Shown here: one piece after another, positions 1-64,000 of the stretch
Layout: every line of letters starts with the position of its first letter
Numbering within the stretch: the first letter of the stretch is position 1
From: Acidobacteriota bacterium
Lineage (GTDB): Bacteria; Acidobacteriota; UBA890; WLXD01
Length of the DNA stretch: 64,000 nt
Assembly (NCBI GenBank): GCA_965205505.1
Contig: CBDBHB010000009.1
Location: 1,216,001-1,280,000 of the forward strand
Reading direction: 5' to 3'
The notes under the pieces: generated by a model
What the model was told of the DNA's origin: nothing
Seen by the model: only the letters and a program-made list of their open reading frames with translations
The model's database searches: none
Made by a program: the position numbers and the translations under genes

Positions 1-513
1 GCCGGGGGCGAGGGGGTAGTCATCGAAGTCCAAGCCCGCGCTGCCGCGCAGCATGGCCATCGGAGCCGCCATCCGTGCATCGAAGCTGCGCGGCAGCACC
101 GCCACCTGGGGCGTTTGGATGGAGAACATCACGCCGTAGCCGTCGAGGTAAAACCCGTGGGCGGCAAGCGGCCTGCCCACCTTGACGACAACCGGCTCCA
201 GGGCCATGAGGTTGGCTTCGCCATCGCCGTCAGGGTCGCCGCTGCGCTCCAGATCAATCGTCGTGTTGACCTGCACCGAGACACGCTCTTGCACCAGGTC
301 GGTGAGCAGGCCCTCGAATACCCCGAGCTGCCGCAGGCGCTGCGACTCCTGGCCCTCCAGCGCCGCGCCTTCCGACGCTGCACTTTCCGGCCCAGCATTT
401 TTCGGCACTGCGCTTCTTGGCACTGCCCAGGAGCTGCCGCCGGCGAGCAACAGCGCTGCCACCGCGCCGATCGCCAGCCTCCCGATGTGCCTGGTGGTGA
501 TCGCGTTAGTCAT
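1..513 (-). CDS. Exported hypothetical protein, third gene of the ECF sigma cluster (runs off the window)
   Basis: Read manually: ATG at 513 overlapping the anti-sigma stop, MTNAITTRHIGRLAIGAVAALLLAGGSSWA signal-like N-terminus, open to base 1, contains AHGFYLDGYGVMFSI. Confidence 0.7.
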   Translation of the reverse strand, partial: MTNAITTRHIGRLAIGAVAALLLAGGSSWAVPRSAVPKNAGPESAASEGAALEGQESQRLRQLGVFEGLLTDLVQERVSVQVNTTIDLERSGDPDGDGEANLMALEPVVVKVGRPLAAHGFYLDGYGVMFSIQTPQVAVLPRSFDARMAAPMAMLRGSAGLDFDDYPLAPG

Positions 514-1384
514 CGCGCTGCTCGGGTACCTGTGGCTCGATGTCGCTACCAATCCGGGTAACCAGGAAATCGATGACCTGGTTCGTACGCTCGAGCTCGA
601 GCCCGGTGGAAGAACGCAGCAAGCCGAGCTCGTCGAAGACGACGCTCAGATCGCTAGTGCGCTGGGTATCGAAAGTCTGGTACAGGTCGGTGAGCAGCGA
701 GTCGGTCTGCTGCTGATGTCGCTGCTCGGCGGCAGCGACCATCTGGCGCACCAGGATGCGAAGTTGGAGCTCGCGATTGCCGGGCACCTCGACCAGCATT
801 GGCTCGATGCCGAACTGGCTTGTGCTCATGCGGAACGGCCGCGCCTGGCCGCCTGAAACCCTGCCGCCGGCAACCCGACCTACAGCTGTCTGACCGACGG
901 GCGTCTGGCCGGCTGGATTCTGGCCGACTGGAATCTCGCCGACTGAAGGGTTACCCACCGAGGTTGTGGCGCTCGGTTGCGAGACCGGCGCTGCCGGCGC
1001 GGATGCGGCGCTGCGCGACAGGCCGGTGCTGAGCGTCCAGCCGATCTCGGTGCGTGTCAGGGTGGTGCTGGCGAACGCCGCAGCCAGCAGGATACCGAGC
1101 ACGAAGCTTGCCGCGATTGCCGCGCCCTTTATCCAGCCGAACGTGTTGATGGAGCCAGGGCGCACATCGCCCGGCATGGTTACGAAGGCGATTCGGGCCG
1201 GCTGTCCCTCCACCTCATCCCAGGCCGACAGGTCGTCGCGCACGGCACGAAAGGCCGCTTGCATGCGGACCAGATCGGGATGTTCGTCGATGCGTGCCTG
1301 CGCTGCTGCGCGGTCTGCGGCATCGAGCTCCCCGTACTCGAGCTCGACCAGCAGCTCCTGTAGGTCTTCGCGGTCGCCGCTCAT
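506..1384 (-). CDS. Putative anti-sigma factor (N-terminal anti-sigma-like domain, one TM helix, periplasmic tail)
   Basis: LEYGELDAADRAAAQARIDEHP N-terminus, TM segment AAIAASFVLGILLAAAFA, translationally coupled to the ECF sigma gene. Confidence 0.75.
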   Translation of the reverse strand: MSGDREDLQELLVELEYGELDAADRAAAQARIDEHPDLVRMQAAFRAVRDDLSAWDEVEGQPARIAFVTMPGDVRPGSINTFGWIKGAAIAASFVLGILLAAAFASTTLTRTEIGWTLSTGLSRSAASAPAAPVSQPSATTSVGNPSVGEIPVGQNPAGQTPVGQTAVGRVAGGRVSGGQARPFRMSTSQFGIEPMLVEVPGNRELQLRILVRQMVAAAEQRHQQQTDSLLTDLYQTFDTQRTSDLSVVFDELGLLRSSTGLELERTNQVIDFLVTRIGSDIEPQVPEQRDD

Positions 1385-1998
1385 ATCTCCAACCCCTCGG
1401 TCTTCAGGTGTCCCAGGCTCTTGGCCAGCGATTCGAAGCCATGGTAGAGCCGGGATTTCACTGTGCTTTCAGGTGTGTCGAGCACTTCCGCAATCTCGCG
1501 GAATTTCAGCCCGTGATACTGCTTCAGGATGATTACTTCGCGTTGCGTTTCGGGCAACCCCGCGATCGCCGCGTTCAGCACTCTCGATCGCTGGCGCCCC
1601 ATTGCCGAGCGATCGGGCGCCTCGGCCGAGTCCTGCACGAGCCGAAGCTGGTGCTGGTTGTCGTCGTCGTCCAGCGCCACCGTCGGTCGCGATTGCTTGC
1701 GGCGGAACTGACTGCGGCACTGGTTGAGGGCGATCTGGTACAGCCACGATGAGACCTTCGCCTCGCTGCGAAAACGGCTCAAGTTCGAGTAGGCCCGCAG
1801 GAAGGCCTCCTGGCAGATGTCGCGCGCCTCCTCGGGGTCGCCGAGGTAGCGGTAGACGAACTTGTACAGCGGCCCCTCCCAGCGCACAACGAGCTCGTTG
1901 AACGCACCTACGTCGCCGCCGACGGATCGGGCTACGAGCTGTTCGTCACTGGGAGCTGTGGGCGCTTCTGCCATTGAAGTTCCAGCGGCCCTTACCAT
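1381..1998 (-). CDS. ECF (sigma-70 family) RNA polymerase sigma factor
   Basis: DICQEAFLRAY, SWLYQIALN, region-4 HTH LKFREIAEVLDTPESTVKSRL; GGAGA RBS. Confidence 0.95.
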   Translation of the reverse strand: MVRAAGTSMAEAPTAPSDEQLVARSVGGDVGAFNELVVRWEGPLYKFVYRYLGDPEEARDICQEAFLRAYSNLSRFRSEAKVSSWLYQIALNQCRSQFRRKQSRPTVALDDDDNQHQLRLVQDSAEAPDRSAMGRQRSRVLNAAIAGLPETQREVIILKQYHGLKFREIAEVLDTPESTVKSRLYHGFESLAKSLGHLKTEGLEI

Positions 1999-2173
1999 TC
2001 TCGTCTCTCCACAGAATGGGACGCCCCGCAGGCCGAAAAAGTCGAACTGGCCAGCCTGTACGTCGGATCGCCGGCCATGGTGCCCGTCTAGTGGAGGGTA
2101 GCGGCAGAGACCGCAGAACCGCTGCCAGGTCGCTCGGTAGGGAAAGCTGCTTGCACGAGAAAGTCTATCAAAG

Positions 2174-2854
2174 GTGCCATCGACGTCCGCCGACCTCGGC
2201 GATCGTCCACGGGAGCGGCTCGAGCAGCTCGGTGCGGGCGCATTAAGCGACGTCGAGTTGCTGGCGCTGGTGATCGGCCACGGTCAACGCAACCGCTCTG
2301 CGGCGGCGATGGCGCGATCGCTGCTCCGTCATGGCGGGCTACGGGAGCTCGCCCGCGGCGACCCGCAGGAATGGCGCTCCGAGCCCGGCGTGGGGGTGGC
2401 GTCGGCGGCGCGCCTGGCAGCCCTCTTCGAGGTGGCGCGTCGGCTCGCCGCTCCAGCGCCCTCGCACGGGCTGGTCATACGGCGCCCGCGCGACTTGGGA
2501 CGACATCTGATGTCGCGCTACGGCGCCGAGCGGGCCGAATGCTTCGGAGTGGTGCTGCTGGATGGTCGCAACCGCTTCCTGAGCGAGCGTGTGCTTTCAC
2601 GCGGCGGGTGGAGCGCCAGCGTCGTTCGACCCCGTGAGGTATTCCGGCAGAGCCTGCTGGCGGCTGTACCGGCGCTTGTCTTGTTCCACAATCACCCCTC
2701 GGGTGATCCGACGCCGAGCCGGGAGGACGTCGGAATCACCCGGCAGATTCTGCAAGCCGGCGAGTTGCTGGGCATTCGCGTGCTCGATCACCTGGTGGTT
2801 GGCGCCGAGGGGTTCGTGAGCTTTAAAGAGCGCGGGCTCCTAGGCTTCCCCTGA
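2174..2854 (+). CDS. radC: RadC/UPF0758 JAB-domain protein
   Basis: [45 protein letters not shown] motifs. Confidence 0.95.
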   Translation: MPSTSADLGDRPRERLEQLGAGALSDVELLALVIGHGQRNRSAAAMARSLLRHGGLRELARGDPQEWRSEPGVGVASAARLAALFEVARRLAAPAPSHGLVIRRPRDLGRHLMSRYGAERAECFGVVLLDGRNRFLSERVLSRGGWSASVVRPREVFRQSLLAAVPALVLFHNHPSGDPTPSREDVGITRQILQAGELLGIRVLDHLVVGAEGFVSFKERGLLGFP

Positions 2855-4613
2855 TGATCTCGCCTTCCATGATGACCGCTTCGGGTCGAACCTCGTGGAT
2901 CTCGTAGCGATCGATTTCGAACAGGTTGCGATCCAACACGACCAGGTCGGCGAGCTTGCCGACCTCGATGGAGCCGAGCTGGTCGTCCATGCGGAGCTGA
3001 TAGGCGCCGCTCAAGGTATATCCCTTGATTAGATCCTCCAGGTCCAGGCGTTCGGTCATCGGCAGCCTTATCGGCGCAGCCTCACCTTGTTGATGGTATT
3101 GGCGGTTGTGGCCGATCTGCATTCCCAGATAGGGGTTGGCCCGCTCCATGCCGCTGAGCGACACCACGTCGCTGGAGAAGGTCACGACCGCGCCGTCATC
3201 CAGTAACGGCTGCACTAGCAACATCCTTTCGAAGCGGGGGCCAAGGGTACCGGCGGTCAACGGCAGTCGGTCTCCCAGGCCGTGCCATTGGGGCGTGTAG
3301 TTGGCAATGACACCCAGCTGTTTGAAACGGGGGTAGTCAGCCGTATCGATGATGTCCAGGTGGCAGATGGTGACGCGTGGATAGAGCTCGCCGTCGACCG
3401 AACTGCGCGCTGCTTGCACGGCATCCAGCGCGATGCGAACGCCCCGGTCGGCCACGATGTGTAAGTGCAGATCGATCCTGGCTTCGTGAAGCTGCACGAT
3501 GAAGTCACGCAGTTCCTCGGTGTCGAGCAAGGTTGCGCCCAGATTGCCTGGGTCGTCGCTGAACGGCTCGAGCAGCGCGCCGGTACGAATCTCATTGGTG
3601 CCGTCGAAGTGAATCTTGATGGTGTTGAACCGTAGCCGTTCGCTGCCGTAGGTGCGGCGCAGCCGCTGTAGCTCATCGATCGCATCGGGCACCTGATCGG
3701 GCAAGTAGATGTGATAGCTGCCCTCGTAGCGAACCGGCAGGCGACCGGCTGCCTCTAGCTCAGCCAGCAGCGAGTACGTGAGATCGTGGTAGTTGTTGTT
3801 GCCAGCGTCCAAGAGTGAAGTAACGCCGTGGCCTGACAGGTACTCCAAGAAGGTGTCGATACCCTCCTTGTTGGACTCCCGGTCAACGTCAGTAAGGTGC
3901 TGCGCATAGGGCCAGGCGGCCCATTCCTTGATCCAGCCGGTAGGCTCCCCATCGGCATCCCGTACGAAGTATGAGAGACCGGGTACCGGATCGGGTGTGT
4001 TGCTGTCGACCCCCATCATCTCAAGCGCCACGGAATTGACCCAAACGCTATGGACGCTTCCTAACATCACCGGTCGATCCGGTACGACGCCATCCAAATC
4101 TCTCCTATGTGGGCCCGCAACGCCGTACAGATCCCCGGACCAGCTACCCATCTCGATCCAGGCAAGGTCCGGGTTGGCTTGGGCATACGCCTCCACCGCA
4201 GCGACGATCTCCTCCTTGCTCCCGCCCCTGGGCAGCGTCCCTCTGGGACCACCACCCACGGGGACCGCGGTATACCCGGCCGTCTCCCGCCCCATCAGAC
4301 CTGGGTGTGTATGGGAATCCACTAGACCAGGAATTGTCAGCTTGCCGCCGAGGTCATGGCGAGCGGTATCGGCGCCAACAAAGCCCTGTGCGCCAGCGTT
4401 GTCGCCTACGTAAACGAACCTGCCGTCCTTGATCGCGACGGCTTCCGCCCAAACCTGGGCTTCGTCGACGGTAAAGAACTTACCGCCCTGCAGCACCCAA
4501 TCGGCAGGGCTGGCAGCATCGCCTGGCGACGCGTCCTCCGTTGACGGCTGACAAGCCGATATGCTCAGGCTCGCCAGCAAAAGGATCCACAGCCCGGGCC
4601 TGGTTTCCGTCAT
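2823..4613 (-). CDS. Amidohydrolase 3 family (YtcJ-like) lipoprotein
   Basis: PGLVDSHTH, HLHIVADRG, FSSD, GSIEVGKLADLVVLD; lipobox SISAC; GGAGG RBS. Confidence 0.9.
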   Translation of the reverse strand: MTETRPGLWILLLASLSISACQPSTEDASPGDAASPADWVLQGGKFFTVDEAQVWAEAVAIKDGRFVYVGDNAGAQGFVGADTARHDLGGKLTIPGLVDSHTHPGLMGRETAGYTAVPVGGGPRGTLPRGGSKEEIVAAVEAYAQANPDLAWIEMGSWSGDLYGVAGPHRRDLDGVVPDRPVMLGSVHSVWVNSVALEMMGVDSNTPDPVPGLSYFVRDADGEPTGWIKEWAAWPYAQHLTDVDRESNKEGIDTFLEYLSGHGVTSLLDAGNNNYHDLTYSLLAELEAAGRLPVRYEGSYHIYLPDQVPDAIDELQRLRRTYGSERLRFNTIKIHFDGTNEIRTGALLEPFSDDPGNLGATLLDTEELRDFIVQLHEARIDLHLHIVADRGVRIALDAVQAARSSVDGELYPRVTICHLDIIDTADYPRFKQLGVIANYTPQWHGLGDRLPLTAGTLGPRFERMLLVQPLLDDGAVVTFSSDVVSLSGMERANPYLGMQIGHNRQYHQQGEAAPIRLPMTERLDLEDLIKGYTLSGAYQLRMDDQLGSIEVGKLADLVVLDRNLFEIDRYEIHEVRPEAVIMEGEIIRGSLGARAL

Positions 4614-4978
4614 CGATCCTCCAGCCACTGTCTACCTCCCGGGATTTCCGAGATGACCCTGGTCGAGGCACGTTCCTGGCTTGGTCAGTATCGGGACGCC
4701 CGGATACAACCACCGATCGTTTGGCTCCTCAAGGGATTCTCTGCGTAAATAGCTGGCGTTTCAGCTCCGGCCAAGAGGCCTCAGCTGCCTCCAGAAGTAA
4801 CGCCAGCGAGCTAAACCGGCTCGTGTCGACGGACCCGTAGCGCGCTAGCTGAGCCTCGCGAGCCGTGCAACATACTCCGCGTGGTGTTCACGATTCCCAC
4901 CGTTGGGGCTACCAAATCACCTCGTTTGCCCCGGTCTCGCTCGCCGGCCAACTGCGCTCGTCGTCATCTGGCTCCAGG

Positions 4979-5666
4979 TCAGTGAGGGGTGGCGCTGAAC
5001 AACGATCGCAGTAGCGTTTCGCGGAAATCGGACGACGGTGCCAGGTAACCGCCGAGAACCGCGCGGCGGTGCTTTGGGCTTACGACCGTGAAGTTCACCG
5101 GAGTAGAGTCGTCGGCGGCCTCGAGAAAAACGACGTCGACTCGGTCGCCGCGGATCCTGTACCAGGTCGAGTCGCCGGCCAGGATGCCGCGTTCCGCGAT
5201 AAGGCTCCCACGCGAGCTCCATGTCGGCGAGCATCTCACCACGCTCCTCGTCGGTGATCAGGCCACCGTCCTGCGCGGCCGTCAGATTCTCTGCGGTACC
5301 GTCGAGGAATTGTCTTATCGTGAGGTTGCGAAGAAAGCGGGTACGAATGAGAACATCCCGGGCCTCGAGCACTGTCTCGGCGAGTGACGCGGCGAGCTCG
5401 TTGGAGTAGCTCTGCGTTGAAACCACCGGCTCGATCCCCGCAGTCGTCGCGGCTCCGAGCACGATCGTCAAGTGGAGAACGTCAATCCGGAAGATGGTTC
5501 GTTCGTAGAGCATCTCCATTGTCGAGTGCGGACCGGCGACAAGGTCCGCGACGTCGACGGGCGCGCCAGTCGCCCAGGCGGGGACTGGCGCCTGGGCGGC
5601 GGTGGGCGCGCTGACCGCTCCGAGCATCGCTAGCGTCAGGATGACCGTCTGCGAAGCGCTGCACAT
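4979..5666 (-). pseudogene. Secreted hypothetical protein (possibly chalcone-isomerase-like), frameshifted near 5200
   Basis: Signal peptide and plausible protein up to ELAWEP; continuation IAERGILAGD...RETLLRSLF lies in another frame. Confidence 0.6.
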
Positions 5667-6120
5667 CCCCGACTCCGATTTTCGGTGGGCGCGGAGGCTA
5701 TATCGCGTGACCCATGAGTCACAAGCAGGCCGGGGACGAATCCGGTTGCGATCCACGCTCCAAAATCGAATCAGCGTCGGTGCGCGGTCGGCAAAGTCAG
5801 GGCAAGACCCCACTTCACGTGGCGATAGCGGATCGGCGCTCGGCGACAACGCTCGCCAGATCGGTTCGACTCGGCAGTACATCTGAGCTTCATATCTACG
5901 AGTCATCCATGGGGTCGCAGTCATCCATGAGGTCTGCTGCTGATCCAGTCTGACCTCGCCGCCCTTTTTCAAGCGACTTTCGCAACCGCAGCAGACCGGC
6001 TGCCGGCAGCATCGAGCCGCACCCTGAATGGTGACTCCAGGGTGCGTATAGGGTGCAGTTCTCGTCACCACAAGCCACAGAGCCCCTTGCTATAAGGGCT
6101 TCTCGCAGGCGGCAACAATA

Positions 6121-6284
6121 TGTTCCACAATCACCCCTCGGGCGATCCGACGCCGAGTCGAGAAGACGTCGGAATCACCCGACAGATTCTGCAAGCCGGC
6201 GAGTTGCTGGGCATTCGCGTGCTCGATCACCTGATGGTTGGCGCCGAGGGGTTCGTGAGCTTCAAAGAGCGCGGGCTGCTCTAG
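6121..6284 (+). pseudogene. radC: Displaced native 3' end of radC (attR-like)
   Basis: Encodes [53 protein letters not shown]-stop with no start. Confidence 0.85.
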
Positions 6285-6335
6285 TCGCCTCGGCCCGAGC
6301 ATGCTTCACACGATGAGCGAACAACGGGAACGCCA

Positions 6336-6656
6336 ATGATCTCGATCAAGGACTTCATGGAAATCGAGTTGCGCACCGCCCGCATCGAGACTGCTGAGCG
6401 CGTCCCGAAGACGGACAAGTTGATAAAGCTCACGGTGGACCTGGGCGACGAGGTGCGCACCCTAGTGGCGGGGATCGCCGCCGCATACGACGTGGCCGAG
6501 CTGCCCGGGAAGAAGATCATCGTCGTGGCCAACCTCGAGCCGGCGACGATCCGTGGCGTGGAGTCGCAGGGCATGGTGCTCGCCGCCGACGTCGACGGCA
6601 GCCCGATGCTCGCCACGTTCGATCGCTGGATACCCGCCGGGCAGCGGGTGCGTTGA
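6336..6656 (+). CDS. Stand-alone tRNA-binding OB domain (MetRS C-terminal/Trbp111/CsaA-like)
   Basis: ISIKDFMEIELR, DKLIKLTVDLG, VVANLEPATIRGVESQGMVLAA. Confidence 0.9.
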   Translation: MISIKDFMEIELRTARIETAERVPKTDKLIKLTVDLGDEVRTLVAGIAAAYDVAELPGKKIIVVANLEPATIRGVESQGMVLAADVDGSPMLATFDRWIPAGQRVR

Positions 6657-7561
6657 AGCTCATCGACTCACACGCACATCTCACCGACGAGCGCTTCGAC
6701 GAGGACCGCAGCGAGTTGCTGGCGCGTGCCGCGGTGGCCGGCGTCGAGGCGGTGGTGGTGATTGGCTACAACCTGGAGTCGAGTCACCAAGTGGTGGAGT
6801 TGGTGGCGTCGGGCGCCGCCGACGCCGATTCTCCGGCCCCGGCTCCGGCTCTGGATCCGGCACACGCAGCAACATCGGCACCGGCAGCAGTACCGACACA
6901 AGCAGCTGCACCCGCACTGGCAGCAGTACCAGCACCGGCACAAGTACCGGCGCTGTATGGCACGGTCGGCTTCGCACCGCACAACGTTGCCGAGGCGCAT
7001 GCCAGCGCTCGTACCGAGGTGCAGGCGTTGCTGTCGCGTCCGCGCATTGTTGCGGTCGGCGAGATTGGCCTCGACTATCACTACGACATGCCGCCCGCCG
7101 AGCAACGCGACCTGTTCGGCGAACAACTCCGATGGGCCGTCGAAGACCAACTCCCGGTGGTGGTGCACAGTCGCGAGGCCGAGGATGACGTGATGGCGAT
7201 GATCCTCGACGCCGGCGCCAACCCCGAACGGGCTCCGCTGCGCGGCGTGATCCACTGCTTCACCGAGAGCGAGCACATGGCGGCGGCGGCCGTCGATGCC
7301 GGGTTCTACGTGTCGTTCTCGGGCATCCTGACGTTCGGTAGCGCCGAGGACCTCCGACGCAGCGCCGCCACCGTGCCGCTCGAGCGCACGTTGATCGAGA
7401 CCGACGCTCCCTATCTGGCGCCGGTGCCGCACCGTGGCAAGCGCAACGAACCGGCGTTCGTGGGCGCCGTGGCCGAGTGCCTGGCGACGATTCATCGGGC
7501 GGACGCCGAAGAGGTGGCGTCGATTACCGCCGCCAACTGCCGGATGCTGTTCGGTATCTAG
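6653..7561 (+). CDS. tatD: TatD family DNase with an Ala/Pro-rich insertion
   Basis: DSHAH, VGEIGLDY, VHSRE, HCFT, ETDAPYLAP motifs. Confidence 0.93.
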   Translation: MKLIDSHAHLTDERFDEDRSELLARAAVAGVEAVVVIGYNLESSHQVVELVASGAADADSPAPAPALDPAHAATSAPAAVPTQAAAPALAAVPAPAQVPALYGTVGFAPHNVAEAHASARTEVQALLSRPRIVAVGEIGLDYHYDMPPAEQRDLFGEQLRWAVEDQLPVVVHSREAEDDVMAMILDAGANPERAPLRGVIHCFTESEHMAAAAVDAGFYVSFSGILTFGSAEDLRRSAATVPLERTLIETDAPYLAPVPHRGKRNEPAFVGAVAECLATIHRADAEEVASITAANCRMLFGI

Positions 7562-7613
7562 CAGGCCGTGGTGGAAGTGCGCCTACGGCGAGTTGGGTCA
7601 GATGCAAGGCGGC
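7558..7613. repeat. Truncated copy of the CTAG MITE (type A end)
   Basis: ctagcaggccgtggtggaagtg...tacggcgagttggg.cagatgcaaggcggcc matches the start of the 9370 copy with internal deletions. Confidence 0.85.
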
Positions 7614-7618
7614 CCGGG

Positions 7619-9058
7619 TCAGCCGGCGAGCACAGTCTCTACACCGTGGGCGATCTGCAACAGTCGTGATTCCGCCAGCTTTGGCCCGACGAGCTGGATG
7701 CCGATCGGCAGGCCGTCGTCGCCTGATGTGGCCGGGATCGAGATCGCCGGTAGTCCGGCGAGGTTCGCTGTCACCGTGTAGATGTCGCTCAGATACATCG
7801 CCAGCGGATCCGCGGTGCGCTCGCCGAGCTCGAACGCGACGGTGGGGCTGGTGGGCCCGATGATGGCGTCGACGCCGGCGAACGCCGCGTCGAAGTCGCG
7901 GCACACCAGGGTGCGAACGCGTTGGGCGCGCCCATAGTATTGATCGTGGTAGCCGGCCGACAGAACGAAGGTTCCCAGCAGGATGCGCCGCTTCACCTCG
8001 GCGCCGAAGCCCTCGCTGCGGCTGCGTCGCAACAACTCCACGGGGCTCTCGGTTTCCTCGGTGCGATGCCCGTAGCGCACACCGTCGTAGCGAGCCAGGT
8101 TGGAGCTCGCCTCAGCGGTGGCGATGACGTAGTAGGTCGCCACCGCGTAGGCGGCATGCGGAAGCTCGATCGTGCTGATCTCGATGCCGCGGTCGGCGAG
8201 CGCCTCCAGCGTGCCCTCGAAGCAGCTGGCTACGGCGCTGTCGATGCCCTCGCCCTTCCAGTCGGAGGCCACCCCGAGGCGGATCGGAGCGCCGGATTCA
8301 GCGAGCCGCGCAGCATAGTCATCGACGGGCTCGTCGAGGCTGGTGGAGTCGCGTCGATCGTGCCCGGCGATCGCCCGCAACACGTGGGCGCTGTCGGCGA
8401 CGTTGCCACAAAGCGGGCCGATCTGGTCGAGCGACGAGGCGAAGGCGATGAGCCCGTAGCGCGACACGCGTCCGTAGGTGGGCTTGAGCCCGACGATGCC
8501 GCAGAAGGAAGCCGGCTGGCGTACCGAGCCGCCGGTGTCGGAGCCCAGCGCCACCGGCACCATCCCCGCCGCCACCGCTGCCGCCGGGCCGCCGCTGCTA
8601 CCGCCAGGAACGCGGCCCGGAGCCGCGGGATTGTGGGTGGGGCCGAGCGAGGAGTTCTCGGTCGACGACCCCATGGCGAACTCGTCCATGTTGGCGCGCC
8701 CGACCGGAATCGCACCGGCGTCGAGCAGCCGCTGCACGGCCGTCGCCGAGTAGGGCGAGATCCAATCGCGGAGGATTCTGGAGCCCGCCGCGGCGACGTG
8801 GCCCTCGAAACACAGGTTGTCCTTGAGCGCCACCGGAACGCCGGCTAGCGGCAGCCGGCTCTTGTGGGAGCTGGCGTCGAGTTGCTGCGCGGCAGTGCGG
8901 GCCTCGTCGCCCCATACCTCGAGAAACGCGTGTACCTCGGGATCGCGGTCCTCGATGCGGCGCACCGCCGACGCGACGCGCTCCGCGGCGCTGAATTTGC
9001 CGGAGTGGATCCCCTCGACTGTCGCCGCTACCGAGAGGTCGCCGAGAGCGTCGCTCAT
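7619..9058 (-). CDS. gatA: Asp/Glu-tRNA amidotransferase subunit A
   Basis: Amidase signature GGSSGG, GSDTGGSVRQPA, SSNLARYDGVRYG, EVKRRILLGT. Confidence 0.97.
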   Translation of the reverse strand: MSDALGDLSVAATVEGIHSGKFSAAERVASAVRRIEDRDPEVHAFLEVWGDEARTAAQQLDASSHKSRLPLAGVPVALKDNLCFEGHVAAAGSRILRDWISPYSATAVQRLLDAGAIPVGRANMDEFAMGSSTENSSLGPTHNPAAPGRVPGGSSGGPAAAVAAGMVPVALGSDTGGSVRQPASFCGIVGLKPTYGRVSRYGLIAFASSLDQIGPLCGNVADSAHVLRAIAGHDRRDSTSLDEPVDDYAARLAESGAPIRLGVASDWKGEGIDSAVASCFEGTLEALADRGIEISTIELPHAAYAVATYYVIATAEASSNLARYDGVRYGHRTEETESPVELLRRSRSEGFGAEVKRRILLGTFVLSAGYHDQYYGRAQRVRTLVCRDFDAAFAGVDAIIGPTSPTVAFELGERTADPLAMYLSDIYTVTANLAGLPAISIPATSGDDGLPIGIQLVGPKLAESRLLQIAHGVETVLAG

Positions 9059-9071
9059 GTGCGCCTGCTGC

Positions 9072-9359
9072 CTATCCGGGGATCACACGCGGCACCGCGA
9101 AATGCTCGTCGACGATCTCTGGCGCGCCCTCGAAGGTGCGCTCGCGTGGCAACGACGGTTGCGGCTCGTCGGCGCGGCGCACGTCCTCCTCCTCACGCAG
9201 GTTGCGGGTACGCTCGACGTCCGTCACGTCGACCTCCCGCAACTGATCCACATAGGCGAGGATACGCTCGATTTGGGGTGCCAGCTCGGCGCACTCGTCT
9301 GCCGAAAGCTCGAGTCGGGCGAGCTCGGCGACGCGTTCGATGCGCTCTCGGGCTGACAT
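9072..9359 (-). CDS. gatC: Asp/Glu-tRNA amidotransferase subunit C
   Basis: VAELARLEL, ILAYVDQLREVD, FAVPRVI; directly upstream of gatA. Confidence 0.95.
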   Translation of the reverse strand: MSARERIERVAELARLELSADECAELAPQIERILAYVDQLREVDVTDVERTRNLREEEDVRRADEPQPSLPRERTFEGAPEIVDEHFAVPRVIPG

Positions 9360-9369
9360 GGCGGGCAGT

Positions 9370-9649
9370 CTAGCAGGCCGTGGTGGAAGTGTGGCGGGCC
9401 TGGTTACGGCGAGTTGGGGCCAGTTGGAAGGCGGCCTGACGCTGGCGATGCCCTAGCCATCGTCGAGGAAGGCCAACGCCGCAGATGGCCCCCAAATCGT
9501 CGTAACCCTTCGGGCGACAGGGGGTTGCGCGCGTATGCTACGTCGTTCGTCGTCAACGATGGGGTAACCATCGCCTCCTCCTCTCTCCTGGCCTCCTCCT
9601 CGCAAGACCCTGTCGCCAGGCCCGCCACACTTCCACCACGGCCTGCTAG
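9370..9649. mobile_element. MITE-like element, type A, full length
   Basis: 34-bp perfect terminal inverted repeats ctagcaggccgtggtggaagtgtggcgggcctgg, CTAG at both ends, close homologues at 13684 and 37741. Confidence 0.92.
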
Positions 9650-11073
9650 CTCCGTACGGCCCAGCTGTTCCAGCCGTACATCGACTTGAGGGCATACAGC
9701 CAGTCGAAACCGCCGTCGCGCATGTGAAACAGGGCGCGGTTGGTGGCCGCCGGCATGAGCGCGTGTCCCTCGAACTCCTCGTTCCACGACCCGGCGATAA
9801 CCAGCGGCGCGGGCATCGCCGGTGTGCCGAGTCGCTCGGCGTGCAGGTCGCGCAGGTGCTCGTCGGTGAGCTCTTGCATGGCCGCCAGCAGGGAGGCGTA
9901 ATCGTCGCGGCTGGCGAGCAGCGAGGGCAGGCGGGCCTTGGCGAAGCCCGCTGCACTGGACGGGATCACCAGGAGTGGTTCGCCGCTGTAGCGATTCTTC
10001 ACCGATCGGTAGGCCGCCATCGTGCGCTTCTCGTTGGCCACCAGCCGCCGCACATGCGACCCGTTGAGGCGCACCGCGCGACCCTCGCCGAGAGCCCTGA
10101 TCTGTGCGGTGTCGTAGTGGTGGTAGCGCGACACCGCATCGAAGTAGGCGGCCCGAAACAGCCGGTCATGTCCCGCTTCCGTGTCGCCTGGAAACAGCGC
10201 CTCGTCGCCGATTAGCCAAGGTGGGGTGCCAAAGGCCTCGGCGAAGGCGCCGCGGGCGCGTTCGAGGGCTCTGCCCACGTGCGGCAGATTGGCGCGCGTC
10301 GGGCCGAAAGTGTGAGATCCGAATACGAACACCACCGGACGCCCGTCGAACCGCAAGAGTCGATCGCTGTCGACCGCCGCCAGCCAGCCGCCCATGTGGC
10401 GGAAGTCGCGCACCAGCCTGTCGAACGCCGCCCCTTCCGGGGCGAAGTCGATTCGCTTGGTGGTGCCGAGGCTGATGTTGCTTTCGTACAGTAAACCGAA
10501 GCGTCGTCGGTGGTGGTTCGAGGCGCTCAGGTAGGCACGCTCGTAGGCTTGCAAGAGCCGGCGCTCGTCGGTCCACGACAGAAGGTCGGCGCTGATGCCG
10601 AACTCTTCCTTGAGCGCATTGAACTCTTCCTCTGTGCGACGATCGCGCGACAGGTAGCTGCCGCCCAGGTAGCGGACGGTGGGCGTCTCACCGCGTCGGC
10701 GTCCTGGTCCGTACCAACCGTAGTGCCAACAGGCCACGATGGGCCGCGGCGGCAGGCGAGTGCCGAGCACGGGACGCAGCGCATCGTAGCGTTGCAGCTG
10801 GTCGGCGTCGACGCGGCCTCGCGAGAGGAAATCGAGCCGCGGATCCCAGTCGTCGCGGGGGTGCAGCCGACTGCCGCGCAGCGAATTCTGCAGGCCGGAA
10901 AGCAGGGCGCGATCGGTCGCTGAGATCACACCGTCGCCATCCAGGTCGAGTGGCCAATTCCATCGCCGAGGCGCGCCGACTCGCTGTGGCAACCGTGGAA
11001 CGCCGAGCAGCGAAGCAGCTCCGAGCGCTCCCAGTACGAAACGACGGCGATCAGTGGGCTCGGCCGGGCTCAC
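9646..11073 (-). CDS. Tat-exported putative glycoside hydrolase (GH99/GH71-like) with a dockerin/EF-hand-like motif
   Basis: DRRRFVLG twin-arginine signal, DLDGDGVISATD, WHYGWY, DGRPVVFVF, SWNEEFEGHAL. Confidence 0.65.
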   Translation of the reverse strand: MSPAEPTDRRRFVLGALGAASLLGVPRLPQRVGAPRRWNWPLDLDGDGVISATDRALLSGLQNSLRGSRLHPRDDWDPRLDFLSRGRVDADQLQRYDALRPVLGTRLPPRPIVACWHYGWYGPGRRRGETPTVRYLGGSYLSRDRRTEEEFNALKEEFGISADLLSWTDERRLLQAYERAYLSASNHHRRRFGLLYESNISLGTTKRIDFAPEGAAFDRLVRDFRHMGGWLAAVDSDRLLRFDGRPVVFVFGSHTFGPTRANLPHVGRALERARGAFAEAFGTPPWLIGDEALFPGDTEAGHDRLFRAAYFDAVSRYHHYDTAQIRALGEGRAVRLNGSHVRRLVANEKRTMAAYRSVKNRYSGEPLLVIPSSAAGFAKARLPSLLASRDDYASLLAAMQELTDEHLRDLHAERLGTPAMPAPLVIAGSWNEEFEGHALMPAATNRALFHMRDGGFDWLYALKSMYGWNSWAVRS

Positions 11074-12941
11074 TGATCGAGGCGGCCCGATCGTGGCCGC
11101 GACTCGAGGAATCGGGCGCGGTCGAGGTCGTTCGCGGTGTCTTCCGCTTCCATCAACCGTGTTAGCAGCGGCGCGACGTCGCGGAACCAGACCACCGCGA
11201 TGAGGTTGTAGCCGAGTTGATTCGGGTGGACGTCGTCGGAGTAGAGGTCAGGGTGGAACATGAGCGCCGAGTGCAGATCGACGAGGAGCGCACCCTCGCT
11301 GCCCGCCATCGCTGGCAGTAGGGCGTTGACTTCGACGATGCGGGGGTTGAGACCACCGAGGAAGCCGGCGTTGCGCCGCGGGGTCAGAGTGGCGAGCAGC
11401 GGCAGACATCCGGCTGCGGTCACCAGTCGCACCATGCCGGTGAGGTTTGCCACGATGGTGGCGGCATCGACGAGAGCCCCGATGTCGTTGGCGCCCATCA
11501 GGATCAGCACGTACTGCTTGGGGTCGGTGGTCATCAGTATGGAGAGTCGCGCCAATCCCTCGACCGTCTCCTCACCGCCGACGCCGCTATTGATCACCAC
11601 GATGTTACGGCCGGTGAAACTCGACAGATAGCTGCCAAGTGGCACGAGGTAGCCGTCGACCGGCGTTATGACCATGTTCTCGTCCACCTCGACGCCTTCC
11701 GTGATGCTGTCGCCGAAGCCGCGCCACGTTCCGGGAATCGAGATACCGCCGGGTATGCTGCTACGCGCGCGCACTCGTCGTATCGTTTCGACCTGTGGCA
11801 CCTGGAGTCGTAGGCGTCCTGCGACGTCGGTCGAGCCCGTCGTCGGCAGCGGCCCGGTCGGCGACTGCTGCCAGGTCGCCAGCACCTTGCCGTCGTCTCC
11901 CAAGGCGACGTCGAAGCGGCCGTTGTAGAGATCTGCAAGGTCGACGGCACGGTGGGCGCGCCGTCCGTCGAAGGTGGCGCTCTGCAGTCGCGACCCGCCG
12001 TCTGGTCGAGGACGAGACCACAACACTTCCCCGTGCCCGCCCTCGACCACCGCGGGGCTCGTGGCCGGCCCCGGCGACAGTGTTCGCGGGGCGCCGAATG
12101 TGCTACCGCGCTCGCTGCTAGCGCGGATCTCATAGCCGACGGGGGTGAAGCGCGACCAGGCGACCAACAATCGGCCCGCGGCCGTACGCGCAATCGAGGG
12201 TTGGATGTCCGGGACCTCGTTGTCGCTCAGAGCGATGGGTGTGCTCCAGCGGGCTGCGTCGCTGCGGCGAGAAAGCCACACCTCGGCATCATTCCCGTCG
12301 CCTGCGGCCCAGACCACTGCCGGCCGCCCGTGCTTGTCGATGGCGATGGCCGGCGCCATCGGCTCTCCAGGTGCCGACGGCAAGGGCTCGGGATCGGACC
12401 ATCGACGGCCGTCCCAGTGCGCCGCGTAGAGCGGGTCGCCAGGCCGCGGTGCGGCCGTCTCCCCAGCCACCCAGACCACCCATGCCCCGTTGCTGTGCGC
12501 AGTGGCGGCGGGATGGTGGTTCTCGCGTCCGGCGCTCGGCGCTCGCCCTGCTCGCCGCCAGGATCCAGATTCCCAACGTCGGGCCCAGAGGCGGCTGCCG
12601 TTGTCGTTGGTTCGAGCCGCCACCAGCAGCAGGCCGCTTCGTGTCGACACCAGCGTCGGGGCTCCGTCGTTGCCGGCGCCGGCCGGGCCAACGGCGTGCG
12701 GAACGTCCCCGGCGGGCACCGAGGCCACCACACGCTGGCCGGCTTCTTGGTGCGCCGTCCAGGCCATTGCTGGAAGCGGTTTCACGGCTACGGCCGGGCG
12801 CAGTCCCAGCACCGGCGGTGATGCTGCGCTCGGCTGCAGCAGCGGGCCTTCTGCGGCACCGTGGGCCAGTCCGGGGGCGCGCGAGACCAGGAGCCCGCCG
12901 ACGGCAAGCGTCAGGGCGACAACGAAGCGGAGCCTTTTCAC
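11070..12941 (-). CDS. Secreted SGNH/GDSL hydrolase with an N-terminal beta-propeller-like region
   Basis: FGDSITEG, NSGVGGE, MGAND, DDVHPN blocks; signal peptide. Confidence 0.88.
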   Translation of the reverse strand: MKRLRFVVALTLAVGGLLVSRAPGLAHGAAEGPLLQPSAASPPVLGLRPAVAVKPLPAMAWTAHQEAGQRVVASVPAGDVPHAVGPAGAGNDGAPTLVSTRSGLLLVAARTNDNGSRLWARRWESGSWRRAGRAPSAGRENHHPAATAHSNGAWVVWVAGETAAPRPGDPLYAAHWDGRRWSDPEPLPSAPGEPMAPAIAIDKHGRPAVVWAAGDGNDAEVWLSRRSDAARWSTPIALSDNEVPDIQPSIARTAAGRLLVAWSRFTPVGYEIRASSERGSTFGAPRTLSPGPATSPAVVEGGHGEVLWSRPRPDGGSRLQSATFDGRRAHRAVDLADLYNGRFDVALGDDGKVLATWQQSPTGPLPTTGSTDVAGRLRLQVPQVETIRRVRARSSIPGGISIPGTWRGFGDSITEGVEVDENMVITPVDGYLVPLGSYLSSFTGRNIVVINSGVGGEETVEGLARLSILMTTDPKQYVLILMGANDIGALVDAATIVANLTGMVRLVTAAGCLPLLATLTPRRNAGFLGGLNPRIVEVNALLPAMAGSEGALLVDLHSALMFHPDLYSDDVHPNQLGYNLIAVVWFRDVAPLLTRLMEAEDTANDLDRARFLESRPRSGRLDQ

Positions 12942-13091
12942 GGTCGGTTACGTGGGCCCGTGTGGGGAGGAAACGCCGACGGGCGGGAAGCCGGCTACCA
13001 TGAGATGGTGATCGATGGCCGAGCGCGCCTCGACCGACTCTCGATATGCTAACGATCGTCGCTCGTGTGGGCAAGAACCGGGTGGGAAGCG

Positions 13092-13700
13092 ATGCCGCTG
13101 CCGATAAGCCATAGCCTGGCTGCCGGTGCCATCTACACGGCGATGGACGCGGACGGCGACCTGCGTGGTTGCCGGCGGCTGCTGATGGCGATCGGGCTGG
13201 CGAACGCGCCGGATCTCGACCTCTTGCCGGGCCTGCTCGCCGGCGACCCGAACCGGTTCCATCGCGGCGCTAGCCACTCGCTGATCATCGCAGTCGGGGT
13301 GGGGTTGGTCGTCGCCGCCGTCGCCTGGTACGCACGTCGCTGGGAATGGCGACTGCGCGGCAACCTGCCCAGCGGGCTCTATGGAACGGCGTTGATCGTC
13401 GCCCTGCTCGTGGGCTCGCATGTGCTGCTTGACGCGCTCACGACGGATCCGAGCCCGCCTGTGGGCGAGCAGATGCTGTGGCCCGTTTCCGACGCCTGGA
13501 TCCAGTTCTACCCGTTGTTCGAGAGGGCCGACAAGGTGGTTGGCCAGGCGTCGGCAGGCGAATTCTTGCGCAGCCTGGTGTCGATGCACAACGCCCGCGC
13601 CATGGTGCTCGAGGTAGTGCTCGTCGGTCCGTTCCTGCTGTGGGCGCGGTGGTGGCGCCGCCGACGAACGATCGATTCGGCGGGTGGCAGGCCGTGGTGA
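13092..13700 (+). CDS. Metal-dependent inner-membrane hydrolase (YdjM-like)
   Basis: ANAPDLDLL, HRGASHSL, SHVLLDALT. Confidence 0.88.
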   Translation: MPLPISHSLAAGAIYTAMDADGDLRGCRRLLMAIGLANAPDLDLLPGLLAGDPNRFHRGASHSLIIAVGVGLVVAAVAWYARRWEWRLRGNLPSGLYGTALIVALLVGSHVLLDALTTDPSPPVGEQMLWPVSDAWIQFYPLFERADKVVGQASAGEFLRSLVSMHNARAMVLEVVLVGPFLLWARWWRRRRTIDSAGGRPW

Positions 13701-13962
13701 AAGCGTGGTGGGTCTGGCGACAGGGTTTTGCGAAGTGGAGGCAAGGAGAGAGGAGGAGGCGATGGTTACGCCATCGTTGACGAGGAACGACGCAGCGTAC
13801 GCGCGCAACCCCCTGTCGCCCGAAGGGTTACGGCGATTTGGGGCCACCTGCGGCGTTGGCCTTCCTCGACGATGGCCAGGGCATCGCCAGTGTCAGGCCG
13901 CCTTGCATCTGGCCCCAACTCGCCGTAACCAGACCCACCACACTTTCACCACGGCCTGCTAG
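13684..13962. mobile_element. MITE-like element, type A, opposite orientation
   Basis: Reverse-complement homologue of 9370-9649; left CTAG mutated. Confidence 0.92.
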
Positions 13963-15653
13963 GGCCGTCCGCTAGCAGGCCACACGTCCACTACGGGCCT
14001 GCTAGAAGCCGGCTGCCACCTGCTCAGCTCCATGAGGTCGGCTGCTTGTGGCACCAGGGCGAGCGACTGTTGAACCTGGCCGTCGTATCGCAGCAGCACG
14101 ATGCGGCCGGCCTGGAGACCCCAAATGTTGCCGGCGATGTGTGCTTGCAGGTACATACGGATGTCCTCGCGGGCGCCGTCGAGGGTCTCGTCGTCGAGCG
14201 GCACCTTGGCCGCCTCGAGTTGCTCGCGCAAAGAGGGCCAGCGCAGAAACTCGATGAACTCGTCGATCACAGCGTCGTCGACGCTGAACCCGTCGAGATA
14301 GGCGTCGAGATCGGTGGGAAGCGTCGCGGCGTTCTCGGCCACGTAACGGGTGGCGAACTGGAACGTCAGCCGGCGGTTGTAGAGCCACATTGCCAGGCTC
14401 GACACACTGGTCGGGTCGATGGAGACGTCTGGAACGATGCCACCGCCGCCGTATACGGGACGGCCGGCGTCGGTGTGGAACAGCGGGCGCTCGAGGGGCT
14501 CCTCACCGTCTTCCGACTCGGCCACGGCGCCATCGGTTGACTCCTCGATAGCTTCCCAGTCGGGGTTGAAGTACTCCTCGTCGCTACCGTCGACGTAGGG
14601 GCGCTGGATGAGTCGGCCACTCGGCGTGTAGTACCTCGCAATCGTCAGAAAAAGGGCCGAGCCGTCGTTGAAGGGAAACTGGTTTTGTACCAGCGCCTTG
14701 CCGAAGGTCACCTGTCCTACTACCAGCGCACGGTCCCAGTCTTGTAGGGCACCGGCGACGATCTCCGAGGCGCTTGCCGACTGGTGGTCGACGAGCACGA
14801 TCATCGGCGTGGCGGGATGCGTATTGCGATCAGTCGACAGATTCTCGCCGCTGGCATTGGCGGTGCGGCCCTTGGTCACGAGGATCTTCTTGCCGCCCGA
14901 CAGGAACTTGTCGGTAATGCGGATCGCCTGGCTCATGAGGCCGCCGCGATTGCCACGCAAGTCGAGAATAAAGGCCCGCATGCCGCGTTTCTCGAAGTCG
15001 CGCAGGTGCTCCTCGAGCTGAGCGGCGCCCTTCTGCGAGAAGGTGCTGAGCCACACGTAACCCACATCTTGATCGAGCATCGTCGCCGCCAGAATGGACG
15101 ACACCTCGACCTGGTCGCGCGTGATGTTCACATCCCACTCTTCGTCGAGTGCGGGGCGCCGCACCGTCACCGTGACTCGAGTCCCTTTGGGGCCGCGCAA
15201 TTGCGCAAAGATCTGCTCGTTGTCGAGTCCTATCGCGTCCTCGCCCTCGATACGAACGATCTGATCGCCGGGGCGCAGGCCAAGCCGTTGCGATGGACCT
15301 CCTTCCAGAGAGTCGAGCACCGTGAGCACGCCATCGAAGATGTCGAACTGGATGCCGATGCCGAAGTAATCGCCTCGGTAGCGCTCCTGCAGGGTCCGGT
15401 ACTCGTCGGCGGTGTAGTAATGCGAGTGGGGGTCGAGGTTTTCGAGCACGCCGCCGACCGCATGCTCGAACATGTCGTCCGCCGCGACCTCCTCGACGTA
15501 GTACATCTCGATGATCTCGAACATGCGGCCGAGCACCTCGAGCCGCTTGTAGAAGCCCTGCGCTTTGTTGACCGCCGCCGGTCCGGCCGCGATCGAGACC
15601 GCCAGCGCGGCGATGAGCACAGTTACGACGAGGGTCTTGCGCTTGGCTGTCAT
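13959..15653 (-). CDS. S41 family C-terminal processing protease (PDZ)
   Basis: LDPHSHY, DLRGNRGG, SASASEIVAGALQD, TFGKA, YYTPSGR; start uncertain. Confidence 0.93.
   Translation of the reverse strand: MTAKRKTLVVTVLIAALAVSIAAGPAAVNKAQGFYKRLEVLGRMFEIIEMYYVEEVAADDMFEHAVGGVLENLDPHSHYYTADEYRTLQERYRGDYFGIGIQFDIFDGVLTVLDSLEGGPSQRLGLRPGDQIVRIEGEDAIGLDNEQIFAQLRGPKGTRVTVTVRRPALDEEWDVNITRDQVEVSSILAATMLDQDVGYVWLSTFSQKGAAQLEEHLRDFEKRGMRAFILDLRGNRGGLMSQAIRITDKFLSGGKKILVTKGRTANASGENLSTDRNTHPATPMIVLVDHQSASASEIVAGALQDWDRALVVGQVTFGKALVQNQFPFNDGSALFLTIARYYTPSGRLIQRPYVDGSDEEYFNPDWEAIEESTDGAVAESEDGEEPLERPLFHTDAGRPVYGGGGIVPDVSIDPTSVSSLAMWLYNRRLTFQFATRYVAENAATLPTDLDAYLDGFSVDDAVIDEFIEFLRWPSLREQLEAAKVPLDDETLDGAREDIRMYLQAHIAGNIWGLQAGRIVLLRYDGQVQQSLALVPQAADLMELSRWQPASSRPVVDVWPASGRP
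13972..14005. repeat. Collapsed type A MITE scar inside the S41 ORF
   Basis: ctagcaggccacacgtccactacgggcctgctag = fused left and right ends with CTAG duplicated. Confidence 0.75.
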
Positions 15654-15889
15654 GATGTACTGCTGGTTGCGACGGCCGGATGGCCCGTCGAGTGCAGGAG
15701 CGACGAGGTCGGTAGTTCGTTCACGCACATGCGAATCCACTTAAGATAACGGGTAGCAAGGGACCAAGGCCAAGCGAATCGACATCGCGATCGGTTTCGA
15801 CGGCCCGACTGAGCATCTCACTCCAGACTAGCAGCGTCGGCCGCGCACTGCATCGACCAGGTCGCGAGGACGCTCGAGGGGACGATAAG

Positions 15890-16591
15890 GTGACCGACAG
15901 CGGGGAAGGGGTTCTGCCGCCTGCCCCTGGCAACGCACCTGGTGAAGCCGGTGCGTCGGGGCGCTCCGGACTTCCATGGGAAACGGGCGACCCCGGTCGC
16001 TCAGCCACTGGTGTGTTGGACACCGTCCGCATGGTGCTGCTGTCGCCGACCGAGGCCTTCCAAAGCATGCATCGGAGCGGCGACGTTGGCGGGGCGATCG
16101 GCTTCCTGCTCATCGTCGGTACGTTCGGCAGCTTCTTCGGGCTGCTCTGGGGGGCGGCAACCCGCACCATGGTCGGCTCATTCGGCGGGCTCAACCTCGG
16201 TGAGATCGCTGCTATCAACACCGTCGGGATTATCCAGTTCATGCTCGCACCCGTGGCAGTGCTCGTATTCGCGGTTATCCTCACGGGGATTTATCACCTG
16301 TTGCTGGTGTTGTTCGGCGGTGCTCCGTATCCGCCCGAAACCACGCTCAAGACGGTGTGCTACGCGGCGGGCGCCAACTATATCTGGCTCGCCATACCGT
16401 TCTGCGGCACCCTCGTGGCCAGCTTGTGGGGAATCGTCAGCACCGCCATTGGCTTGCGCGAAGCCCAGGGTGTTCCGGTTGGCCGTGCGGCAGCTGCCGT
16501 CCTGGTGCCCTACCTGTTCGCTTGCTGCTGTCTGCTGTCGCTCCTCGCGCTCAGCACGCTTGGCGCTCTCGCCGGAGTCGCGGGCGGGTGA
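15890..16591 (+). CDS. YIP1 family membrane protein
   Basis: LPWE, VLLSPTEAF, multiple TM segments, IPFCG. Confidence 0.8.
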   Translation: MTDSGEGVLPPAPGNAPGEAGASGRSGLPWETGDPGRSATGVLDTVRMVLLSPTEAFQSMHRSGDVGGAIGFLLIVGTFGSFFGLLWGAATRTMVGSFGGLNLGEIAAINTVGIIQFMLAPVAVLVFAVILTGIYHLLLVLFGGAPYPPETTLKTVCYAAGANYIWLAIPFCGTLVASLWGIVSTAIGLREAQGVPVGRAAAAVLVPYLFACCCLLSLLALSTLGALAGVAGG

Positions 16592-17001
16592 GCCGTTCTG
16601 GCCTGCGGGCGGTGCGGTTGGGAAAGGTCGAGGTGGCGCTGGTGGCACTGGTCGCGGCGAGCGCGCTGGCCACCGCCCGACTGCACCCGCTATGGGATGG
16701 CCTTCTCCAGACACGCTGTCCGCTGCTGGCGCTCTTCGGAGTTCCCTGTGTCACCTGCGGTGGGACGCGCGCGCTGGTCGCGCTCGTAACCGGCGACGCG
16801 TTCCAGGCGCTGGCCTGGAACCCACTGGTGGCGCTCGGCGGACTTGCCGCGATCGGCTGGTTGCCGCTGGCCACGCTGATACTCGTCGGGTGGCTCGAGC
16901 CGCCGCGCATCCCGACGGTCATACCGGTTGCCGGACGCCGGGCAATCGTTGCCGGGTTCGCGCTAAACTGGGGGTATCTACTGCTCTGGTTCCAGGGATG
17001 A
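16588..17001 (+). CDS. DUF2752 membrane protein
   Basis: CPLLALFGVPCVTCGGTRA and WNPL motifs. Confidence 0.85.
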   Translation: MSRSGLRAVRLGKVEVALVALVAASALATARLHPLWDGLLQTRCPLLALFGVPCVTCGGTRALVALVTGDAFQALAWNPLVALGGLAAIGWLPLATLILVGWLEPPRIPTVIPVAGRRAIVAGFALNWGYLLLWFQG

Positions 17002-17002
17002 C

Positions 17003-17593
17003 ATGAGCGTGCAGGAGAGCTCGGCGCGACTCGTTGATGCTGCCGCCGCATCGGACGACCTTCGCGGCGGTGCGCTCGGAAGAATTCGCTCGGCGTTCGA
17101 TATCCTGCGCTTCCGCGCTGCTGCGGTCGATGAGGCGAGCAACGACGAGGGCGCCTTCCTGGCTGCGGCGACGATTGCGGCGCTCGCCGGCATAGCCGCC
17201 GCCGCCGGCTTTGGCTCATCGCTCGCGGGCCACCTCGGTTACAGCGTTGTCTACCTGGCAGGCAGCTTCCTGTTCGCCGGCGTCATCCATCTGGGCGCCG
17301 TGGTCGTGCTCAACGCCAAGCGCGATTTTCTGGCGTTCTATCGACCGTTCGGACACACCTACCTGGCGCTTTGGATCATCGGCATTCCGGTGATCCAGGT
17401 GTTCTTCGGCTGGGCGGTGTGGCTGTGGCAGCTGGCCTCGGTGGTGTTCATAGCCGAGCGTGTGTATGGCCTCGATCGAGGGCGCGCCGTCGCCTTGATT
17501 GCGGTGCCGGCAGTGGCCGGGCTCGTGGTGGCCGTAGTGTTCAACGGCGCGCTGACGCTGATGGCGCTGGTGGCGAGCTGGCTGCTCTGGTGA
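17003..17593 (+). CDS. YIP1-like membrane protein
   Basis: Five hydrophobic segments; coupled to the DUF2752 gene. Confidence 0.65.
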   Translation: MSVQESSARLVDAAAASDDLRGGALGRIRSAFDILRFRAAAVDEASNDEGAFLAAATIAALAGIAAAAGFGSSLAGHLGYSVVYLAGSFLFAGVIHLGAVVVLNAKRDFLAFYRPFGHTYLALWIIGIPVIQVFFGWAVWLWQLASVVFIAERVYGLDRGRAVALIAVPAVAGLVVAVVFNGALTLMALVASWLLW

Positions 17594-17661
17594 CGGGTGG
17601 CGGTACTGCGGCGCCGCTCAGGAAGAATCGCAGCGCATAGTCAACTCAGTCGCGCGCGACA

Positions 17662-17694
17662 CAATATGCAACGAACCTCTGTTGCAGGACGCTA
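17662..17694. repeat. Solo transposon/MITE end (type D)
   Basis: caatatgcaacgaacctctgttgcaggacgcta, repeated at 23587-23620. Confidence 0.75.
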
Positions 17695-18726
17695 ATTCTC
17701 CAGTCCGAAGATCCGATTGGCCAGGGCGCGGATGGCGTCGGGGCTCAGGCCCTCGCCCAGATAGTGATCGTCGGTGCGCAACTCGAAGTGCAGGTGGGCT
17801 CCCCCGCGGGTGCCGTTGGCGCCGGCTTCCATGCCCGAGTTGCCGACGAATCCAATGACTGTTCGCGCGCCGATCGCGGCACCCGGCTCGATGCCGGGAG
17901 CGACGCCCGACAAATGGGCATACCGGGTGACAACGCCTTGCCCATGATCGATCCAGATCTGACGGCCCCGTAGCGAATCGAGCTCGGCCGGGGGGGTGGT
18001 TCCGGCGGCGCGTGATGTGGCGATGACCTCGGCGTACTGATCCGGCGTCATCTCCACGTGGTTGATGTCGGCGCGCACTACTGTGCCGGCTTTCGCCGCT
18101 ACCACGGCGGCGCCATAGCCGGTCGGCACACCGACGAAACCGCCGTACATGTCGAAGCCCTGGTGGATGCCGAAGCGATAGCCGCGGGTCGCGCCGGGCA
18201 GCAGTCGATCAGCGTCGGGTAGCTTCGCACCCAGCACCGGCAGCTCGAAGCCCGACAAGCGCCAGTTGTCGTAGCGTCGGCTGAGCTCGCCGACGAACTC
18301 GCGCACCCGCATGTCGACCAACTCCACGTTGCCGGGCCCGCTGGCGGCCAGCGCGGCAGCGAACGGCTCGGAACGCAACAACTCTTGCAGGGCTCCTGGC
18401 ACCTCACCCTGGTCGAGGATCGAATCGCCGCCGTAGTCCCAGGCGGTAATGCCGCCGGAAGGCTGCAGCTGATCCTCGGGGCCGATCGCGGCGTCGTAGG
18501 CAACCACGTCGGGGGCGCCGTCGTCGTCGCGGTCCCAGTACCACAAGCGTGCGGTGGCGACGATCTCCTGCAGGCGAAGGTCGGCGGTACCGCTGGCGTC
18601 GGTGTCGTACAACGTGGTGACCACGGTGTAGCTAGGGCCCGGCGTCGGAATCAGGTCGAAATAGAACGCCGCGCCTGCAGCTGCCACCAAGAGCAGCGCG
18701 ATGAAGATGAGCCCAATTCGTTTCAT
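17692..18726 (-). CDS. M23 family metallopeptidase
   Basis: HQGFD, YAHLS, VGNSG, HLHFE. Confidence 0.9.
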   Translation of the reverse strand: MKRIGLIFIALLLVAAAGAAFYFDLIPTPGPSYTVVTTLYDTDASGTADLRLQEIVATARLWYWDRDDDGAPDVVAYDAAIGPEDQLQPSGGITAWDYGGDSILDQGEVPGALQELLRSEPFAAALAASGPGNVELVDMRVREFVGELSRRYDNWRLSGFELPVLGAKLPDADRLLPGATRGYRFGIHQGFDMYGGFVGVPTGYGAAVVAAKAGTVVRADINHVEMTPDQYAEVIATSRAAGTTPPAELDSLRGRQIWIDHGQGVVTRYAHLSGVAPGIEPGAAIGARTVIGFVGNSGMEAGANGTRGGAHLHFELRTDDHYLGEGLSPDAIRALANRIFGLEN

Positions 18727-18833
18727 GCGTTTCCCAGGGTGGCATAGCCAGCTGCTCAGGGCAGCGTAACACGGGGTAAGCTTGTGCTTGGGCGGTTCCC
18801 CGAGTGCTCGACCATCAACGATAGGGAGGCGAC

Positions 18834-20258
18834 ATGCTTGGCAGCCGAGCTGGGCGTGCGGTTTTGATCGCCTTGGCGCTCGCCCTCTGCGTTGACAGTC
18901 CGGCCGGCGCCGCCGCCGCACAGGGAATCGACTGGGACGCGCTGGGCGACGAGGCGGTGACGTTGCTACGTCACTACGTGCGGATCCGCACCGTAAACCC
19001 ACCCGGGGACGAGTATCTGGCGACCGACTTCTTCGCCGCGCTGTTCACGGCCGAAGGAATCCCGCACGAGATCTTCGAGAGCGAGCCGGGACGCAGCAAC
19101 GTCGTGGCCCGCCTACCGGGCAACGGAACGCTCGGCGGGCACGTGGTGTTGCTCAACCATACCGACGTGGTACCGGCCGACGAGCGTTTCTGGAACGTCG
19201 ACCCCTTCGGCGGCGACCTGGTAGGCGATCACATCTACGGTCGTGGGGTGGCCGATATGAAGGCCGACGCCATTGTGCAATTCCTCGCCATGGCAGCGCT
19301 CCACCGTGCCGGTATCGAGCTCGGACGCGATGTGATCTTCATGGCCACGGCGGCGGAGGAGACTGGTGGCCTCGAAGGGGCGGGCTACATTGTTCGCGAG
19401 CGCCCGGACTTGCTCGAAGGCGTCGAGTTCGTGCTCACCGAGGGCGGCAGCGTGCGCGTCGTGGGCGATCGCACGGTTCATCGCATCGAGACAACGCAGA
19501 AGACCCCCCTCTGGCTCCGCCTTACGGCGCGCGGACGCGCCGGTCACGGGGCGCGCGCGATTCCCACGTCGGCCGCTAATAGGCTCGTTCGGGCGCTGGA
19601 TCGCGTCCGCACCTACCGGCCGGCAATCCGGCTGGTGCCTGCCGTCGCCGAGGCCATTCGAGCCGCGGCGGCCGTCGAGGCCGACACCGACCTGGCGGCT
19701 GAGATGCGCATCATCGAGCGCACCATCGCCCGACCCCACATGCTCGATGTGTTGGAGGTCCCATTCGGCAACCTGCTCCGCAACACCATCGCGATCACCG
19801 TGATCGAGGGAAGCTCGAAGACGAACGTGATATCTGCTGCCGCCGTCGCCGAGCTCGATTGCCGGCTCCTGCCGGGGGAGAGCCCCGAGCTGTTCATCGC
19901 GTCGCTGCGCGATGTGATCGACGACGACGAGATCGAGATCGAGACCCTGCTGAGCTTCGAACCCTCGGCCTCGCCCCGCGACACCGCGCTGTGGGGAGCG
20001 ATCGAGGAGGCGGCTCGCCGTGACGACGCCCGTGCCGCCGTGATCCCGACCGTGCTCGCCGGCTTCACCGACAGCCACTTCTTCCGCGAACGAGACATCG
20101 TTGCGTATGGCTGGTCACCGATCCTGCTACGGCTCGGCGATGGCCAGGGCCATGCCGTCGACGAGCGCCTGTCCGTCGAATCGATCCGTCGAGCGCCGCG
20201 AATGTTGTTCGACGTATTGACGCTGCTGGCTAGCTTACCTGGGAATTCGGGAGGCTAG
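18834..20258 (+). CDS. M20/M25/M40 family metallohydrolase
   Basis: HTDVVP, GRGVADMK, AAEETGG, GFTDSH, HAVDER. Confidence 0.93.
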   Translation: MLGSRAGRAVLIALALALCVDSPAGAAAAQGIDWDALGDEAVTLLRHYVRIRTVNPPGDEYLATDFFAALFTAEGIPHEIFESEPGRSNVVARLPGNGTLGGHVVLLNHTDVVPADERFWNVDPFGGDLVGDHIYGRGVADMKADAIVQFLAMAALHRAGIELGRDVIFMATAAEETGGLEGAGYIVRERPDLLEGVEFVLTEGGSVRVVGDRTVHRIETTQKTPLWLRLTARGRAGHGARAIPTSAANRLVRALDRVRTYRPAIRLVPAVAEAIRAAAAVEADTDLAAEMRIIERTIARPHMLDVLEVPFGNLLRNTIAITVIEGSSKTNVISAAAVAELDCRLLPGESPELFIASLRDVIDDDEIEIETLLSFEPSASPRDTALWGAIEEAARRDDARAAVIPTVLAGFTDSHFFRERDIVAYGWSPILLRLGDGQGHAVDERLSVESIRRAPRMLFDVLTLLASLPGNSGG

Positions 20259-20291
20259 GGGGATCGGCGGCGTGTCGTCTCCGCCGCCCTC

Positions 20292-21422
20292 CTACTCCCC
20301 AGGTTCCTCCCCCTCCGCTTCCCCGAACGCCTTGTACGCATAGTCGCGCAGCGCCTCCAGGTCAGCGATAGACAGATTGGCGCGCAGCGTCACGTCGCGT
20401 CCGCTGCTGCCGGCGGTGATGCCGCGGTCGAGGATGGCGAAAACGTCGGGGTCGCTGCCCTGGATCATCATTTTGCCGAAGGCAAGCATGCCGTTGAGCG
20501 AGTCGCCGAGCAGCTTGGCATCGGAAGATTCCGCGGTGCGGCCGCGCAGGTTGACCTGGATACCGTCGGCCAGTCGCATCGACACGATCATCGCGTTGAT
20601 GCGATCGATGGGAATCTGCTGCATTGGAGCGCTGTCGTCCGGCGTGAAGTCTTTGAACAACGCGTCGTTCGCCGAGACGAACCAAGTCTCGCTGTCGGGA
20701 TCGACGTCCTCCAGCAGACCCATGAGTCGTGTGTTCGTGCGCGCCGACGCAGCGCCGTTGGCGACGTCGATGATGGCGCGAATGGTGCGGCTGCCGCCGA
20801 ACGCCACGGTGTTGTCATCGAGGATCGTCAGGTAGCCTTCGCCGTCGTCATCCTCATCCGGGTCATCCTCACCCGGATCGTCGTTGTCCGCGTCCTCGTC
20901 CGGTTGCTCGCCTTCCTCGTCGTTGCGTTGCCAACCGTCGGCAGAGTAGAGCGTGTAACCGCCGTACTCTTCCGTCGACTGTCCGCCTATCGATTCGAGC
21001 AGCTTGTCGCGGTCGAAGGTTGCAACCACGACCGCGCCGGCCGCATCGCCCATGTCATCCGAGAACCACTGGCTGGATATGAACGCGATGCGATGCAGGT
21101 CAGTGCGGGGATCGATACCGGTCTCGGCGATGAGATCTTCGAACTCACTCGCGTCGCCGACGGCAGCGCCCTCTTGCCGTAAGAAGTCGTAGACGGGGCT
21201 GTTGCGCAAAGACGCGAAATTGATCAAGCTGAGGGTGGTGGCGTCGGCCGGCAGCCGCGCGATCAGGTCGCCCTGCGCCGCGGCCGACTCGTCACCAGCA
21301 GCCCCATCGGCGGTTGGCACGGCGGTGCCGGAGCACGCCACTGGAGGCAGCAGCAACAGCGCCAGAGCCCAGGCGATGGTGGTCAGGGGAAAGGCCCGAT
21401 CGCGGACCAGCTTGATGCTCAT
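20292..21422 (-). CDS. Hypothetical lipoprotein with an acidic loop
   Basis: Lipobox PVAC, long ORF, GAGGA RBS. Confidence 0.7.
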   Translation of the reverse strand: MSIKLVRDRAFPLTTIAWALALLLLPPVACSGTAVPTADGAAGDESAAAQGDLIARLPADATTLSLINFASLRNSPVYDFLRQEGAAVGDASEFEDLIAETGIDPRTDLHRIAFISSQWFSDDMGDAAGAVVVATFDRDKLLESIGGQSTEEYGGYTLYSADGWQRNDEEGEQPDEDADNDDPGEDDPDEDDDGEGYLTILDDNTVAFGGSRTIRAIIDVANGAASARTNTRLMGLLEDVDPDSETWFVSANDALFKDFTPDDSAPMQQIPIDRINAMIVSMRLADGIQVNLRGRTAESSDAKLLGDSLNGMLAFGKMMIQGSDPDVFAILDRGITAGSSGRDVTLRANLSIADLEALRDYAYKAFGEAEGEEPGE

Positions 21423-21460
21423 GCTCGTTCCTCCACGAGATTCCTCGGTATTTTGATAGC

Positions 21461-22375
21461 TCAGTAATCCTGACGCGCGAACCACCAACATGCCAGTGCC
21501 AGGCAGATCAGCGGGAACGGCAAGGAAGTCCACATCGGAGTCAGCGACATGGGCTCGAGACGGGTGGCCTGAGTGGCGCCTTCGGTCAGCTCCAGCGTCT
21601 TGGGCAGCACCCAGTACAACGTCTCCGCGATTCCGCTAGCCAGCGACCGCGGCCAGCCGGCGCGGAACGCTGTGGTCCACTCGGAATACGTGTGCAGGGG
21701 GTACAGGATCAGACCCATGAACCAGATGCCGATGCCGGCGATGATGCTCACCGGGCTGCTGCCGGTAAGAACCCCCACGAGCACCATACCGGCGTAGCAA
21801 CACGCAAAGGTGAACAGCACCGTCAGGCCCGCCAGCAGGAACCCGGCGTTGCCAAAGCCGGTCTTCCAGGTGAGCAACGACCAGCTGCCCCCGAACAGGT
21901 AGACGACCGCCAACGTGACCACTGCGACGGCGCCCAGCGTGCGGCCGAGCACCAGCGTGGTGCGCGCTACCGGCTGCGACGCCAGCAGATCGACCCAGCC
22001 GGTGCGCAGGGTTCGCGGGATGATGTTGCCGGTGACGAATAGCGACAGCACGAGCCCGAAAGTACTCAACAAGCCGACGATTGCCACCTGGATCACGGTC
22101 ACGGCGTCGGCGATAGAGATCTCGGTACCCCCGATCTGCAGCGGGATGGTGCCGAACAATCTTGCCGAAGCGATCATTCCCTCGACCACGTCGACGGAGA
22201 TCACCGTCGCCAGCGCGATAAGGAACAACGTGGTGAGCACGAACAGTGCCACCAGCGTCCACTTGTGGCGAGCCTCGCGCACCGTGTAACCGACCAGCGC
22301 CCCGAGCTGTTGCAGCGTAAGGCGGTGCCGGCTGGCTGCCGGGGTGCCGAGTGTCGAGATGGCAGCGTCTGTCAT
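21461..22375 (-). CDS. ABC transporter permease
   Basis: Multiple TMs, DLLASQPVAR motif, coupled to the ATPase. Confidence 0.85.
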   Translation of the reverse strand: MTDAAISTLGTPAASRHRLTLQQLGALVGYTVREARHKWTLVALFVLTTLFLIALATVISVDVVEGMIASARLFGTIPLQIGGTEISIADAVTVIQVAIVGLLSTFGLVLSLFVTGNIIPRTLRTGWVDLLASQPVARTTLVLGRTLGAVAVVTLAVVYLFGGSWSLLTWKTGFGNAGFLLAGLTVLFTFACCYAGMVLVGVLTGSSPVSIIAGIGIWFMGLILYPLHTYSEWTTAFRAGWPRSLASGIAETLYWVLPKTLELTEGATQATRLEPMSLTPMWTSLPFPLICLALACWWFARQDY

Positions 22376-23430
22376 GACACGGGCTCGGTAGTGACAGTTG
22401 CCGGGGTGGGCTCGTCGGCTGGTGCCGGCGGGTCGGCGTCGCCCGCCTGGTCGGGCCTCGCTCCGCCGGGCAGGCCGGCCTCCGCATCCTCCGACGAGGC
22501 GTCGCTGATTGTCTGAACGAACACATCCTCGAGGCTGGCGCGAACGCGCTGAACTTCCTCGATCTCGATGCCGGATTGACGTACCCGATCGAGCGCCGCG
22601 TTGAGCTCGCCCCGATCGCTGACGCTCAGTCGCCAAGCGCTGCGTCCGGGCGGCGCTGCGAGGGCTTCGTGCTCATCGCCGGTGGCTGCCAGCGCGGCAC
22701 GCGCTTCGTCGTCGGAGGCGGCGAGCACCAGACGGTATTCGGGGTTGGGCGCTTGCAGTGAGCTGAGCGGCCCCTCGCGCCGAACCCGACCCTTGACGAG
22801 GATGGCCACACGGTCGCACAGGAGCTCGACCTCGCCGAGCATGTGCGAGTTCACGAACAGCGTCTTGCCCCTCTCGAGGTTGCGCCGCAGGATGCCGCGG
22901 ATCGACACCCTGCCGAGCGGATCGATGCCCTCGGTAGGCTCATCCAGGAACAGAACCTGGGGGTCCGGCAGCAGTGCCTGTGCCAGCGCCAAACGTTGCT
23001 GCATTCCCTTGGAGAATCCGCCTACGCGGTGGTCGCGCCAATTCGACATCTCGACTTCCTCGAGAACCACCTCGATACGCCGAGATCGAGCTTGCTTGTC
23101 CATTCCGAGCAGGCGCCCGAAGAGCTCCAGAACTTGGGCGGCGGTCAGAAAATCAGGATATGAGCGTCGCTCGGGCATGTAGCCGACGTTGGTGCGCGAC
23201 TTGGGACTACCGGCGGGCTCACCGAGCAGCATTGCGCTGCCGTCGGTGGGATGCACCAGCCCCAGCAATATCTTGACGAGCGTGGTTTTCCCGGCGCCGT
23301 TGGGTCCCAGCAGCCCGAACGCCTCGCCTGCTCCCACGTCGATGCTCACGCTGCGGAGCGCATCGACTCGGGAACCGAAGGGGCCGCCGCCGAATGTCTT
23401 TGACAGGCCGAGGGTCTCGATGACGTTCAT
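22372..23430 (-). CDS. ABC transporter ATP-binding protein
   Basis: GPNGAGKTT, FSKGMQQR, LDEP. Confidence 0.95.
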   Translation of the reverse strand: MNVIETLGLSKTFGGGPFGSRVDALRSVSIDVGAGEAFGLLGPNGAGKTTLVKILLGLVHPTDGSAMLLGEPAGSPKSRTNVGYMPERRSYPDFLTAAQVLELFGRLLGMDKQARSRRIEVVLEEVEMSNWRDHRVGGFSKGMQQRLALAQALLPDPQVLFLDEPTEGIDPLGRVSIRGILRRNLERGKTLFVNSHMLGEVELLCDRVAILVKGRVRREGPLSSLQAPNPEYRLVLAASDDEARAALAATGDEHEALAAPPGRSAWRLSVSDRGELNAALDRVRQSGIEIEEVQRVRASLEDVFVQTISDASSEDAEAGLPGGARPDQAGDADPPAPADEPTPATVTTEPVS

Positions 23431-23586
23431 AAGACTTGAATCATGTTTGGTGAGGGGGGCTACACCAGACTAAGACGGCCTCGCTCAGCGTAGGTTTCAC
23501 GCCCCAGTCGCGCCGCTGGAACGCCTGACCCTGCCCTCCTGCTAGGCTTGCCTAGATCCATTGAGCTTGCCCCCATCTCGACCCAG

Positions 23587-23620
23587 CAATATGCAACGAA
23601 CCTCTGTTACAGGACACTAG
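23587..23620. repeat. Solo transposon/MITE end (type D)
   Basis: caatatgcaacgaacctctgttacaggacactag, ends in CTAG. Confidence 0.75.
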
Positions 23621-23628
23621 CGAGCGAC

Positions 23629-24003
23629 ATGACGGACACGAGCGGGCTCGCAGATCACTACAGCAACCCTCGTAATCTCGGTGACCTTGACGAGCCTGAC
23701 GCCGTGGCCCTCGTGCACAACCCGGTCTGCGGCGACATGTTGCGGTTGGTAGCAACATGTCGCGACGGCGTGATCGTCGAAGCCCGATTCAAAGCCTACG
23801 GGTGCGCTGCCGCGATCGCTGCCGGATCTGTCGCATCGGAGTTGATTTCCGGAACAACCATCGACGAAGCCGCGTCTATCAAGGACGAGGATATTCGTTC
23901 TGTGCTCGGGCCGCTGCCCCCGATGAAGGTGCATGCCATCGTGCTAGCTCGCGAGGGAATTCAGAACCTGGTCGAGCAGCTGCGACGGGCCAATGATGCC
24001 TAG
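23629..24003 (+). CDS. iscU: IscU/NifU-type Fe-S cluster scaffold
   Basis: HYSNPRN, NPVCGD, FKAYGC, LPPMKVHA (third Cys replaced by Ala). Confidence 0.88.
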   Translation: MTDTSGLADHYSNPRNLGDLDEPDAVALVHNPVCGDMLRLVATCRDGVIVEARFKAYGCAAAIAAGSVASELISGTTIDEAASIKDEDIRSVLGPLPPMKVHAIVLAREGIQNLVEQLRRANDA

Positions 24004-24027
24004 CAGAGTTCTTCAGCACCCTGCTAG
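24000..24027. repeat. Collapsed type B MITE scar
   Basis: ctagcag fused to agttcttcagcaccctgctag, the right end of 27900-28179. Confidence 0.85.
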
Positions 24028-24063
24028 GAGCCCGTACTGGCGCTGTGGTGGGCGAGAGCGCTC

Positions 24064-24342
24064 ATGCTACTGAGGCTCGCGGGCCTGACCTACAAGGCGG
24101 CGCGGCGCATCGTCGTGACGCTGGTTGGCGTGACAGTGCTGTTGATCGGCATCGTGCTGTTGGTCACGCCGGGTCCGGCGCTGCTGGTAATTCCCATCGG
24201 GCTGGCAATCCTCGGCCTGGAGTGGGCCTGGGCCCGGCGTCTGCTACGCGCCGTCAAGGACAAGGGCGGCGAGGCGCTGAAGCATGTCGCCTTGGGAGAC
24301 TTTCTGCGCGGCCGGTTCGGTCGCCCACCCACTGACGACTAG
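24064..24342 (+). CDS. PGPGW-family small membrane protein
   Basis: VTPGPALLVIPIGLAILGLEWAWAR. Confidence 0.88.
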   Translation: MLLRLAGLTYKAARRIVVTLVGVTVLLIGIVLLVTPGPALLVIPIGLAILGLEWAWARRLLRAVKDKGGEALKHVALGDFLRGRFGRPPTDD

Positions 24343-24983
24343 TCGTTCTGCGCCTCGGCAGCGCCGAAAGCGTGCTCGAGCAGCGAGGTGATATCGCTCA
24401 CCGTCTCGTTGCCTTTGTCCTGGGCATACCACGCGTACTTACGGTCGTAGAGCACCTTGCGCGGTAGCTCGTTCTCGTTGCCCAGGAACCATTCCTGCAG
24501 CACGCCGGGGCGCTCGATCCAGCTGCCGATCTCGTTGTAGTTGCTGTCGAGGGCGATGACGGTCGGTGTGGCGGGGCGGCCATCGGGAGTGGGGCGTTGC
24601 CGCATCACATCCGCGCCGACGTGGGAGTTGACGATCCGCATCTCCAGTCCCGCTACCGCTTCGACCAAACGGGCCAGGTAGGGGATCGTGTTAACCGAGT
24701 CGCCGCACCAATCCTCGGCGACTACGAGAAGTCTGGCTGAAGCGCCTACGCCGCGCGCCCGAGCGAGTGCCGCCGGCGACGGGACACCTTCCTCGTAGTT
24801 GCGAAGCCACGCCTCCCGGCGCTGGTCCGCCACCTCGAGGAACTGATCAAAAGCGATGCCGCGCTGGTAGAGTGCCTCCAGGTCTTCAGGCGACTGCTGC
24901 CGCGCCAGCGTTGCGGAGGCCCCGGCAACAGTGATCAGCACCGTCGCGACGAGCCCGCCGACGGCTCGGCTCAGGCGCGTCAT
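24339..24983 (-). CDS. Thioredoxin-family protein (Thioredoxin_9-like), exported
   Basis: AEDWCGDS, ATPTVI, WIERP. Confidence 0.85.
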   Translation of the reverse strand: MTRLSRAVGGLVATVLITVAGASATLARQQSPEDLEALYQRGIAFDQFLEVADQRREAWLRNYEEGVPSPAALARARGVGASARLLVVAEDWCGDSVNTIPYLARLVEAVAGLEMRIVNSHVGADVMRQRPTPDGRPATPTVIALDSNYNEIGSWIERPGVLQEWFLGNENELPRKVLYDRKYAWYAQDKGNETVSDITSLLEHAFGAAEAQND

Positions 24984-25441
24984 CAGTAGCTGGCGAAGAC
25001 CTGCGTGTTGCCCTCGTGGTCGATCGCCAGCACGTCGTAACGGTCCCTGCGCCCACCTTCCATGCCAGGCGCGCCCATCGGCATCCCGGGCACGGTGATG
25101 CCCTTGATCTCGGGCCGTTCGCTGAGCAACCGCGCGACCTCGCGCGCCGGGACGTGACCCTCGACCAGATAGCCGTCGACCATCGACGTATGGCAACCGG
25201 CGGTTTCGGGCGTGATCCCCTCACGCTCCTTGATGTTGTTGAGCTCGTCGGTCTTGTGGATCTCGACGGTAAAGCCGTTGGATTCCATGTGCGCCGCCCA
25301 CTTGCTGCAGCAACCGCACGCCGGGTTCTGGTACATCACCACCTTGGTGCCGTCGACCAGGGGTGTGCGTCCGGCATACAGCCAGCCGCCCGCGAAGGCG
25401 ACCAGGACTACGGCGATCGCAACGATTCGCTTGGTGCTCAT
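24983..25441 (-). CDS. DUF411 metal-binding protein
   Basis: CGCC..W, CHT, EGHVP, PGMPMGAPGME. Confidence 0.9.
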   Translation of the reverse strand: MSTKRIVAIAVVLVAFAGGWLYAGRTPLVDGTKVVMYQNPACGCCSKWAAHMESNGFTVEIHKTDELNNIKEREGITPETAGCHTSMVDGYLVEGHVPAREVARLLSERPEIKGITVPGMPMGAPGMEGGRRDRYDVLAIDHEGNTQVFASY

Positions 25442-25585
25442 GTCGGGACTCCGGCGTTGTTCGTTATGACTCTGTCTTGACAGTGGTGGGTGCTTCTAGC
25501 CTGAAGTCGAAGCGCGCACCGAGTCGATCTTATCGCCTGGAAGGAGGTCAGGGTATGGGCAGGGATCCTCGCTGCGAGGCGCGGC

Positions 25586-26080
25586 TCACTCGGCCTGGGC
25601 CGACTCAACGGCTTGCGGCCTAGCTGCCGGCACGGCGTGCGGGGTGTTGTAGGCCACCATGATTATGCCCGCACCGACCACCACGATGCCGAGCCACAGC
25701 CACGGGCTCACGTGTTCGGCCCGCGGCAGGGTCACGAGCGCGGAGATCGTCACCGCGCCACCGAACACGATCGGCATCACCAAATGGGGGAGAGCAGCGC
25801 CCCCGGTGAACATGGCGAGAGTCAGATTCAACGCACCCCAGGCCCCGAGCGTGCCGGCGACCAAGCCCCAGAACGCACCGGCGCTGCTGAAAGACAGCTC
25901 GTCGCCGTTGACACGCATACCGATAAGGCCACCGACGATGGCCCACACGATGTATGCGAGACCAATCAAGAAGTACGGCTTGAACGGGCTCGACAGCGAC
26001 GAGCGCGCCTGCGCCAGCGTTGGACCGTACAGTCCCCAGCACATTGCGGTGAGCAGAGCGAAGAGGATCGGATTACGCAT
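25586..26080 (-). CDS. Hypothetical membrane protein (DMT-like)
   Basis: Five TM segments, CWGLYGP, MPIVFGGA. Confidence 0.75.
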   Translation of the reverse strand: MRNPILFALLTAMCWGLYGPTLAQARSSLSSPFKPYFLIGLAYIVWAIVGGLIGMRVNGDELSFSSAGAFWGLVAGTLGAWGALNLTLAMFTGGAALPHLVMPIVFGGAVTISALVTLPRAEHVSPWLWLGIVVVGAGIIMVAYNTPHAVPAARPQAVESAQAE

Positions 26081-26171
26081 TGGGGACCTCGGAGTGCAGG
26101 TTGGTAGAGTCTCCCAGCGTACAGCAGAATCCTTGTGGGCCCAGGCTGGGTCGAGCGCGCCGCACGGCCTG

Positions 26172-27835
26172 CTAACCGTTGGCCCCGGCGTCTCCGTCGT
26201 CGAGGGCATCCAGGTGGGCGCTGTCGATGAGCAGCGCCGTGGCCTCGCCGATCAGCGCCGTCGCCATGATGCTCTCGGCGCCAGTGGAGCTGGTGGACTG
26301 CTCCATTGGTGAGGGTTTCTCGAAGCCCGACCACCACTCGTCGGCATCGGTCGCGAGCCAGTGGCCAGCGGCCTCGCAATCGAGCAACTGGGCGCGCATC
26401 GTGACGGCGTTCTTGGCGCGCATTCCAGTGTCCTTGGAGAGCCCCTTGAGGATCACCTGCTCCAGGTCGCCGGGGATCTCCGGGTTACGCGATCGCGGCG
26501 GCTCCGGCTGCTTGGTCTGGTGCAGGCGGATGTACTCGCGAACATCAGTTGCGACGAACAACGGGGTGCCGGTGAGGAGGTAGTAGCCGACGGCCGACAA
26601 CGAGTACAGGTCGGCGCGCGGCCCCATCATCTCGGGGTACACCGCTTCCGGGGCCATGGTCTCTGGCGTTCCCATGATGATGCCGTCGAGCTCCGGGGCC
26701 TGCTGGCGGAGGCTCTTCACCAGGCCGAAGTCGAGGATCTTGACGACGTCGTTCTCGCCCCCCTGCCGGCAGAGCATGATGTTGGCGGGCTTGATATCGC
26801 GATGCACCATTCCCTCCGAGTGCGCCTCGGCGAGCGCGCCGCAGGCGGCGGACAGCACGTGGATGACCCGCCCAGCAGGCATCGGACCGGTGCCCTCGAC
26901 GATCTCGCGCAGGTTGGCGCCGTCGAGCAGCTCCATGGCGTAATAGAACACGCTGTCGGCGGTGTGCCCGTAGTCATAGATGCCCACCGAGTTGGGATGA
27001 GTCAGGCGGCTTGTCTGCTTGACCTCGCGCTCGAATCGGCGCAGCGAGCTCTCGCCGGCAATCTCGGGGCGCAGCAGCTTGATCGCGGTGGGGCGGTTCA
27101 ACAGCGAATGGGTGGCGGAATAGACCTCGCCCATGGCCCCGGCGCCGAGCTTGCCGTGGATCTCATACTGGCCCAGGTGTCCAGCCTCGTAGCTGCGGCG
27201 GCGTAGCCCGAGGTTCACACGCGAAGCGACACAGGCCACGCCGATGGCGCCGGCAAGCAATATCTGGTTCTGAATCAGAATGTCGACGTAGTGGCTGCGT
27301 GGGTATGCCTGATCGGGGAAAGCGTACGATGCCCCCTGCCACAGCTGGATCGCCAGCACCCCAATGGGGCCGGGATTGACAGCCAGAACGTGCGTGCCGC
27401 GGAGCTCGGCACCAGCGTCGCACGCGTCAGTATGAAGAGGGTCAGGAACGGCAGTACCAGCGCGAATCCGGAGAAGGAAAACGTGTGCGAGCTCGCATAG
27501 AGCAGCAGACAGGAAGCGACGAGAATCTGCAGCAGCAGCCCGTCCAGCATCGCCAGGCCGCGCTCTGACAGCCGGCGGCTCTGCAGACCGCGCCGAATGA
27601 CCGACGCTCCGACAACGAGCCAGAACAGCGCCGCGTTCGGCAGCGTGGTGACGAACGCCACCAGCACCGTCATCACGCTGTCATCGCCCCGTTGCCACTT
27701 CGCGACTACGAAGGCCGCGGCCAGCACCCCGGTGATGACCGTGACGGCCCCGGCGAGCAGCCGCAGGCGCTGCTGCAGGTAGGTGCGAATTTCCTCGTCG
27801 AACCCTGGGGTCGAGAGCTTGCGTGCGCTACTCAC
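26172..27835 (-). pseudogene. Membrane Ser/Thr protein kinase split by a frameshift near 27360
   Basis: GAGAMGEVY, HRDIKPAN, DFGL in 26172-27359; TM N-terminus in 27275-27835; one G missing in a G-run. Confidence 0.85.
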
Positions 27836-27899
27836 GGCGACTCGCGTGCGGGAATCGGATCGTCGGTGTTGGTGCGACCGATCACGATCACACTACTCC

Positions 27900-28179
27900 T
27901 TAGCAGGGTGCTGAAAAACTCTGGCGGGTCTGGCGCGTGGGTCTTGCTGGCGAGATCAAGGAAGAGCGACGATGGCGATGCCAGGGTGCATCGTCGAGAA
28001 GCTGTAACGCTGAGATCGCCAGCAACCCCCACGCGCCCGAAGGGTTACGGCGTCGTGGGGCCATCTGCGGCGTTGGCCCTCCTGGACGATACAACGAGCA
28101 TCGCCTGCCTTGCGCCGCCTTGCATCTGGCCCCACGACGCCGTAACCAGACCCGCCAGAGTTCTTCAGCACCCTGCTAG
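27900..28179. mobile_element. MITE-like element, type B, full length
   Basis: TIR tagcagggtgctgaa.aactctggcgggtctgg; interior homologous to type A. Confidence 0.9.
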
Positions 28180-28997
28180 ACGCGCGGCGCGCCGCATGGT
28201 CGCACTCAGTCATCGCGCATGACGCCTGGCTGACCGGTGGCCTCGAGCACCCGTTGCCAAACTGCGCCTTCAACGTCGAGCTGCCGCCGCTCGCTGGTTG
28301 CCAAGGGCAGCGGCACGTGCGTGTAGCGCCCGCCCCAGGTACCCACGAGCATGTCGGTTCGGCCACTGAGTCCCGCGTGCACGGCATGCTGACCGAGGGT
28401 CAGGCAAAGAGCCGAGTCGAAGGCGTTGGCCGGCAGGCTGCGGATCAGATAGCTCGGGTCGATATACTTCGCCGCCGCGACGATGCCGCGCGAGCGGAAG
28501 TGCTCCAAGATGCGCTCTCTCAGAAAGCTGCCGATGTCGGCAAGCGCGGGGTTGCCGGAGGCGTCGCGAGCCGGCCCCTTGTGGGCGGTGTGCTCCTGGC
28601 CGGCGCCCTCGGCGACAACTATGACCGCGTGGCCTCGGGCTTCTACCCTTCGCTCGAGCAGGCTCAGGAAGCCGCCTTCTCCATCGAGCGAGAAGGGCGA
28701 CTCGGGTATCAGGCAGAAGTTGACCTGGTTGTGGGCCAAGGTCGCATGGGCGGCGATGAAGCCAGAGCCCCGGCCCATGAGCTTCACCAAGCCGATCCCG
28801 TTGCGCACGGCGTGCGCCTCGGTATGGGCTGCGACGATCGATCGCGCCGCTTCGTTGACCGCGGTAGCGAACCCGAAGCTGCGCTCCAGCCACAGGATGT
28901 CATTGTCGATGGTCTTCGGAATCCCCACCACTGACCTGACCCCCCAAAACGGATCCAGAGGTAATCTCACGATCTGGGTCGAAAAGGGGAGGTCAGA

Positions 28998-29276
28998 ATG
29001 CCGACGAAGAGGCACAGCGCCGAGCAGATCGTACGCAAGCTCCGGGAGGCTGAAGTGGAGCTGGCGCAAGGCGGGACGGTCAAGGATGCCTGCCGCAAGC
29101 TAGCGATCACCGAGCACACCTACTATCGGTGGCGGCGGGAGTACGGGGGGCTGAAGGTCAACCAGGCCAGAAGGCTCAAGCAGCTGGAGAAAGAAAACGC
29201 CCGGCTCAAGAAACTGGTGGCGGAGAAAGAGCTCGACCTGTCGATCCTGAAGGAAGTCGCGGAGGGAAACTTCTGA
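28998..29276 (+). CDS. IS3 transposase OrfA
   Basis: HTH plus leucine zipper [17 protein letters not shown]; GGGAAAC at the orfA/orfB overlap. Confidence 0.93.
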
Positions 29277-30157
29277 GCCCAGCTCGACGGCGCGAGGCGG
29301 TGGCGCATGTACAGGGGCGGCTGGGCGTCTCCGAGAGGCGGGCGTGCCGGGTACTGAAACAACCACGCACGACACACAGGTACATGCCAAGAGAACCGGG
29401 CGATGAGCAGATGTTGACGGAGCGGATCGTGGATCTAGCCCGACAATACGGGCGCTACGGGTATCGGCGAGTGACGGCGTTGTTGCGTATGGAGGGCTGG
29501 TGGGTGAACCACAAACGAGTGCAGCGTATCTGGAGGCGTGAGGGGCTGAAAGTACCGACAAAGCAGCCCAAACGAGCCCGGCTGTGGCTCAGCGATGGCT
29601 CGTGCATCCGGCTGCGACCACAGCGCAAAGATCACGTCTGGGCGTATGACTTCGTTCATCACCGGACGCACGAGGGTCGGGCTATGAGGCTGCTGACGAT
29701 CGTCGATGAGTACACACGAGAAAGCCTGGCGATCGACGTGGCACGGAAGCTCAACTGTGAGGACGTGCTCGAGCGGCTCGGGTGGTTGTTCGTGCACCGG
29801 GGCATACCTGAGCACATCCGGTCCGATAACGGACCGGAGTTCACCGCCGAGGCGGTTCGCGACTGGCTCGGTAGGCTCGGTGTGGGCACGCTGTTCATCG
29901 AGCCGGGCTCGCCGTGGGAGAACGGCTACGTGGAGAGCTTCAACGGCAAGCTCCGAGACGAGCTGCTCAACGGCGAGATCTTCTACACGCTCAAGGAGGC
30001 AAAGGTTCTGATCGAGAGATGGAGGCAGCAGTACAACCGCATGCGACCGCACAGCTCGTTGGGCTACCGACCACCGGCCCCGGAGGCGCTGTTGTTGAAG
30101 CCGGCTACGCTCCGCTTCGCCGGCCTCAACAACCCCTTGTCAGCACCGAGTTACTGA
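29273..30157 (+). CDS. IS3 transposase OrfB (DDE), via -1 frameshift
   Basis: [35 protein letters not shown]. Confidence 0.95.
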
Positions 30158-30972
30158 GATAAGACGTGGTACTAACCGTGGGGTCAGGTCACCACCGCGA
30201 TAGGCAGACCGCGTTGTGTGATCGCCGCGGCCAACTCCGAAGCGCCTGCCAGAGTGCCGTCACCGCCGATGGCGAAGAGCACGTCAATCTGGCGTCGCTG
30301 CAACTCGTCGGCGGCGTCGAGTCCGCGGTTGGAGCCCAAGATGGTGCCGCCAAGGGCATGGATGTCATGCCATCGGGGCGGTCATCCGCCAGGCCGGAAG
30401 ATGCGGACAGGCCGGCGTAGCCATAGCGGAACAGAACCCGGCGCACACCGTACACGTGCCACGCGGTGAGCACGATGGCGCGGATGACATCGTTGATCCC
30501 AGGGCACAATCCGCCGCAGGTGACGATGCCAATGCTCGTGTTCGGCGGGTCGAAGAAGAGCCGGGCCCGCGGTCCCGCGGCTTCAAACGCCGGCACTGGG
30601 CCCACGACGTCGGCCAGTGTCTGGGTGTCGGATGGGATCAGGACGCCGAGCTCGTCGGCCACCAGCACGACGTCCCGGGACGCCAGCGGTGACCCTCGCC
30701 GAGGCGTTCCAAGGCGCCGAATACGGAGTTGATCTGGCGTCGGCAGTATTGGCAACGGAGGTTCGCCTCGCTTGGTCGGCACGCCATGACTGTAGCCGCG
30801 GACCGCGCCGGCTGCCAGCAAGCCGTGGTGCTGACGATTGGCGCGGCCCGGGGCGCCGCCAGGCTGGGCAGAGCGCCGTTCGGTGTTCATGCGACGAACG
30901 GCCTTGCGATTAGGTGAATGGCTGCTCAATAATTGAATGAACACTCATTCATAACTACGGAAATGAACGCTC

Positions 30973-31635
30973 ATGTCAGAAAGTGTCTCGTCCCCTGCGG
31001 CCGGGCCGGGCGCGGACCGCGGATCCCCCGCCAGCACGGATCGAACTCGCCGACGCCGCGAGCGCATTCTCGATGCTGCCACCGAGGAGATCGCGGCGGT
31101 CGGCTACCAGCGCGCCACCGTACGGGCGATCGCCCGACGCGCCGGAGTGGCAGACGGGACTATCTACAACTACTTCAGCGACAAGAGCGACCTGTTGCTC
31201 GGCCTTCTCGCTCGCCTGACCGAGGCCGAGCGCCGCAAGGTCGACTTGGGTCAGAAGCCGGCGTCGAGTTTTCGCGTCCTGCTGGGCGCCTATCTTCGGC
31301 ATCGGCTCGATATCCTCTGGCAGCGGCTCGAGCTGCTCCGCGCGACGTGGCCGGAGTTGCTGATAGACCCGGAGCATCGACGCGGCTACTACGAGCAAGT
31401 GCTGCGGCCGGCGACCGCCCTGGGCGAGACTCTGCTCGCCGATCTGGCGGCACGCGGTAGCGTACAGACGGCGGACCCAGCGCTCGCTGCTAGAGTGATA
31501 ACGGCAAGCATCCTCGGGCTCATCTTGCAGCGACTGCTTGGCGACGAAACGGTCGATGAGCGGCGCGACGAGCTCCCAGAGATTCTCACCACGATCTTGC
31601 TCGACGGGCTGCGGCCACGCGACGGCGCCCCCTGA
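30973..31635 (+). CDS. TetR/AcrR family regulator
   Basis: ATVRAIARRAGVADGTIYNYFSDK. Confidence 0.93.
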   Translation: MSESVSSPAAGPGADRGSPASTDRTRRRRERILDAATEEIAAVGYQRATVRAIARRAGVADGTIYNYFSDKSDLLLGLLARLTEAERRKVDLGQKPASSFRVLLGAYLRHRLDILWQRLELLRATWPELLIDPEHRRGYYEQVLRPATALGETLLADLAARGSVQTADPALAARVITASILGLILQRLLGDETVDERRDELPEILTTILLDGLRPRDGAP

Positions 31636-31663
31636 GGTCGTGTGCGCGGCGGCCGCCTCGCGG

Positions 31664-32017
31664 CTACTGCAGCGGCTCGAGATCGCCCAGCAAGGTGGGA
31701 ATCAGCTCTGAAACGGTCTCTACGTTTGTGGTGGAGCGCTGGACGATGCGGTCCTTCCTTGCTTTGACGGCGCCCATGTTGACCGCGATCGAGCCGTCGA
31801 TCTCGACACCGTATTCAGCTGCTCGCCGTGCGACACGTGCGGTCCGGGCGCTTGCCACGAGTGCCTTGGTCGGCGTGCATCCCTCGTTCACGCAGGTGCC
31901 GCCGAACCGATCGCGCTCGACGATCGCTACCTTCCAGCCTTCGCCGGCCAAACGAGCCGCCAGCGAGGGACCAGCCTGTCCGGTGCCGATGATGAGGGCG
32001 TCGTAGCTTTCCGTCAT
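31664..32017 (-). pseudogene. Pyridine nucleotide-disulfide oxidoreductase (MerA/Lpd-like) with a large in-frame internal deletion
   Basis: IGTGQAG and GGTCVNEGCTPTK fused directly to the family C-terminus TVSELIPTLLGDLEPL. Confidence 0.88.
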
Positions 32018-32031
32018 TGGCTTTGTTTCCT

Positions 32032-32155
32032 CTAGCAGGGTGCTGAAGAACTCTGGTGGGTCTGGCGCGTGGGTCTTGCTGGCGAGATCAAGGAAGAGTG
32101 ACGATGGCGATGCTGAGCGTATCGCAGAGGAGGGCCGACGCCGGAGGTGGCCAGT
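32032..32155. repeat. Partial type B MITE
   Basis: First ~80 bp nearly identical to 27900-27980, then a deletion derivative. Confidence 0.85.
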
Positions 32156-32311
32156 GTAGACGGCGTCGCTGACAATTCTTTACGGTAGCTTCCGCGCATC
32201 GGTCGTGCGGCCGCCGCCGGCAGCAGCGAAGATGTGTAGGTGTCTTTGGTGACAGGTGGCGGCGGCTCAATGCCTCCGCATCGCCAGGGCATTCTGTTGA
32301 CAGGCGGAGGT

Positions 32312-33631
32312 ATGGCGTTGAGGCATGTAGCTGTTGGCGTTTTGTTGTGCGCGATCGCGATCGTCAGCCCGGTGGGGTCTGCTGCGCCCCAGAGCCAAAG
32401 CCAATGGCCGGTGTGGCGTGGCCCGATGATGTCGGGCGTTTCACCGGACGGTGATCCCCCGTTGGAGTGGAGCGAAGCGAACAACGTTGCCTGGAAGATC
32501 GCCATTCCGGGTCGTGGCTCCGGCACCCCCGTGGTGTGGGAGGATCGCGTTTACGTTCTCACTGCCGTGGGCGAGCCCGACACCTCCGTCGCTGCCGACC
32601 GGGCGCGCCGCGGAGTACCGAACCCCACCGCGGCGTTGCGTTTCACCGTCATGGCGATCAACCGCGCCGACGGTTCGGTAGCCTGGGAGCGCACGGCGCG
32701 CGAGGAGCGCCCGCACGAGGCGCGGCAGGTCAACAACTCCTTCGCGTCGGCCTCCGCAATGACCGACGGCGAGCACGTGTGGGCGTATTTCGGCTCGCGT
32801 GGCATCTACTGCTACGACATGAACGGTAACCTCGTCTGGGAGAAGGATCTGGGCGACATGTCCACCCGCCGCGAGTTCGGCGAGGGGAGCTCGCCGGCGC
32901 TGCACGGCGATGCGCTGGTGATCACCTGGGACCACGAGGGGCCATCGTACATCGTGGCGCTCGACAAGCGTACCGGTGAGGAGATCTGGCGCACCGCCCG
33001 CGACGAGATCACCACCTGGAGCACACCGCTCGTGCTGGAGCATGCCGGACGCACACAGGTGATCACGGCCGGTACGAATCGCGTGCGCAGCTACGATTTC
33101 TCCAACGGTGAGCTGATCTGGGACGGCCCGGGCCTGACGCTGAACTCGATTCCCTCGCCGGTATTCGCCGACGGCGTGGTCTACCTGATGGCCGGATTCC
33201 GCGGCAGCGCGCTACGGGCCGTGCGCCTCGATTCGGCCGTGGGCGATATTGGCGATACCGACGCGACGGCCTGGCAGGCCGATCGCGACACACCCTACGT
33301 TCCCTCACCGTTGCTGTACGAGGATGCGCTGTACGTCCTCAAGAGCAACGATCCGATCCTGACGGTGTACACGGCCAGCACCGGCGAGCGCCGCTATGGC
33401 CCACAGCGATTGGCGGGGCTGCGCGAGGTCTATGCCTCGCCCGTGGGGGCGGCCGGCCGCGTGTATCTCGTCGGCCGTGATGGCGGAGGCCTCGTGCTCG
33501 AGAACGGGCCGGAGTTCAAGGTGCTGGCGCAGAACAGCCTGGACGACGGGTTCGACGGCTCCCCGGCGATTGTCGGTGGCGAGATGTACCTGCGAGGCGG
33601 ACGCTATCTTTACCGCATCTCGTCGAACTGA
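32312..33631 (+). CDS. Secreted PQQ-like beta-propeller repeat protein
   Basis: WPVWRGP, repeated GxxxW/SSP motifs, signal peptide. Confidence 0.9.
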   Translation: MALRHVAVGVLLCAIAIVSPVGSAAPQSQSQWPVWRGPMMSGVSPDGDPPLEWSEANNVAWKIAIPGRGSGTPVVWEDRVYVLTAVGEPDTSVAADRARRGVPNPTAALRFTVMAINRADGSVAWERTAREERPHEARQVNNSFASASAMTDGEHVWAYFGSRGIYCYDMNGNLVWEKDLGDMSTRREFGEGSSPALHGDALVITWDHEGPSYIVALDKRTGEEIWRTARDEITTWSTPLVLEHAGRTQVITAGTNRVRSYDFSNGELIWDGPGLTLNSIPSPVFADGVVYLMAGFRGSALRAVRLDSAVGDIGDTDATAWQADRDTPYVPSPLLYEDALYVLKSNDPILTVYTASTGERRYGPQRLAGLREVYASPVGAAGRVYLVGRDGGGLVLENGPEFKVLAQNSLDDGFDGSPAIVGGEMYLRGGRYLYRISSN

Positions 33632-33691
33632 TACGTCGGCCTGCTAGCCAAGGTTCGCTGAGTCTGCGATGCTGCTGGGCGGTGCCGCTCC

Positions 33692-36154
33692 GTGTCTCGA
33701 CAGTGCGGTGCCGTGTGGCGCACTCTCCGCGCTCGGTCGCATGGGAAAGCTTTGGCCGCCGACAGCAGGGCTGATTTGGATCCACGGGTAAGCCCCGACC
33801 GGAAGCCCGGCGCCAACTTCGTCCGCACGATCGTGCGCGATGACCTCGCCGCCGGCAAGTACGACGGCATCGTCACCCGGTTTCCTCCCGAGCCCAACGG
33901 GTTCCTTCATATCGGGCACGCCAAGGCGATCTGCGTCGACTTCGGCATTGCGGCGGAGTTTGGCGGGCACTGCAACCTGCGCTTCGACGACACCAACCCG
34001 GCCACTGAAGACCCGCGCTACGTCGAGGCGATCAAGGCCGACGTGCGGTGGCTCGGGTTCGACTGGGGCGAGCAGGAGTACTACGCCTCCGACTACTTCG
34101 AGCGTCTGTACGAATGGGCGGTCGAGCTGATCCGTAAGGGCAAGGCCTACGTCGACGACCAGACCGAAGAAGAGATCCGTACGTATCGCGGCACGGTGAC
34201 CGACCCCGGGCGTGAGAGCCCGTATCGCGATCGCTCCGTAGAAGAAAACCTCGATCTGTTCGCGCGCATGCGTGCCGGTGAGTTCCCCGACGGTGCCAAG
34301 GTGCTGCGCGCTCGCGTCGACATGGCCCACCCGAACATGAAGCTGCGTGATCCGCTGATGTATCGGATACGTCACGCGCACCACTACCGGAGGGGCGACG
34401 AGTGGTGCATCTACCCGTTCTATGACTGGGCGCATGGCCAGTCCGATGCCATCGAGGGGGTCACGCACTCGCTGTGCACGCTCGAGTTCGTGAACAATCG
34501 CGAGCTCTATGACTGGTACATCGACAGCCTCGACCTGGGGTCGGCAAGGCCCTACCAGTTCGAGTTCTCGCGTCTCAATGTCGACTACACGATCACCAGC
34601 AAGCGCAGGTTGCTGCAGCTGGTCGAAGGCGGCCACGTCGATGGTTGGGACGACCCGCGCATGCCGACGATTGCCGGGTTGCGGCGCCGCGGTGTGACGC
34701 CGGCGGCGATTCGCAACTTCTGCGACCTGGTTGGTGTGGCCAAGACCGAGGGCCGCGTCGACATCGCCATGCTCGAGTACGCCATCCGCGATGATCTGAA
34801 CCTCGAGGCCCCGCGGATGATGTGCGTGCTACGGCCGCTGAAGGTGGTAGTCACCAACTGGCCGGCCGGCAAGGTGGAACAGATCGATGCTCCGCTCTGG
34901 CCCCACGACGTGCCGAAGGACGGGTCGCGGCCGGTGCCGTTCGGCGGCGAGCTGTACATCGAGCGCGAGGACTTCATGGAGCAGCCGCCGCCGAAGTTCT
35001 TCCGCTTGGCTCCGGGGCGCGAGGTGAGGCTCAGGTACGGTTACGTAATCCGCTGTGACGACGTCGTCAAGGACGATTCTGGCGAAGTCGTGGAGCTACG
35101 CTGTAGCTACGACCCCGAGACCAGCGGCGGCTCGACACCAGATGGACGGCGGGTCAAGGGGACGGTTCATTGGGTTTCGGCGGAGCACGCGGTCGCTGTC
35201 TCCGTGCGGCTCTATGACCGGCTCTTCGCCGTCGCCGACCCCGGACGAGACGGAGACCTGATCGCTGATCTGAACCCCGACTCGCTCGAGGTGCTCGAGG
35301 GAGCCCTGGCAGAGCCCACCGTGGCCCAGACCCTGCCGGGTACCCATGTGCAGTTCGAGCGTCAAGGCTACTTCTTCAGCGACCCGGTCGATTCGGCGCC
35401 AGGTGCGCCGATCTTCAACCGCGTTGTTGCCTTGCGTGACTCGTGGACGAAAGCTCTGACGGCGAACGCGCCGACGGGACGCGTCGATGCACCCCGTGGC
35501 ACAGCGGGTTCCGGTGAGCCAGCCTCAGCGACCGGTACGGACGGCGACCGCGAGGTGCGCAAGCGTCGCAAGCGCACGCCGGCCGAAGCGCGCGCGGCGG
35601 CTCGCGATTCCGATGCGGATCTGGCGTCGCGCTATGAGCGCTATCGCGCCGAGCTCGGCCTGAGCGGCGCCGACGCCGATGTGCTCACCGGGAATCCTGC
35701 GCTGGCGGATTTCTTCGAGGCTGCGGTCGCTGCGCCGGCCGATGCCGCAGCCACGTCGAAGTGGATCGTCAACGAAGTGCTACCGGCCACCAAAGAGCGT
35801 CGCCTCGAAGACCTGCTCTTTGATGGAGGCACGCTCGGTACCTTGGTGGCGATGGTCGAGACAGGCGAGATTACCGCCCGGGTCGGCCGCCGGGTGTTCG
35901 AGCTGCTGGTTGACGAGGGCGGCGACCCGCACGCTCTCGTGCGACAGCACGGTCTGGACGCCAGCGTCGACGAAGCGGCGCTCGCCGAGGTCGTCGACCG
36001 CGTGGTCACCGACAACCCCGACAAGGCCGGCGAGTATCGAGCCGGGCGTGAAGCGTTGATGGGGTTCTTCATGGGCCGGGTGATGGCTGAGGTGGGCGCC
36101 GGTGCCGATGGTGGCGCCGTCCAGCGGCTGCTGCGCGAGCGCCTCTCTGGCTGA
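33692..36154 (+). CDS. glnS: Glutamine--tRNA ligase with a C-terminal GatB/Yqey domain (start uncertain)
   Basis: [32 protein letters not shown]; tail [11 protein letters not shown]. Confidence 0.95.
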
Positions 36155-36305
36155 CCGGTCACACTTCCGCCACGGCCCGCTAGTGTGGCGCACGGAACCT
36201 CGGGGCGGCGCGCCGGCGCGAGACAATCTGCGTCGTGCGTCGGGTACGATACGAGCTCCTTGCGATCCCAGGGGTGCCCAGGGACCGCTCGAACAGGAGT
36301 GGGTG

Positions 36306-36677
36306 ATGGCAAGCGAGGTGTCCAAGTTCCGCTGGGAAGACATGCCGAAAGAGAAGGTGACCGACTTGATCGACCGTCGGTTGGTCACCTGCGAGCGCAT
36401 GATGCTGGCGCACGTGTATATCAAGAAGGGTGGCATCGTGCCGATGCACTCCCACGACAACGAGCAGCTCACCTACGTGCTCGATGGTGTCCTGCGCTTC
36501 TGGGTCGGTAGCGAGGACGCCGAGCCCATTGATGTGCACGCCGGCGAGGTGCTCACCCTGCCATCGAACGTTCCTCACAAGGCCGAGGCGTTGGAAGACA
36601 CGCTCGACGTCGACGTGTTCTCACCGCCGCGTCAGGACTGGCTCGACGGCACCGACAGCTATTTCCGCGAGGGCTGA
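36306..36677 (+). CDS. Cupin domain protein
   Basis: HSHDNEQ, PSNVPH, DVFSPPRQDW. Confidence 0.9.
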   Translation: MASEVSKFRWEDMPKEKVTDLIDRRLVTCERMMLAHVYIKKGGIVPMHSHDNEQLTYVLDGVLRFWVGSEDAEPIDVHAGEVLTLPSNVPHKAEALEDTLDVDVFSPPRQDWLDGTDSYFREG

Positions 36678-36680
36678 CGC

Positions 36681-37469
36681 ATGGATCTCGGCCTTGGGGG
36701 CAAGGTGGCCTTGGTTGCCGCGGCGAGCAAGGGACTGGGCCGCGCCGTCGCCGAGGAGCTGGCGGCCGAAGGCTGCAAGCTGGTTATCTGCGCCCGTGGT
36801 GAGGAGGCCCTCGAGGCGGCGCGGGCGTCGCTGGCCGCAGTCGGGACCGAGGTGACGGCGGTGCCGGCTGACGTGAGCCGCGCCACGGATGTCGACGCGG
36901 TGGTGGCGGCTGCCCACGTGGCTCACGGGCAGGTAGACGTGCTGGTGACCAACTCGGGTGGCCCTCCCGCCGGACCGTTCGAGGCACATTCGCGGCAGGT
37001 CTGGAGCGACGCCGTTCTGGGTATGCTCGATAGCGTCCTCAACTTCAGCCGCGCGGTGTTGCCTGGCATGAAGTCACAGGGCTGGGGCCGCATTATCAAC
37101 ATCACTTCCATCGCCGTGAAGCAGCCGGTCGACGGGCTGATCTTGTCGAACTCGATCCGTGCGGCGGTCACCGGATTCGCGCGCACGCTCGCCAACGAGG
37201 TTGCAGCCTCGGGCGTGACGGTGAACAACGTCATGCCAGGATTCACCTGGACCGAGCGCGTCGAGGAGTTGGCCAGGCGTCAGGCCGAGACGACGGGCGG
37301 TAGCCGAGACGAGATCGTTGCCGCCTGGGAGGAGGCGATACCCATGGGGAGGCTGGCGAAACCGCGCGAGTTCGCTGCGATGGTGGCGTTTCTTGCGTCG
37401 GAGCGCGCCAGCTATATCACTGGCGCGTCGATCGCCGTCGACGGCGGCTGGATCCGCAGCCTCATCTAG
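36681..37469 (+). CDS. SDR family oxidoreductase
   Basis: AASKGLG, NSGGP, VDGG. Confidence 0.93.
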   Translation: MDLGLGGKVALVAAASKGLGRAVAEELAAEGCKLVICARGEEALEAARASLAAVGTEVTAVPADVSRATDVDAVVAAAHVAHGQVDVLVTNSGGPPAGPFEAHSRQVWSDAVLGMLDSVLNFSRAVLPGMKSQGWGRIINITSIAVKQPVDGLILSNSIRAAVTGFARTLANEVAASGVTVNNVMPGFTWTERVEELARRQAETTGGSRDEIVAAWEEAIPMGRLAKPREFAAMVAFLASERASYITGASIAVDGGWIRSLI

Positions 37470-37744
37470 TGCTCCTGATCATAAGTACGGTGACGTTTGT
37501 GGCGCGCGCGAGCGGGGCGAATTGTAGGAGCGGCGACGAGGGCGATGCTGGGTGTATCGTCGAGGCGCCGCGACGCCCAAGGTGGCCGGTCCCGCGGCCA
37601 CCCAGAGGGGAGGAGCGATATGCGGGCGATCTCGGCGTCAGGGCTCGTCGAGGATGGCTAAGGCATCGCCTTCCTCACCCTTCCTTGATCTCGCCCGCAT
37701 CTCGCTCCTGCAAACGTCACCGTACTTATGATCAGGAGCACTAG
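37466..37744. mobile_element. MITE-like element, type C (different TIR, same internal fold)
   Basis: 34-bp perfect TIR ctagtgctcctgatcataagtacggtgacgtttg; CTAG at both ends. Confidence 0.9.
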
Positions 37745-38019
37745 CAGGCCGTGGTGAAAGTGTGGTGGGTCTGGTTACGGCGAGTTGGGGCCAGATGGAA
37801 GGCGGCCTGACACAGGCGATGCCCTAGCCATCGTCGAGGAAGGCCAACGCTGCAGATGGCCCCAAATCGCCGTAACCCTTCGGGCGACAGGGGGTTGCGC
37901 GCGTATGCTGCGTCGTTCCTCGTCAACGATGCGGTAACCATCGCCTCCTCCTCTCTCCTTGCCTCCACTTCGCAAGACCCTGTCGCCAGACCCACCACAC
38001 TTTCACCACGGCCTGCTAG
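37741..38019. mobile_element. MITE-like element, type A, sharing its CTAG with the type C copy
   Basis: Homologous to 9370-9649. Confidence 0.92.
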
Positions 38020-38390
38020 TGCTTCTTGCGCAGCGGCCGAGCATCTTGGGCGCGCAAAGCTATGAGGGCGCCCGCCAGTACCAGCATCCGTGCCGCAGTC
38101 TCGGGACCGCCGATGCCCGTGGACAGGTGCGTGTAGATGGCGCCCACCATCACAGTCGCGATCATCAGTGCGCCGTAGGCGGCGAGCGAGGGGACCATCA
38201 CGATCAACGCCCCGGTGGTCTCGATCACGCCGACGACCCGTGCGAAGCCGCCACTGTAGCCCCAGCCCTCGAATCGCTCGATCAACGCCGGCGAGGGGTT
38301 GAGCTTGCCGAGTCCGGTTTGGATGAAGAACAGCGCCAGCAGCATCGCCACTGCCCAGGCGGCGACGACACGGACACGGATGCTCGGCAT
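38016..38390 (-). CDS. DoxX family membrane protein
   Basis: GLGKL, FEGWGY, VGVIE, MVGAIYTH. Confidence 0.88.
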   Translation of the reverse strand: MPSIRVRVVAAWAVAMLLALFFIQTGLGKLNPSPALIERFEGWGYSGGFARVVGVIETTGALIVMVPSLAAYGALMIATVMVGAIYTHLSTGIGGPETAARMLVLAGALIALRAQDARPLRKKH

Positions 38391-38489
38391 AGGAGTCCTC
38401 GATGCGCCGAATGGGCGGCATGCGGGGGGTGGCCAGCATGCCCTCGGATTGATTCGATCCTCCTGTTATTGTCCATCGCGACAGGGTTG

Positions 38490-38590
38490 TTTCGATAGCG
38501 CTCGAACCACGCCAGCATGTGCGCCACCTTGGCGAGCAGCTGGGCGGGGGCGCGCCGCGAAGCCATGCGAGGCCTCCGGGAAGGCCTGGT
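38490..38590 (-). pseudogene. C-terminal relic of an S9 (prolyl oligopeptidase-like) peptidase
   Basis: QAFPEASHGFAA then AQLLAKVAHMLAWFERY across a frameshift. Confidence 0.55.
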
Positions 38591-38680
38591 AACCAGATCG
38601 CCAGGCGGGTACAAGTTACTGGCAGACTCCCGATCGCCTGTTATCCATTGCGCCCGCCGGGCGAACGACAAGAGAGTGAC

Positions 38681-39057
38681 ATGAGAGTTCTATTGGCGAC
38701 CGTGTTGACCCTGGCATTCACCCTGGCGCTGTCTACGGTGGCGCCTGCGGCAGCGCTCGGCCAGTCGCCGACTACCGCCGCCGAGGCGATGGCGTACTAC
38801 GAGAGCGACGTCGACGACTGGCTGGATGGCCCGGTGGAGTACCTGATCCTCGACGAGGAGCGCGATGCGTGGAAGGAGCTACGGACCTCCGACCAGCGCG
38901 CCGCCTTCATCACCCGTTTCTGGGAGCGTCGTGACGCCGATCTCCGGCAGCCGGGCAACCCGTTCAAGGACGCATTCTACGAGCGCGTCGCCTACGCCAA
39001 CCGCAGGTACCGGGACACGCCGTTCCGCGGCTGGAGGTCCGACCGTGGCCGCATCGC
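38681..39057 (+). pseudogene. GWxTD-domain protein, 5' part (split by the island)
   Basis: Signal peptide, WLDGPVEYLILDEE, FWERRD, RVAYANRRY, GWRSDRGRI. Confidence 0.9.
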
Positions 39058-39556
39058 TGTGAACGTTAAATCTATGGTGTCAGAATAAACTATTTATTAT
39101 CAGTAAGTTATGAATTTTCCGAAAAGCATGGTGGTCCTTGTGTCACCAGATAGTCACGGTCGACACGGCGTGTCGGGACACCATCGGAGTCATCGAGAAA
39201 GCCCCGTCGGTTTCCAGACAAGGAACGATCACTGACACGAACAGCACCGTGGCTCGAGGGGCGTGCAGTCTGGTAAAGGCTGGATCATGGCACTGCATCG
39301 GCACTGCCGCAGGCGATGGCCATCATCACCATCGCCACCCCTCCTTCGCCCCAGTTCAGTGTGGCGTTTGAATCAGCGGAAGTCGCCGCGCGAGCATCTC
39401 GGCTCTAAGCGTTCCGCAGGCCGCTAGCAAATCCCTGTCCGGGCCGCCTTCGAGCGTCGGGAGTGACGCCTTGCTGCATCGAACCGCTCGCGGCTCTCAC
39501 GGATACTCCTGTCAGACAGCGTGTCGGCCCTATTGCCCCCGGTCCGCGGGTATCGG

Positions 39557-39689
39557 ATCCGCAACACCGAAACAATCCTTTATTTTCAATAACTTACGGC
39601 CTTTCCCATCCGCCACACTGGTATCCTATGTGGCGGATAGGAATCGCTGTAAGTTGTTGATTTCATTGGGTTGTGGCGGTGTGGCGGAT
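39557..39689. other. Palindromic iteron cluster, putative replication origin
   Basis: Imperfect ~130-bp palindrome of ATCCGCCACA/TGTGGCGGAT units at the end of the DUF3631 gene. Confidence 0.65.
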
Positions 39690-41971
39690 ACGACAGCCTC
39701 TTCTCGGGGCAAGTAGGTATTCCAAAGTGCCTGTAGCGCCTCGCGCTTGTAACCTTTCGGAGTACTCCCATCGGGTAGACGTACCGTAGCCGGGCGCACC
39801 ATGAACGGCCTGAGCAGGTTGGCCAGCCCGCGCGTCGACAGCCGCTTGCCGCGCCGCCATTCACTCCAGGGCCGGTGTTGCATGGCGTGCAAGGCCTTCA
39901 GGATGCTCGAGGTGGCCATCGCGTTCGGGTCTCCGACGTCGTTGAACACCTGGTGCAGATCCACCAACAGTGTCTCTGCCGCCGCAGTTTCCTGGTCGCC
40001 GGCATCGACGTTGACATACTCGCACGCGCACCATGCCAGGCCGTTTACGCCGGCCCATTGTCCGTCAGCAACATCGGCAATCGCCAGTAACGCCTCCCAG
40101 GCGTCGCGGGCACGGTCGTGAAGGCTGGCCGGGAACGTGACGTTGTTGCGTTGCGCCAGGATCGCTTTCGCGTTGTCGCCCGTCCACTTGACGATCTGCC
40201 GTTGCAGGCGCTTGATGGCGTCGCAGTCACGGTCGCGCCAAAGAGGCAGGCTCTGTCCCGGTGGCTTCCGCTGCATTCGAACTACCAGCGCACGGTCCAG
40301 CACCGTGTCCGGGAGGTCGTCGATGCCGGCCATCACCTTCGGACACCAGCTGGAAAACCGCCGCGGCTCGTGATCCTCCCCGACGCACCGGAGCACGTAA
40401 GCGCCGCTGCGCCCCTGCGAAGAGTTGATGACGGCGATCAGATCCGGGATGTCTTTCTTAGCGAACGTCCGGTCTGCTTCGTCCAACAGCAGGGTCGGGG
40501 CGCTCTTTTCGATCACCCGGAACAGCACTGCAGGGGTCAAGTTACCCGTCGGCAGAGGTCGATGTACGAACTCCGCGATGACTTCCAGCAACAGCGACTT
40601 GCCGCACCGCTTGGTGGCGCTCGTGAGGTTCAGGAACGGCGAGACGTCCAGTCGATCATGCAGCCTCGTCATCACCACCCACAGCGCCACGGCCTCGGTC
40701 AGCGGCGCCGGCATGTACACATAGCGCGCGATCAGCGCGGCGATCTCGGCAAGCATGGCCGCTCCGTCCACCGGCTCAGGCCAGGGCTCGGGCTCGGGCT
40801 CAGGCCATTGCAGTGCGCGGCCTTGAAGAGCGTTGTCACCGCTCTCTGACGCACGGGCTGCCTTGACGTCAGAATCCAATGTCCCGACGCGCACCCCCAA
40901 GCGTTTCGCCTTCGCCTTGCGCACGCGGTCGTACTCGTACGGTGGCAGCTCGGCCAGGCGCATCACTGCCTGCTCGAACTCATCATCGCCGCCGGGTGCC
41001 CCCGCGTTCGCATCGCGCTCGGGGGCCTCCGCCAGCAGCGCGACAAGATCCATCCCATCGGGTGCTTTGTCCGCCAGATCCCAGCCCTGAGGCAGTCCCT
41101 CCGGGACTTGTACGATCCGCACCGAGGCCACACCGGCCTCTCGAGCCAAGCGCGCCACCGTGTCGGCAAAGCCAGCGCCCGGTTCATCGGCGTCCGGCCA
41201 CACCGTCACCTCGCGGCCCTCGAGCACCGACCAGTCCGTCTTGTGGGGGGATTGCGCCCCATGCATGGGTGTCGTTACCACCATGTCAGGAAACAGCTTG
41301 GAGGCCGCCTCAGCCGCCTTTTCGCCCTCGCACACCAGCACCGGTGTATCTGGGGACGCGAGGATGCCGGACAGGTTCAACAGCGGCCGTGGCGCAGGAA
41401 TCCCTTTCGCCCGCCAGCCGCGCTTGCCGTTGCCGAGATCGCACCAGGTAACAGGCCGGATTTCCTTGTCGAGCGTGCCGTCCGAGCTCTTGGTATCCCA
41501 CCGGCATACATAGCCCATCAACCGGCCTTCGGCGTCGTGGTAGGGCCAGCACTGGGACGGTGCGCCATGCTCTCGGTGGTGGTAGTGCATCTGCGATGCC
41601 TCGCGTGGCACCGGCACGATGGGCACGATGGTGTCGTTGTTGCGGCCGTTGCTCTGGAGTTCGTGGCCGTGCATCTCACCAGCAAGCCCGTTGCCGAGCG
41701 TCTTGGCGAGGTCGAGTGTGGCCTCCGATACGCGACACTTCAGCCTGAACGCGTTGAGGCTTATCGGGTCGCCAAACGTCTCGTCGGTGGCAAAATCAGC
41801 CCCGATGCCGGTGTCGATGTTGATCTTGAGACTGTCGCCGGGAGCCCCTTGCAGGTTGCCGGCCATGAACTCCCTGCCTGCGACCCGGCCGGCGGGAAAC
41901 CAGCGCTTCAACAGCTCCGGGTAGGCAGCTAGCGCTTGGGCGTTGATGGTCTCGTAGTCGATGTGGCCCAT
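39626..41971 (-). CDS. Toprim primase fused to a DUF3631 replication domain
   Basis: CEGEKAA, WPDADEPG, GWDLAD, KRCGKS, LLLDEAD, LHAMQHRPW, TPKGY. Confidence 0.88.
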   Translation of the reverse strand: MGHIDYETINAQALAAYPELLKRWFPAGRVAGREFMAGNLQGAPGDSLKINIDTGIGADFATDETFGDPISLNAFRLKCRVSEATLDLAKTLGNGLAGEMHGHELQSNGRNNDTIVPIVPVPREASQMHYHHREHGAPSQCWPYHDAEGRLMGYVCRWDTKSSDGTLDKEIRPVTWCDLGNGKRGWRAKGIPAPRPLLNLSGILASPDTPVLVCEGEKAAEAASKLFPDMVVTTPMHGAQSPHKTDWSVLEGREVTVWPDADEPGAGFADTVARLAREAGVASVRIVQVPEGLPQGWDLADKAPDGMDLVALLAEAPERDANAGAPGGDDEFEQAVMRLAELPPYEYDRVRKAKAKRLGVRVGTLDSDVKAARASESGDNALQGRALQWPEPEPEPWPEPVDGAAMLAEIAALIARYVYMPAPLTEAVALWVVMTRLHDRLDVSPFLNLTSATKRCGKSLLLEVIAEFVHRPLPTGNLTPAVLFRVIEKSAPTLLLDEADRTFAKKDIPDLIAVINSSQGRSGAYVLRCVGEDHEPRRFSSWCPKVMAGIDDLPDTVLDRALVVRMQRKPPGQSLPLWRDRDCDAIKRLQRQIVKWTGDNAKAILAQRNNVTFPASLHDRARDAWEALLAIADVADGQWAGVNGLAWCACEYVNVDAGDQETAAAETLLVDLHQVFNDVGDPNAMATSSILKALHAMQHRPWSEWRRGKRLSTRGLANLLRPFMVRPATVRLPDGSTPKGYKREALQALWNTYLPREEAVVSATPPQPNEINNLQRFLSAT

Positions 41972-42010
41972 CGGCCCGCTCTCATGGCTCGTGCAGTCTG
42001 ATTATCCGGC

Positions 42011-42316
42011 TCATCGCCCCGCCTGGCTCGTACTCCGGTACGGCTGGCTAAGCTTCCTGGCAACCCACTCATCGAGGCTGTCTCGCGGGTACATGACGTA
42101 ACGACCGAACTTCAGAAACTCCGGTCCGCCACCAACGCATCGCCACTTGCTCAACGTAGCGACTGCGACCGGGACGTTGTGCACTTCGGCCAGGTACGCG
42201 GAGGCTTCCACCGGGTTGAGTCGCCGCTTGTTGAACCGCGACTGAAGGGCGGTGGCGGCGTCCGCAGCGTTGGCCGGAGTCGCGCTGTTGGCTTCGTAGT
42301 GCGTGATGTCAGTCAT
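42011..42316 (-). CDS. AlpA/excisionase-like DNA-binding protein
   Basis: EASAYL...TLSKWRCVGGGPEFLKFGRYVMY...LDEW. Confidence 0.88.
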   Translation of the reverse strand: MTDITHYEANSATPANAADAATALQSRFNKRRLNPVEASAYLAEVHNVPVAVATLSKWRCVGGGPEFLKFGRYVMYPRDSLDEWVARKLSQPYRSTSQAGR

Positions 42317-42335
42317 TTCGATCGTCCTCGTTGCC

Positions 42336-42749
42336 TCAATTCTCAGATTTGGGGGTTGCCGCCGCGCGCAGTGGCGCGTCCGGATCGTAGGAGCCGATCT
42401 TCGCTTGCGACGCCACGAGGAGCTCGAGGTATCCGCGCCGTTGCTCCGCTGTCATCGCCTCCAACACTTTCAGCTGGTCGTTGAGCAGCTTTTCGAGCTC
42501 CTCCAGGAAGCTCGACTTGCTGATCAGCAGGCTGTCCGGACCCATGGTCAGATCCGCCACGACCAAGGCGAAGTCGATCACCACGGAATCGGAGATCTTG
42601 GCTTCGGGGTTGCGGACGAAACCCGGCAACTGGATGTTCCGCATCACCTCTCGGAGGCGTTCAATCAGCTCGGCGCATTGGAGTCGTACCGCAATTCTCT
42701 GGGTCTGTGACGTCAACTGTATCCTCCTCGTTACATAGTATGGTAACAT
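42336..42749 (-). CDS. Hypothetical protein
   Basis: 137-aa ORF co-oriented with the alpA-like gene. Confidence 0.5.
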   Translation of the reverse strand: MLPYYVTRRIQLTSQTQRIAVRLQCAELIERLREVMRNIQLPGFVRNPEAKISDSVVIDFALVVADLTMGPDSLLISKSSFLEELEKLLNDQLKVLEAMTAEQRRGYLELLVASQAKIGSYDPDAPLRAAATPKSEN

Positions 42750-43009
42750 TTGTTACATGTCAGAGTATATACTGATGTCGATCATGATACAAAAAAGATC
42801 GATCCGTCCAGAAAATAGACCAACAAGCTCACTAGTGTACGTCTCCGGGGTCCTGATGCGGCGCTGCCACCTCCACAAGCTATGCAAACGTGCTGGAGCA
42901 GTTGCCCCGCCGTATCCAGCGCTGGTCCACATCGAGGCCTGGTTGGCGAGCCGCCCGACAGCCGTGCCGTACGGCAATCAGCGTTCTTCCTCACCGCCAG
43001 CGGCGTGAC

Positions 43010-43315
43010 ATGGCGAGCGCGGAGCAGATCGTCCGCGCGCTCGCGGGTCGATGCAGCGGACATGGCGGCATGTGCCGTTGCCCGGCGCACAAGGACCGCA
43101 ACGTGAGTCTGAGCGCGACAGAGCGCGACGGGCAGGTGCTGTTGCACTGTCACGCCGGATGCATGCAGGAGGCGGTCCTGGAGGCCCTCACGGCCCGGAG
43201 TCTGGGCATCCGCCGCCACCCCGAGCTCGGCAGGCCAGCGCACACGTGGCCCTACCACGACGCTGAGGATGACCTTGTGGGCTGGATCCAGGTGCGCCGG
43301 GAGCGCGCGTCATGA
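43010..43315 (+). CDS. Primase zinc-binding domain protein
   Basis: CPAHKDRNVSLS...LLHCHAGC; stop overlaps the next start. Confidence 0.75.
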   Translation: MASAEQIVRALAGRCSGHGGMCRCPAHKDRNVSLSATERDGQVLLHCHAGCMQEAVLEALTARSLGIRRHPELGRPAHTWPYHDAEDDLVGWIQVRRERAS

Positions 43316-45084
43316 GCGAGCCACCGATCACGGCCGACCAGATCCCGTGGGGTCAGCAAGTCAACTCGACTCGCGACCGGTCGCTGAAGGCGCGGATCGA
43401 GCGATCGATCAAAACCGGCGACGAGCTGGAACCGACCGACCGGCACCTGGCTGCCTTGCTCGAGCTGATCGACCGGGACAAGGATATCGAGCGCGGCGGC
43501 GGGCGCGACACGAGGCAGCGGCTCGATACTTTGGCCGAAGCCAGGCCGCACCTGGGGGCGCTCGACAACGTTAGTTATTCGGTGATCCATGGAGAGCTGG
43601 CTAAGGCGCTCGGGATCAACCGAACGCAGCTGAAGGACATCAGGGCCACCGAGAGGAGCAGAGTCTCTCGCAACGGCGCCAGCGCAGTTGCCATCAACCT
43701 GAGCGACGACATCGACCTGACGGACGACGGCCTCGCTTTGGAGCTCGGCGACAGATGGCCTGACGCTCGGCACGTGGCGGCCTGGAATCAATGGCTGTTC
43801 TTCAAAGAATCGCGGTGGGTCGTGGACAAATGCCTTGAGCACATGACGCGCGTCCGGGATTTCCTGCGGGAAAAGGTGGAAGCCCTCCAAGAGTGGGCTG
43901 AGAAGAAGGCTGAGAGCCTGGACGGTGAGGCACGCAAGAAGTTCCTGCGCTGGGTCGGAAACAAGCCTGACAAGTTGCGGAGTGCTCAAACCGTCAGGCA
44001 GGTGGTGGGTCTCGCGCGGAGCAACGATGCCCAGGCCGCGCAAGTAGCGCAGTGGGATCGCGATCCCTGGCTGCTGGGCACGCCGGGCGGCACCGTCGAC
44101 CTCCGAACGGGGGAAGTCCGCGATGGGAGCCCGGAGGACTACATAACGAAGGCGACGGCCGTGGTGCCCGCACCCCAGGGAACGCCGACGCCGCCTCGAT
44201 GGGCCGCCTTCCTGGAGCGCATCATGGGCGGCAACGAGGAACAGGTTGGCTACATGCAGCGGTTCGCTGGCTACGCCCTGACAGGGAGCATCCGGGAGCA
44301 CGCCTTTGTCTTCGGCCACGGCACCGGCGCGAATGGGAAGGGCGTGTTCACAGGAACGCTCCAGGGTGTGCTCGGCGACTACGCGCTGACCGTGCCCACG
44401 GAGATGCTCATGGTCACGCGGGGCGAACATCACCCGACGGAGTTGGCCCGGTTGCGTGGCGTCCGCCTGGCGATCGGGTCGGAGACAGAGGTAGGCAGGA
44501 CCTGGGCGGAGGCACGCATCAAGTCCTTGACCGGTGGTGATCGGATCGCGGCGCGCTTCATGCGCCAGGACTTCTTCGAGTTTGACCCGGAGTTCAAGCT
44601 GTTCGTGGTCGGCAACCACACGCCGTCTTTGCGTGGCGTGGACGAAGCGATCCGCCGCCGTCTGCACCTGTTGCCGTTTACCGTCAACATCCCTGCCGCA
44701 GAACAGGACCCGAAGCTGTCGATGAAGCTCAAGGAAGAGTGGCCGGGCATCCTGCGGTGGGCAATCGACGGCTGCCTCCAGTGGCAGCGAAAAGGCCTGA
44801 GTCCGCCGCCATCGGTTCTCGAGGCCACCGACCAGTACTTGATGGCCGAGGACGCCGTTGGCCGGTGGCTCGAAGAGTGCACACGCAAGGGTGCGAATGG
44901 GTTCAGCTCTTCCCGAGACCTCTTTGACAGCTGGAAGCAGTGGGCCGAGGCCAACGGCGAGTACGTGATCTCCAAGAAGCGCCTCGGGCAAGAACTCACC
45001 GCCCGTCGCTACAACTCCCGCCGGCAACCGGGCGGCGGCGCCCGCGGGTACGTCAGTCTAACGCTCCTACAGGGGCTGTCATGA
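43312..45084 (+). CDS. Phage/plasmid P4-family primase-helicase (D5/SF3)
   Basis: GTVDLRTG, GTGANGKG, IKSLTGGD, AIRRRL, GILRWAIDG. Confidence 0.93.
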   Translation: MSEPPITADQIPWGQQVNSTRDRSLKARIERSIKTGDELEPTDRHLAALLELIDRDKDIERGGGRDTRQRLDTLAEARPHLGALDNVSYSVIHGELAKALGINRTQLKDIRATERSRVSRNGASAVAINLSDDIDLTDDGLALELGDRWPDARHVAAWNQWLFFKESRWVVDKCLEHMTRVRDFLREKVEALQEWAEKKAESLDGEARKKFLRWVGNKPDKLRSAQTVRQVVGLARSNDAQAAQVAQWDRDPWLLGTPGGTVDLRTGEVRDGSPEDYITKATAVVPAPQGTPTPPRWAAFLERIMGGNEEQVGYMQRFAGYALTGSIREHAFVFGHGTGANGKGVFTGTLQGVLGDYALTVPTEMLMVTRGEHHPTELARLRGVRLAIGSETEVGRTWAEARIKSLTGGDRIAARFMRQDFFEFDPEFKLFVVGNHTPSLRGVDEAIRRRLHLLPFTVNIPAAEQDPKLSMKLKEEWPGILRWAIDGCLQWQRKGLSPPPSVLEATDQYLMAEDAVGRWLEECTRKGANGFSSSRDLFDSWKQWAEANGEYVISKKRLGQELTARRYNSRRQPGGGARGYVSLTLLQGLS

Positions 45085-45090
45085 TCGCCC

Positions 45091-45197
45091 TGTACCACAT
45101 GTACCGCGTGTCCCTATTTTGGACGTATAGAGTTATCCGTGTAGCGCCCACGCGCCCGCTACGTCCTAAAGGGAAAGTCGCGGTACACGTGGTACGG
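45091..45197. other. Inverted TGTACC/GGTACA iterons, putative origin
   Basis: tgtaccacatgtaccgcg ... cgcggtacacgtggtacg immediately after the P4 primase. Confidence 0.6.
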
Positions 45198-45457
45198 GGT
45201 GCTCGGCGGGCGCCCGTCCGGCCTGGAGCGATAGTGCACGGATCTGCAGCTGAGCACGGCGGACCTGGCGAATGCGCTCGGGGTGCCCCTCGACACGGTG
45301 TTCGTCGAGTGGAGGCCATCGTGACAGTCGACGAGGTCGGCCCGTGGGTGCCGTGGGTTCTTCCGCAGCGTCGCCCTGAACGGGCGTCCGTTTTCCGCAA
45401 GTACCGCTAGTTTGTGGGCGTTCTGTGGGGGGGAGTATCGTCAGAAATGGTGGTCAG

Positions 45458-45965
45458 ATGAGCACTGACGGCGAGCTGCTCGTGACGCGGCGCCAGCTGT
45501 GCGCGATCTACGACCGAAGCGACTGGACGATCTTCCGGTGGGCGACCGGTTGTCCTGGCGAGCGGCGCCAGCCTCGGCGCCCGATGCTGTATGACCTGGT
45601 TGCTGTGGGCGGCTTGGCGCTGTGAGAGGCGCGCGGCGCTCGTTTGCCGAGAGGGAAACCGGAACCGTCGACGAGCTCGCACCGATGCGTCTGGCGCTAG
45701 TGGCGGCGGCGACCCCGAAGGCCCGCGAGTCGGAAGCGCCGGCGAAGCTGACCGAGCAGACGTACCGCCAGCGCGCCGGCGAGCGCCAGGTCCTCGTCCT
45801 TCCTTGCCGGCGAGCGCGACCAGGACCTCGCGCACCGCGCGCTCCAACTCGTTGCCGAGGCCGCTCTTACCGCCGCGATCGTACGTCAGCGCCAGGTGGT
45901 CGAGGATCGTGGCCGACCAGCTCAGCAGCCGCGTCCGCACCGCGACAATGTGTCCGGCCCATCGA
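45458..45965 (+). pseudogene. Lambda Nu1-like small terminase relic, frameshifted, with the C-terminal half inverted
   Basis: VTRRQLCAIYDRSDWTIFRW..GCP...LYD winged-HTH on +; WAGHIVAVRTRLL...ERAVREVL on -. Confidence 0.6.
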
Positions 45966-46642
45966 GGCCGTGATCTACTTCGAAGGCCTGCTCGAGGCCA
46001 CCTTCGAGCCCGCAACTACGCACAGGGTCCGTGAGCAGCGGGGCAACCGGGAGATCACGCGCGAGGCGCTGCTGGTCGGCGTTATCGTGTCCAGGTAGAC
46101 GGCCCCACGGGGAGCAGGTCAGGTGCACCTAACAACAGGTGCACGGGGTAGGGGTACGGGTATCCGCAAGGAATCCCGTTCCGATCCGAGGACCACTCTA
46201 AGGGCTTTTCTTCGCTAAACCGCGTGTTAAAAAGATTCCAAAAAGCCTTATGTTAACTTTTGTAGTGTTTCGTAGCGTATGAACATGCTTCATTTGTGAC
46301 CCCTGAGTTGTATATACGTGGTCATTGATCTTGAGGAAAGTAATCACAGCGATGTACCACACAATGTCCGCTTGTTAAATACAATGCCTCGAAGCCCACG
46401 AAGCAGAATCGGAACGCTCCAGCGAAGTTGGGACGACTATTACGAGCCGCAGGTCGGGATCAGTGCCGATAGCGCTCGTTACGTCAGGCATCGCGCCGCA
46501 CGCAGCTTTACCGAATGCCTGGCGCGGATGTTCCCACTCGTCGAGTTCCGGGGTCGCAGTCTTCCTGACCCAAACCCCGAAAACGGTGCCAGGTTGATGT
46601 TTAGGAAATCGGTGTACCGTCGTCCTCCAAGCAGGAGGACAG

Positions 46643-46909
46643 ATGAAGCGGAAGAGGTACACGGACGAGCAGATCGCCTACGCGCTGCGGCAGGCTGAGG
46701 CGGGCACGCCGATCAAGGAGGTGTGTCGCAAGCTGGGCGTCAGCGAGCAGACGTTCTACACGTGGCGCCGCAAGTTCGCCGGGATGGGCGTGGCCGAACT
46801 TCGGGAGCTACGACAACTCCGCCATGAGAACCGGAAGTTGAAGCAGCTGGTGGCAGATCTGAGCTTGGACAAGCACATGCTCCAGGAGGTGCTGTCAAAA
46901 AAGGTGTGA
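46643..46909 (+). CDS. IS3 transposase OrfA
   Basis: [24 protein letters not shown]; A6G slippery motif near 46897. Confidence 0.93.
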
Positions 46910-47760
46910 AGCCGGCGCGCAAGCGCGAGGTGGTGCGGTACCTGCAGGACGGGTTCCGTGTCAGTGAGCGTCGAGCGTGTCGGCTGATCGAGTTGTCGCG
47001 CACCAGCCATCGGTATCAGAGCACAAGGACGGACGACCCCGTGCTGCGGCGTCGTCTTGGCGAGCTCGCCGCGGCGCGTCCGCGGTTCGGGTATCGGAGG
47101 TTGTGCGTGTTGCTACGCCGCGAGGGATGGGTAGTGAACCAGAAGCGCGTGTATCGGATCTATCGAGAGGAGGGGCTGGAGGTACGGACCAAAAAGCGAC
47201 GGCGCAAGCGGGCGAGTCACATACGGCTTGTGCTGCCGCCCGCAGAGCGGCCCAACGAGCGCTGGAGCATGGACTTCGTGACCGATCGGCTCGAGAGTGG
47301 CCGGCCGTTTCGGGTGCTGACGGTGGTCGATCAGTTTAGCCGTGAATGTCCGTTACTTGAGCCGGGCGTGTCGATGACCGGCAAGGCGGTGGCTGGAGCA
47401 CTCGAGCGGCTGTCGTTTGCCGGGCCGTTGCCACGGGTCATCACCGTCGATAATGGCTCAGAATTCTACTCCCAGGCGATGGACTCCTGGGCGTACCGAA
47501 GAGGCGTGCAGTTGGAGTTCATTCGGCCGGGAAAGCCCGTGGAGAATGCGTTCATCGAGAGTTTCAACGGACGGCTTCGCGACGAATGCCTCAACGCCAA
47601 CCTGTTCTTCTCGATCGATGACGCGCGCCGAAAACTGGAGGCTTGGAGGCTTGATTACAATACCCACAGACCACACAGCTCACTGAACGATCGAACTCCT
47701 ACGGAGTTCGCCAGGGGCTGGCAACCGGAGGCTTCGGAACACCGAATCCTAAACCTCTGA
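46906..47760 (+). CDS. IS3 transposase OrfB (DDE)
   Basis: [26 protein letters not shown]. Confidence 0.95.
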
Positions 47761-48096
47761 CTGGTACTGATTTCGGGGTGGGGTCAAGCACCGAGTTACT
47801 GAGATTAGACGTGGTACTAACCGTGGGGTCAGGTCATTCCCATCCAGAACGAGGGCGGAGTGTTGCGGGACTTGGAGCACTTGCTGGATCGCATCCTGAA
47901 TGACCAGGTGATCATTGCGCAGGCACGGCAGGGCGAGCGGCCAAGACAATTGCCATCAAGTTCGCACCCCTGCTTCACGAGGTCGAACCGGCGCGCAGCG
48001 AATGGCGAGCGCAAGTGACCTGCTAGTTTTCTCGTGTGCCCGGCTGGAGCTGGTCATCTCGACCTACTTGCCCAGGGCCGCTTCTGACTCCAGTCA

Positions 48097-49035
48097 CTAC
48101 GATTGCGCCCACAGGGTTGGCTTGAAGGTAGCCACCTGATCGAGCATCCGCTCCTTCTGGCCGGGCGTGAAGCGCTCCGTACAGGCGTCTGGTGAGTAGT
48201 CCATGAAGTTGGTGATCGGGTCCACTCCGAGATCGTCCGGGCAGGTGTCGCGGCCGATTACGCAACGGAATGACGGCCTGGCCTCCCGTGGCGTGTCCGC
48301 AACCCGATCGCCCTTGCCGGTGCAGCCATCTCGGAACGTGTGGGAAAGGCCCAGATAGTGCCCCACCTCGTGCACGAGTAGATCGCCCTCGTCGTAGGGA
48401 CTTGCACCGCCGCCCGGGAAAAATGCGTAATGAACCACCGCCCCGTGCAGGTAATGATCCTCCGGCCTGCTCTGCGGCAACCGTGCATAGCCCCCCTGCC
48501 TTGCTCTGCAGCTGTACACGTTGAGCGTTGTCGGCGGGTCGATGGCGTGCTTCCGCTTGAAGCGTCTTTCGGCGGGGTAGTTTCCGCACTTGCGGGCGAA
48601 CTTGTTGTCGTTGTAGCGAATCAGCTGCCGCAGCGAGAACTTGAATCCCTTGCTCTTGAACGCGTCGTTGAGCACGTCGAGCTGCTGTCGCACCTGCTGA
48701 TCGGTGACATTGAACTGCTTGCCCTTTCTGGCGCGGACGATATGGAAAACAATCGGGATGTTGATCTTGCCCCGGGGCTGAAAGTCACCGCGAAGCCTTC
48801 GGTTCGCCTCGACAAGCTGGTCCACTAACATCGCTTCCGCCTCGTAAACCGGGCGCGTTGCACAGAGAACGCCCGCCTGCCTGCCGCCGTTGCCATCGGC
48901 AAACTCGATATCCGGTGCAAGTTGGGTGCGATCCCAGGCCTCGATAGCTGCAGGCGGACTCTGTGCCCCCGGCGCGCCCGCCATGGCGAGTAGCGCGAAC
49001 GCCACGCCGGCGACGATTCGATACGGCACTTTCAT
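48097..49035 (-). CDS. Secreted zinc metalloprotease, M43 (ulilysin/pappalysin-like)
   Basis: HEVGHYLGLSHTF, DTP, NFMDYS Met-turn, FTPGQ; signal peptide. Confidence 0.92.
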   Translation of the reverse strand: MKVPYRIVAGVAFALLAMAGAPGAQSPPAAIEAWDRTQLAPDIEFADGNGGRQAGVLCATRPVYEAEAMLVDQLVEANRRLRGDFQPRGKINIPIVFHIVRARKGKQFNVTDQQVRQQLDVLNDAFKSKGFKFSLRQLIRYNDNKFARKCGNYPAERRFKRKHAIDPPTTLNVYSCRARQGGYARLPQSRPEDHYLHGAVVHYAFFPGGGASPYDEGDLLVHEVGHYLGLSHTFRDGCTGKGDRVADTPREARPSFRCVIGRDTCPDDLGVDPITNFMDYSPDACTERFTPGQKERMLDQVATFKPTLWAQS

Positions 49036-49129
49036 GGCAACGTCTTGTCTTGTGACCAGTTCTAAGGGTGGCCCAGGGTTGAATGGTTGATTCGTGTTCG
49101 GTCTTGGAGGGAGCTGGTGCCACTACTAC

Positions 49130-50233
49130 CTACTCTGGGATCTCAAAGCCACTATCCGTGAAGAATGGCACGTCGATCTCCCTTAGACCAAACGCTCGAT
49201 AGATGTACGAAAGAAGCTGGCGAGCCGTGTCATCCGTGATATCGGTCGTTCGCACTCGAACGCGTAGACTCCGGAAGTGTGATCCAGGGTAAGTGCCAAA
49301 ACGTATCGGGGCGTAGAAGCCCATGGTTCCGGGCTGGCCCGGAATGAGTTGGAGCTGGGTTGCGTTCCGAATAACACAGACCAGCTGCAGACCGGTGAGG
49401 CTTCGGGAAGGATCGGGCCCGCCTGTCTGGACCGTCCATCCCACGCGGCGTCCGCCTGGGGACCTCATAGCCTCGCGAAACGCATCTTCATCTACTGCTA
49501 AGAGCCCTCGTCGAGGCTGAACGGCCGTCGCACCTAACCAGAAGAACGGAACGGCACCCACGTCATTGGCAACCCGTCGTTCCAGTTCTCTCGCGAGCAC
49601 CTCGCCGTGATTGATCTCCAGTACGACTGTCTCGAAGCTGTCTGCATCCTGCAGCAGCTGCTCCTCCTCTTCTCGAGCGAGTCGGATCGTTAGCGTCGAC
49701 AGCCGACCCTCGATCCCCTCAAGAGATCGACCTACAAAATCCCCGCGGAACGCTGAGCGGATTTCGTCCCTCGTCATTTCGCGCTTGCCAGCTTCATGCC
49801 GAATCACGAACACCGTAGAGCGCTCAAACGTGACCATGTGAGGAGTATCGGGGCTCTGCGGATATCTGATGGCGACAACATCATGGCCATCGACTCGCCG
49901 GGCCCTAACCTCAAGACCCCCTATACGGGGGCTAATGTGGTCGAGACAAAGATCGCTGACGCTGCGGACAAGCGCGTTGGGGTCAGGAATCGCATCTGCT
50001 TCAAATGTCTGCGCTCGACCCTGACCGTCGTCCCTGAGCCCGACGAAAAGATAGCCTCCACCCCCGTTCGCTAGTGAAGCTACGTCTCTGAGCAGCTCCA
50101 TGCGGTCGGTCGACGAGCTGTGGTTCAACCGGGCCTTGTATTCAAGGTGTTGGCGTTCGCATACGTGATCGCGAACCAGGCGAGCGATCTCGTCGTCTTC
50201 GATGTTGTCGAGCGACCGAGCCTCGAAGACCAA
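49130..50233 (-). CDS. Schlafen/AlbA_2-domain protein
   Basis: ERQHLEYK, DVASLANGGGGYLFVGL. Confidence 0.82.
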   Translation of the reverse strand: MVFEARSLDNIEDDEIARLVRDHVCERQHLEYKARLNHSSSTDRMELLRDVASLANGGGGYLFVGLRDDGQGRAQTFEADAIPDPNALVRSVSDLCLDHISPRIGGLEVRARRVDGHDVVAIRYPQSPDTPHMVTFERSTVFVIRHEAGKREMTRDEIRSAFRGDFVGRSLEGIEGRLSTLTIRLAREEEEQLLQDADSFETVVLEINHGEVLARELERRVANDVGAVPFFWLGATAVQPRRGLLAVDEDAFREAMRSPGGRRVGWTVQTGGPDPSRSLTGLQLVCVIRNATQLQLIPGQPGTMGFYAPIRFGTYPGSHFRSLRVRVRTTDITDDTARQLLSYIYRAFGLREIDVPFFTDSGFEIPE

Positions 50234-50394
50234 CTTGAGAACTCCGTGGGTTTCAGCGGCGGAGAGCGAACGGACTCGCGCAGAGCGGAGTCGACCTATA
50301 GCGTGGACGAGGTGATTCCAGCGTCGTCTGCTCGTTCAAGACGTGTGTCACAATGCTGCGCATGACTCGCCGAGATGAGCCCTGCTTAGAAACA

Positions 50395-50568
50395 ATGCCT
50401 AATCCCGGCAAGCCTGACCCGTACCGCGTGGTTTTGGAGCAGCTCAAGCGCCATCCGATCAAGAAATGGGCCTACTCCGAGGCTGGAATCTCGCGGCAAT
50501 CGTTCTACGCGAAGATGGACAGAGACCCGGACTTGCGCGGTGCGGGTTTAGGCGGGCGATGGCGATAG
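50395..50568 (+). pseudogene. Phage-type HTH fragment
   Basis: AYSEAGISRQSFYAKMDRDPD. Confidence 0.4.
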
Positions 50569-50796
50569 GGCAGAGGAAGCTAACTCCGCACACGTCACCG
50601 GAGAGTATCCTCGCTTGGTCGGATCCCGAGACGTTTTCCCTGCGGCGCGAGCACAAGGTGGGAACGTCAAGCCGCTACACGATCGTCGTCAGCGATCATA
50701 GGGATCCCGGGGGCTTACAGGCGACGTGGGGGACAACACTCCACGAGATTGACGCAAGCCCTCTGCCGGGGTCGCTCCACTCGACCGGCGCAGACT

Positions 50797-51415
50797 TCAC
50801 GACTGTCGAGCCTGGAACGCTTTCAGCAGCGGTGTCAGAACCGCTTCCATCCGGATCAGGCGCTCGACCATCCAGGCTCGGATTTCCGTGAGGTCGTCAT
50901 CGGATGATTGGATCGATCCGTGGCGGTAAACGGCGATACGACAGGCTCGTTTACCCTCAAGCTGTTCCCATTCCAGTGGCTCTCCAAGCTCGTCCTCGAG
51001 TTGTTCCCGCCGTGCGTGTAGCCAATCGAACAACGCCTGGTTTTCGCCTTCGTCGCCCCGGTCAATATAGAGTTCAACCCGCACTCGGTCGCCGAGGGTG
51101 AAGGCAGTCGCGTAGTTGATCCCCGAGAATCCAGACGCGAATGAGGACCAATTCTGGGGCTGGGCGCGACGCGCCCCGGTGAAACGGTGTTGTTCACGAA
51201 GCTCATCGATTAGCGGCTGGTAGAACGCTAGATACGCTTCGCCTCTGCGTGTGACGGTACGCTGTGCAGTGCGTTTTCTGCCTCTCTGCCACTCGTTGGG
51301 GAATACGACGAGCTTGAAGTTGTATGCAGGCTTGGAGTCGTCGATCTTGAGAACCTCGACAACGACGCCGAAGAAGCTCGTGTTGTCGTCGGTGCGCTCG
51401 TTGAGCCACTCGACC
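50797..51415 (-). pseudogene. DUF4268-domain protein lacking its N-terminus
   Basis: WLNERTD..FFGV.VE, PNEW, RVELYID, LEWEQLEGKRACRI. Confidence 0.8.
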
Positions 51416-51748
51416 CGACGCCGTCGACGCCGCTGGGGCTGACGGCGCGGGTGGCGCCGTCCTGGGGGCGGCCAGGCCACGAGCGGCGCCGAGACGCTGT
51501 GGGGCCGGGAGACGATGGCGGGGATGGCGCACGGAAGCGTCCCCTCCGGCAGCCGCTTCGTCGGGACGCCGCGAGTCGGCTTCGCGACCTCGGAGTACGG
51601 GCGAGACTACCGGCTGGGCTACAGCCTAGGGATGCTGGGCGGAGCGGGTCTGGACTTCGAGCTGGGCGTCGACGCGCAGCGTCGGGAAACCCCGATTACC
51701 AAGGGCGCCGACCACGGCCTGCTCGGGCGAGCCACGGTGCGCTGGTAA
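51412..51748 (+). pseudogene. C-terminal beta-barrel (autotransporter-like) relic
   Basis: DPTPSTPLGLTARVAPSWG, GTPRVGFATSEYGRDYRLGY, terminal RATVRW; frameshift in a G-run. Confidence 0.65.
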
Positions 51749-52326
51749 ACGTGACTCCAAGGGTGAACGCGGCGCCGCGAATGCGAGATCTCCTTGTCAG
51801 AATCGCCCACTGCCCGAATGTCCGGCGCTGTCTAAGCGGCACCGATTCAGGCCATCCTTGCTATGGCGTCGTTACCGCGCAGCGGGAGTTTCCTGGCCTG
51901 CACCTGCTTCAGTAGCGCGTGCAGGCGCCGGTACCGACGCACTCAGTAGCGGGTGGCGACGAAACGTCGCCACCGCTGGGGCGTTGCCTGAGCGCAGAGG
52001 AAGTATCCGGTGTTGTGCGATGCCGTTGTCGCTGAGCTCCGGCACCGGCCTGAGGTGCACAGCTTTCCTACTCAGTAGGCCCTCGCGCCTCGTTGCCAGT
52101 CGGCGGCGTAGATGATGTGGTTCGAGACTGATGCCGGGATCGGACGACTGCCGGCGACCGGGATCGCGCGCGGTCCAGTTCAACAGCGTCAGCGCGCGCC
52201 TCAAGCGGGCGGTATGGAGCGGAGCAATGCTTCGTTCGTGGCACGGGCTGCAGAGGGCGACGTCAAGGCGGTACGGCTCGGCCAGAGGATCTGGATAGAT
52301 CCCCAGCAGGAGCCTACAATATCTCC

Positions 52327-52701
52327 ATGACCAGCTTCCGGATTTTAGTGACGGTGCTCGCCGTGATTCACGCGGTGTTCGCAGGACTCACGGCCCTGGT
52401 TGGAGCATTCGCGAACGGTGGAGACGTTTGGCAACGGTTGCTGGTGATCCTCCTTCACCCTCTTGGCGCTGCGGGAGTGCTACTGCTCGTGTTGCGGCCC
52501 CGCCTCACCACGACGACGATCCTCGCCCTAGTGGCGCTCCTGACGGCGAACGTGATCGCCGACCTAGGCTTTGCGCAACTGATGGCCGCGGGCAGAGTGC
52601 TGGGAGATTGGGAGCTTGCGCTGACATTTTCGGTGGTTCCGGCGATCGGGATTGTCTACGCGCTGGCCCTGCTGCGCACGGCTCGCGGAATCGCCGGGTA
52701 A
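52327..52701 (+). CDS. Small membrane protein
   Basis: Four TM segments, intact ORF. Confidence 0.7.
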   Translation: MTSFRILVTVLAVIHAVFAGLTALVGAFANGGDVWQRLLVILLHPLGAAGVLLLVLRPRLTTTTILALVALLTANVIADLGFAQLMAAGRVLGDWELALTFSVVPAIGIVYALALLRTARGIAG

Positions 52702-52959
52702 AGGCACGGCGCCGGATCGATATAGTCGATGTGGCAGCGGCGACGGCGAGGACGGAGAAACGGGGAAAAGACACTCCCCGCACAAATGGACCCGGCCTAG
52801 AGGCGTTGATCAACACGCGGTCCTGGTCGGTGAGCGGCGCAGTTTCGGCAGCGCTCGGTGGCCCTAGCGCGCGAGCTAGATCCGGACCTACCCGGGCAAG
52901 GTCAAGAATACCAGCTGCTTCCTGACGGACATGGCACGGCCGCATCGAAGGGCACGAGG

Positions 52960-53272
52960 TCATCGGTGCCGCCGCGTGGGTGCCGGCATGCATGGCTCAG
53001 CCGACATTCGTGCGTTCCAGGCCGAGGTTCTCGAGGAACACGTGCGCACCCATCGGTCGCTTCTAATGGATACAGCCATCTACGAATGCAACATCGGCCA
53101 CGACACAAACGGCAACCCTCGACTGGGTAAGAGCCGTACGCGAGGACGCATCGACGCACTGGAAGCCGCCGTCCTGGCGGTGGGATTGGGGCGCTGGTGG
53201 CGCTTGCCGTCTCCGGACCGCACAGTTGTCCGTAGCCCATACGACTACGTGCTCACCGAGATCTACACCTGA
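52960..53272 (+). pseudogene. Terminase large subunit C-terminal fragment
   Basis: DTNGNPRLGKSRTRGRIDALEAAVLAVG. Confidence 0.65.
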
Positions 53273-53533
53273 CGGCTGGGGCCGAACCTGCTCACGAAGG
53301 CGCTGGCGAAAATCGGGCGCCGACGGATCTCATCGTTGGTCCGCGCCCATCTACGGGACAATGGCTACCTGGTGCCGGCGGGCACGACTTGGTCTCCGAT
53401 CCTGAACTACGTGCACGGTACCGGAGATCCTTGGCTGTTCGATCTCTACAAGGCCGGGCTCCCGTCCACGCCCGATATCGCGGTGAGTCCCTGAAGGAGA
53501 GCCGTTGCACCCATACCAGCGGCGCTGACTCAT

Positions 53534-53937
53534 CCGGTATAAGCGGTACAGCCGGTACAGACCATGCCCGGCCGACAGGGCTTGTACCGGATGTACCGGT
53601 TGAAAGGATGCCTTCCGCGAAACAGTGCCGAGAAAGCGGGCCCGAACACGGAACCGGCTCAGGCAGATGCCGAGTGAAGTGTTTTGCTTTGAGTGTCGCG
53701 GAGCGATTGATCCGACGATCCCATGCGGAAAGCGTCAGCATGCACGTGTGCGGGCGAAGGCTGCATCTTCGGGCTGCTTCCGCTCCGATCCCGGAGCTGC
53801 TCGAGGCCATCCGCGTTCACAAGGACGAGATTCTCGAAGCACTCCAGAATGACCGCCGGAGCCTATCGATCGGCTGCCTGAAGCCACCGGAGCCGATGCG
53901 GACAGTGTCCCGGCTGCCACGGCGGATTGCAGCCTGA
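53534..53937 (+). other. Third iteron cluster plus a short phage-type helical ORF relic
   Basis: cggtata/cggtaca/cggtaca facing tgtaccgg twice; LRAASAPIPELLEAIRVHKDEILEAL. Confidence 0.45.
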
Positions 53938-54307
53938 CGAAGAGAGCTCACCTTGTGCAGCCTTGCCGTAGAGCTATATTGGGCGGGGTGCGCCCGACTT
54001 CATGGTAGCGTCGCTTCGGGTCGTCCCACGCCACTAAACCGGACGAAGGATGGAAGAATGGACGAAGAAACGTGCAGCCTTGAAATTTTGCCGTAGCCTA
54101 TTCGCGACTAGCAACCTGATCGGAACCGACTTCGACGATGTTCGGGTGATGGAAATCGTGAAGCGAGACTTCCCGCAACAACCCGGCGGAGACAGCGTGC
54201 ACGTCACGTTCTCCGTTAGCTGGCACGCAATCGGGAAGGCTGGTGAGGACGCGCACGGCGCCTTGGAGGTGCTTCTCCCGAGTGAATGAAACCGCCTGGA
54301 ACTCTCG

Positions 54308-54738
54308 TGACCTGACCCGCTGAAACAGATCCAGAAGTAATCACATGATCTGGGTCGAGAAAGGGAGGTCAGAGTGGTGAGTAAGAGGCACAGCGCCGAG
54401 CAGATCGTGCGCAAGCTCCGAGAGGCAAGGGGCCGGTGGTCGATAGCCCAGCGAGCTGTGCGGTCGAACTCGGTTGTACTGCTGCCGCCACCTCTCGATC
54501 AGAACCCGTGCCTGCTTGAGCGTGTAGAAGATCTCCCGGTCCAGCAGCTCGTCGCGGAGCTTGCCGTTGAAGCTCTCCACGTAACCGTTGTCCTTAAGGC
54601 GAGCCCGGCTCCATCAACAGCCTCCCACTAAGGCGCTGTTGTTGAACCCCGCTCCGCTACGCTCCGCCGGCTTCAACAACCCCTTGTCGGCACCGTGTTA
54701 CTGAGATAAGACGTGGTACTAACCGCGGGGTCAGGTCA
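54308..54738. mobile_element. Internally deleted and inverted IS-A relative (mini-IS3)
   Basis: Both IS-A-like ends; orfA start on +; orfB 3' segment ([12 protein letters not shown]...RPHSSLGY) on -. Confidence 0.88.
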
Positions 54739-55127
54739 GTCGGTTGTCGATCCTGCAACCGCGTAGAGGACACTGTGCTTTACGTGCCTTCGCTCGCAGT
54801 CTGAAGGACGGACTGATAGGGAGTACGCAATGAGCGAGACTTGGCGGTTCTCCCCCTCTGGTCTCGTATACGGTCGTGCCTAGATCGCTCCGATTGGATC
54901 GGACGCCGGAGGAACTCGGTCGAGAGTTCCTGGCGATGCAGACACGCATCGACCTGTCGCGTCTGTGCCGCCAGGGCCGCTGGCGACGGTTGCCCTGAAT
55001 CAAGTCGGCCCAATACGTCAATGTCCGCTGTCGGGACCGAAGTCGTCGCTCAGCATGGAGCCACCCCAGTGCGGAGTTTCATCTCGCATCCACCGTCATA
55101 GTCCGTTGCGATGCAATGCCTCTGGAC

Positions 55128-55853
55128 TCATGATATTGCAACCTTCGGTTCGGGCATTTGATTCCAGATGCGGTTGTCCAGCATCCGGCCTGTCTTCTTC
55201 TTGAATACGCCGCCCCATTGTTTAAAGAAGAACGGCACATTGCTTTGCAGGCAGTTGTCGCGGATGTCCCGTACCCAGTCCGCTTCCATTGGCCGCGCGC
55301 CCGGCCCGGATTCGCCGCCGACGATGACCCAATCGATCTCTTGAAGCGGTATTTCCGCCAACGGTCCGAGCAAGGGTTCGAGAGACAAGAACTTCGTATG
55401 GGCTCCGGTTGCCTTAAGTTGATCTAATCTTCGCATCCACCGTTCGGACTCGATGCTGGTGCCGAGCCATATGTTCGACGTCCAGCACAGTCTCTCGTCC
55501 AGCGCTACGACGCGGCCCGGCCGCTTCGTTAGCACCTGAAAGGTATGCTGCGATGCGCGATTCATGACTTCAAAAACGGCCTCGATGAACCGCGATGATA
55601 CCGACTCATGGAAAAGATCGGACATGGAATTCACGAATACAAGGCGCGGTCTGCACCATTTCAACGGCTCGTCCAGAGTGGACTCGTGAACGACTACCGA
55701 GAATCCCCGCCTATATTTGTCCAACCCCATAGCCCGTAGTCTCTTAGCCATGCGCTCCGCATAGCAGAACTGGCAGCCGTGGCTGATTTTGGTGCAGCCC
55801 GTTACCGGGTTCCAGGTAGCCTCGGTCCATTCGATTGCGGAGCGTGTAGACAT
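55128..55853 (-). CDS. DUF5131 / phage Gp37-Gp68 family protein
   Basis: [52 protein letters not shown]. Confidence 0.93.
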
Positions 55854-55855
55854 CG

Positions 55856-56716
55856 CTACAGACGTTCTAAGATATGCGTGGCAATGTTTGTGGCGACCTG
55901 CTTGCCCCTTGGATTGCCGACGCAGAACAGAAATTCAAACAATGGGGACTTCTTGGAGTTCTTTAAGGTTCTGGATTGCGTCAGCAATCTGTCTCCGAAC
56001 AACCTACCGAGCTTGTCCTTGTAGACTTCGAGAAGCCCACCAACACCGGGATCCCTCTCCTGATCTGTATCCCCAAACAGGGTTGGTTGAGGGCTGTTCC
56101 GGTAGAGTTCCCGCCAGCTCTCATCGCGAAAAACCAGTTCCAACCGCTTGACCCATTGGACTGAAATATCGTCCGGTTGCTTCGATCTTGGAAGCATCCG
56201 CGCGATCGCCGACACGGGGAATAGAATCCATGTGTCCAGTGCATTGAAGGCCGCTATTGTTTGGATAGTGGACCACTCGACGTCAGTTGCAAAGGGGTCC
56301 AAGAAAAGGACGCCACGCCATCGGCACCAATCTTCGTTGAGATTGGACAGAAATTTGTTTGCATCGGAGTTCTCTATTGAGATATTTCTTCCAGGATTAG
56401 TAGCACGCACCTCCTCTAGTCGCGCACATCGGCGAGAATCTTCCTCAACGAAGATCAGTCTGTCGAAAGGCTTATCCTTAATGCTGACAGCTCGCTCAAC
56501 GGAGCCACTCACGAAGTGGCGGATCTCGTTATCGTCCTCATCGCTGGGCACTACGATCCGGCCCGTGCCCGCAAATGCGTCTATGTACAAAAGCTTGAAC
56601 GGCTGACTCTTCAACGCCGTCGTGTACGCGTCGAGATAACTCTCCAATATGCCAAGCTTCTCGAGTGTCCATGCTCCACCGAACAGCGTGGATGAGTTCT
56701 GTTCTAGGTCTCTCAT
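55856..56716 (-). CDS. tcmP: Three-Cys-motif partner protein (SAM-methyltransferase-like)
   Basis: [26 protein letters not shown]; adjacent to DUF5131. Confidence 0.9.
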
Positions 56717-56820
56717 TCTTTCAGGTCCGCAATCTTCAAGCTCTCGATCCCGCGGTTGTCCACGATCTTGACCGCTGCTCGTCCGTGTTCCACCGGCTTC
56801 GAAGGCAGGGAGACAGTTGC
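56713..56820 (-). pseudogene. C-terminal relic of a type III Mod-like DNA methyltransferase
   Basis: TVSLP...[25 protein letters not shown]-stop; stop overlaps the tcmP ATG. Confidence 0.65.
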
Positions 56821-56972
56821 CGCGATGCAGCTAACGATCGCGATGCCCATCGGATACCGTTGAACGGTACCCTTGATCGCGGCTGCCGGAACGCTGCGGT
56901 GCGGTTGGTCGAATTCGTAGCTCAGTTGGGCCGTGAGATTGAGAGGCGTCCATTGTGTGAAGATATCTGACC

Positions 56973-57200
56973 ATGTCTGTGAACGACCGTGTTTCCACTG
57001 ATTGTAGCGAAGTCGAGGCGCTCACACTCGATCTGGTCGGACCCTGGGCGGGCCATGAACTTGACGCTGAGCAGTTGCCGGGCCGTGAGCGCCCGTCGAA
57101 CTGGTACGTGGCCGGTTTTCTCATCCCAACGGACACACCAGCCGACCGGCGTGCTGATGCGGACGAGGACGAGGACCTGCATACGGTCCCCGACGCGGCC
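56973..57200 (+). pseudogene. N-terminal fragment resembling DISARM helicase DrmA
   Basis: LDLVGPWAGHELDAEQLPGRERPSNWYVAGFLIP. Confidence 0.65.
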
Positions 57201-57203
57201 GGT

Positions 57204-57550
57204 CTACCTGCCGCGTCGATCACCCGCCGCGTGAGTACTTCGGCAGAGGCGATTTGCCGGTGGCGGATGTCCTCGGCGCCGAGCGCCCGGTAGATCCCTT
57301 GCCCGTGGATCCGGCACACGCGGCCGATGCCGGTGATGCCGGGCGGGTTCTCTTCGGCGGCCACGCCTTGGGCGATGAGGGCATGGACCGCGCGGCGCAC
57401 CTTCTCGATGTGGCAACCCAGAACCTCGTCCACTGCGCCCGGGTGAAGACACCGCCGTGTAGACAGGCCAGGGCGATCCATTCGGCGCGGCGTCCCGTCC
57501 AGCCGAAGGCCTCCAGCGCCTTTCTCGCGTCCCTTCAGATGGGCGATCAT
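57204..57550 (-). pseudogene. Frameshifted fragment of a winged-helix mobile-element protein
   Basis: MIAHLKGREK / ALEAFGWTGRRAEWIAL.CLHGGVFTRAQ / IYRALGAEDIRHR in shifting frames. Confidence 0.5.
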
Positions 57551-57740
57551 CGCTGCTGCGTCTCTCTGTGGGGCTGCCCGGGGGCCAGAACATCGGAGGC
57601 GAACCGGATAGCCGGTTCAGGAACCGTTACGGTGGCATCCGAACTACATTGAGGAGTCCGCTTTCTGCGGTTTCACAACGGGCAATGAGGCGATGCCCCA
57701 GGGTCTCCAGCTGAGTGCCAGGTGTGGACTAGGCTCCGCC

Positions 57741-57832
57741 GGTCGGCTTCGCCCGGAATCGGTGGACGGCATACGTCGGAATCACTGGACAGCATCGATC
57801 GGAATCGGTGGACAGCTTGGCCGGAATACGCA
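57741..57832. mobile_element. Solo IS21-family end
   Basis: CGGAAT repeats at 57754, 57777, 57800 and 57822 (23/23/22-bp period) ending in GGAATACGCA. Confidence 0.8.
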
Positions 57833-57928
57833 CCGGGAGACTGGTGAGGTCACAGCGGCCGTGGCGCATCGCGTGGACAAGCGGACCCTTGGAGAGTCAG
57901 TTCGAAAGCAGCGCGGTCCGGGCCGATG

Positions 57929-59510
57929 TCAGACGATGACCTCAAGGGCATAGCGCCGATCCAGGTACGGGTGCGCAAACTGGTTGCGGTAGCTGCGCAG
58001 GCAACCGTAGCAGCTGGAGTCGCAGCCGCAGTTTCCTTGGACTCGCTGCCTCGCGTTGGCGAGTACCTCGTCGAACACAATCCCCTGCTCCATTTGGGCC
58101 ACCAGCCCGGCGCCGCCGGGCACGTTGTCGTACAGCACGATGGCGGACTCGCCGGGATTGCCTCCGCCAGCGATCGTCGCGTTCAGGTCGGTGTCCGGAA
58201 CATCCAGGGTCTCCGCCGCGCCGAGCAGCATCGCATACGCGACGGAATAAGCGGCCCACTCGCCGTGCAATCCCGGAAACTGCAGACGCACGACATCGGT
58301 CACCAGTTCGTGGCCCAGCGAGAACCGTCCCAGCGTCCCGCTGCATGGAGAGTTCGACGGTGAATTGTGCGTCGCCTTGGGCGAGGTCATGTGCGCACCG
58401 CAAGAACGGCCGATAAGGAAACCCTCCCGCTTCCTGCCCTCGCTAAGGATGACAAGGGTCCCGGGTTGAGCCTTTGTAACCTGGACGCCGGAGAGGATCC
58501 TCGTTTCGGGTAGGTCATCGTCGTCAAAGCCTCGAAAAAACGGTCGCGTCGTATACAGGCGACGCGCCCGCCCGTGCGGCTCCTTCGGTTGCTTGAAGAG
58601 CGGCGTTACGAACCCGAACTCCGGTATCAGGTATTTTCGTGCATTGGGCGGTGCGGTCGGATCGCCCTCGTTCCATTGCTTGAAACTGCGCGTGTCGTTG
58701 TATCGATAATGCCGAACGGGCCATTCCTTACCGGAGACCTTCTTCACGCCGCAGGATTCCCACTCCAGTTTCCTGGCCACCACCTTGCCGCCGGGGGCAT
58801 ATTCGGCGATGGCCTGCGACAGATCGTGCTGGAGCGTAACGCCCATACGGTTGCCGTCCCGGGGACGAGTATCGAGTTCGACGACATCCACGGGGAACCC
58901 GTACTTCGGGATGACCGCCTTGCGGGACAAGAAATTAAGCGTCTGCTCGCGGGCAATGGTCTTCATGCGGTCTTCCACTCTGTCCGTGCCCTTGCGTCGG
59001 TCGAACAGATCCTGCCGGTTACGCTCCATGTCGACATAGTCCGAGCACACTTCAATCTCCACGGCAGCAAGCCGACTGTCGGACCCCGCAACCTGCTCGG
59101 TCCATGCGTCCGCTGCGAGTCCGGTGCTCTTGTGCAGGAGATCGGGAACGATCTCGCGCAGTGACGCTGCCAATGTGCTGTTGTTCTCGCAGAACGCCCT
59201 CAGGTCCAGCGTTGCGCGTGGGCTATGCCAGTCCCCAACCAAGTCCTGTACACGGTTGAATCGCATGGCGTTGCTGCCGGATCTGAAGAAGGCGGACAGG
59301 GCAGTGGCCACCATGTGCCGCAAGACGATCTTCTGGTTCGTCAACCGCAGGCGCGGCGGGTGCACCGCGCCACGGATTAGCCGATGTTCCGGATCTTCGT
59401 AGTGATACAGGTCATGGGGATTTCGGCGGCAGTACGTCAGAGCCAGGCCTGGCGTGGCCGCTCGCCCCGCCCGCCCCACGCGTTGCGTGTAGTTGAAGGG
59501 TTCCGCGCCC
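57929..59510 (-). pseudogene. C-terminal half of an SF2 helicase with a DUF1998 (MZB) domain
   Basis: Motif VI NYTQRVGRAGR, LYDNVPGGAG, CGCDSSCYGCL; ATPase motifs absent. Confidence 0.88.
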
Positions 59511-59870
59511 GTGAATGGCCGACAGCGACCGGTAGCGGCGCCTCTCGAACGTGAAGCCCCATCGAGCACTTCGACCACCAGGTCGCGGCCCCGATAAGCG
59601 CGGCGAAGCAGCATCCCCGGCTGCGGAGCACGCCATCGCGATTCAGGGATAGGCGCACGTGCAGCCGCCACACAGCGGCCCAGGATCGCCGCGGGTACCG
59701 CATACCAAATCTCTGATGCTGGGTGCGGCGGCGGCGGCTCTCAGCGGCTCTAATACGCTTGCGCCCTAGTCTGCGGGCCTTCCGCACGACCCCGGTAGCG
59801 CAACTGGGCGACGGCACCGCGGACGGAGATCGGTGATCACGCGGAGCATGGACCTCGAAATCGCGGCGCA
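59510..59870 (-). pseudogene. DUF2924 protein fragment
   Basis: PGMLLRRAYRGRDLVVEVL then GFTFERRRYRSLSAI across a frameshift. Confidence 0.75.
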
Positions 59871-59934
59871 CGAAGCCGTCGAAGATACCTCAACAACTCC
59901 CCCCTGAGGAGATCGGTCCCCCTACCGTGCCGCG

Positions 59935-61260
59935 CTAGGAAGTCGCCTGTAGCGAGCCGGCGATGGGCTCGGTAGTTGCCGACAGTCGTTCCGTCCCTGT
60001 ATGTAGAACCGTTGCCTGCTCTCCTGTCATCAGTTCGTGGATGCGCGCCGCCACCCTGTCGGCGGCCGCGATCAGCACGCTATCAAGGTGGTGGATGTAG
60101 CGGCTCGTTACCGAACTGGCCGCATGGCCCACAAGGGCGGCGATGGTGTGCTCGGTGAAGCCCAGATCGCCCGCCATGCTGGCGTAGGAGTGACGCAGAG
60201 TGTGGAAGGTAACACCCTCTAGTGCAGCGCCTTGGACGATCTTGCGCCAAAGGGGACGCATCCCATCTACCGTGACCGGTCCCTTGCCGCGAGCAGCTGG
60301 AAACAGATAGGCAACCGGTTCATCCGGCTCTACAGTGCCTAGCACATCCAACGCCGCCCGCCCGATCGGACGAACCGACGCACCCGTCTTGGAGTCTTCC
60401 AGACGCCAGCACCGCCCCTCGAAGTCCACCTCGGACCATTTCAGGTTCGTGACTTCGCCAACACGGCATCCGGTCAGCGCCAGTAACCGCATGACCATGA
60501 GGGCTCGACCGTTGCTGCCTTCATCCTCGGCACCCTGCAAGGCCGCGCCGAGAGCCCTGTACTCCTCGGCGTTCAAGCGCCGCGTGCGACGATTGTACGC
60601 GGGAGTTTTGACCCCATGCACCGGGTTGAACGGGATCACCCCTTCGGACACCGCAAAGGACAGGATGCTGCCCAGCAGGCCGACGCAACGAGTGGCGGCG
60701 CCCATACCCCCCGTGACCACGGCCTTGCCGCGCGCTTTGGCCGTTTTCTCCACCACCGCCGTCTTGCCCGCGGCCACGTCGCGAATGAAGCGGTTCACGT
60801 CCGCTTGCCTCAACTCGTGAACCCGCTTGGTTCCCAAGAGCGGCTTGATATGGCGTTGGATCCGGCCCTGATCGTTGTACAGCGTCGATGCCTTCTTGGG
60901 CCTGCCCCGCTTGCCAACGATCAGGCCTCCTTCGGCGGCCTGCATGTATTTGTCGCACAACTCACCGACGGTGAGGGTGTTACGGCGTGTGGCACGCTCG
61001 GCGGCCGGATCGCCGCCCTTGAGTGCCCCGGCGAACGCCACTACGGCGAGCTTGCGGGCTTCATCGGCCGTGAGCTTGCCGTGTGGCCCGAGCGCCATGC
61101 GTCTGCGCACACCGTCACGGTTGCGGTAGTCGGCATAGTAGGTGCGCTTACCTGACGGGAACACGCGCAGGCCGAAACCCGACAGCTCCCCGCACCAGAT
61201 GAAGTAGGGGCGTTGTCTGGGGACGGCCGCATCGACGATTTTCTTGGTCAGTCTAGCCAT
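59935..61260 (-). CDS. Tyrosine recombinase/integrase with an N-terminal arm-binding domain
   Basis: GFGLRVFPSG, LTGCRVGE, KTG, HTLRH, LVGH, VTSRY; all catalytic residues present. Confidence 0.95.
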   Translation of the reverse strand: MARLTKKIVDAAVPRQRPYFIWCGELSGFGLRVFPSGKRTYYADYRNRDGVRRRMALGPHGKLTADEARKLAVVAFAGALKGGDPAAERATRRNTLTVGELCDKYMQAAEGGLIVGKRGRPKKASTLYNDQGRIQRHIKPLLGTKRVHELRQADVNRFIRDVAAGKTAVVEKTAKARGKAVVTGGMGAATRCVGLLGSILSFAVSEGVIPFNPVHGVKTPAYNRRTRRLNAEEYRALGAALQGAEDEGSNGRALMVMRLLALTGCRVGEVTNLKWSEVDFEGRCWRLEDSKTGASVRPIGRAALDVLGTVEPDEPVAYLFPAARGKGPVTVDGMRPLWRKIVQGAALEGVTFHTLRHSYASMAGDLGFTEHTIAALVGHAASSVTSRYIHHLDSVLIAAADRVAARIHELMTGEQATVLHTGTERLSATTEPIAGSLQATS

Positions 61261-61444
61261 CCTGATCCTCGTGTTGAAGTCACCAGATAGTCACCAAAAA
61301 AGTGGAAAGGTGGCGACTGTCGGTGAGTTGATCGAAAGATCAGGATAGGTCATATATTCAATACCTACAATTGTTTAGAAGAATAAAGCTACTTTTTGAA
61401 GACTTCCGATATTGCCGGAAAATACCCCATCGTCACCGCATCGC

Positions 61445-61721
61445 GGTGACGCTCGGGTTGCCGGATAGCCAGCGGCCCATCCGCTCTGGCACTGGGCTCG
61501 TCTGGACATACCTCACGTTCGGTGCTCACGCCGAGGGCAAGGGCTTCAGTAGCGTTACCGGCCGAGTGGAGATTGCCTTCGTGTCGCGGGGTACCGCGCG
61601 CAACAACTACACGATCTCCGGCGCGCAGGGCACCGGGATCTACCCTGCGTACGTGCTCCGTGCGCTCGAATTCAGCCGCCGTGCCGCGGTCGGTGAGGCA
61701 GCCAACCGCCCCGTCTCCTAG
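61445..61721 (+). pseudogene. GWxTD-domain protein, displaced 3' part
   Basis: (RI)AVTLGLPD...VWTY continues the 38681 frame exactly. Confidence 0.88.
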
Positions 61722-61795
61722 GGTTGAGCTTGGCGCGCCGATAGGGAACCGTGGCGGTAGTCGCTGACGCTGCTACGCCAGACTGGAGGTTCCCG

Positions 61796-63076
61796 ATGCG
61801 CCGTTCCCGAGCCGGTATCTTTCTCATCTTGTTGGCGATGGCCGCCCCCTTGGCGGCCCCTGCAGCATTTGCGGCGCAGGACAAGCCGCGAGCGCGCGAC
61901 CTGGGGGTGCCTTTCGAAGGACGCCCCGGACCACTCAACGCCATCACGGATGTCGCCGGCGTCGAGGTGGGCTACACGACATTGATCTCTGGCGAGGGCC
62001 CTTTGGTGGTCGGCAAGGGACCGGTCAGAACCGGCGTGACGGCCGTATGGCCGCGCGGCAAGGACGATGCGGCGCCGGTGCTCGCCGGTTGGTTCGCGCT
62101 CAACGGTGACGGTGAGCTCACCGGCACGACTTGGGTCGAGGACTCGGGGATCATGGAAGGTCCGTTCATGATCACCAACACCCTCAGTGTTGGCATCGTG
62201 CACCACGCTGTTGTTCACTGGGGGGTGCGCAAGAGCCTCGACTACCGCGGCGATGGCTATCCTCCTTGGCTGGCCTCGTTGCCCGTAGTCGGGGAAACCT
62301 GGGACGGCACGCTGAACGACATTCTCGGCCAGCATGTAACCGAGGAGCACGCGTTGGCGGCGCTGGCCTCGGCCACCGGCGGCAAGGTCGTGGAAGGGAA
62401 CGTCGGCGGCGGTACGGGAATGATCTGCCACGGGTTCAAGGGCGGCACCGGCACCTCGTCGCGTCGAGTCAGCGCCGCCGGTGCGGAGTACATCGTCGGC
62501 GTGCTGGTGCAGTGCAACTACGGCTCGCGCCGGCTGCTGCGCGTTGCCGGGGTGCCGGTCGGGCTCGAGATTCCCGATCTCATGCCTGGTGTAGACGGCG
62601 GGGCGCCCGTCGCCGACACCAGTGCCTGGCCTCCCGGGCTCGCCCGTGAGGGACGCCACGGCCCGTCGCGCGATGCCGCCGCGGCGCCCGACGAGTTGGG
62701 GTCGATCATCGTGCTCGTCGCCACCGACGCACCGCTGCTTTCCCATCAACTAAAGCGCGTAGCGCGACGCGTCTCGCTCGGACTCGCCCGCAACGGTAGT
62801 GTCTCCGGCAACGGATCCGGTGACATCTTCATGGCCATCAGCACCGCAAATCGTGATGCCGCCAACACGCGCTCCGGTACCGCGAGCCTCGAGATGCTGG
62901 CGAACGAGGAGACCGGCCGATTCTTTGCCGCCACGGTACAAGCGACCGAAGAGGCGGTGATCAACGCTATGGTGGCGGCCGAGACCATGACGGGCGCCGA
63001 CAACGTCACCGTCCACGCACTGCCCCACGAGCGTCTGCGTCAAATCCTGCGCCGTTATAACCGGTTGCAGGAGTAG
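61796..63076 (+). CDS. DmpA/P1 (S58) family aminopeptidase
   Basis: NAITDVAGVEVG, GNVGGGTGM, GSII autocleavage site, SGD. Confidence 0.93.
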   Translation: MRRSRAGIFLILLAMAAPLAAPAAFAAQDKPRARDLGVPFEGRPGPLNAITDVAGVEVGYTTLISGEGPLVVGKGPVRTGVTAVWPRGKDDAAPVLAGWFALNGDGELTGTTWVEDSGIMEGPFMITNTLSVGIVHHAVVHWGVRKSLDYRGDGYPPWLASLPVVGETWDGTLNDILGQHVTEEHALAALASATGGKVVEGNVGGGTGMICHGFKGGTGTSSRRVSAAGAEYIVGVLVQCNYGSRRLLRVAGVPVGLEIPDLMPGVDGGAPVADTSAWPPGLAREGRHGPSRDAAAAPDELGSIIVLVATDAPLLSHQLKRVARRVSLGLARNGSVSGNGSGDIFMAISTANRDAANTRSGTASLEMLANEETGRFFAATVQATEEAVINAMVAAETMTGADNVTVHALPHERLRQILRRYNRLQE

Positions 63077-63172
63077 GCGCGTTTCGTGCGGCTACATCCC
63101 CGAGCCATCGGTGGCCGATGCTGCTGGCCAGAGCTTGAGCCGATGACGTGTGGGGTGCCACGATGGGCGATC

Positions 63173-64000
63173 ATGCGAACCTGGTTCCCGAAGACGGTCG
63201 CGTTGCGGCTGGCGCTTGCTGGCGTGATCGCCATTGCGCCCACCGTGCAGGCTCCTGCGCAGCAGTCTGCGGAGACGCCCGACCAGACCGTACAACCGGG
63301 CGAGGTCGCCGATAACATTCAGAGTGAACACAACCCGGAGCAATCGTTCGCCGTTTATCTGCCGAGCGCCTACACACCCGAGCGGTCGTGGCCGGCGCTG
63401 TTCCTGATGGATCCACGCGGGCGCGCCCGCGTACCGTTGGAGCTGTTTCGTCCTGCGGCAGAGCGGCTGGGCTACGTGCTCGTAAGCTCGTACAATACCT
63501 CATCGGACGTATCGGAGGACGTCAATTCTCCGGCGCTCGAAGCGATGCTCACCGATAGCACGCGCCTGTATGCGCTCGACAACCGGCGGTTCTATCTAGG
63601 TGGTTTCTCCGGCACCGCCAGGTCGGCATGGGAGTTCGCAGAGCAGCTCGAGTCGTTCGTCGCCGGGATCGTCGGATTCGGTGGAGGCTTGCCCGGCACG
63701 TTCGTGCTTCCCGACGAGGCTCCGTACGGCTACTACGGTGCTGCTGGGACCACGGATTTCAACTATGACGAGATGCGTGCGCTGGATCGCCGCCTCGATA
63801 GCGGTGGTATTGCCCATCGGTTCGAGTACTTCGTCGGCGGCCACTCCTGGGGTCCGGAAGAGGTGTGCTCGCGGGCGCTCGAGTGGATGGAGCTACGAGC
63901 GATGAAGACCGGGCTCCGCACGCCCGATAGACCGTTGGCGGCAGATCTCTATACAAGACGCGTGCTCGAGGCGCAGGCGTGGGAAAGCCGCGCGCGGGCG
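63173..64000 (+). CDS. Exported alpha/beta-hydrolase (runs off the window)
   Basis: Read manually: signal peptide, YLPSAY, MDPRG, YLGGFSG nucleophile elbow, GGHSW. Confidence 0.75.
   Translation, partial: MRTWFPKTVALRLALAGVIAIAPTVQAPAQQSAETPDQTVQPGEVADNIQSEHNPEQSFAVYLPSAYTPERSWPALFLMDPRGRARVPLELFRPAAERLGYVLVSSYNTSSDVSEDVNSPALEAMLTDSTRLYALDNRRFYLGGFSGTARSAWEFAEQLESFVAGIVGFGGGLPGTFVLPDEAPYGYYGAAGTTDFNYDEMRALDRRLDSGGIAHRFEYFVGGHSWGPEEVCSRALEWMELRAMKTGLRTPDRPLAADLYTRRVLEAQAWESRARA

Follow-up and report, generated by a model that had tools for sequence, protein, structure and literature searches.

A 22.4-kb integrative island interrupts one of several GWxTD genes at a 9-bp core in an Acidobacteriota genome

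In the 64,000-nt window of an Acidobacteriota genome that was analysed here, a gene of the GWxTD family lies in two parts on either side of an island with an integrase gene. The 5′ part (38681..39057, + strand) starts with an ATG at 38681, has a signal-peptide-like N-terminus and comprises codons 1-125 plus 2 nt. It runs to GWRSDRGRIA and then continues as VNVKSMVSE* in island DNA; 10 extra codons come from the island before the stop at 39086-39088. The 3′ part (61445..61721, + strand) consists of 1 nt, codons 127-217 and the stop codon. In profile searches the N-half matched TIGR04514 (E=2.5e-18), where the insertion truncates the profile at position 105 of 172, and PF20094 (GWxTD_dom; E=2e-6, 28.1 bits vs a cut-off of 26.9). 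The C-half by itself gave no Pfam or NCBIfam match. When the two parts were joined in silico (38681..39057 + 61445..61721), a 654-nt reading frame of 217 codons with one terminal stop was obtained, and both halves were free of stops and frameshifts. The initial annotation of this DNA had described a gene that breaks at GWRSDRGRIA and whose stop-free halves join in frame, and both statements held when the join was recomputed. It had also stated that the island supplies no 3′ end. This agrees with the foreign codons and stop after attL, and without a replacement 3′ end this GWxTD copy is therefore knocked out.

The island body (39058..61435) measures 22,378 bp, or 22,387 bp with one core. It is bordered by two copies of the 9-bp identity block CCGCATCGC, the attL core at 39049..39057 and the attR core at 61436..61444 (both + strand), the latter inside a perfect palindrome (CGTCACCGC-ATC-GCGGTGACG). 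As annotated, each core is followed by T or G and then GTGA, and 13 of 14 positions are identical between attL and attR. The repeated 9-mer taken alone is not beyond chance, as the + strand of the window has four occurrences and the 5.98-Mb genome, both strands counted, has 242. The boundaries were instead proven by empty sites in two genomes of the same genus, G004 and G001. Their flanking regions are syntenic to the window at 87-94% and 75-85% nucleotide identity, respectively, and the island is missing from the locus in both. In locus L002 of G004 the left flank extends to 1499 and the right flank begins at 1498; in locus L003 of G001 the corresponding breakpoints are 1877/1878. Both sets of breakpoints coincide with the attL core, and the core is single-copy in both empty sites. 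Moreover, the 217-aa gene is intact in both genomes; it reads GWRSDRGRIAVTLGLPD, and the core marks the exact position of the junction. The empty sites thus confirm that a 22.4-kb integrase island sits inside a GWxTD gene. The intact orthologues, together with the in-silico join, also support the earlier suggestion that precise excision would restore a 217-aa protein. Neither the attP nor the attB junction was found in the source assembly.

The integrase gene (59935..61260, − strand) starts 176 nt from the attR core and encodes a P4-type tyrosine integrase of 441 aa. It had been called intact, and indeed the protein is full length on both domains (Phage_integrase, E=6e-22, positions 2-170 of 172; Arm-DNA-bind_3, E=1e-13) and matches phrog_1 (E=6e-65). 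The R..K..HxxR..H..Y motifs, which were picked out by eye and which we take to be the catalytic ones, are all present. The doubled motif TCACCAGATAGTCAC has two exact, co-oriented copies in the window, one at 39143..39157 (+ strand), 85 nt inside the left end, and one at 61280..61294 (+ strand), 141 nt inside the right end. In a shuffle control this 15-mer was not significant, with 19 of 100 shuffles reaching two matches at ≤3 mismatches; it carries weight because its position is conserved in a sister element in G004, where the same sequence is found at the same offsets. We regard the two copies as putative arm-type integrase sites. An AlpA/Xis-like gene had been listed as present as well. A candidate of 101 aa with an excisionase/AlpA-like HTH is encoded at 42011..42316 (− strand), but its matches to HTH_17 (E=0.0015) and to phrog_66 (excisionase; E=0.0046) are weak and below threshold, and the gene therefore stands as a candidate only. 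We infer that the island's own integrase made the insertion and that the element is still able to excise. The crossover overlap is probably 7 bp within the 9-bp block.

Two other origins of the structure were considered and rejected. For a transposase target-site duplication as the source of the 9-bp repeat, no terminal inverted repeats were seen by eye, the sole DDE genes belong to an internal IS3 copy and IS fragments, and the end geometry is that of tRNA-targeting integrase homologues. A tDNA-targeting island that regenerates its target does not fit either, as there is no tRNA in the window and attL is followed by the 10 foreign codons and a stop.

The cargo of the island had been described as mostly decayed, which is true of a part of its genes. 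Full-length genes include two primases, a Toprim + DUF3631 primase-like gene of 781 aa (39626..41971, − strand; DUF3631 E=1.4e-34, Toprim weak), whose N-terminal part matches NF005477 (E=3e-41), and a D5_N/P4-family primase-helicase of 590 aa (43312..45084, + strand; D5_N E=8e-22, TIGR01613 primase_Cterm E=5.5e-89). Also full length are a peptidase M43-like cargo gene of 312 aa (48097..49035, − strand; Peptidase_M43 E=1.3e-15) and a Schlafen/AlbA_2-domain cargo gene of 367 aa (49130..50233, − strand; SLFN_AlbA_2 E=1.3e-13). A candidate defence pair at 55128..56716 (− strand) is intact and is composed of a TcmP-like gene (55856-56716) and a DUF5131 gene (55128-55853), with matches to PDC-M41A (E=5e-74), PDC-M41B (E=3e-115), TIGR04474 (E=6e-45) and DUF5131 (E=5e-98).

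Decay is seen in a DruE-like (Druantia) helicase remnant (57929..59671, − strand), of which only the C-terminal third with an MrfA Zn-binding domain is present (DruE1 positions 1115-1672 of 1776, E=9e-61; MZB E=9e-13). The N-terminal part of the DruE-like gene was found on contig C8, and the gene is a rearranged remnant. The DUF4268/PDC-S11-like gene (50797..51480, − strand; DUF4268 E=1e-27) covers PDC-S11 positions 113-314 of 318; being short of about 110 N-terminal profile positions, it is probably decayed. Insertion-sequence fragments at 54304..54744 have multi-copy matches in the genome and include an rve_3 remnant (54341-54580, − strand). In addition, an IS3-family insertion sequence (46565..47836, + strand; orfA 46643-46909, orfB 46906-47760; HTH_Tnp_1, rve, rve_3) has inserted into the island, and about 20 further copies of it are present in the genome at >99.5% identity.

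The assembly has 9 contigs and is very IS-rich, which would suit an artefact, a false join of island and gene that arose in metagenome assembly or binning. We find this hardly credible. Both junctions lie exactly on the shared 9-bp block beside an integrase gene, with canonical arm-site geometry, and the end sequences recur in the sister element. Independently assembled contigs point in the same direction. Here, Logan contigs of four public runs were compared with the natural empty-site locus L002. The X15 and X20 contigs, which belong to a near-identical lineage, stop matching at the last core base and run into unlike sequence, and thus represent the occupied form. A 16-kb X18 contig, among the matches listed, spans the junction by 89 nt and represents the empty form in a near-identical strain. 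The sampled-word shares (0.62-0.68 in X1, X18, X19 and X20) did not discriminate between occupied and empty sites. Given that both forms occur in near-identical strains, the insertion is recent, or still reversible, at the population level.

Compared with the G004 orthologue, the N-half is 94% and the C-half 89% identical at the amino acid level, with 15/377 and 19/277 nucleotide differences, respectively. With so few differences, halves without stops are what is expected of a recent event. The substitutions, few in all, are 7 non-synonymous vs 8 synonymous in the N-half and 12 vs 5 in the C-half. This corresponds to a dN/dS of 0.27 for the N-half vs 0.86 for the C-half, and polarised replacements in the C-half number six on the lineage of the source genome vs two, in both cases on very small counts. 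Such an excess of replacements in the C-half would fit some time as a dead fragment.

This slight excess of lineage-specific replacements could also be taken as a sign of an immobilised remnant, that is, an island that integrated once and lost excision, in a gene that is dead but too young for decay. The weak excisionase candidate would agree with that, as would the decayed and IS-invaded cargo with its rearranged DruE-like gene and the state of the G004 sister, which is clearly dead (broken integrase, separated ends). We nevertheless consider an immobilised remnant unlikely, given the full-length integrase with all catalytic motifs, the cores that are identical at 9/9 positions and the two exact arm motifs. 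The empty form in the near-identical X18 strain also argues against it, although this strain may just as well have retained the ancestral site that was never occupied.

The source genome contains 13 GWxTD matches. When 41 related genomes were searched with the C-half, 39 matches were obtained, 37 of which abut an N-half; one is an orphan fragment and one is the split gene described here. The core plus GGTGAC sits in DNA encoding the conserved DRGRIAVTLG, just past the GWxSD signature, and an exact copy is found in four of 13 GWxTD genes examined at the genus level; there are also paralogue sites with cores that agree at 8/9 and 7/9 positions. For instance, a paralogue in the source genome (C7:249756) harbours the exact 15-mer site, which is unoccupied. 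In the literature searched, there was no mention of 'GWxTD' and no record of an attB in such a gene. As judged from sequence, the GWxTD site may be called the cognate attB of this island in a narrow sense, and to that extent the proposal of the initial annotation that a GWxTD gene is an undescribed attB can be kept. It does not extend to a dedicated conserved site, as only 1 of the 39 matches is split, the sister element lies in another gene and the integrase clade resides at tRNA genes. A specialised GWxTD-targeting variant of the element may exist, since the overlap matches the site perfectly and the site is conserved across paralogues. As a remote possibility, the DNA of the GWxTD motif could serve as a multi-copy attB for this element lineage, as tRNA genes do for its relatives, with the overlap re-tuned per site.

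The only close sister element was found in G004, with 97% nucleotide identity over 1.9 kb at the integrase end and 90% at the left end. Its similarity to the island begins exactly at island base 1 (39058). The sister ends flank a position at the 3′ end of an aminotransferase-like gene, and this position is empty in the source genome (C9:1044414-1044422). The 9-bp repeat of the sister, CCTCGTCGA, is identical to CCGCATCGC at 6/9 positions. The attP arms on the other hand are conserved between both elements (CGTCA, then the core, then TGTGAACG), and the core of either element agrees fully with the target that it occupies. The sister is degraded, with a stop and a split match in its integrase gene and element ends that are 1.5 Mb apart. 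Lambda-type integrases reportedly change their integration specificity via secondary attachment sites (Rutkai et al. 2006). The sister pair resembles this in its conserved arms and in cores that differ at 3/9 positions. Near-identical elements whose differing cores match different targets, in a clade that is otherwise found at tRNA genes, make this pair useful for studying how integrases change targets.

Close integrase homologues turned up in just two of 401 genomes from the phylum, and the left-end DNA of the island in 2 of 11 family genomes (the source genome and G004). A metagenome scan gave no matches to the left-end 28-mer of the island, and the integrase scan of metagenome contigs yielded 77 loci, none with >51% identity, and no further sister elements. 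The other integrase homologues (33-61% identity) stem from records titled Alphaproteobacteria or Pseudomonadota, or from untitled metagenome contigs, in contrast to the Acidobacteriota host of the island. In 62 of the 67 evaluable homologues at this identity, a displaced tRNA 3′ half was detected 156-292 nt upstream of the integrase gene. The idea that relatives of the integrase would also sit in GWxTD genes was thus not borne out, with the closest one in the aminotransferase-like gene and these 62 beside a tRNA half. Integrase relatives at another site had been named in the initial annotation as a finding that would count against its reading, and this is what we observed.

Gene-splitting elements can act as excision switches, as skin does in sigK. 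For the island, a regulated gene-integrity switch had been proposed, in which the element would stay in the GWxTD gene until defined conditions trigger its excision, possibly reversible, and so turn an envelope protein on. Several observations are compatible with such a switch: excision would in silico give the exact, orthologue-like protein of 217 aa, neither half has stops, the integrase, arm motifs and identical cores are all intact, and occupied and empty forms occur in near-identical strains from different runs. There are also precedents, as far as the available parts of the two papers describe them (PMC7397523, PMC6597384). However, occupancy is not conserved (1 of 39 C-half matches split in the 41 genomes), G004 and G001 have no insertion at the orthologous site, and the sister and the rest of the clade reside elsewhere, in another gene and at tRNA genes. 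The cargo and backbone are eroding, as seen from the DruE remnant and the IS3 insertion, and the absence of stops is expected of a recent event. Moreover, a switch of one copy would be of little obvious value in a genome that has 13 GWxTD matches and in which a close paralogue has the same site free. The proposed switch is thus unsupported, and we regard it as quite improbable.

We favour, with a probability of about 0.8, an integrative island that opportunistically knocked out one multi-copy GWxTD gene by site-specific recombination, rather than a conserved regulated switch. The 22.4-kb island would have inserted by conservative site-specific recombination into one member of the secreted GWxTD family, with the crossover within a 9-bp block that is identical in element and target. 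Its backbone, with a P4-type integrase, an excisionase-like HTH protein and two primases, is like that of phage satellites and mobilizable islands. Candidate anti-phage defence genes are aboard as cargo, and the IS insertions came later. Use of the target would have been opportunistic, a short sequence that happened to match the overlap of the element. Like any such element, the island would leave a restored gene behind on precise excision.

In its coding-sequence insertion the island is similar to the Listeria comK prophage, where precise excision restores the gene ('active lysogeny'; available part of PMC7397523), and to the S. aureus Sa3int phages that inactivate hlb (available part of PMC6597384). 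In those systems, as far as these texts go, many strains have an element in the same gene, and measurements have shown that excision responds to conditions, whereas here occupancy was seen once and the sister lies elsewhere. Among the island ORFs scanned with profiles there were no virion genes, unlike in the comK and Sa3int prophages, and no capsid-redirecting or packaging genes, unlike in P4/PICI satellites. With tDNA islands (Islander-type; PMC4383910, in the part available) the element shares a homologous integrase (33-61% identity), and with those of the same clade an integrase start about 170-200 nt from the junction and tandem repeats just upstream of the integrase gene. It differs from them in its protein-coding target, which is not regenerated, and in an identity block of only 9 bp vs a tRNA half.

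On present evidence the locus adds no new regulatory principle. Its value lies in an integrative island with precisely mapped limits from a little-studied phylum, for which the two att sites, the arm motifs and empty reference loci are all available. The island is most like P4/PICI-type islands, whose backbone consists of an integrase, an AlpA-type HTH protein and a primase. It shares with them an integrase with an Arm-DNA-binding N-terminus, primase-helicases, defence cargo and an att identity block no shorter than 7 bp. The HE-PICIs, which have an integrase of another clade, show the same doubled-motif layout around the attP centre according to the available part of PMC10111431. The arm motifs are asymmetric and co-oriented in both, at about 97 and 153 bp from the core centre in the island and, in the same part of that source, at 81 and 132 bp in the HE-PICIs.

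The GWxTD gene is broken as the initial annotation had described: it runs from the ATG at 38681 to PFRGWRSDRGRIA and then enters island DNA, where ten foreign codons are followed by a stop at 39086-39088 of the window. When the 5′ part (N-half, 38681..39057) was joined to the 3′ part (C-half, 61445..61721), an in-frame sequence of 654 nt with a sole, terminal stop was obtained. The core CCGCATCGC is present at both island ends, at 39049-39057 (attL) and 61436-61444 (attR), and 13 of 14 positions agree when the bases after it are counted. Because this 9-mer occurs four times on the + strand of the window and 242 times genome-wide on both strands, the bare repeat is no proof of island boundaries; this proof is supplied by empty sites. 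When the N-half was searched against 41 related genomes, matches were found in two genomes of the same genus, G004 (94% identity) and G001 (75%). At the G004 locus (L002) the left flank of the window stops at base 1499 and the right flank begins at 1498, and at the G001 locus (L003) the two flanks meet at 1877/1878. Synteny extends more than 1 kb to each side of both empty junctions, and both genomes encode an intact 217-aa protein with GWRSDRGRIAVTLGLPD spanning the junction. Since the flanks are contiguous in G004 and G001, the island comprises 22,378 bp plus one 9-bp core, confirming that a 22.4-kb island splits the gene. We consider this, with a probability of roughly 80%, an ordinary insertional knock-out of a redundant GWxTD paralogue by a recently mobile island.

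The element can be classed as a tyrosine-integrase integrative island and works like one; its backbone is of the satellite type. Its integrase (59935-61260, minus strand, 441 aa) starts 176 nt from the right-end core and is intact as claimed, with an Arm-DNA-bind_3 and a complete Phage_integrase domain (phrog_1, E=6e-65) and the catalytic R, K, HxxR, H and Y motifs visible by eye in its translation. The left-end backbone consists of a Toprim/DUF3631 gene (39626-41971), a candidate 101-aa HTH protein (42011-42316) and a D5_N/P4-family primase-helicase (43312-45084). The HTH protein, a candidate for the proposed AlpA/Xis-like gene, has excisionase-type matches below threshold. The cargo holds an intact TcmP/DUF5131 pair (PADLOC candidate PDC-M41), an M43 peptidase, a Schlafen/AlbA_2 protein, a DUF4268 gene that is short at its N-terminus, the C-terminal third of a DruE-like helicase (57929-59671, minus strand), one complete IS3-family element (46565-47836) and IS fragments. 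Describing this cargo as mostly decayed was overstated: decay is partial, and the mobility backbone looks intact. That the island is an immobilised remnant is unlikely. Neither attP nor attB was found in the assembly of the source genome (G000).

Several of these segments recur in G000. About 20 copies of the 1.27-kb IS3-family element are present at more than 99.5% identity, and the examined part of G004 is likewise dense in IS elements of several types, 98-99.8% identical to G000 copies; these near-identical copies point to an ongoing IS expansion common to the genus. The stretch 42929-43488, a small ORF upstream of the P4-type primase with a weak primase N-terminal match (phrog_6088), has a 96% copy at C8:547526-548088 and four more at 82-84%, so that G000 holds several related island backbones. 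The DruE-like (Druantia) helicase gene lies in two pieces at two G000 loci: the window piece covers profile positions 1115-1672 of 1776, and the N-terminal piece (1179 aa) lies on contig C8 (L164:4456-7995, G000:C8:459455-462994). They have 651 bp in common at 100% (window 58855-59505, C8:462731-462081). Similarity to a related island in G004 stops at 59506, exactly at the point where the window piece begins; this suggests recombination between related islands.

This related island, the sister element, was found through its integrase. In searches covering 26 genomes from the order and 401 from the phylum, a close integrase homologue was present only in G000 and G004, and the one close match in a species-representative collection was the same G004 locus (an Acidobacteriota MAG). 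G004 is also a genome with an empty GWxTD site. Its integrase end (L022, G004:C15:205143-207080) is 97% identical to window 59506-61446 at the nucleotide level, with an internal stop and a split match. The left end (L019, G004:C15:1703740-1704385) is 90% identical to 39058-39700, from the first base of the island. The two ends lie 1.5 Mb apart on one contig, as expected from one large inversion, or misassembly, between IS copies; both read into the element in the same direction. A possible MITE-like element, a repeat of some 280 bp, lies at G004:C15:187776-188053 and has more than 30 copies across G000 contigs at 89-96% identity. The host flanks of the sister ends map to C9:1047504-1044414 and C9:1043570-1044422 in G000, adjacent and with a 9-bp overlap, so that G000 has the empty site for the G004 element. 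This site lies 14 codons before the end of an aminotransferase-like gene. The repeat flanking the sister, CCTCGTCGA, equals CCGCATCGC at 6 of 9 positions, and the two elements have identical arms on either side of it (...CGTCA / core / TGTGAACGTT...).

Canonical tyrosine-recombinase integration is the simplest reading of these ends. According to PMC10111431, tyrosine integrases tend to require identity of attP and attB over a strand-exchange segment of about 7 bp. In both sister elements attL equals attR over all 9 bp and is the target's own sequence. Heterology-tolerant exchange would leave attL and attR different after replication; given the known mechanism, the match between each attP core and its target must therefore predate integration. 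The elements are 90-97% identical and their cores differ at 3 of 9 positions, which implies a core change in one of the two lineages. The textbook way to such a change is passage through a secondary site; a shift of integration specificity through secondary attachment sites was reportedly described by Rutkai et al. (2006). A transposase-style target duplication is unlikely, as terminal inverted repeats are lacking and the ends are arranged as in the relatives that target tRNA genes.

The attR lies inside a perfect palindrome, CGTCACCGC-ATC-GCGGTGACG. The window has exactly two copies of the 15-mer TCACCAGATAGTCAC, which consists of two GTCAC half-sites spaced 11 nt; both copies have the same orientation, one lying 85 nt in from the left end of the island and the other 141 nt in from the right end. 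In a shuffle control this pair by itself was not significant; identical copies stand at the same offsets in the sister element, where neighbouring bases have diverged. The same layout is described in PMC10111431 for another integrase clade of satellites, with a pair of doubled motifs in the same orientation, 81 and 132 bp to either side of the attP centre.

From 134 loci of the wider integrase clade (57 and 77 from two collections, some being the same contig in both), we examined 69 near full-length homologues of at least 33% identity; L022 and weaker or partial matches were excluded. In 67 of them the sequence extended 200 nt or more upstream of the integrase, which made them evaluable. In 62 of the 67, the opposite strand carries a displaced 3′ half of a tRNA (T-arm, acceptor stem and CCA) 156-292 nt upstream of the integrase start; most of these halves are from Arg(CCG) or Gly(GCC), and the junction falls at the anticodon arm. 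Another four lacked such a half, although by eye one of them (L056) has an imperfect one, and one further locus gave a doubtful match on the other strand only. L027, L058 and L066 (49%, 44% and 33% identity), which have no upstream tRNA half, may be further non-tRNA or secondary sites. No GWxTD gene stood beside an integrase homologue at the loci examined. The idea that close homologues use GWxTD genes thus did not hold, the sister being at the aminotransferase-like gene and 62 of 67 at tRNA halves. In contrast to these relatives, the window island uses a 9-bp block inside a coding sequence and does not regenerate its target gene. What stands out most is that the two sister elements, from a clade otherwise found at tRNA genes, carry different crossover cores, each matching its own target.

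GWxTD genes are redundant in G000, which has 13 N-half matches. An intact paralogue at G000:C7:249756 (minus strand), with 83% identity in the N-half, has an unoccupied copy of the exact 15-mer CCGCATCGCGGTGAC, the only other one in this genome. Among 13 genus-level subfamily genes inspected by eye, four have the exact core plus GGTGAC, seven match the core at 8/9 and two at 7/9 positions. The site owes its conservation to the DRGRIAVTLG that it encodes, and this conservation across paralogues makes it a sensible multi-copy attB for an element with a matching overlap. When the C-half was searched against the same 41 genomes, it matched at 39 places. Of these, 37 abut an N-half match; the others are the split gene and an orphan fragment in G004. 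This fragment (G004:C15:1359447-1359593, minus strand) has only C-half residues 43-91, within a 54-codon open frame and with no adjoining N-half. Site conservation and single occupancy cut both ways on a dedicated target. The proposed regulated gene-integrity switch is very unlikely: excision would restore the gene, the only likeness to the gene-disrupting comK and hlb prophages (PMC7397523, PMC6597384), but recurrent occupancy, which together with regulated excision defines those switches, was not found, with only one occupied copy in 41 genomes. Stop-free halves are expected of a young insertion under any model.

Compared with G004, the N-half differs at 15 of 377 nt (7 non-synonymous, 8 synonymous; dN/dS 0.27) and the C-half at 19 of 277 (12 and 5; 0.86). 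Polarised with G001 and a paralogue, one replacement in the N-half and six in the C-half are derived in G000, and three and two on the G004 side. This is a faint hint, far short of significance, that constraint on the promoterless C-half may be relaxed.

Seven public sequencing runs, all available as assembled contigs, contain at least half of the words sampled from the attL region, and four of them were compared with L002. Run X15 may be from the sample that gave G000. A 3.7-kb contig from run X15 and a 460-nt contig from X20 match the right flank to the last core base (L002 1507), followed by 43 and 102 unlike letters, respectively, and are the occupied form; an assembly artefact is hardly credible. 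A 16-kb contig from X18 that shares the variant letters of X15 continues from the right flank for 89 nt across the junction and is the empty form. The site is thus polymorphic among near-identical strains, which shows either recent insertion or excision and bears on occupancy, not regulation. In the left flank of the window a 28-nt sequence occurs twice in inverted orientation (37741-37768 and 37992-38019), both copies equal to L002 1941-1968 at 100%. In each of the four runs compared, depth rises to spikes at L002 1922-2034, which suggests a multi-copy short repeat.
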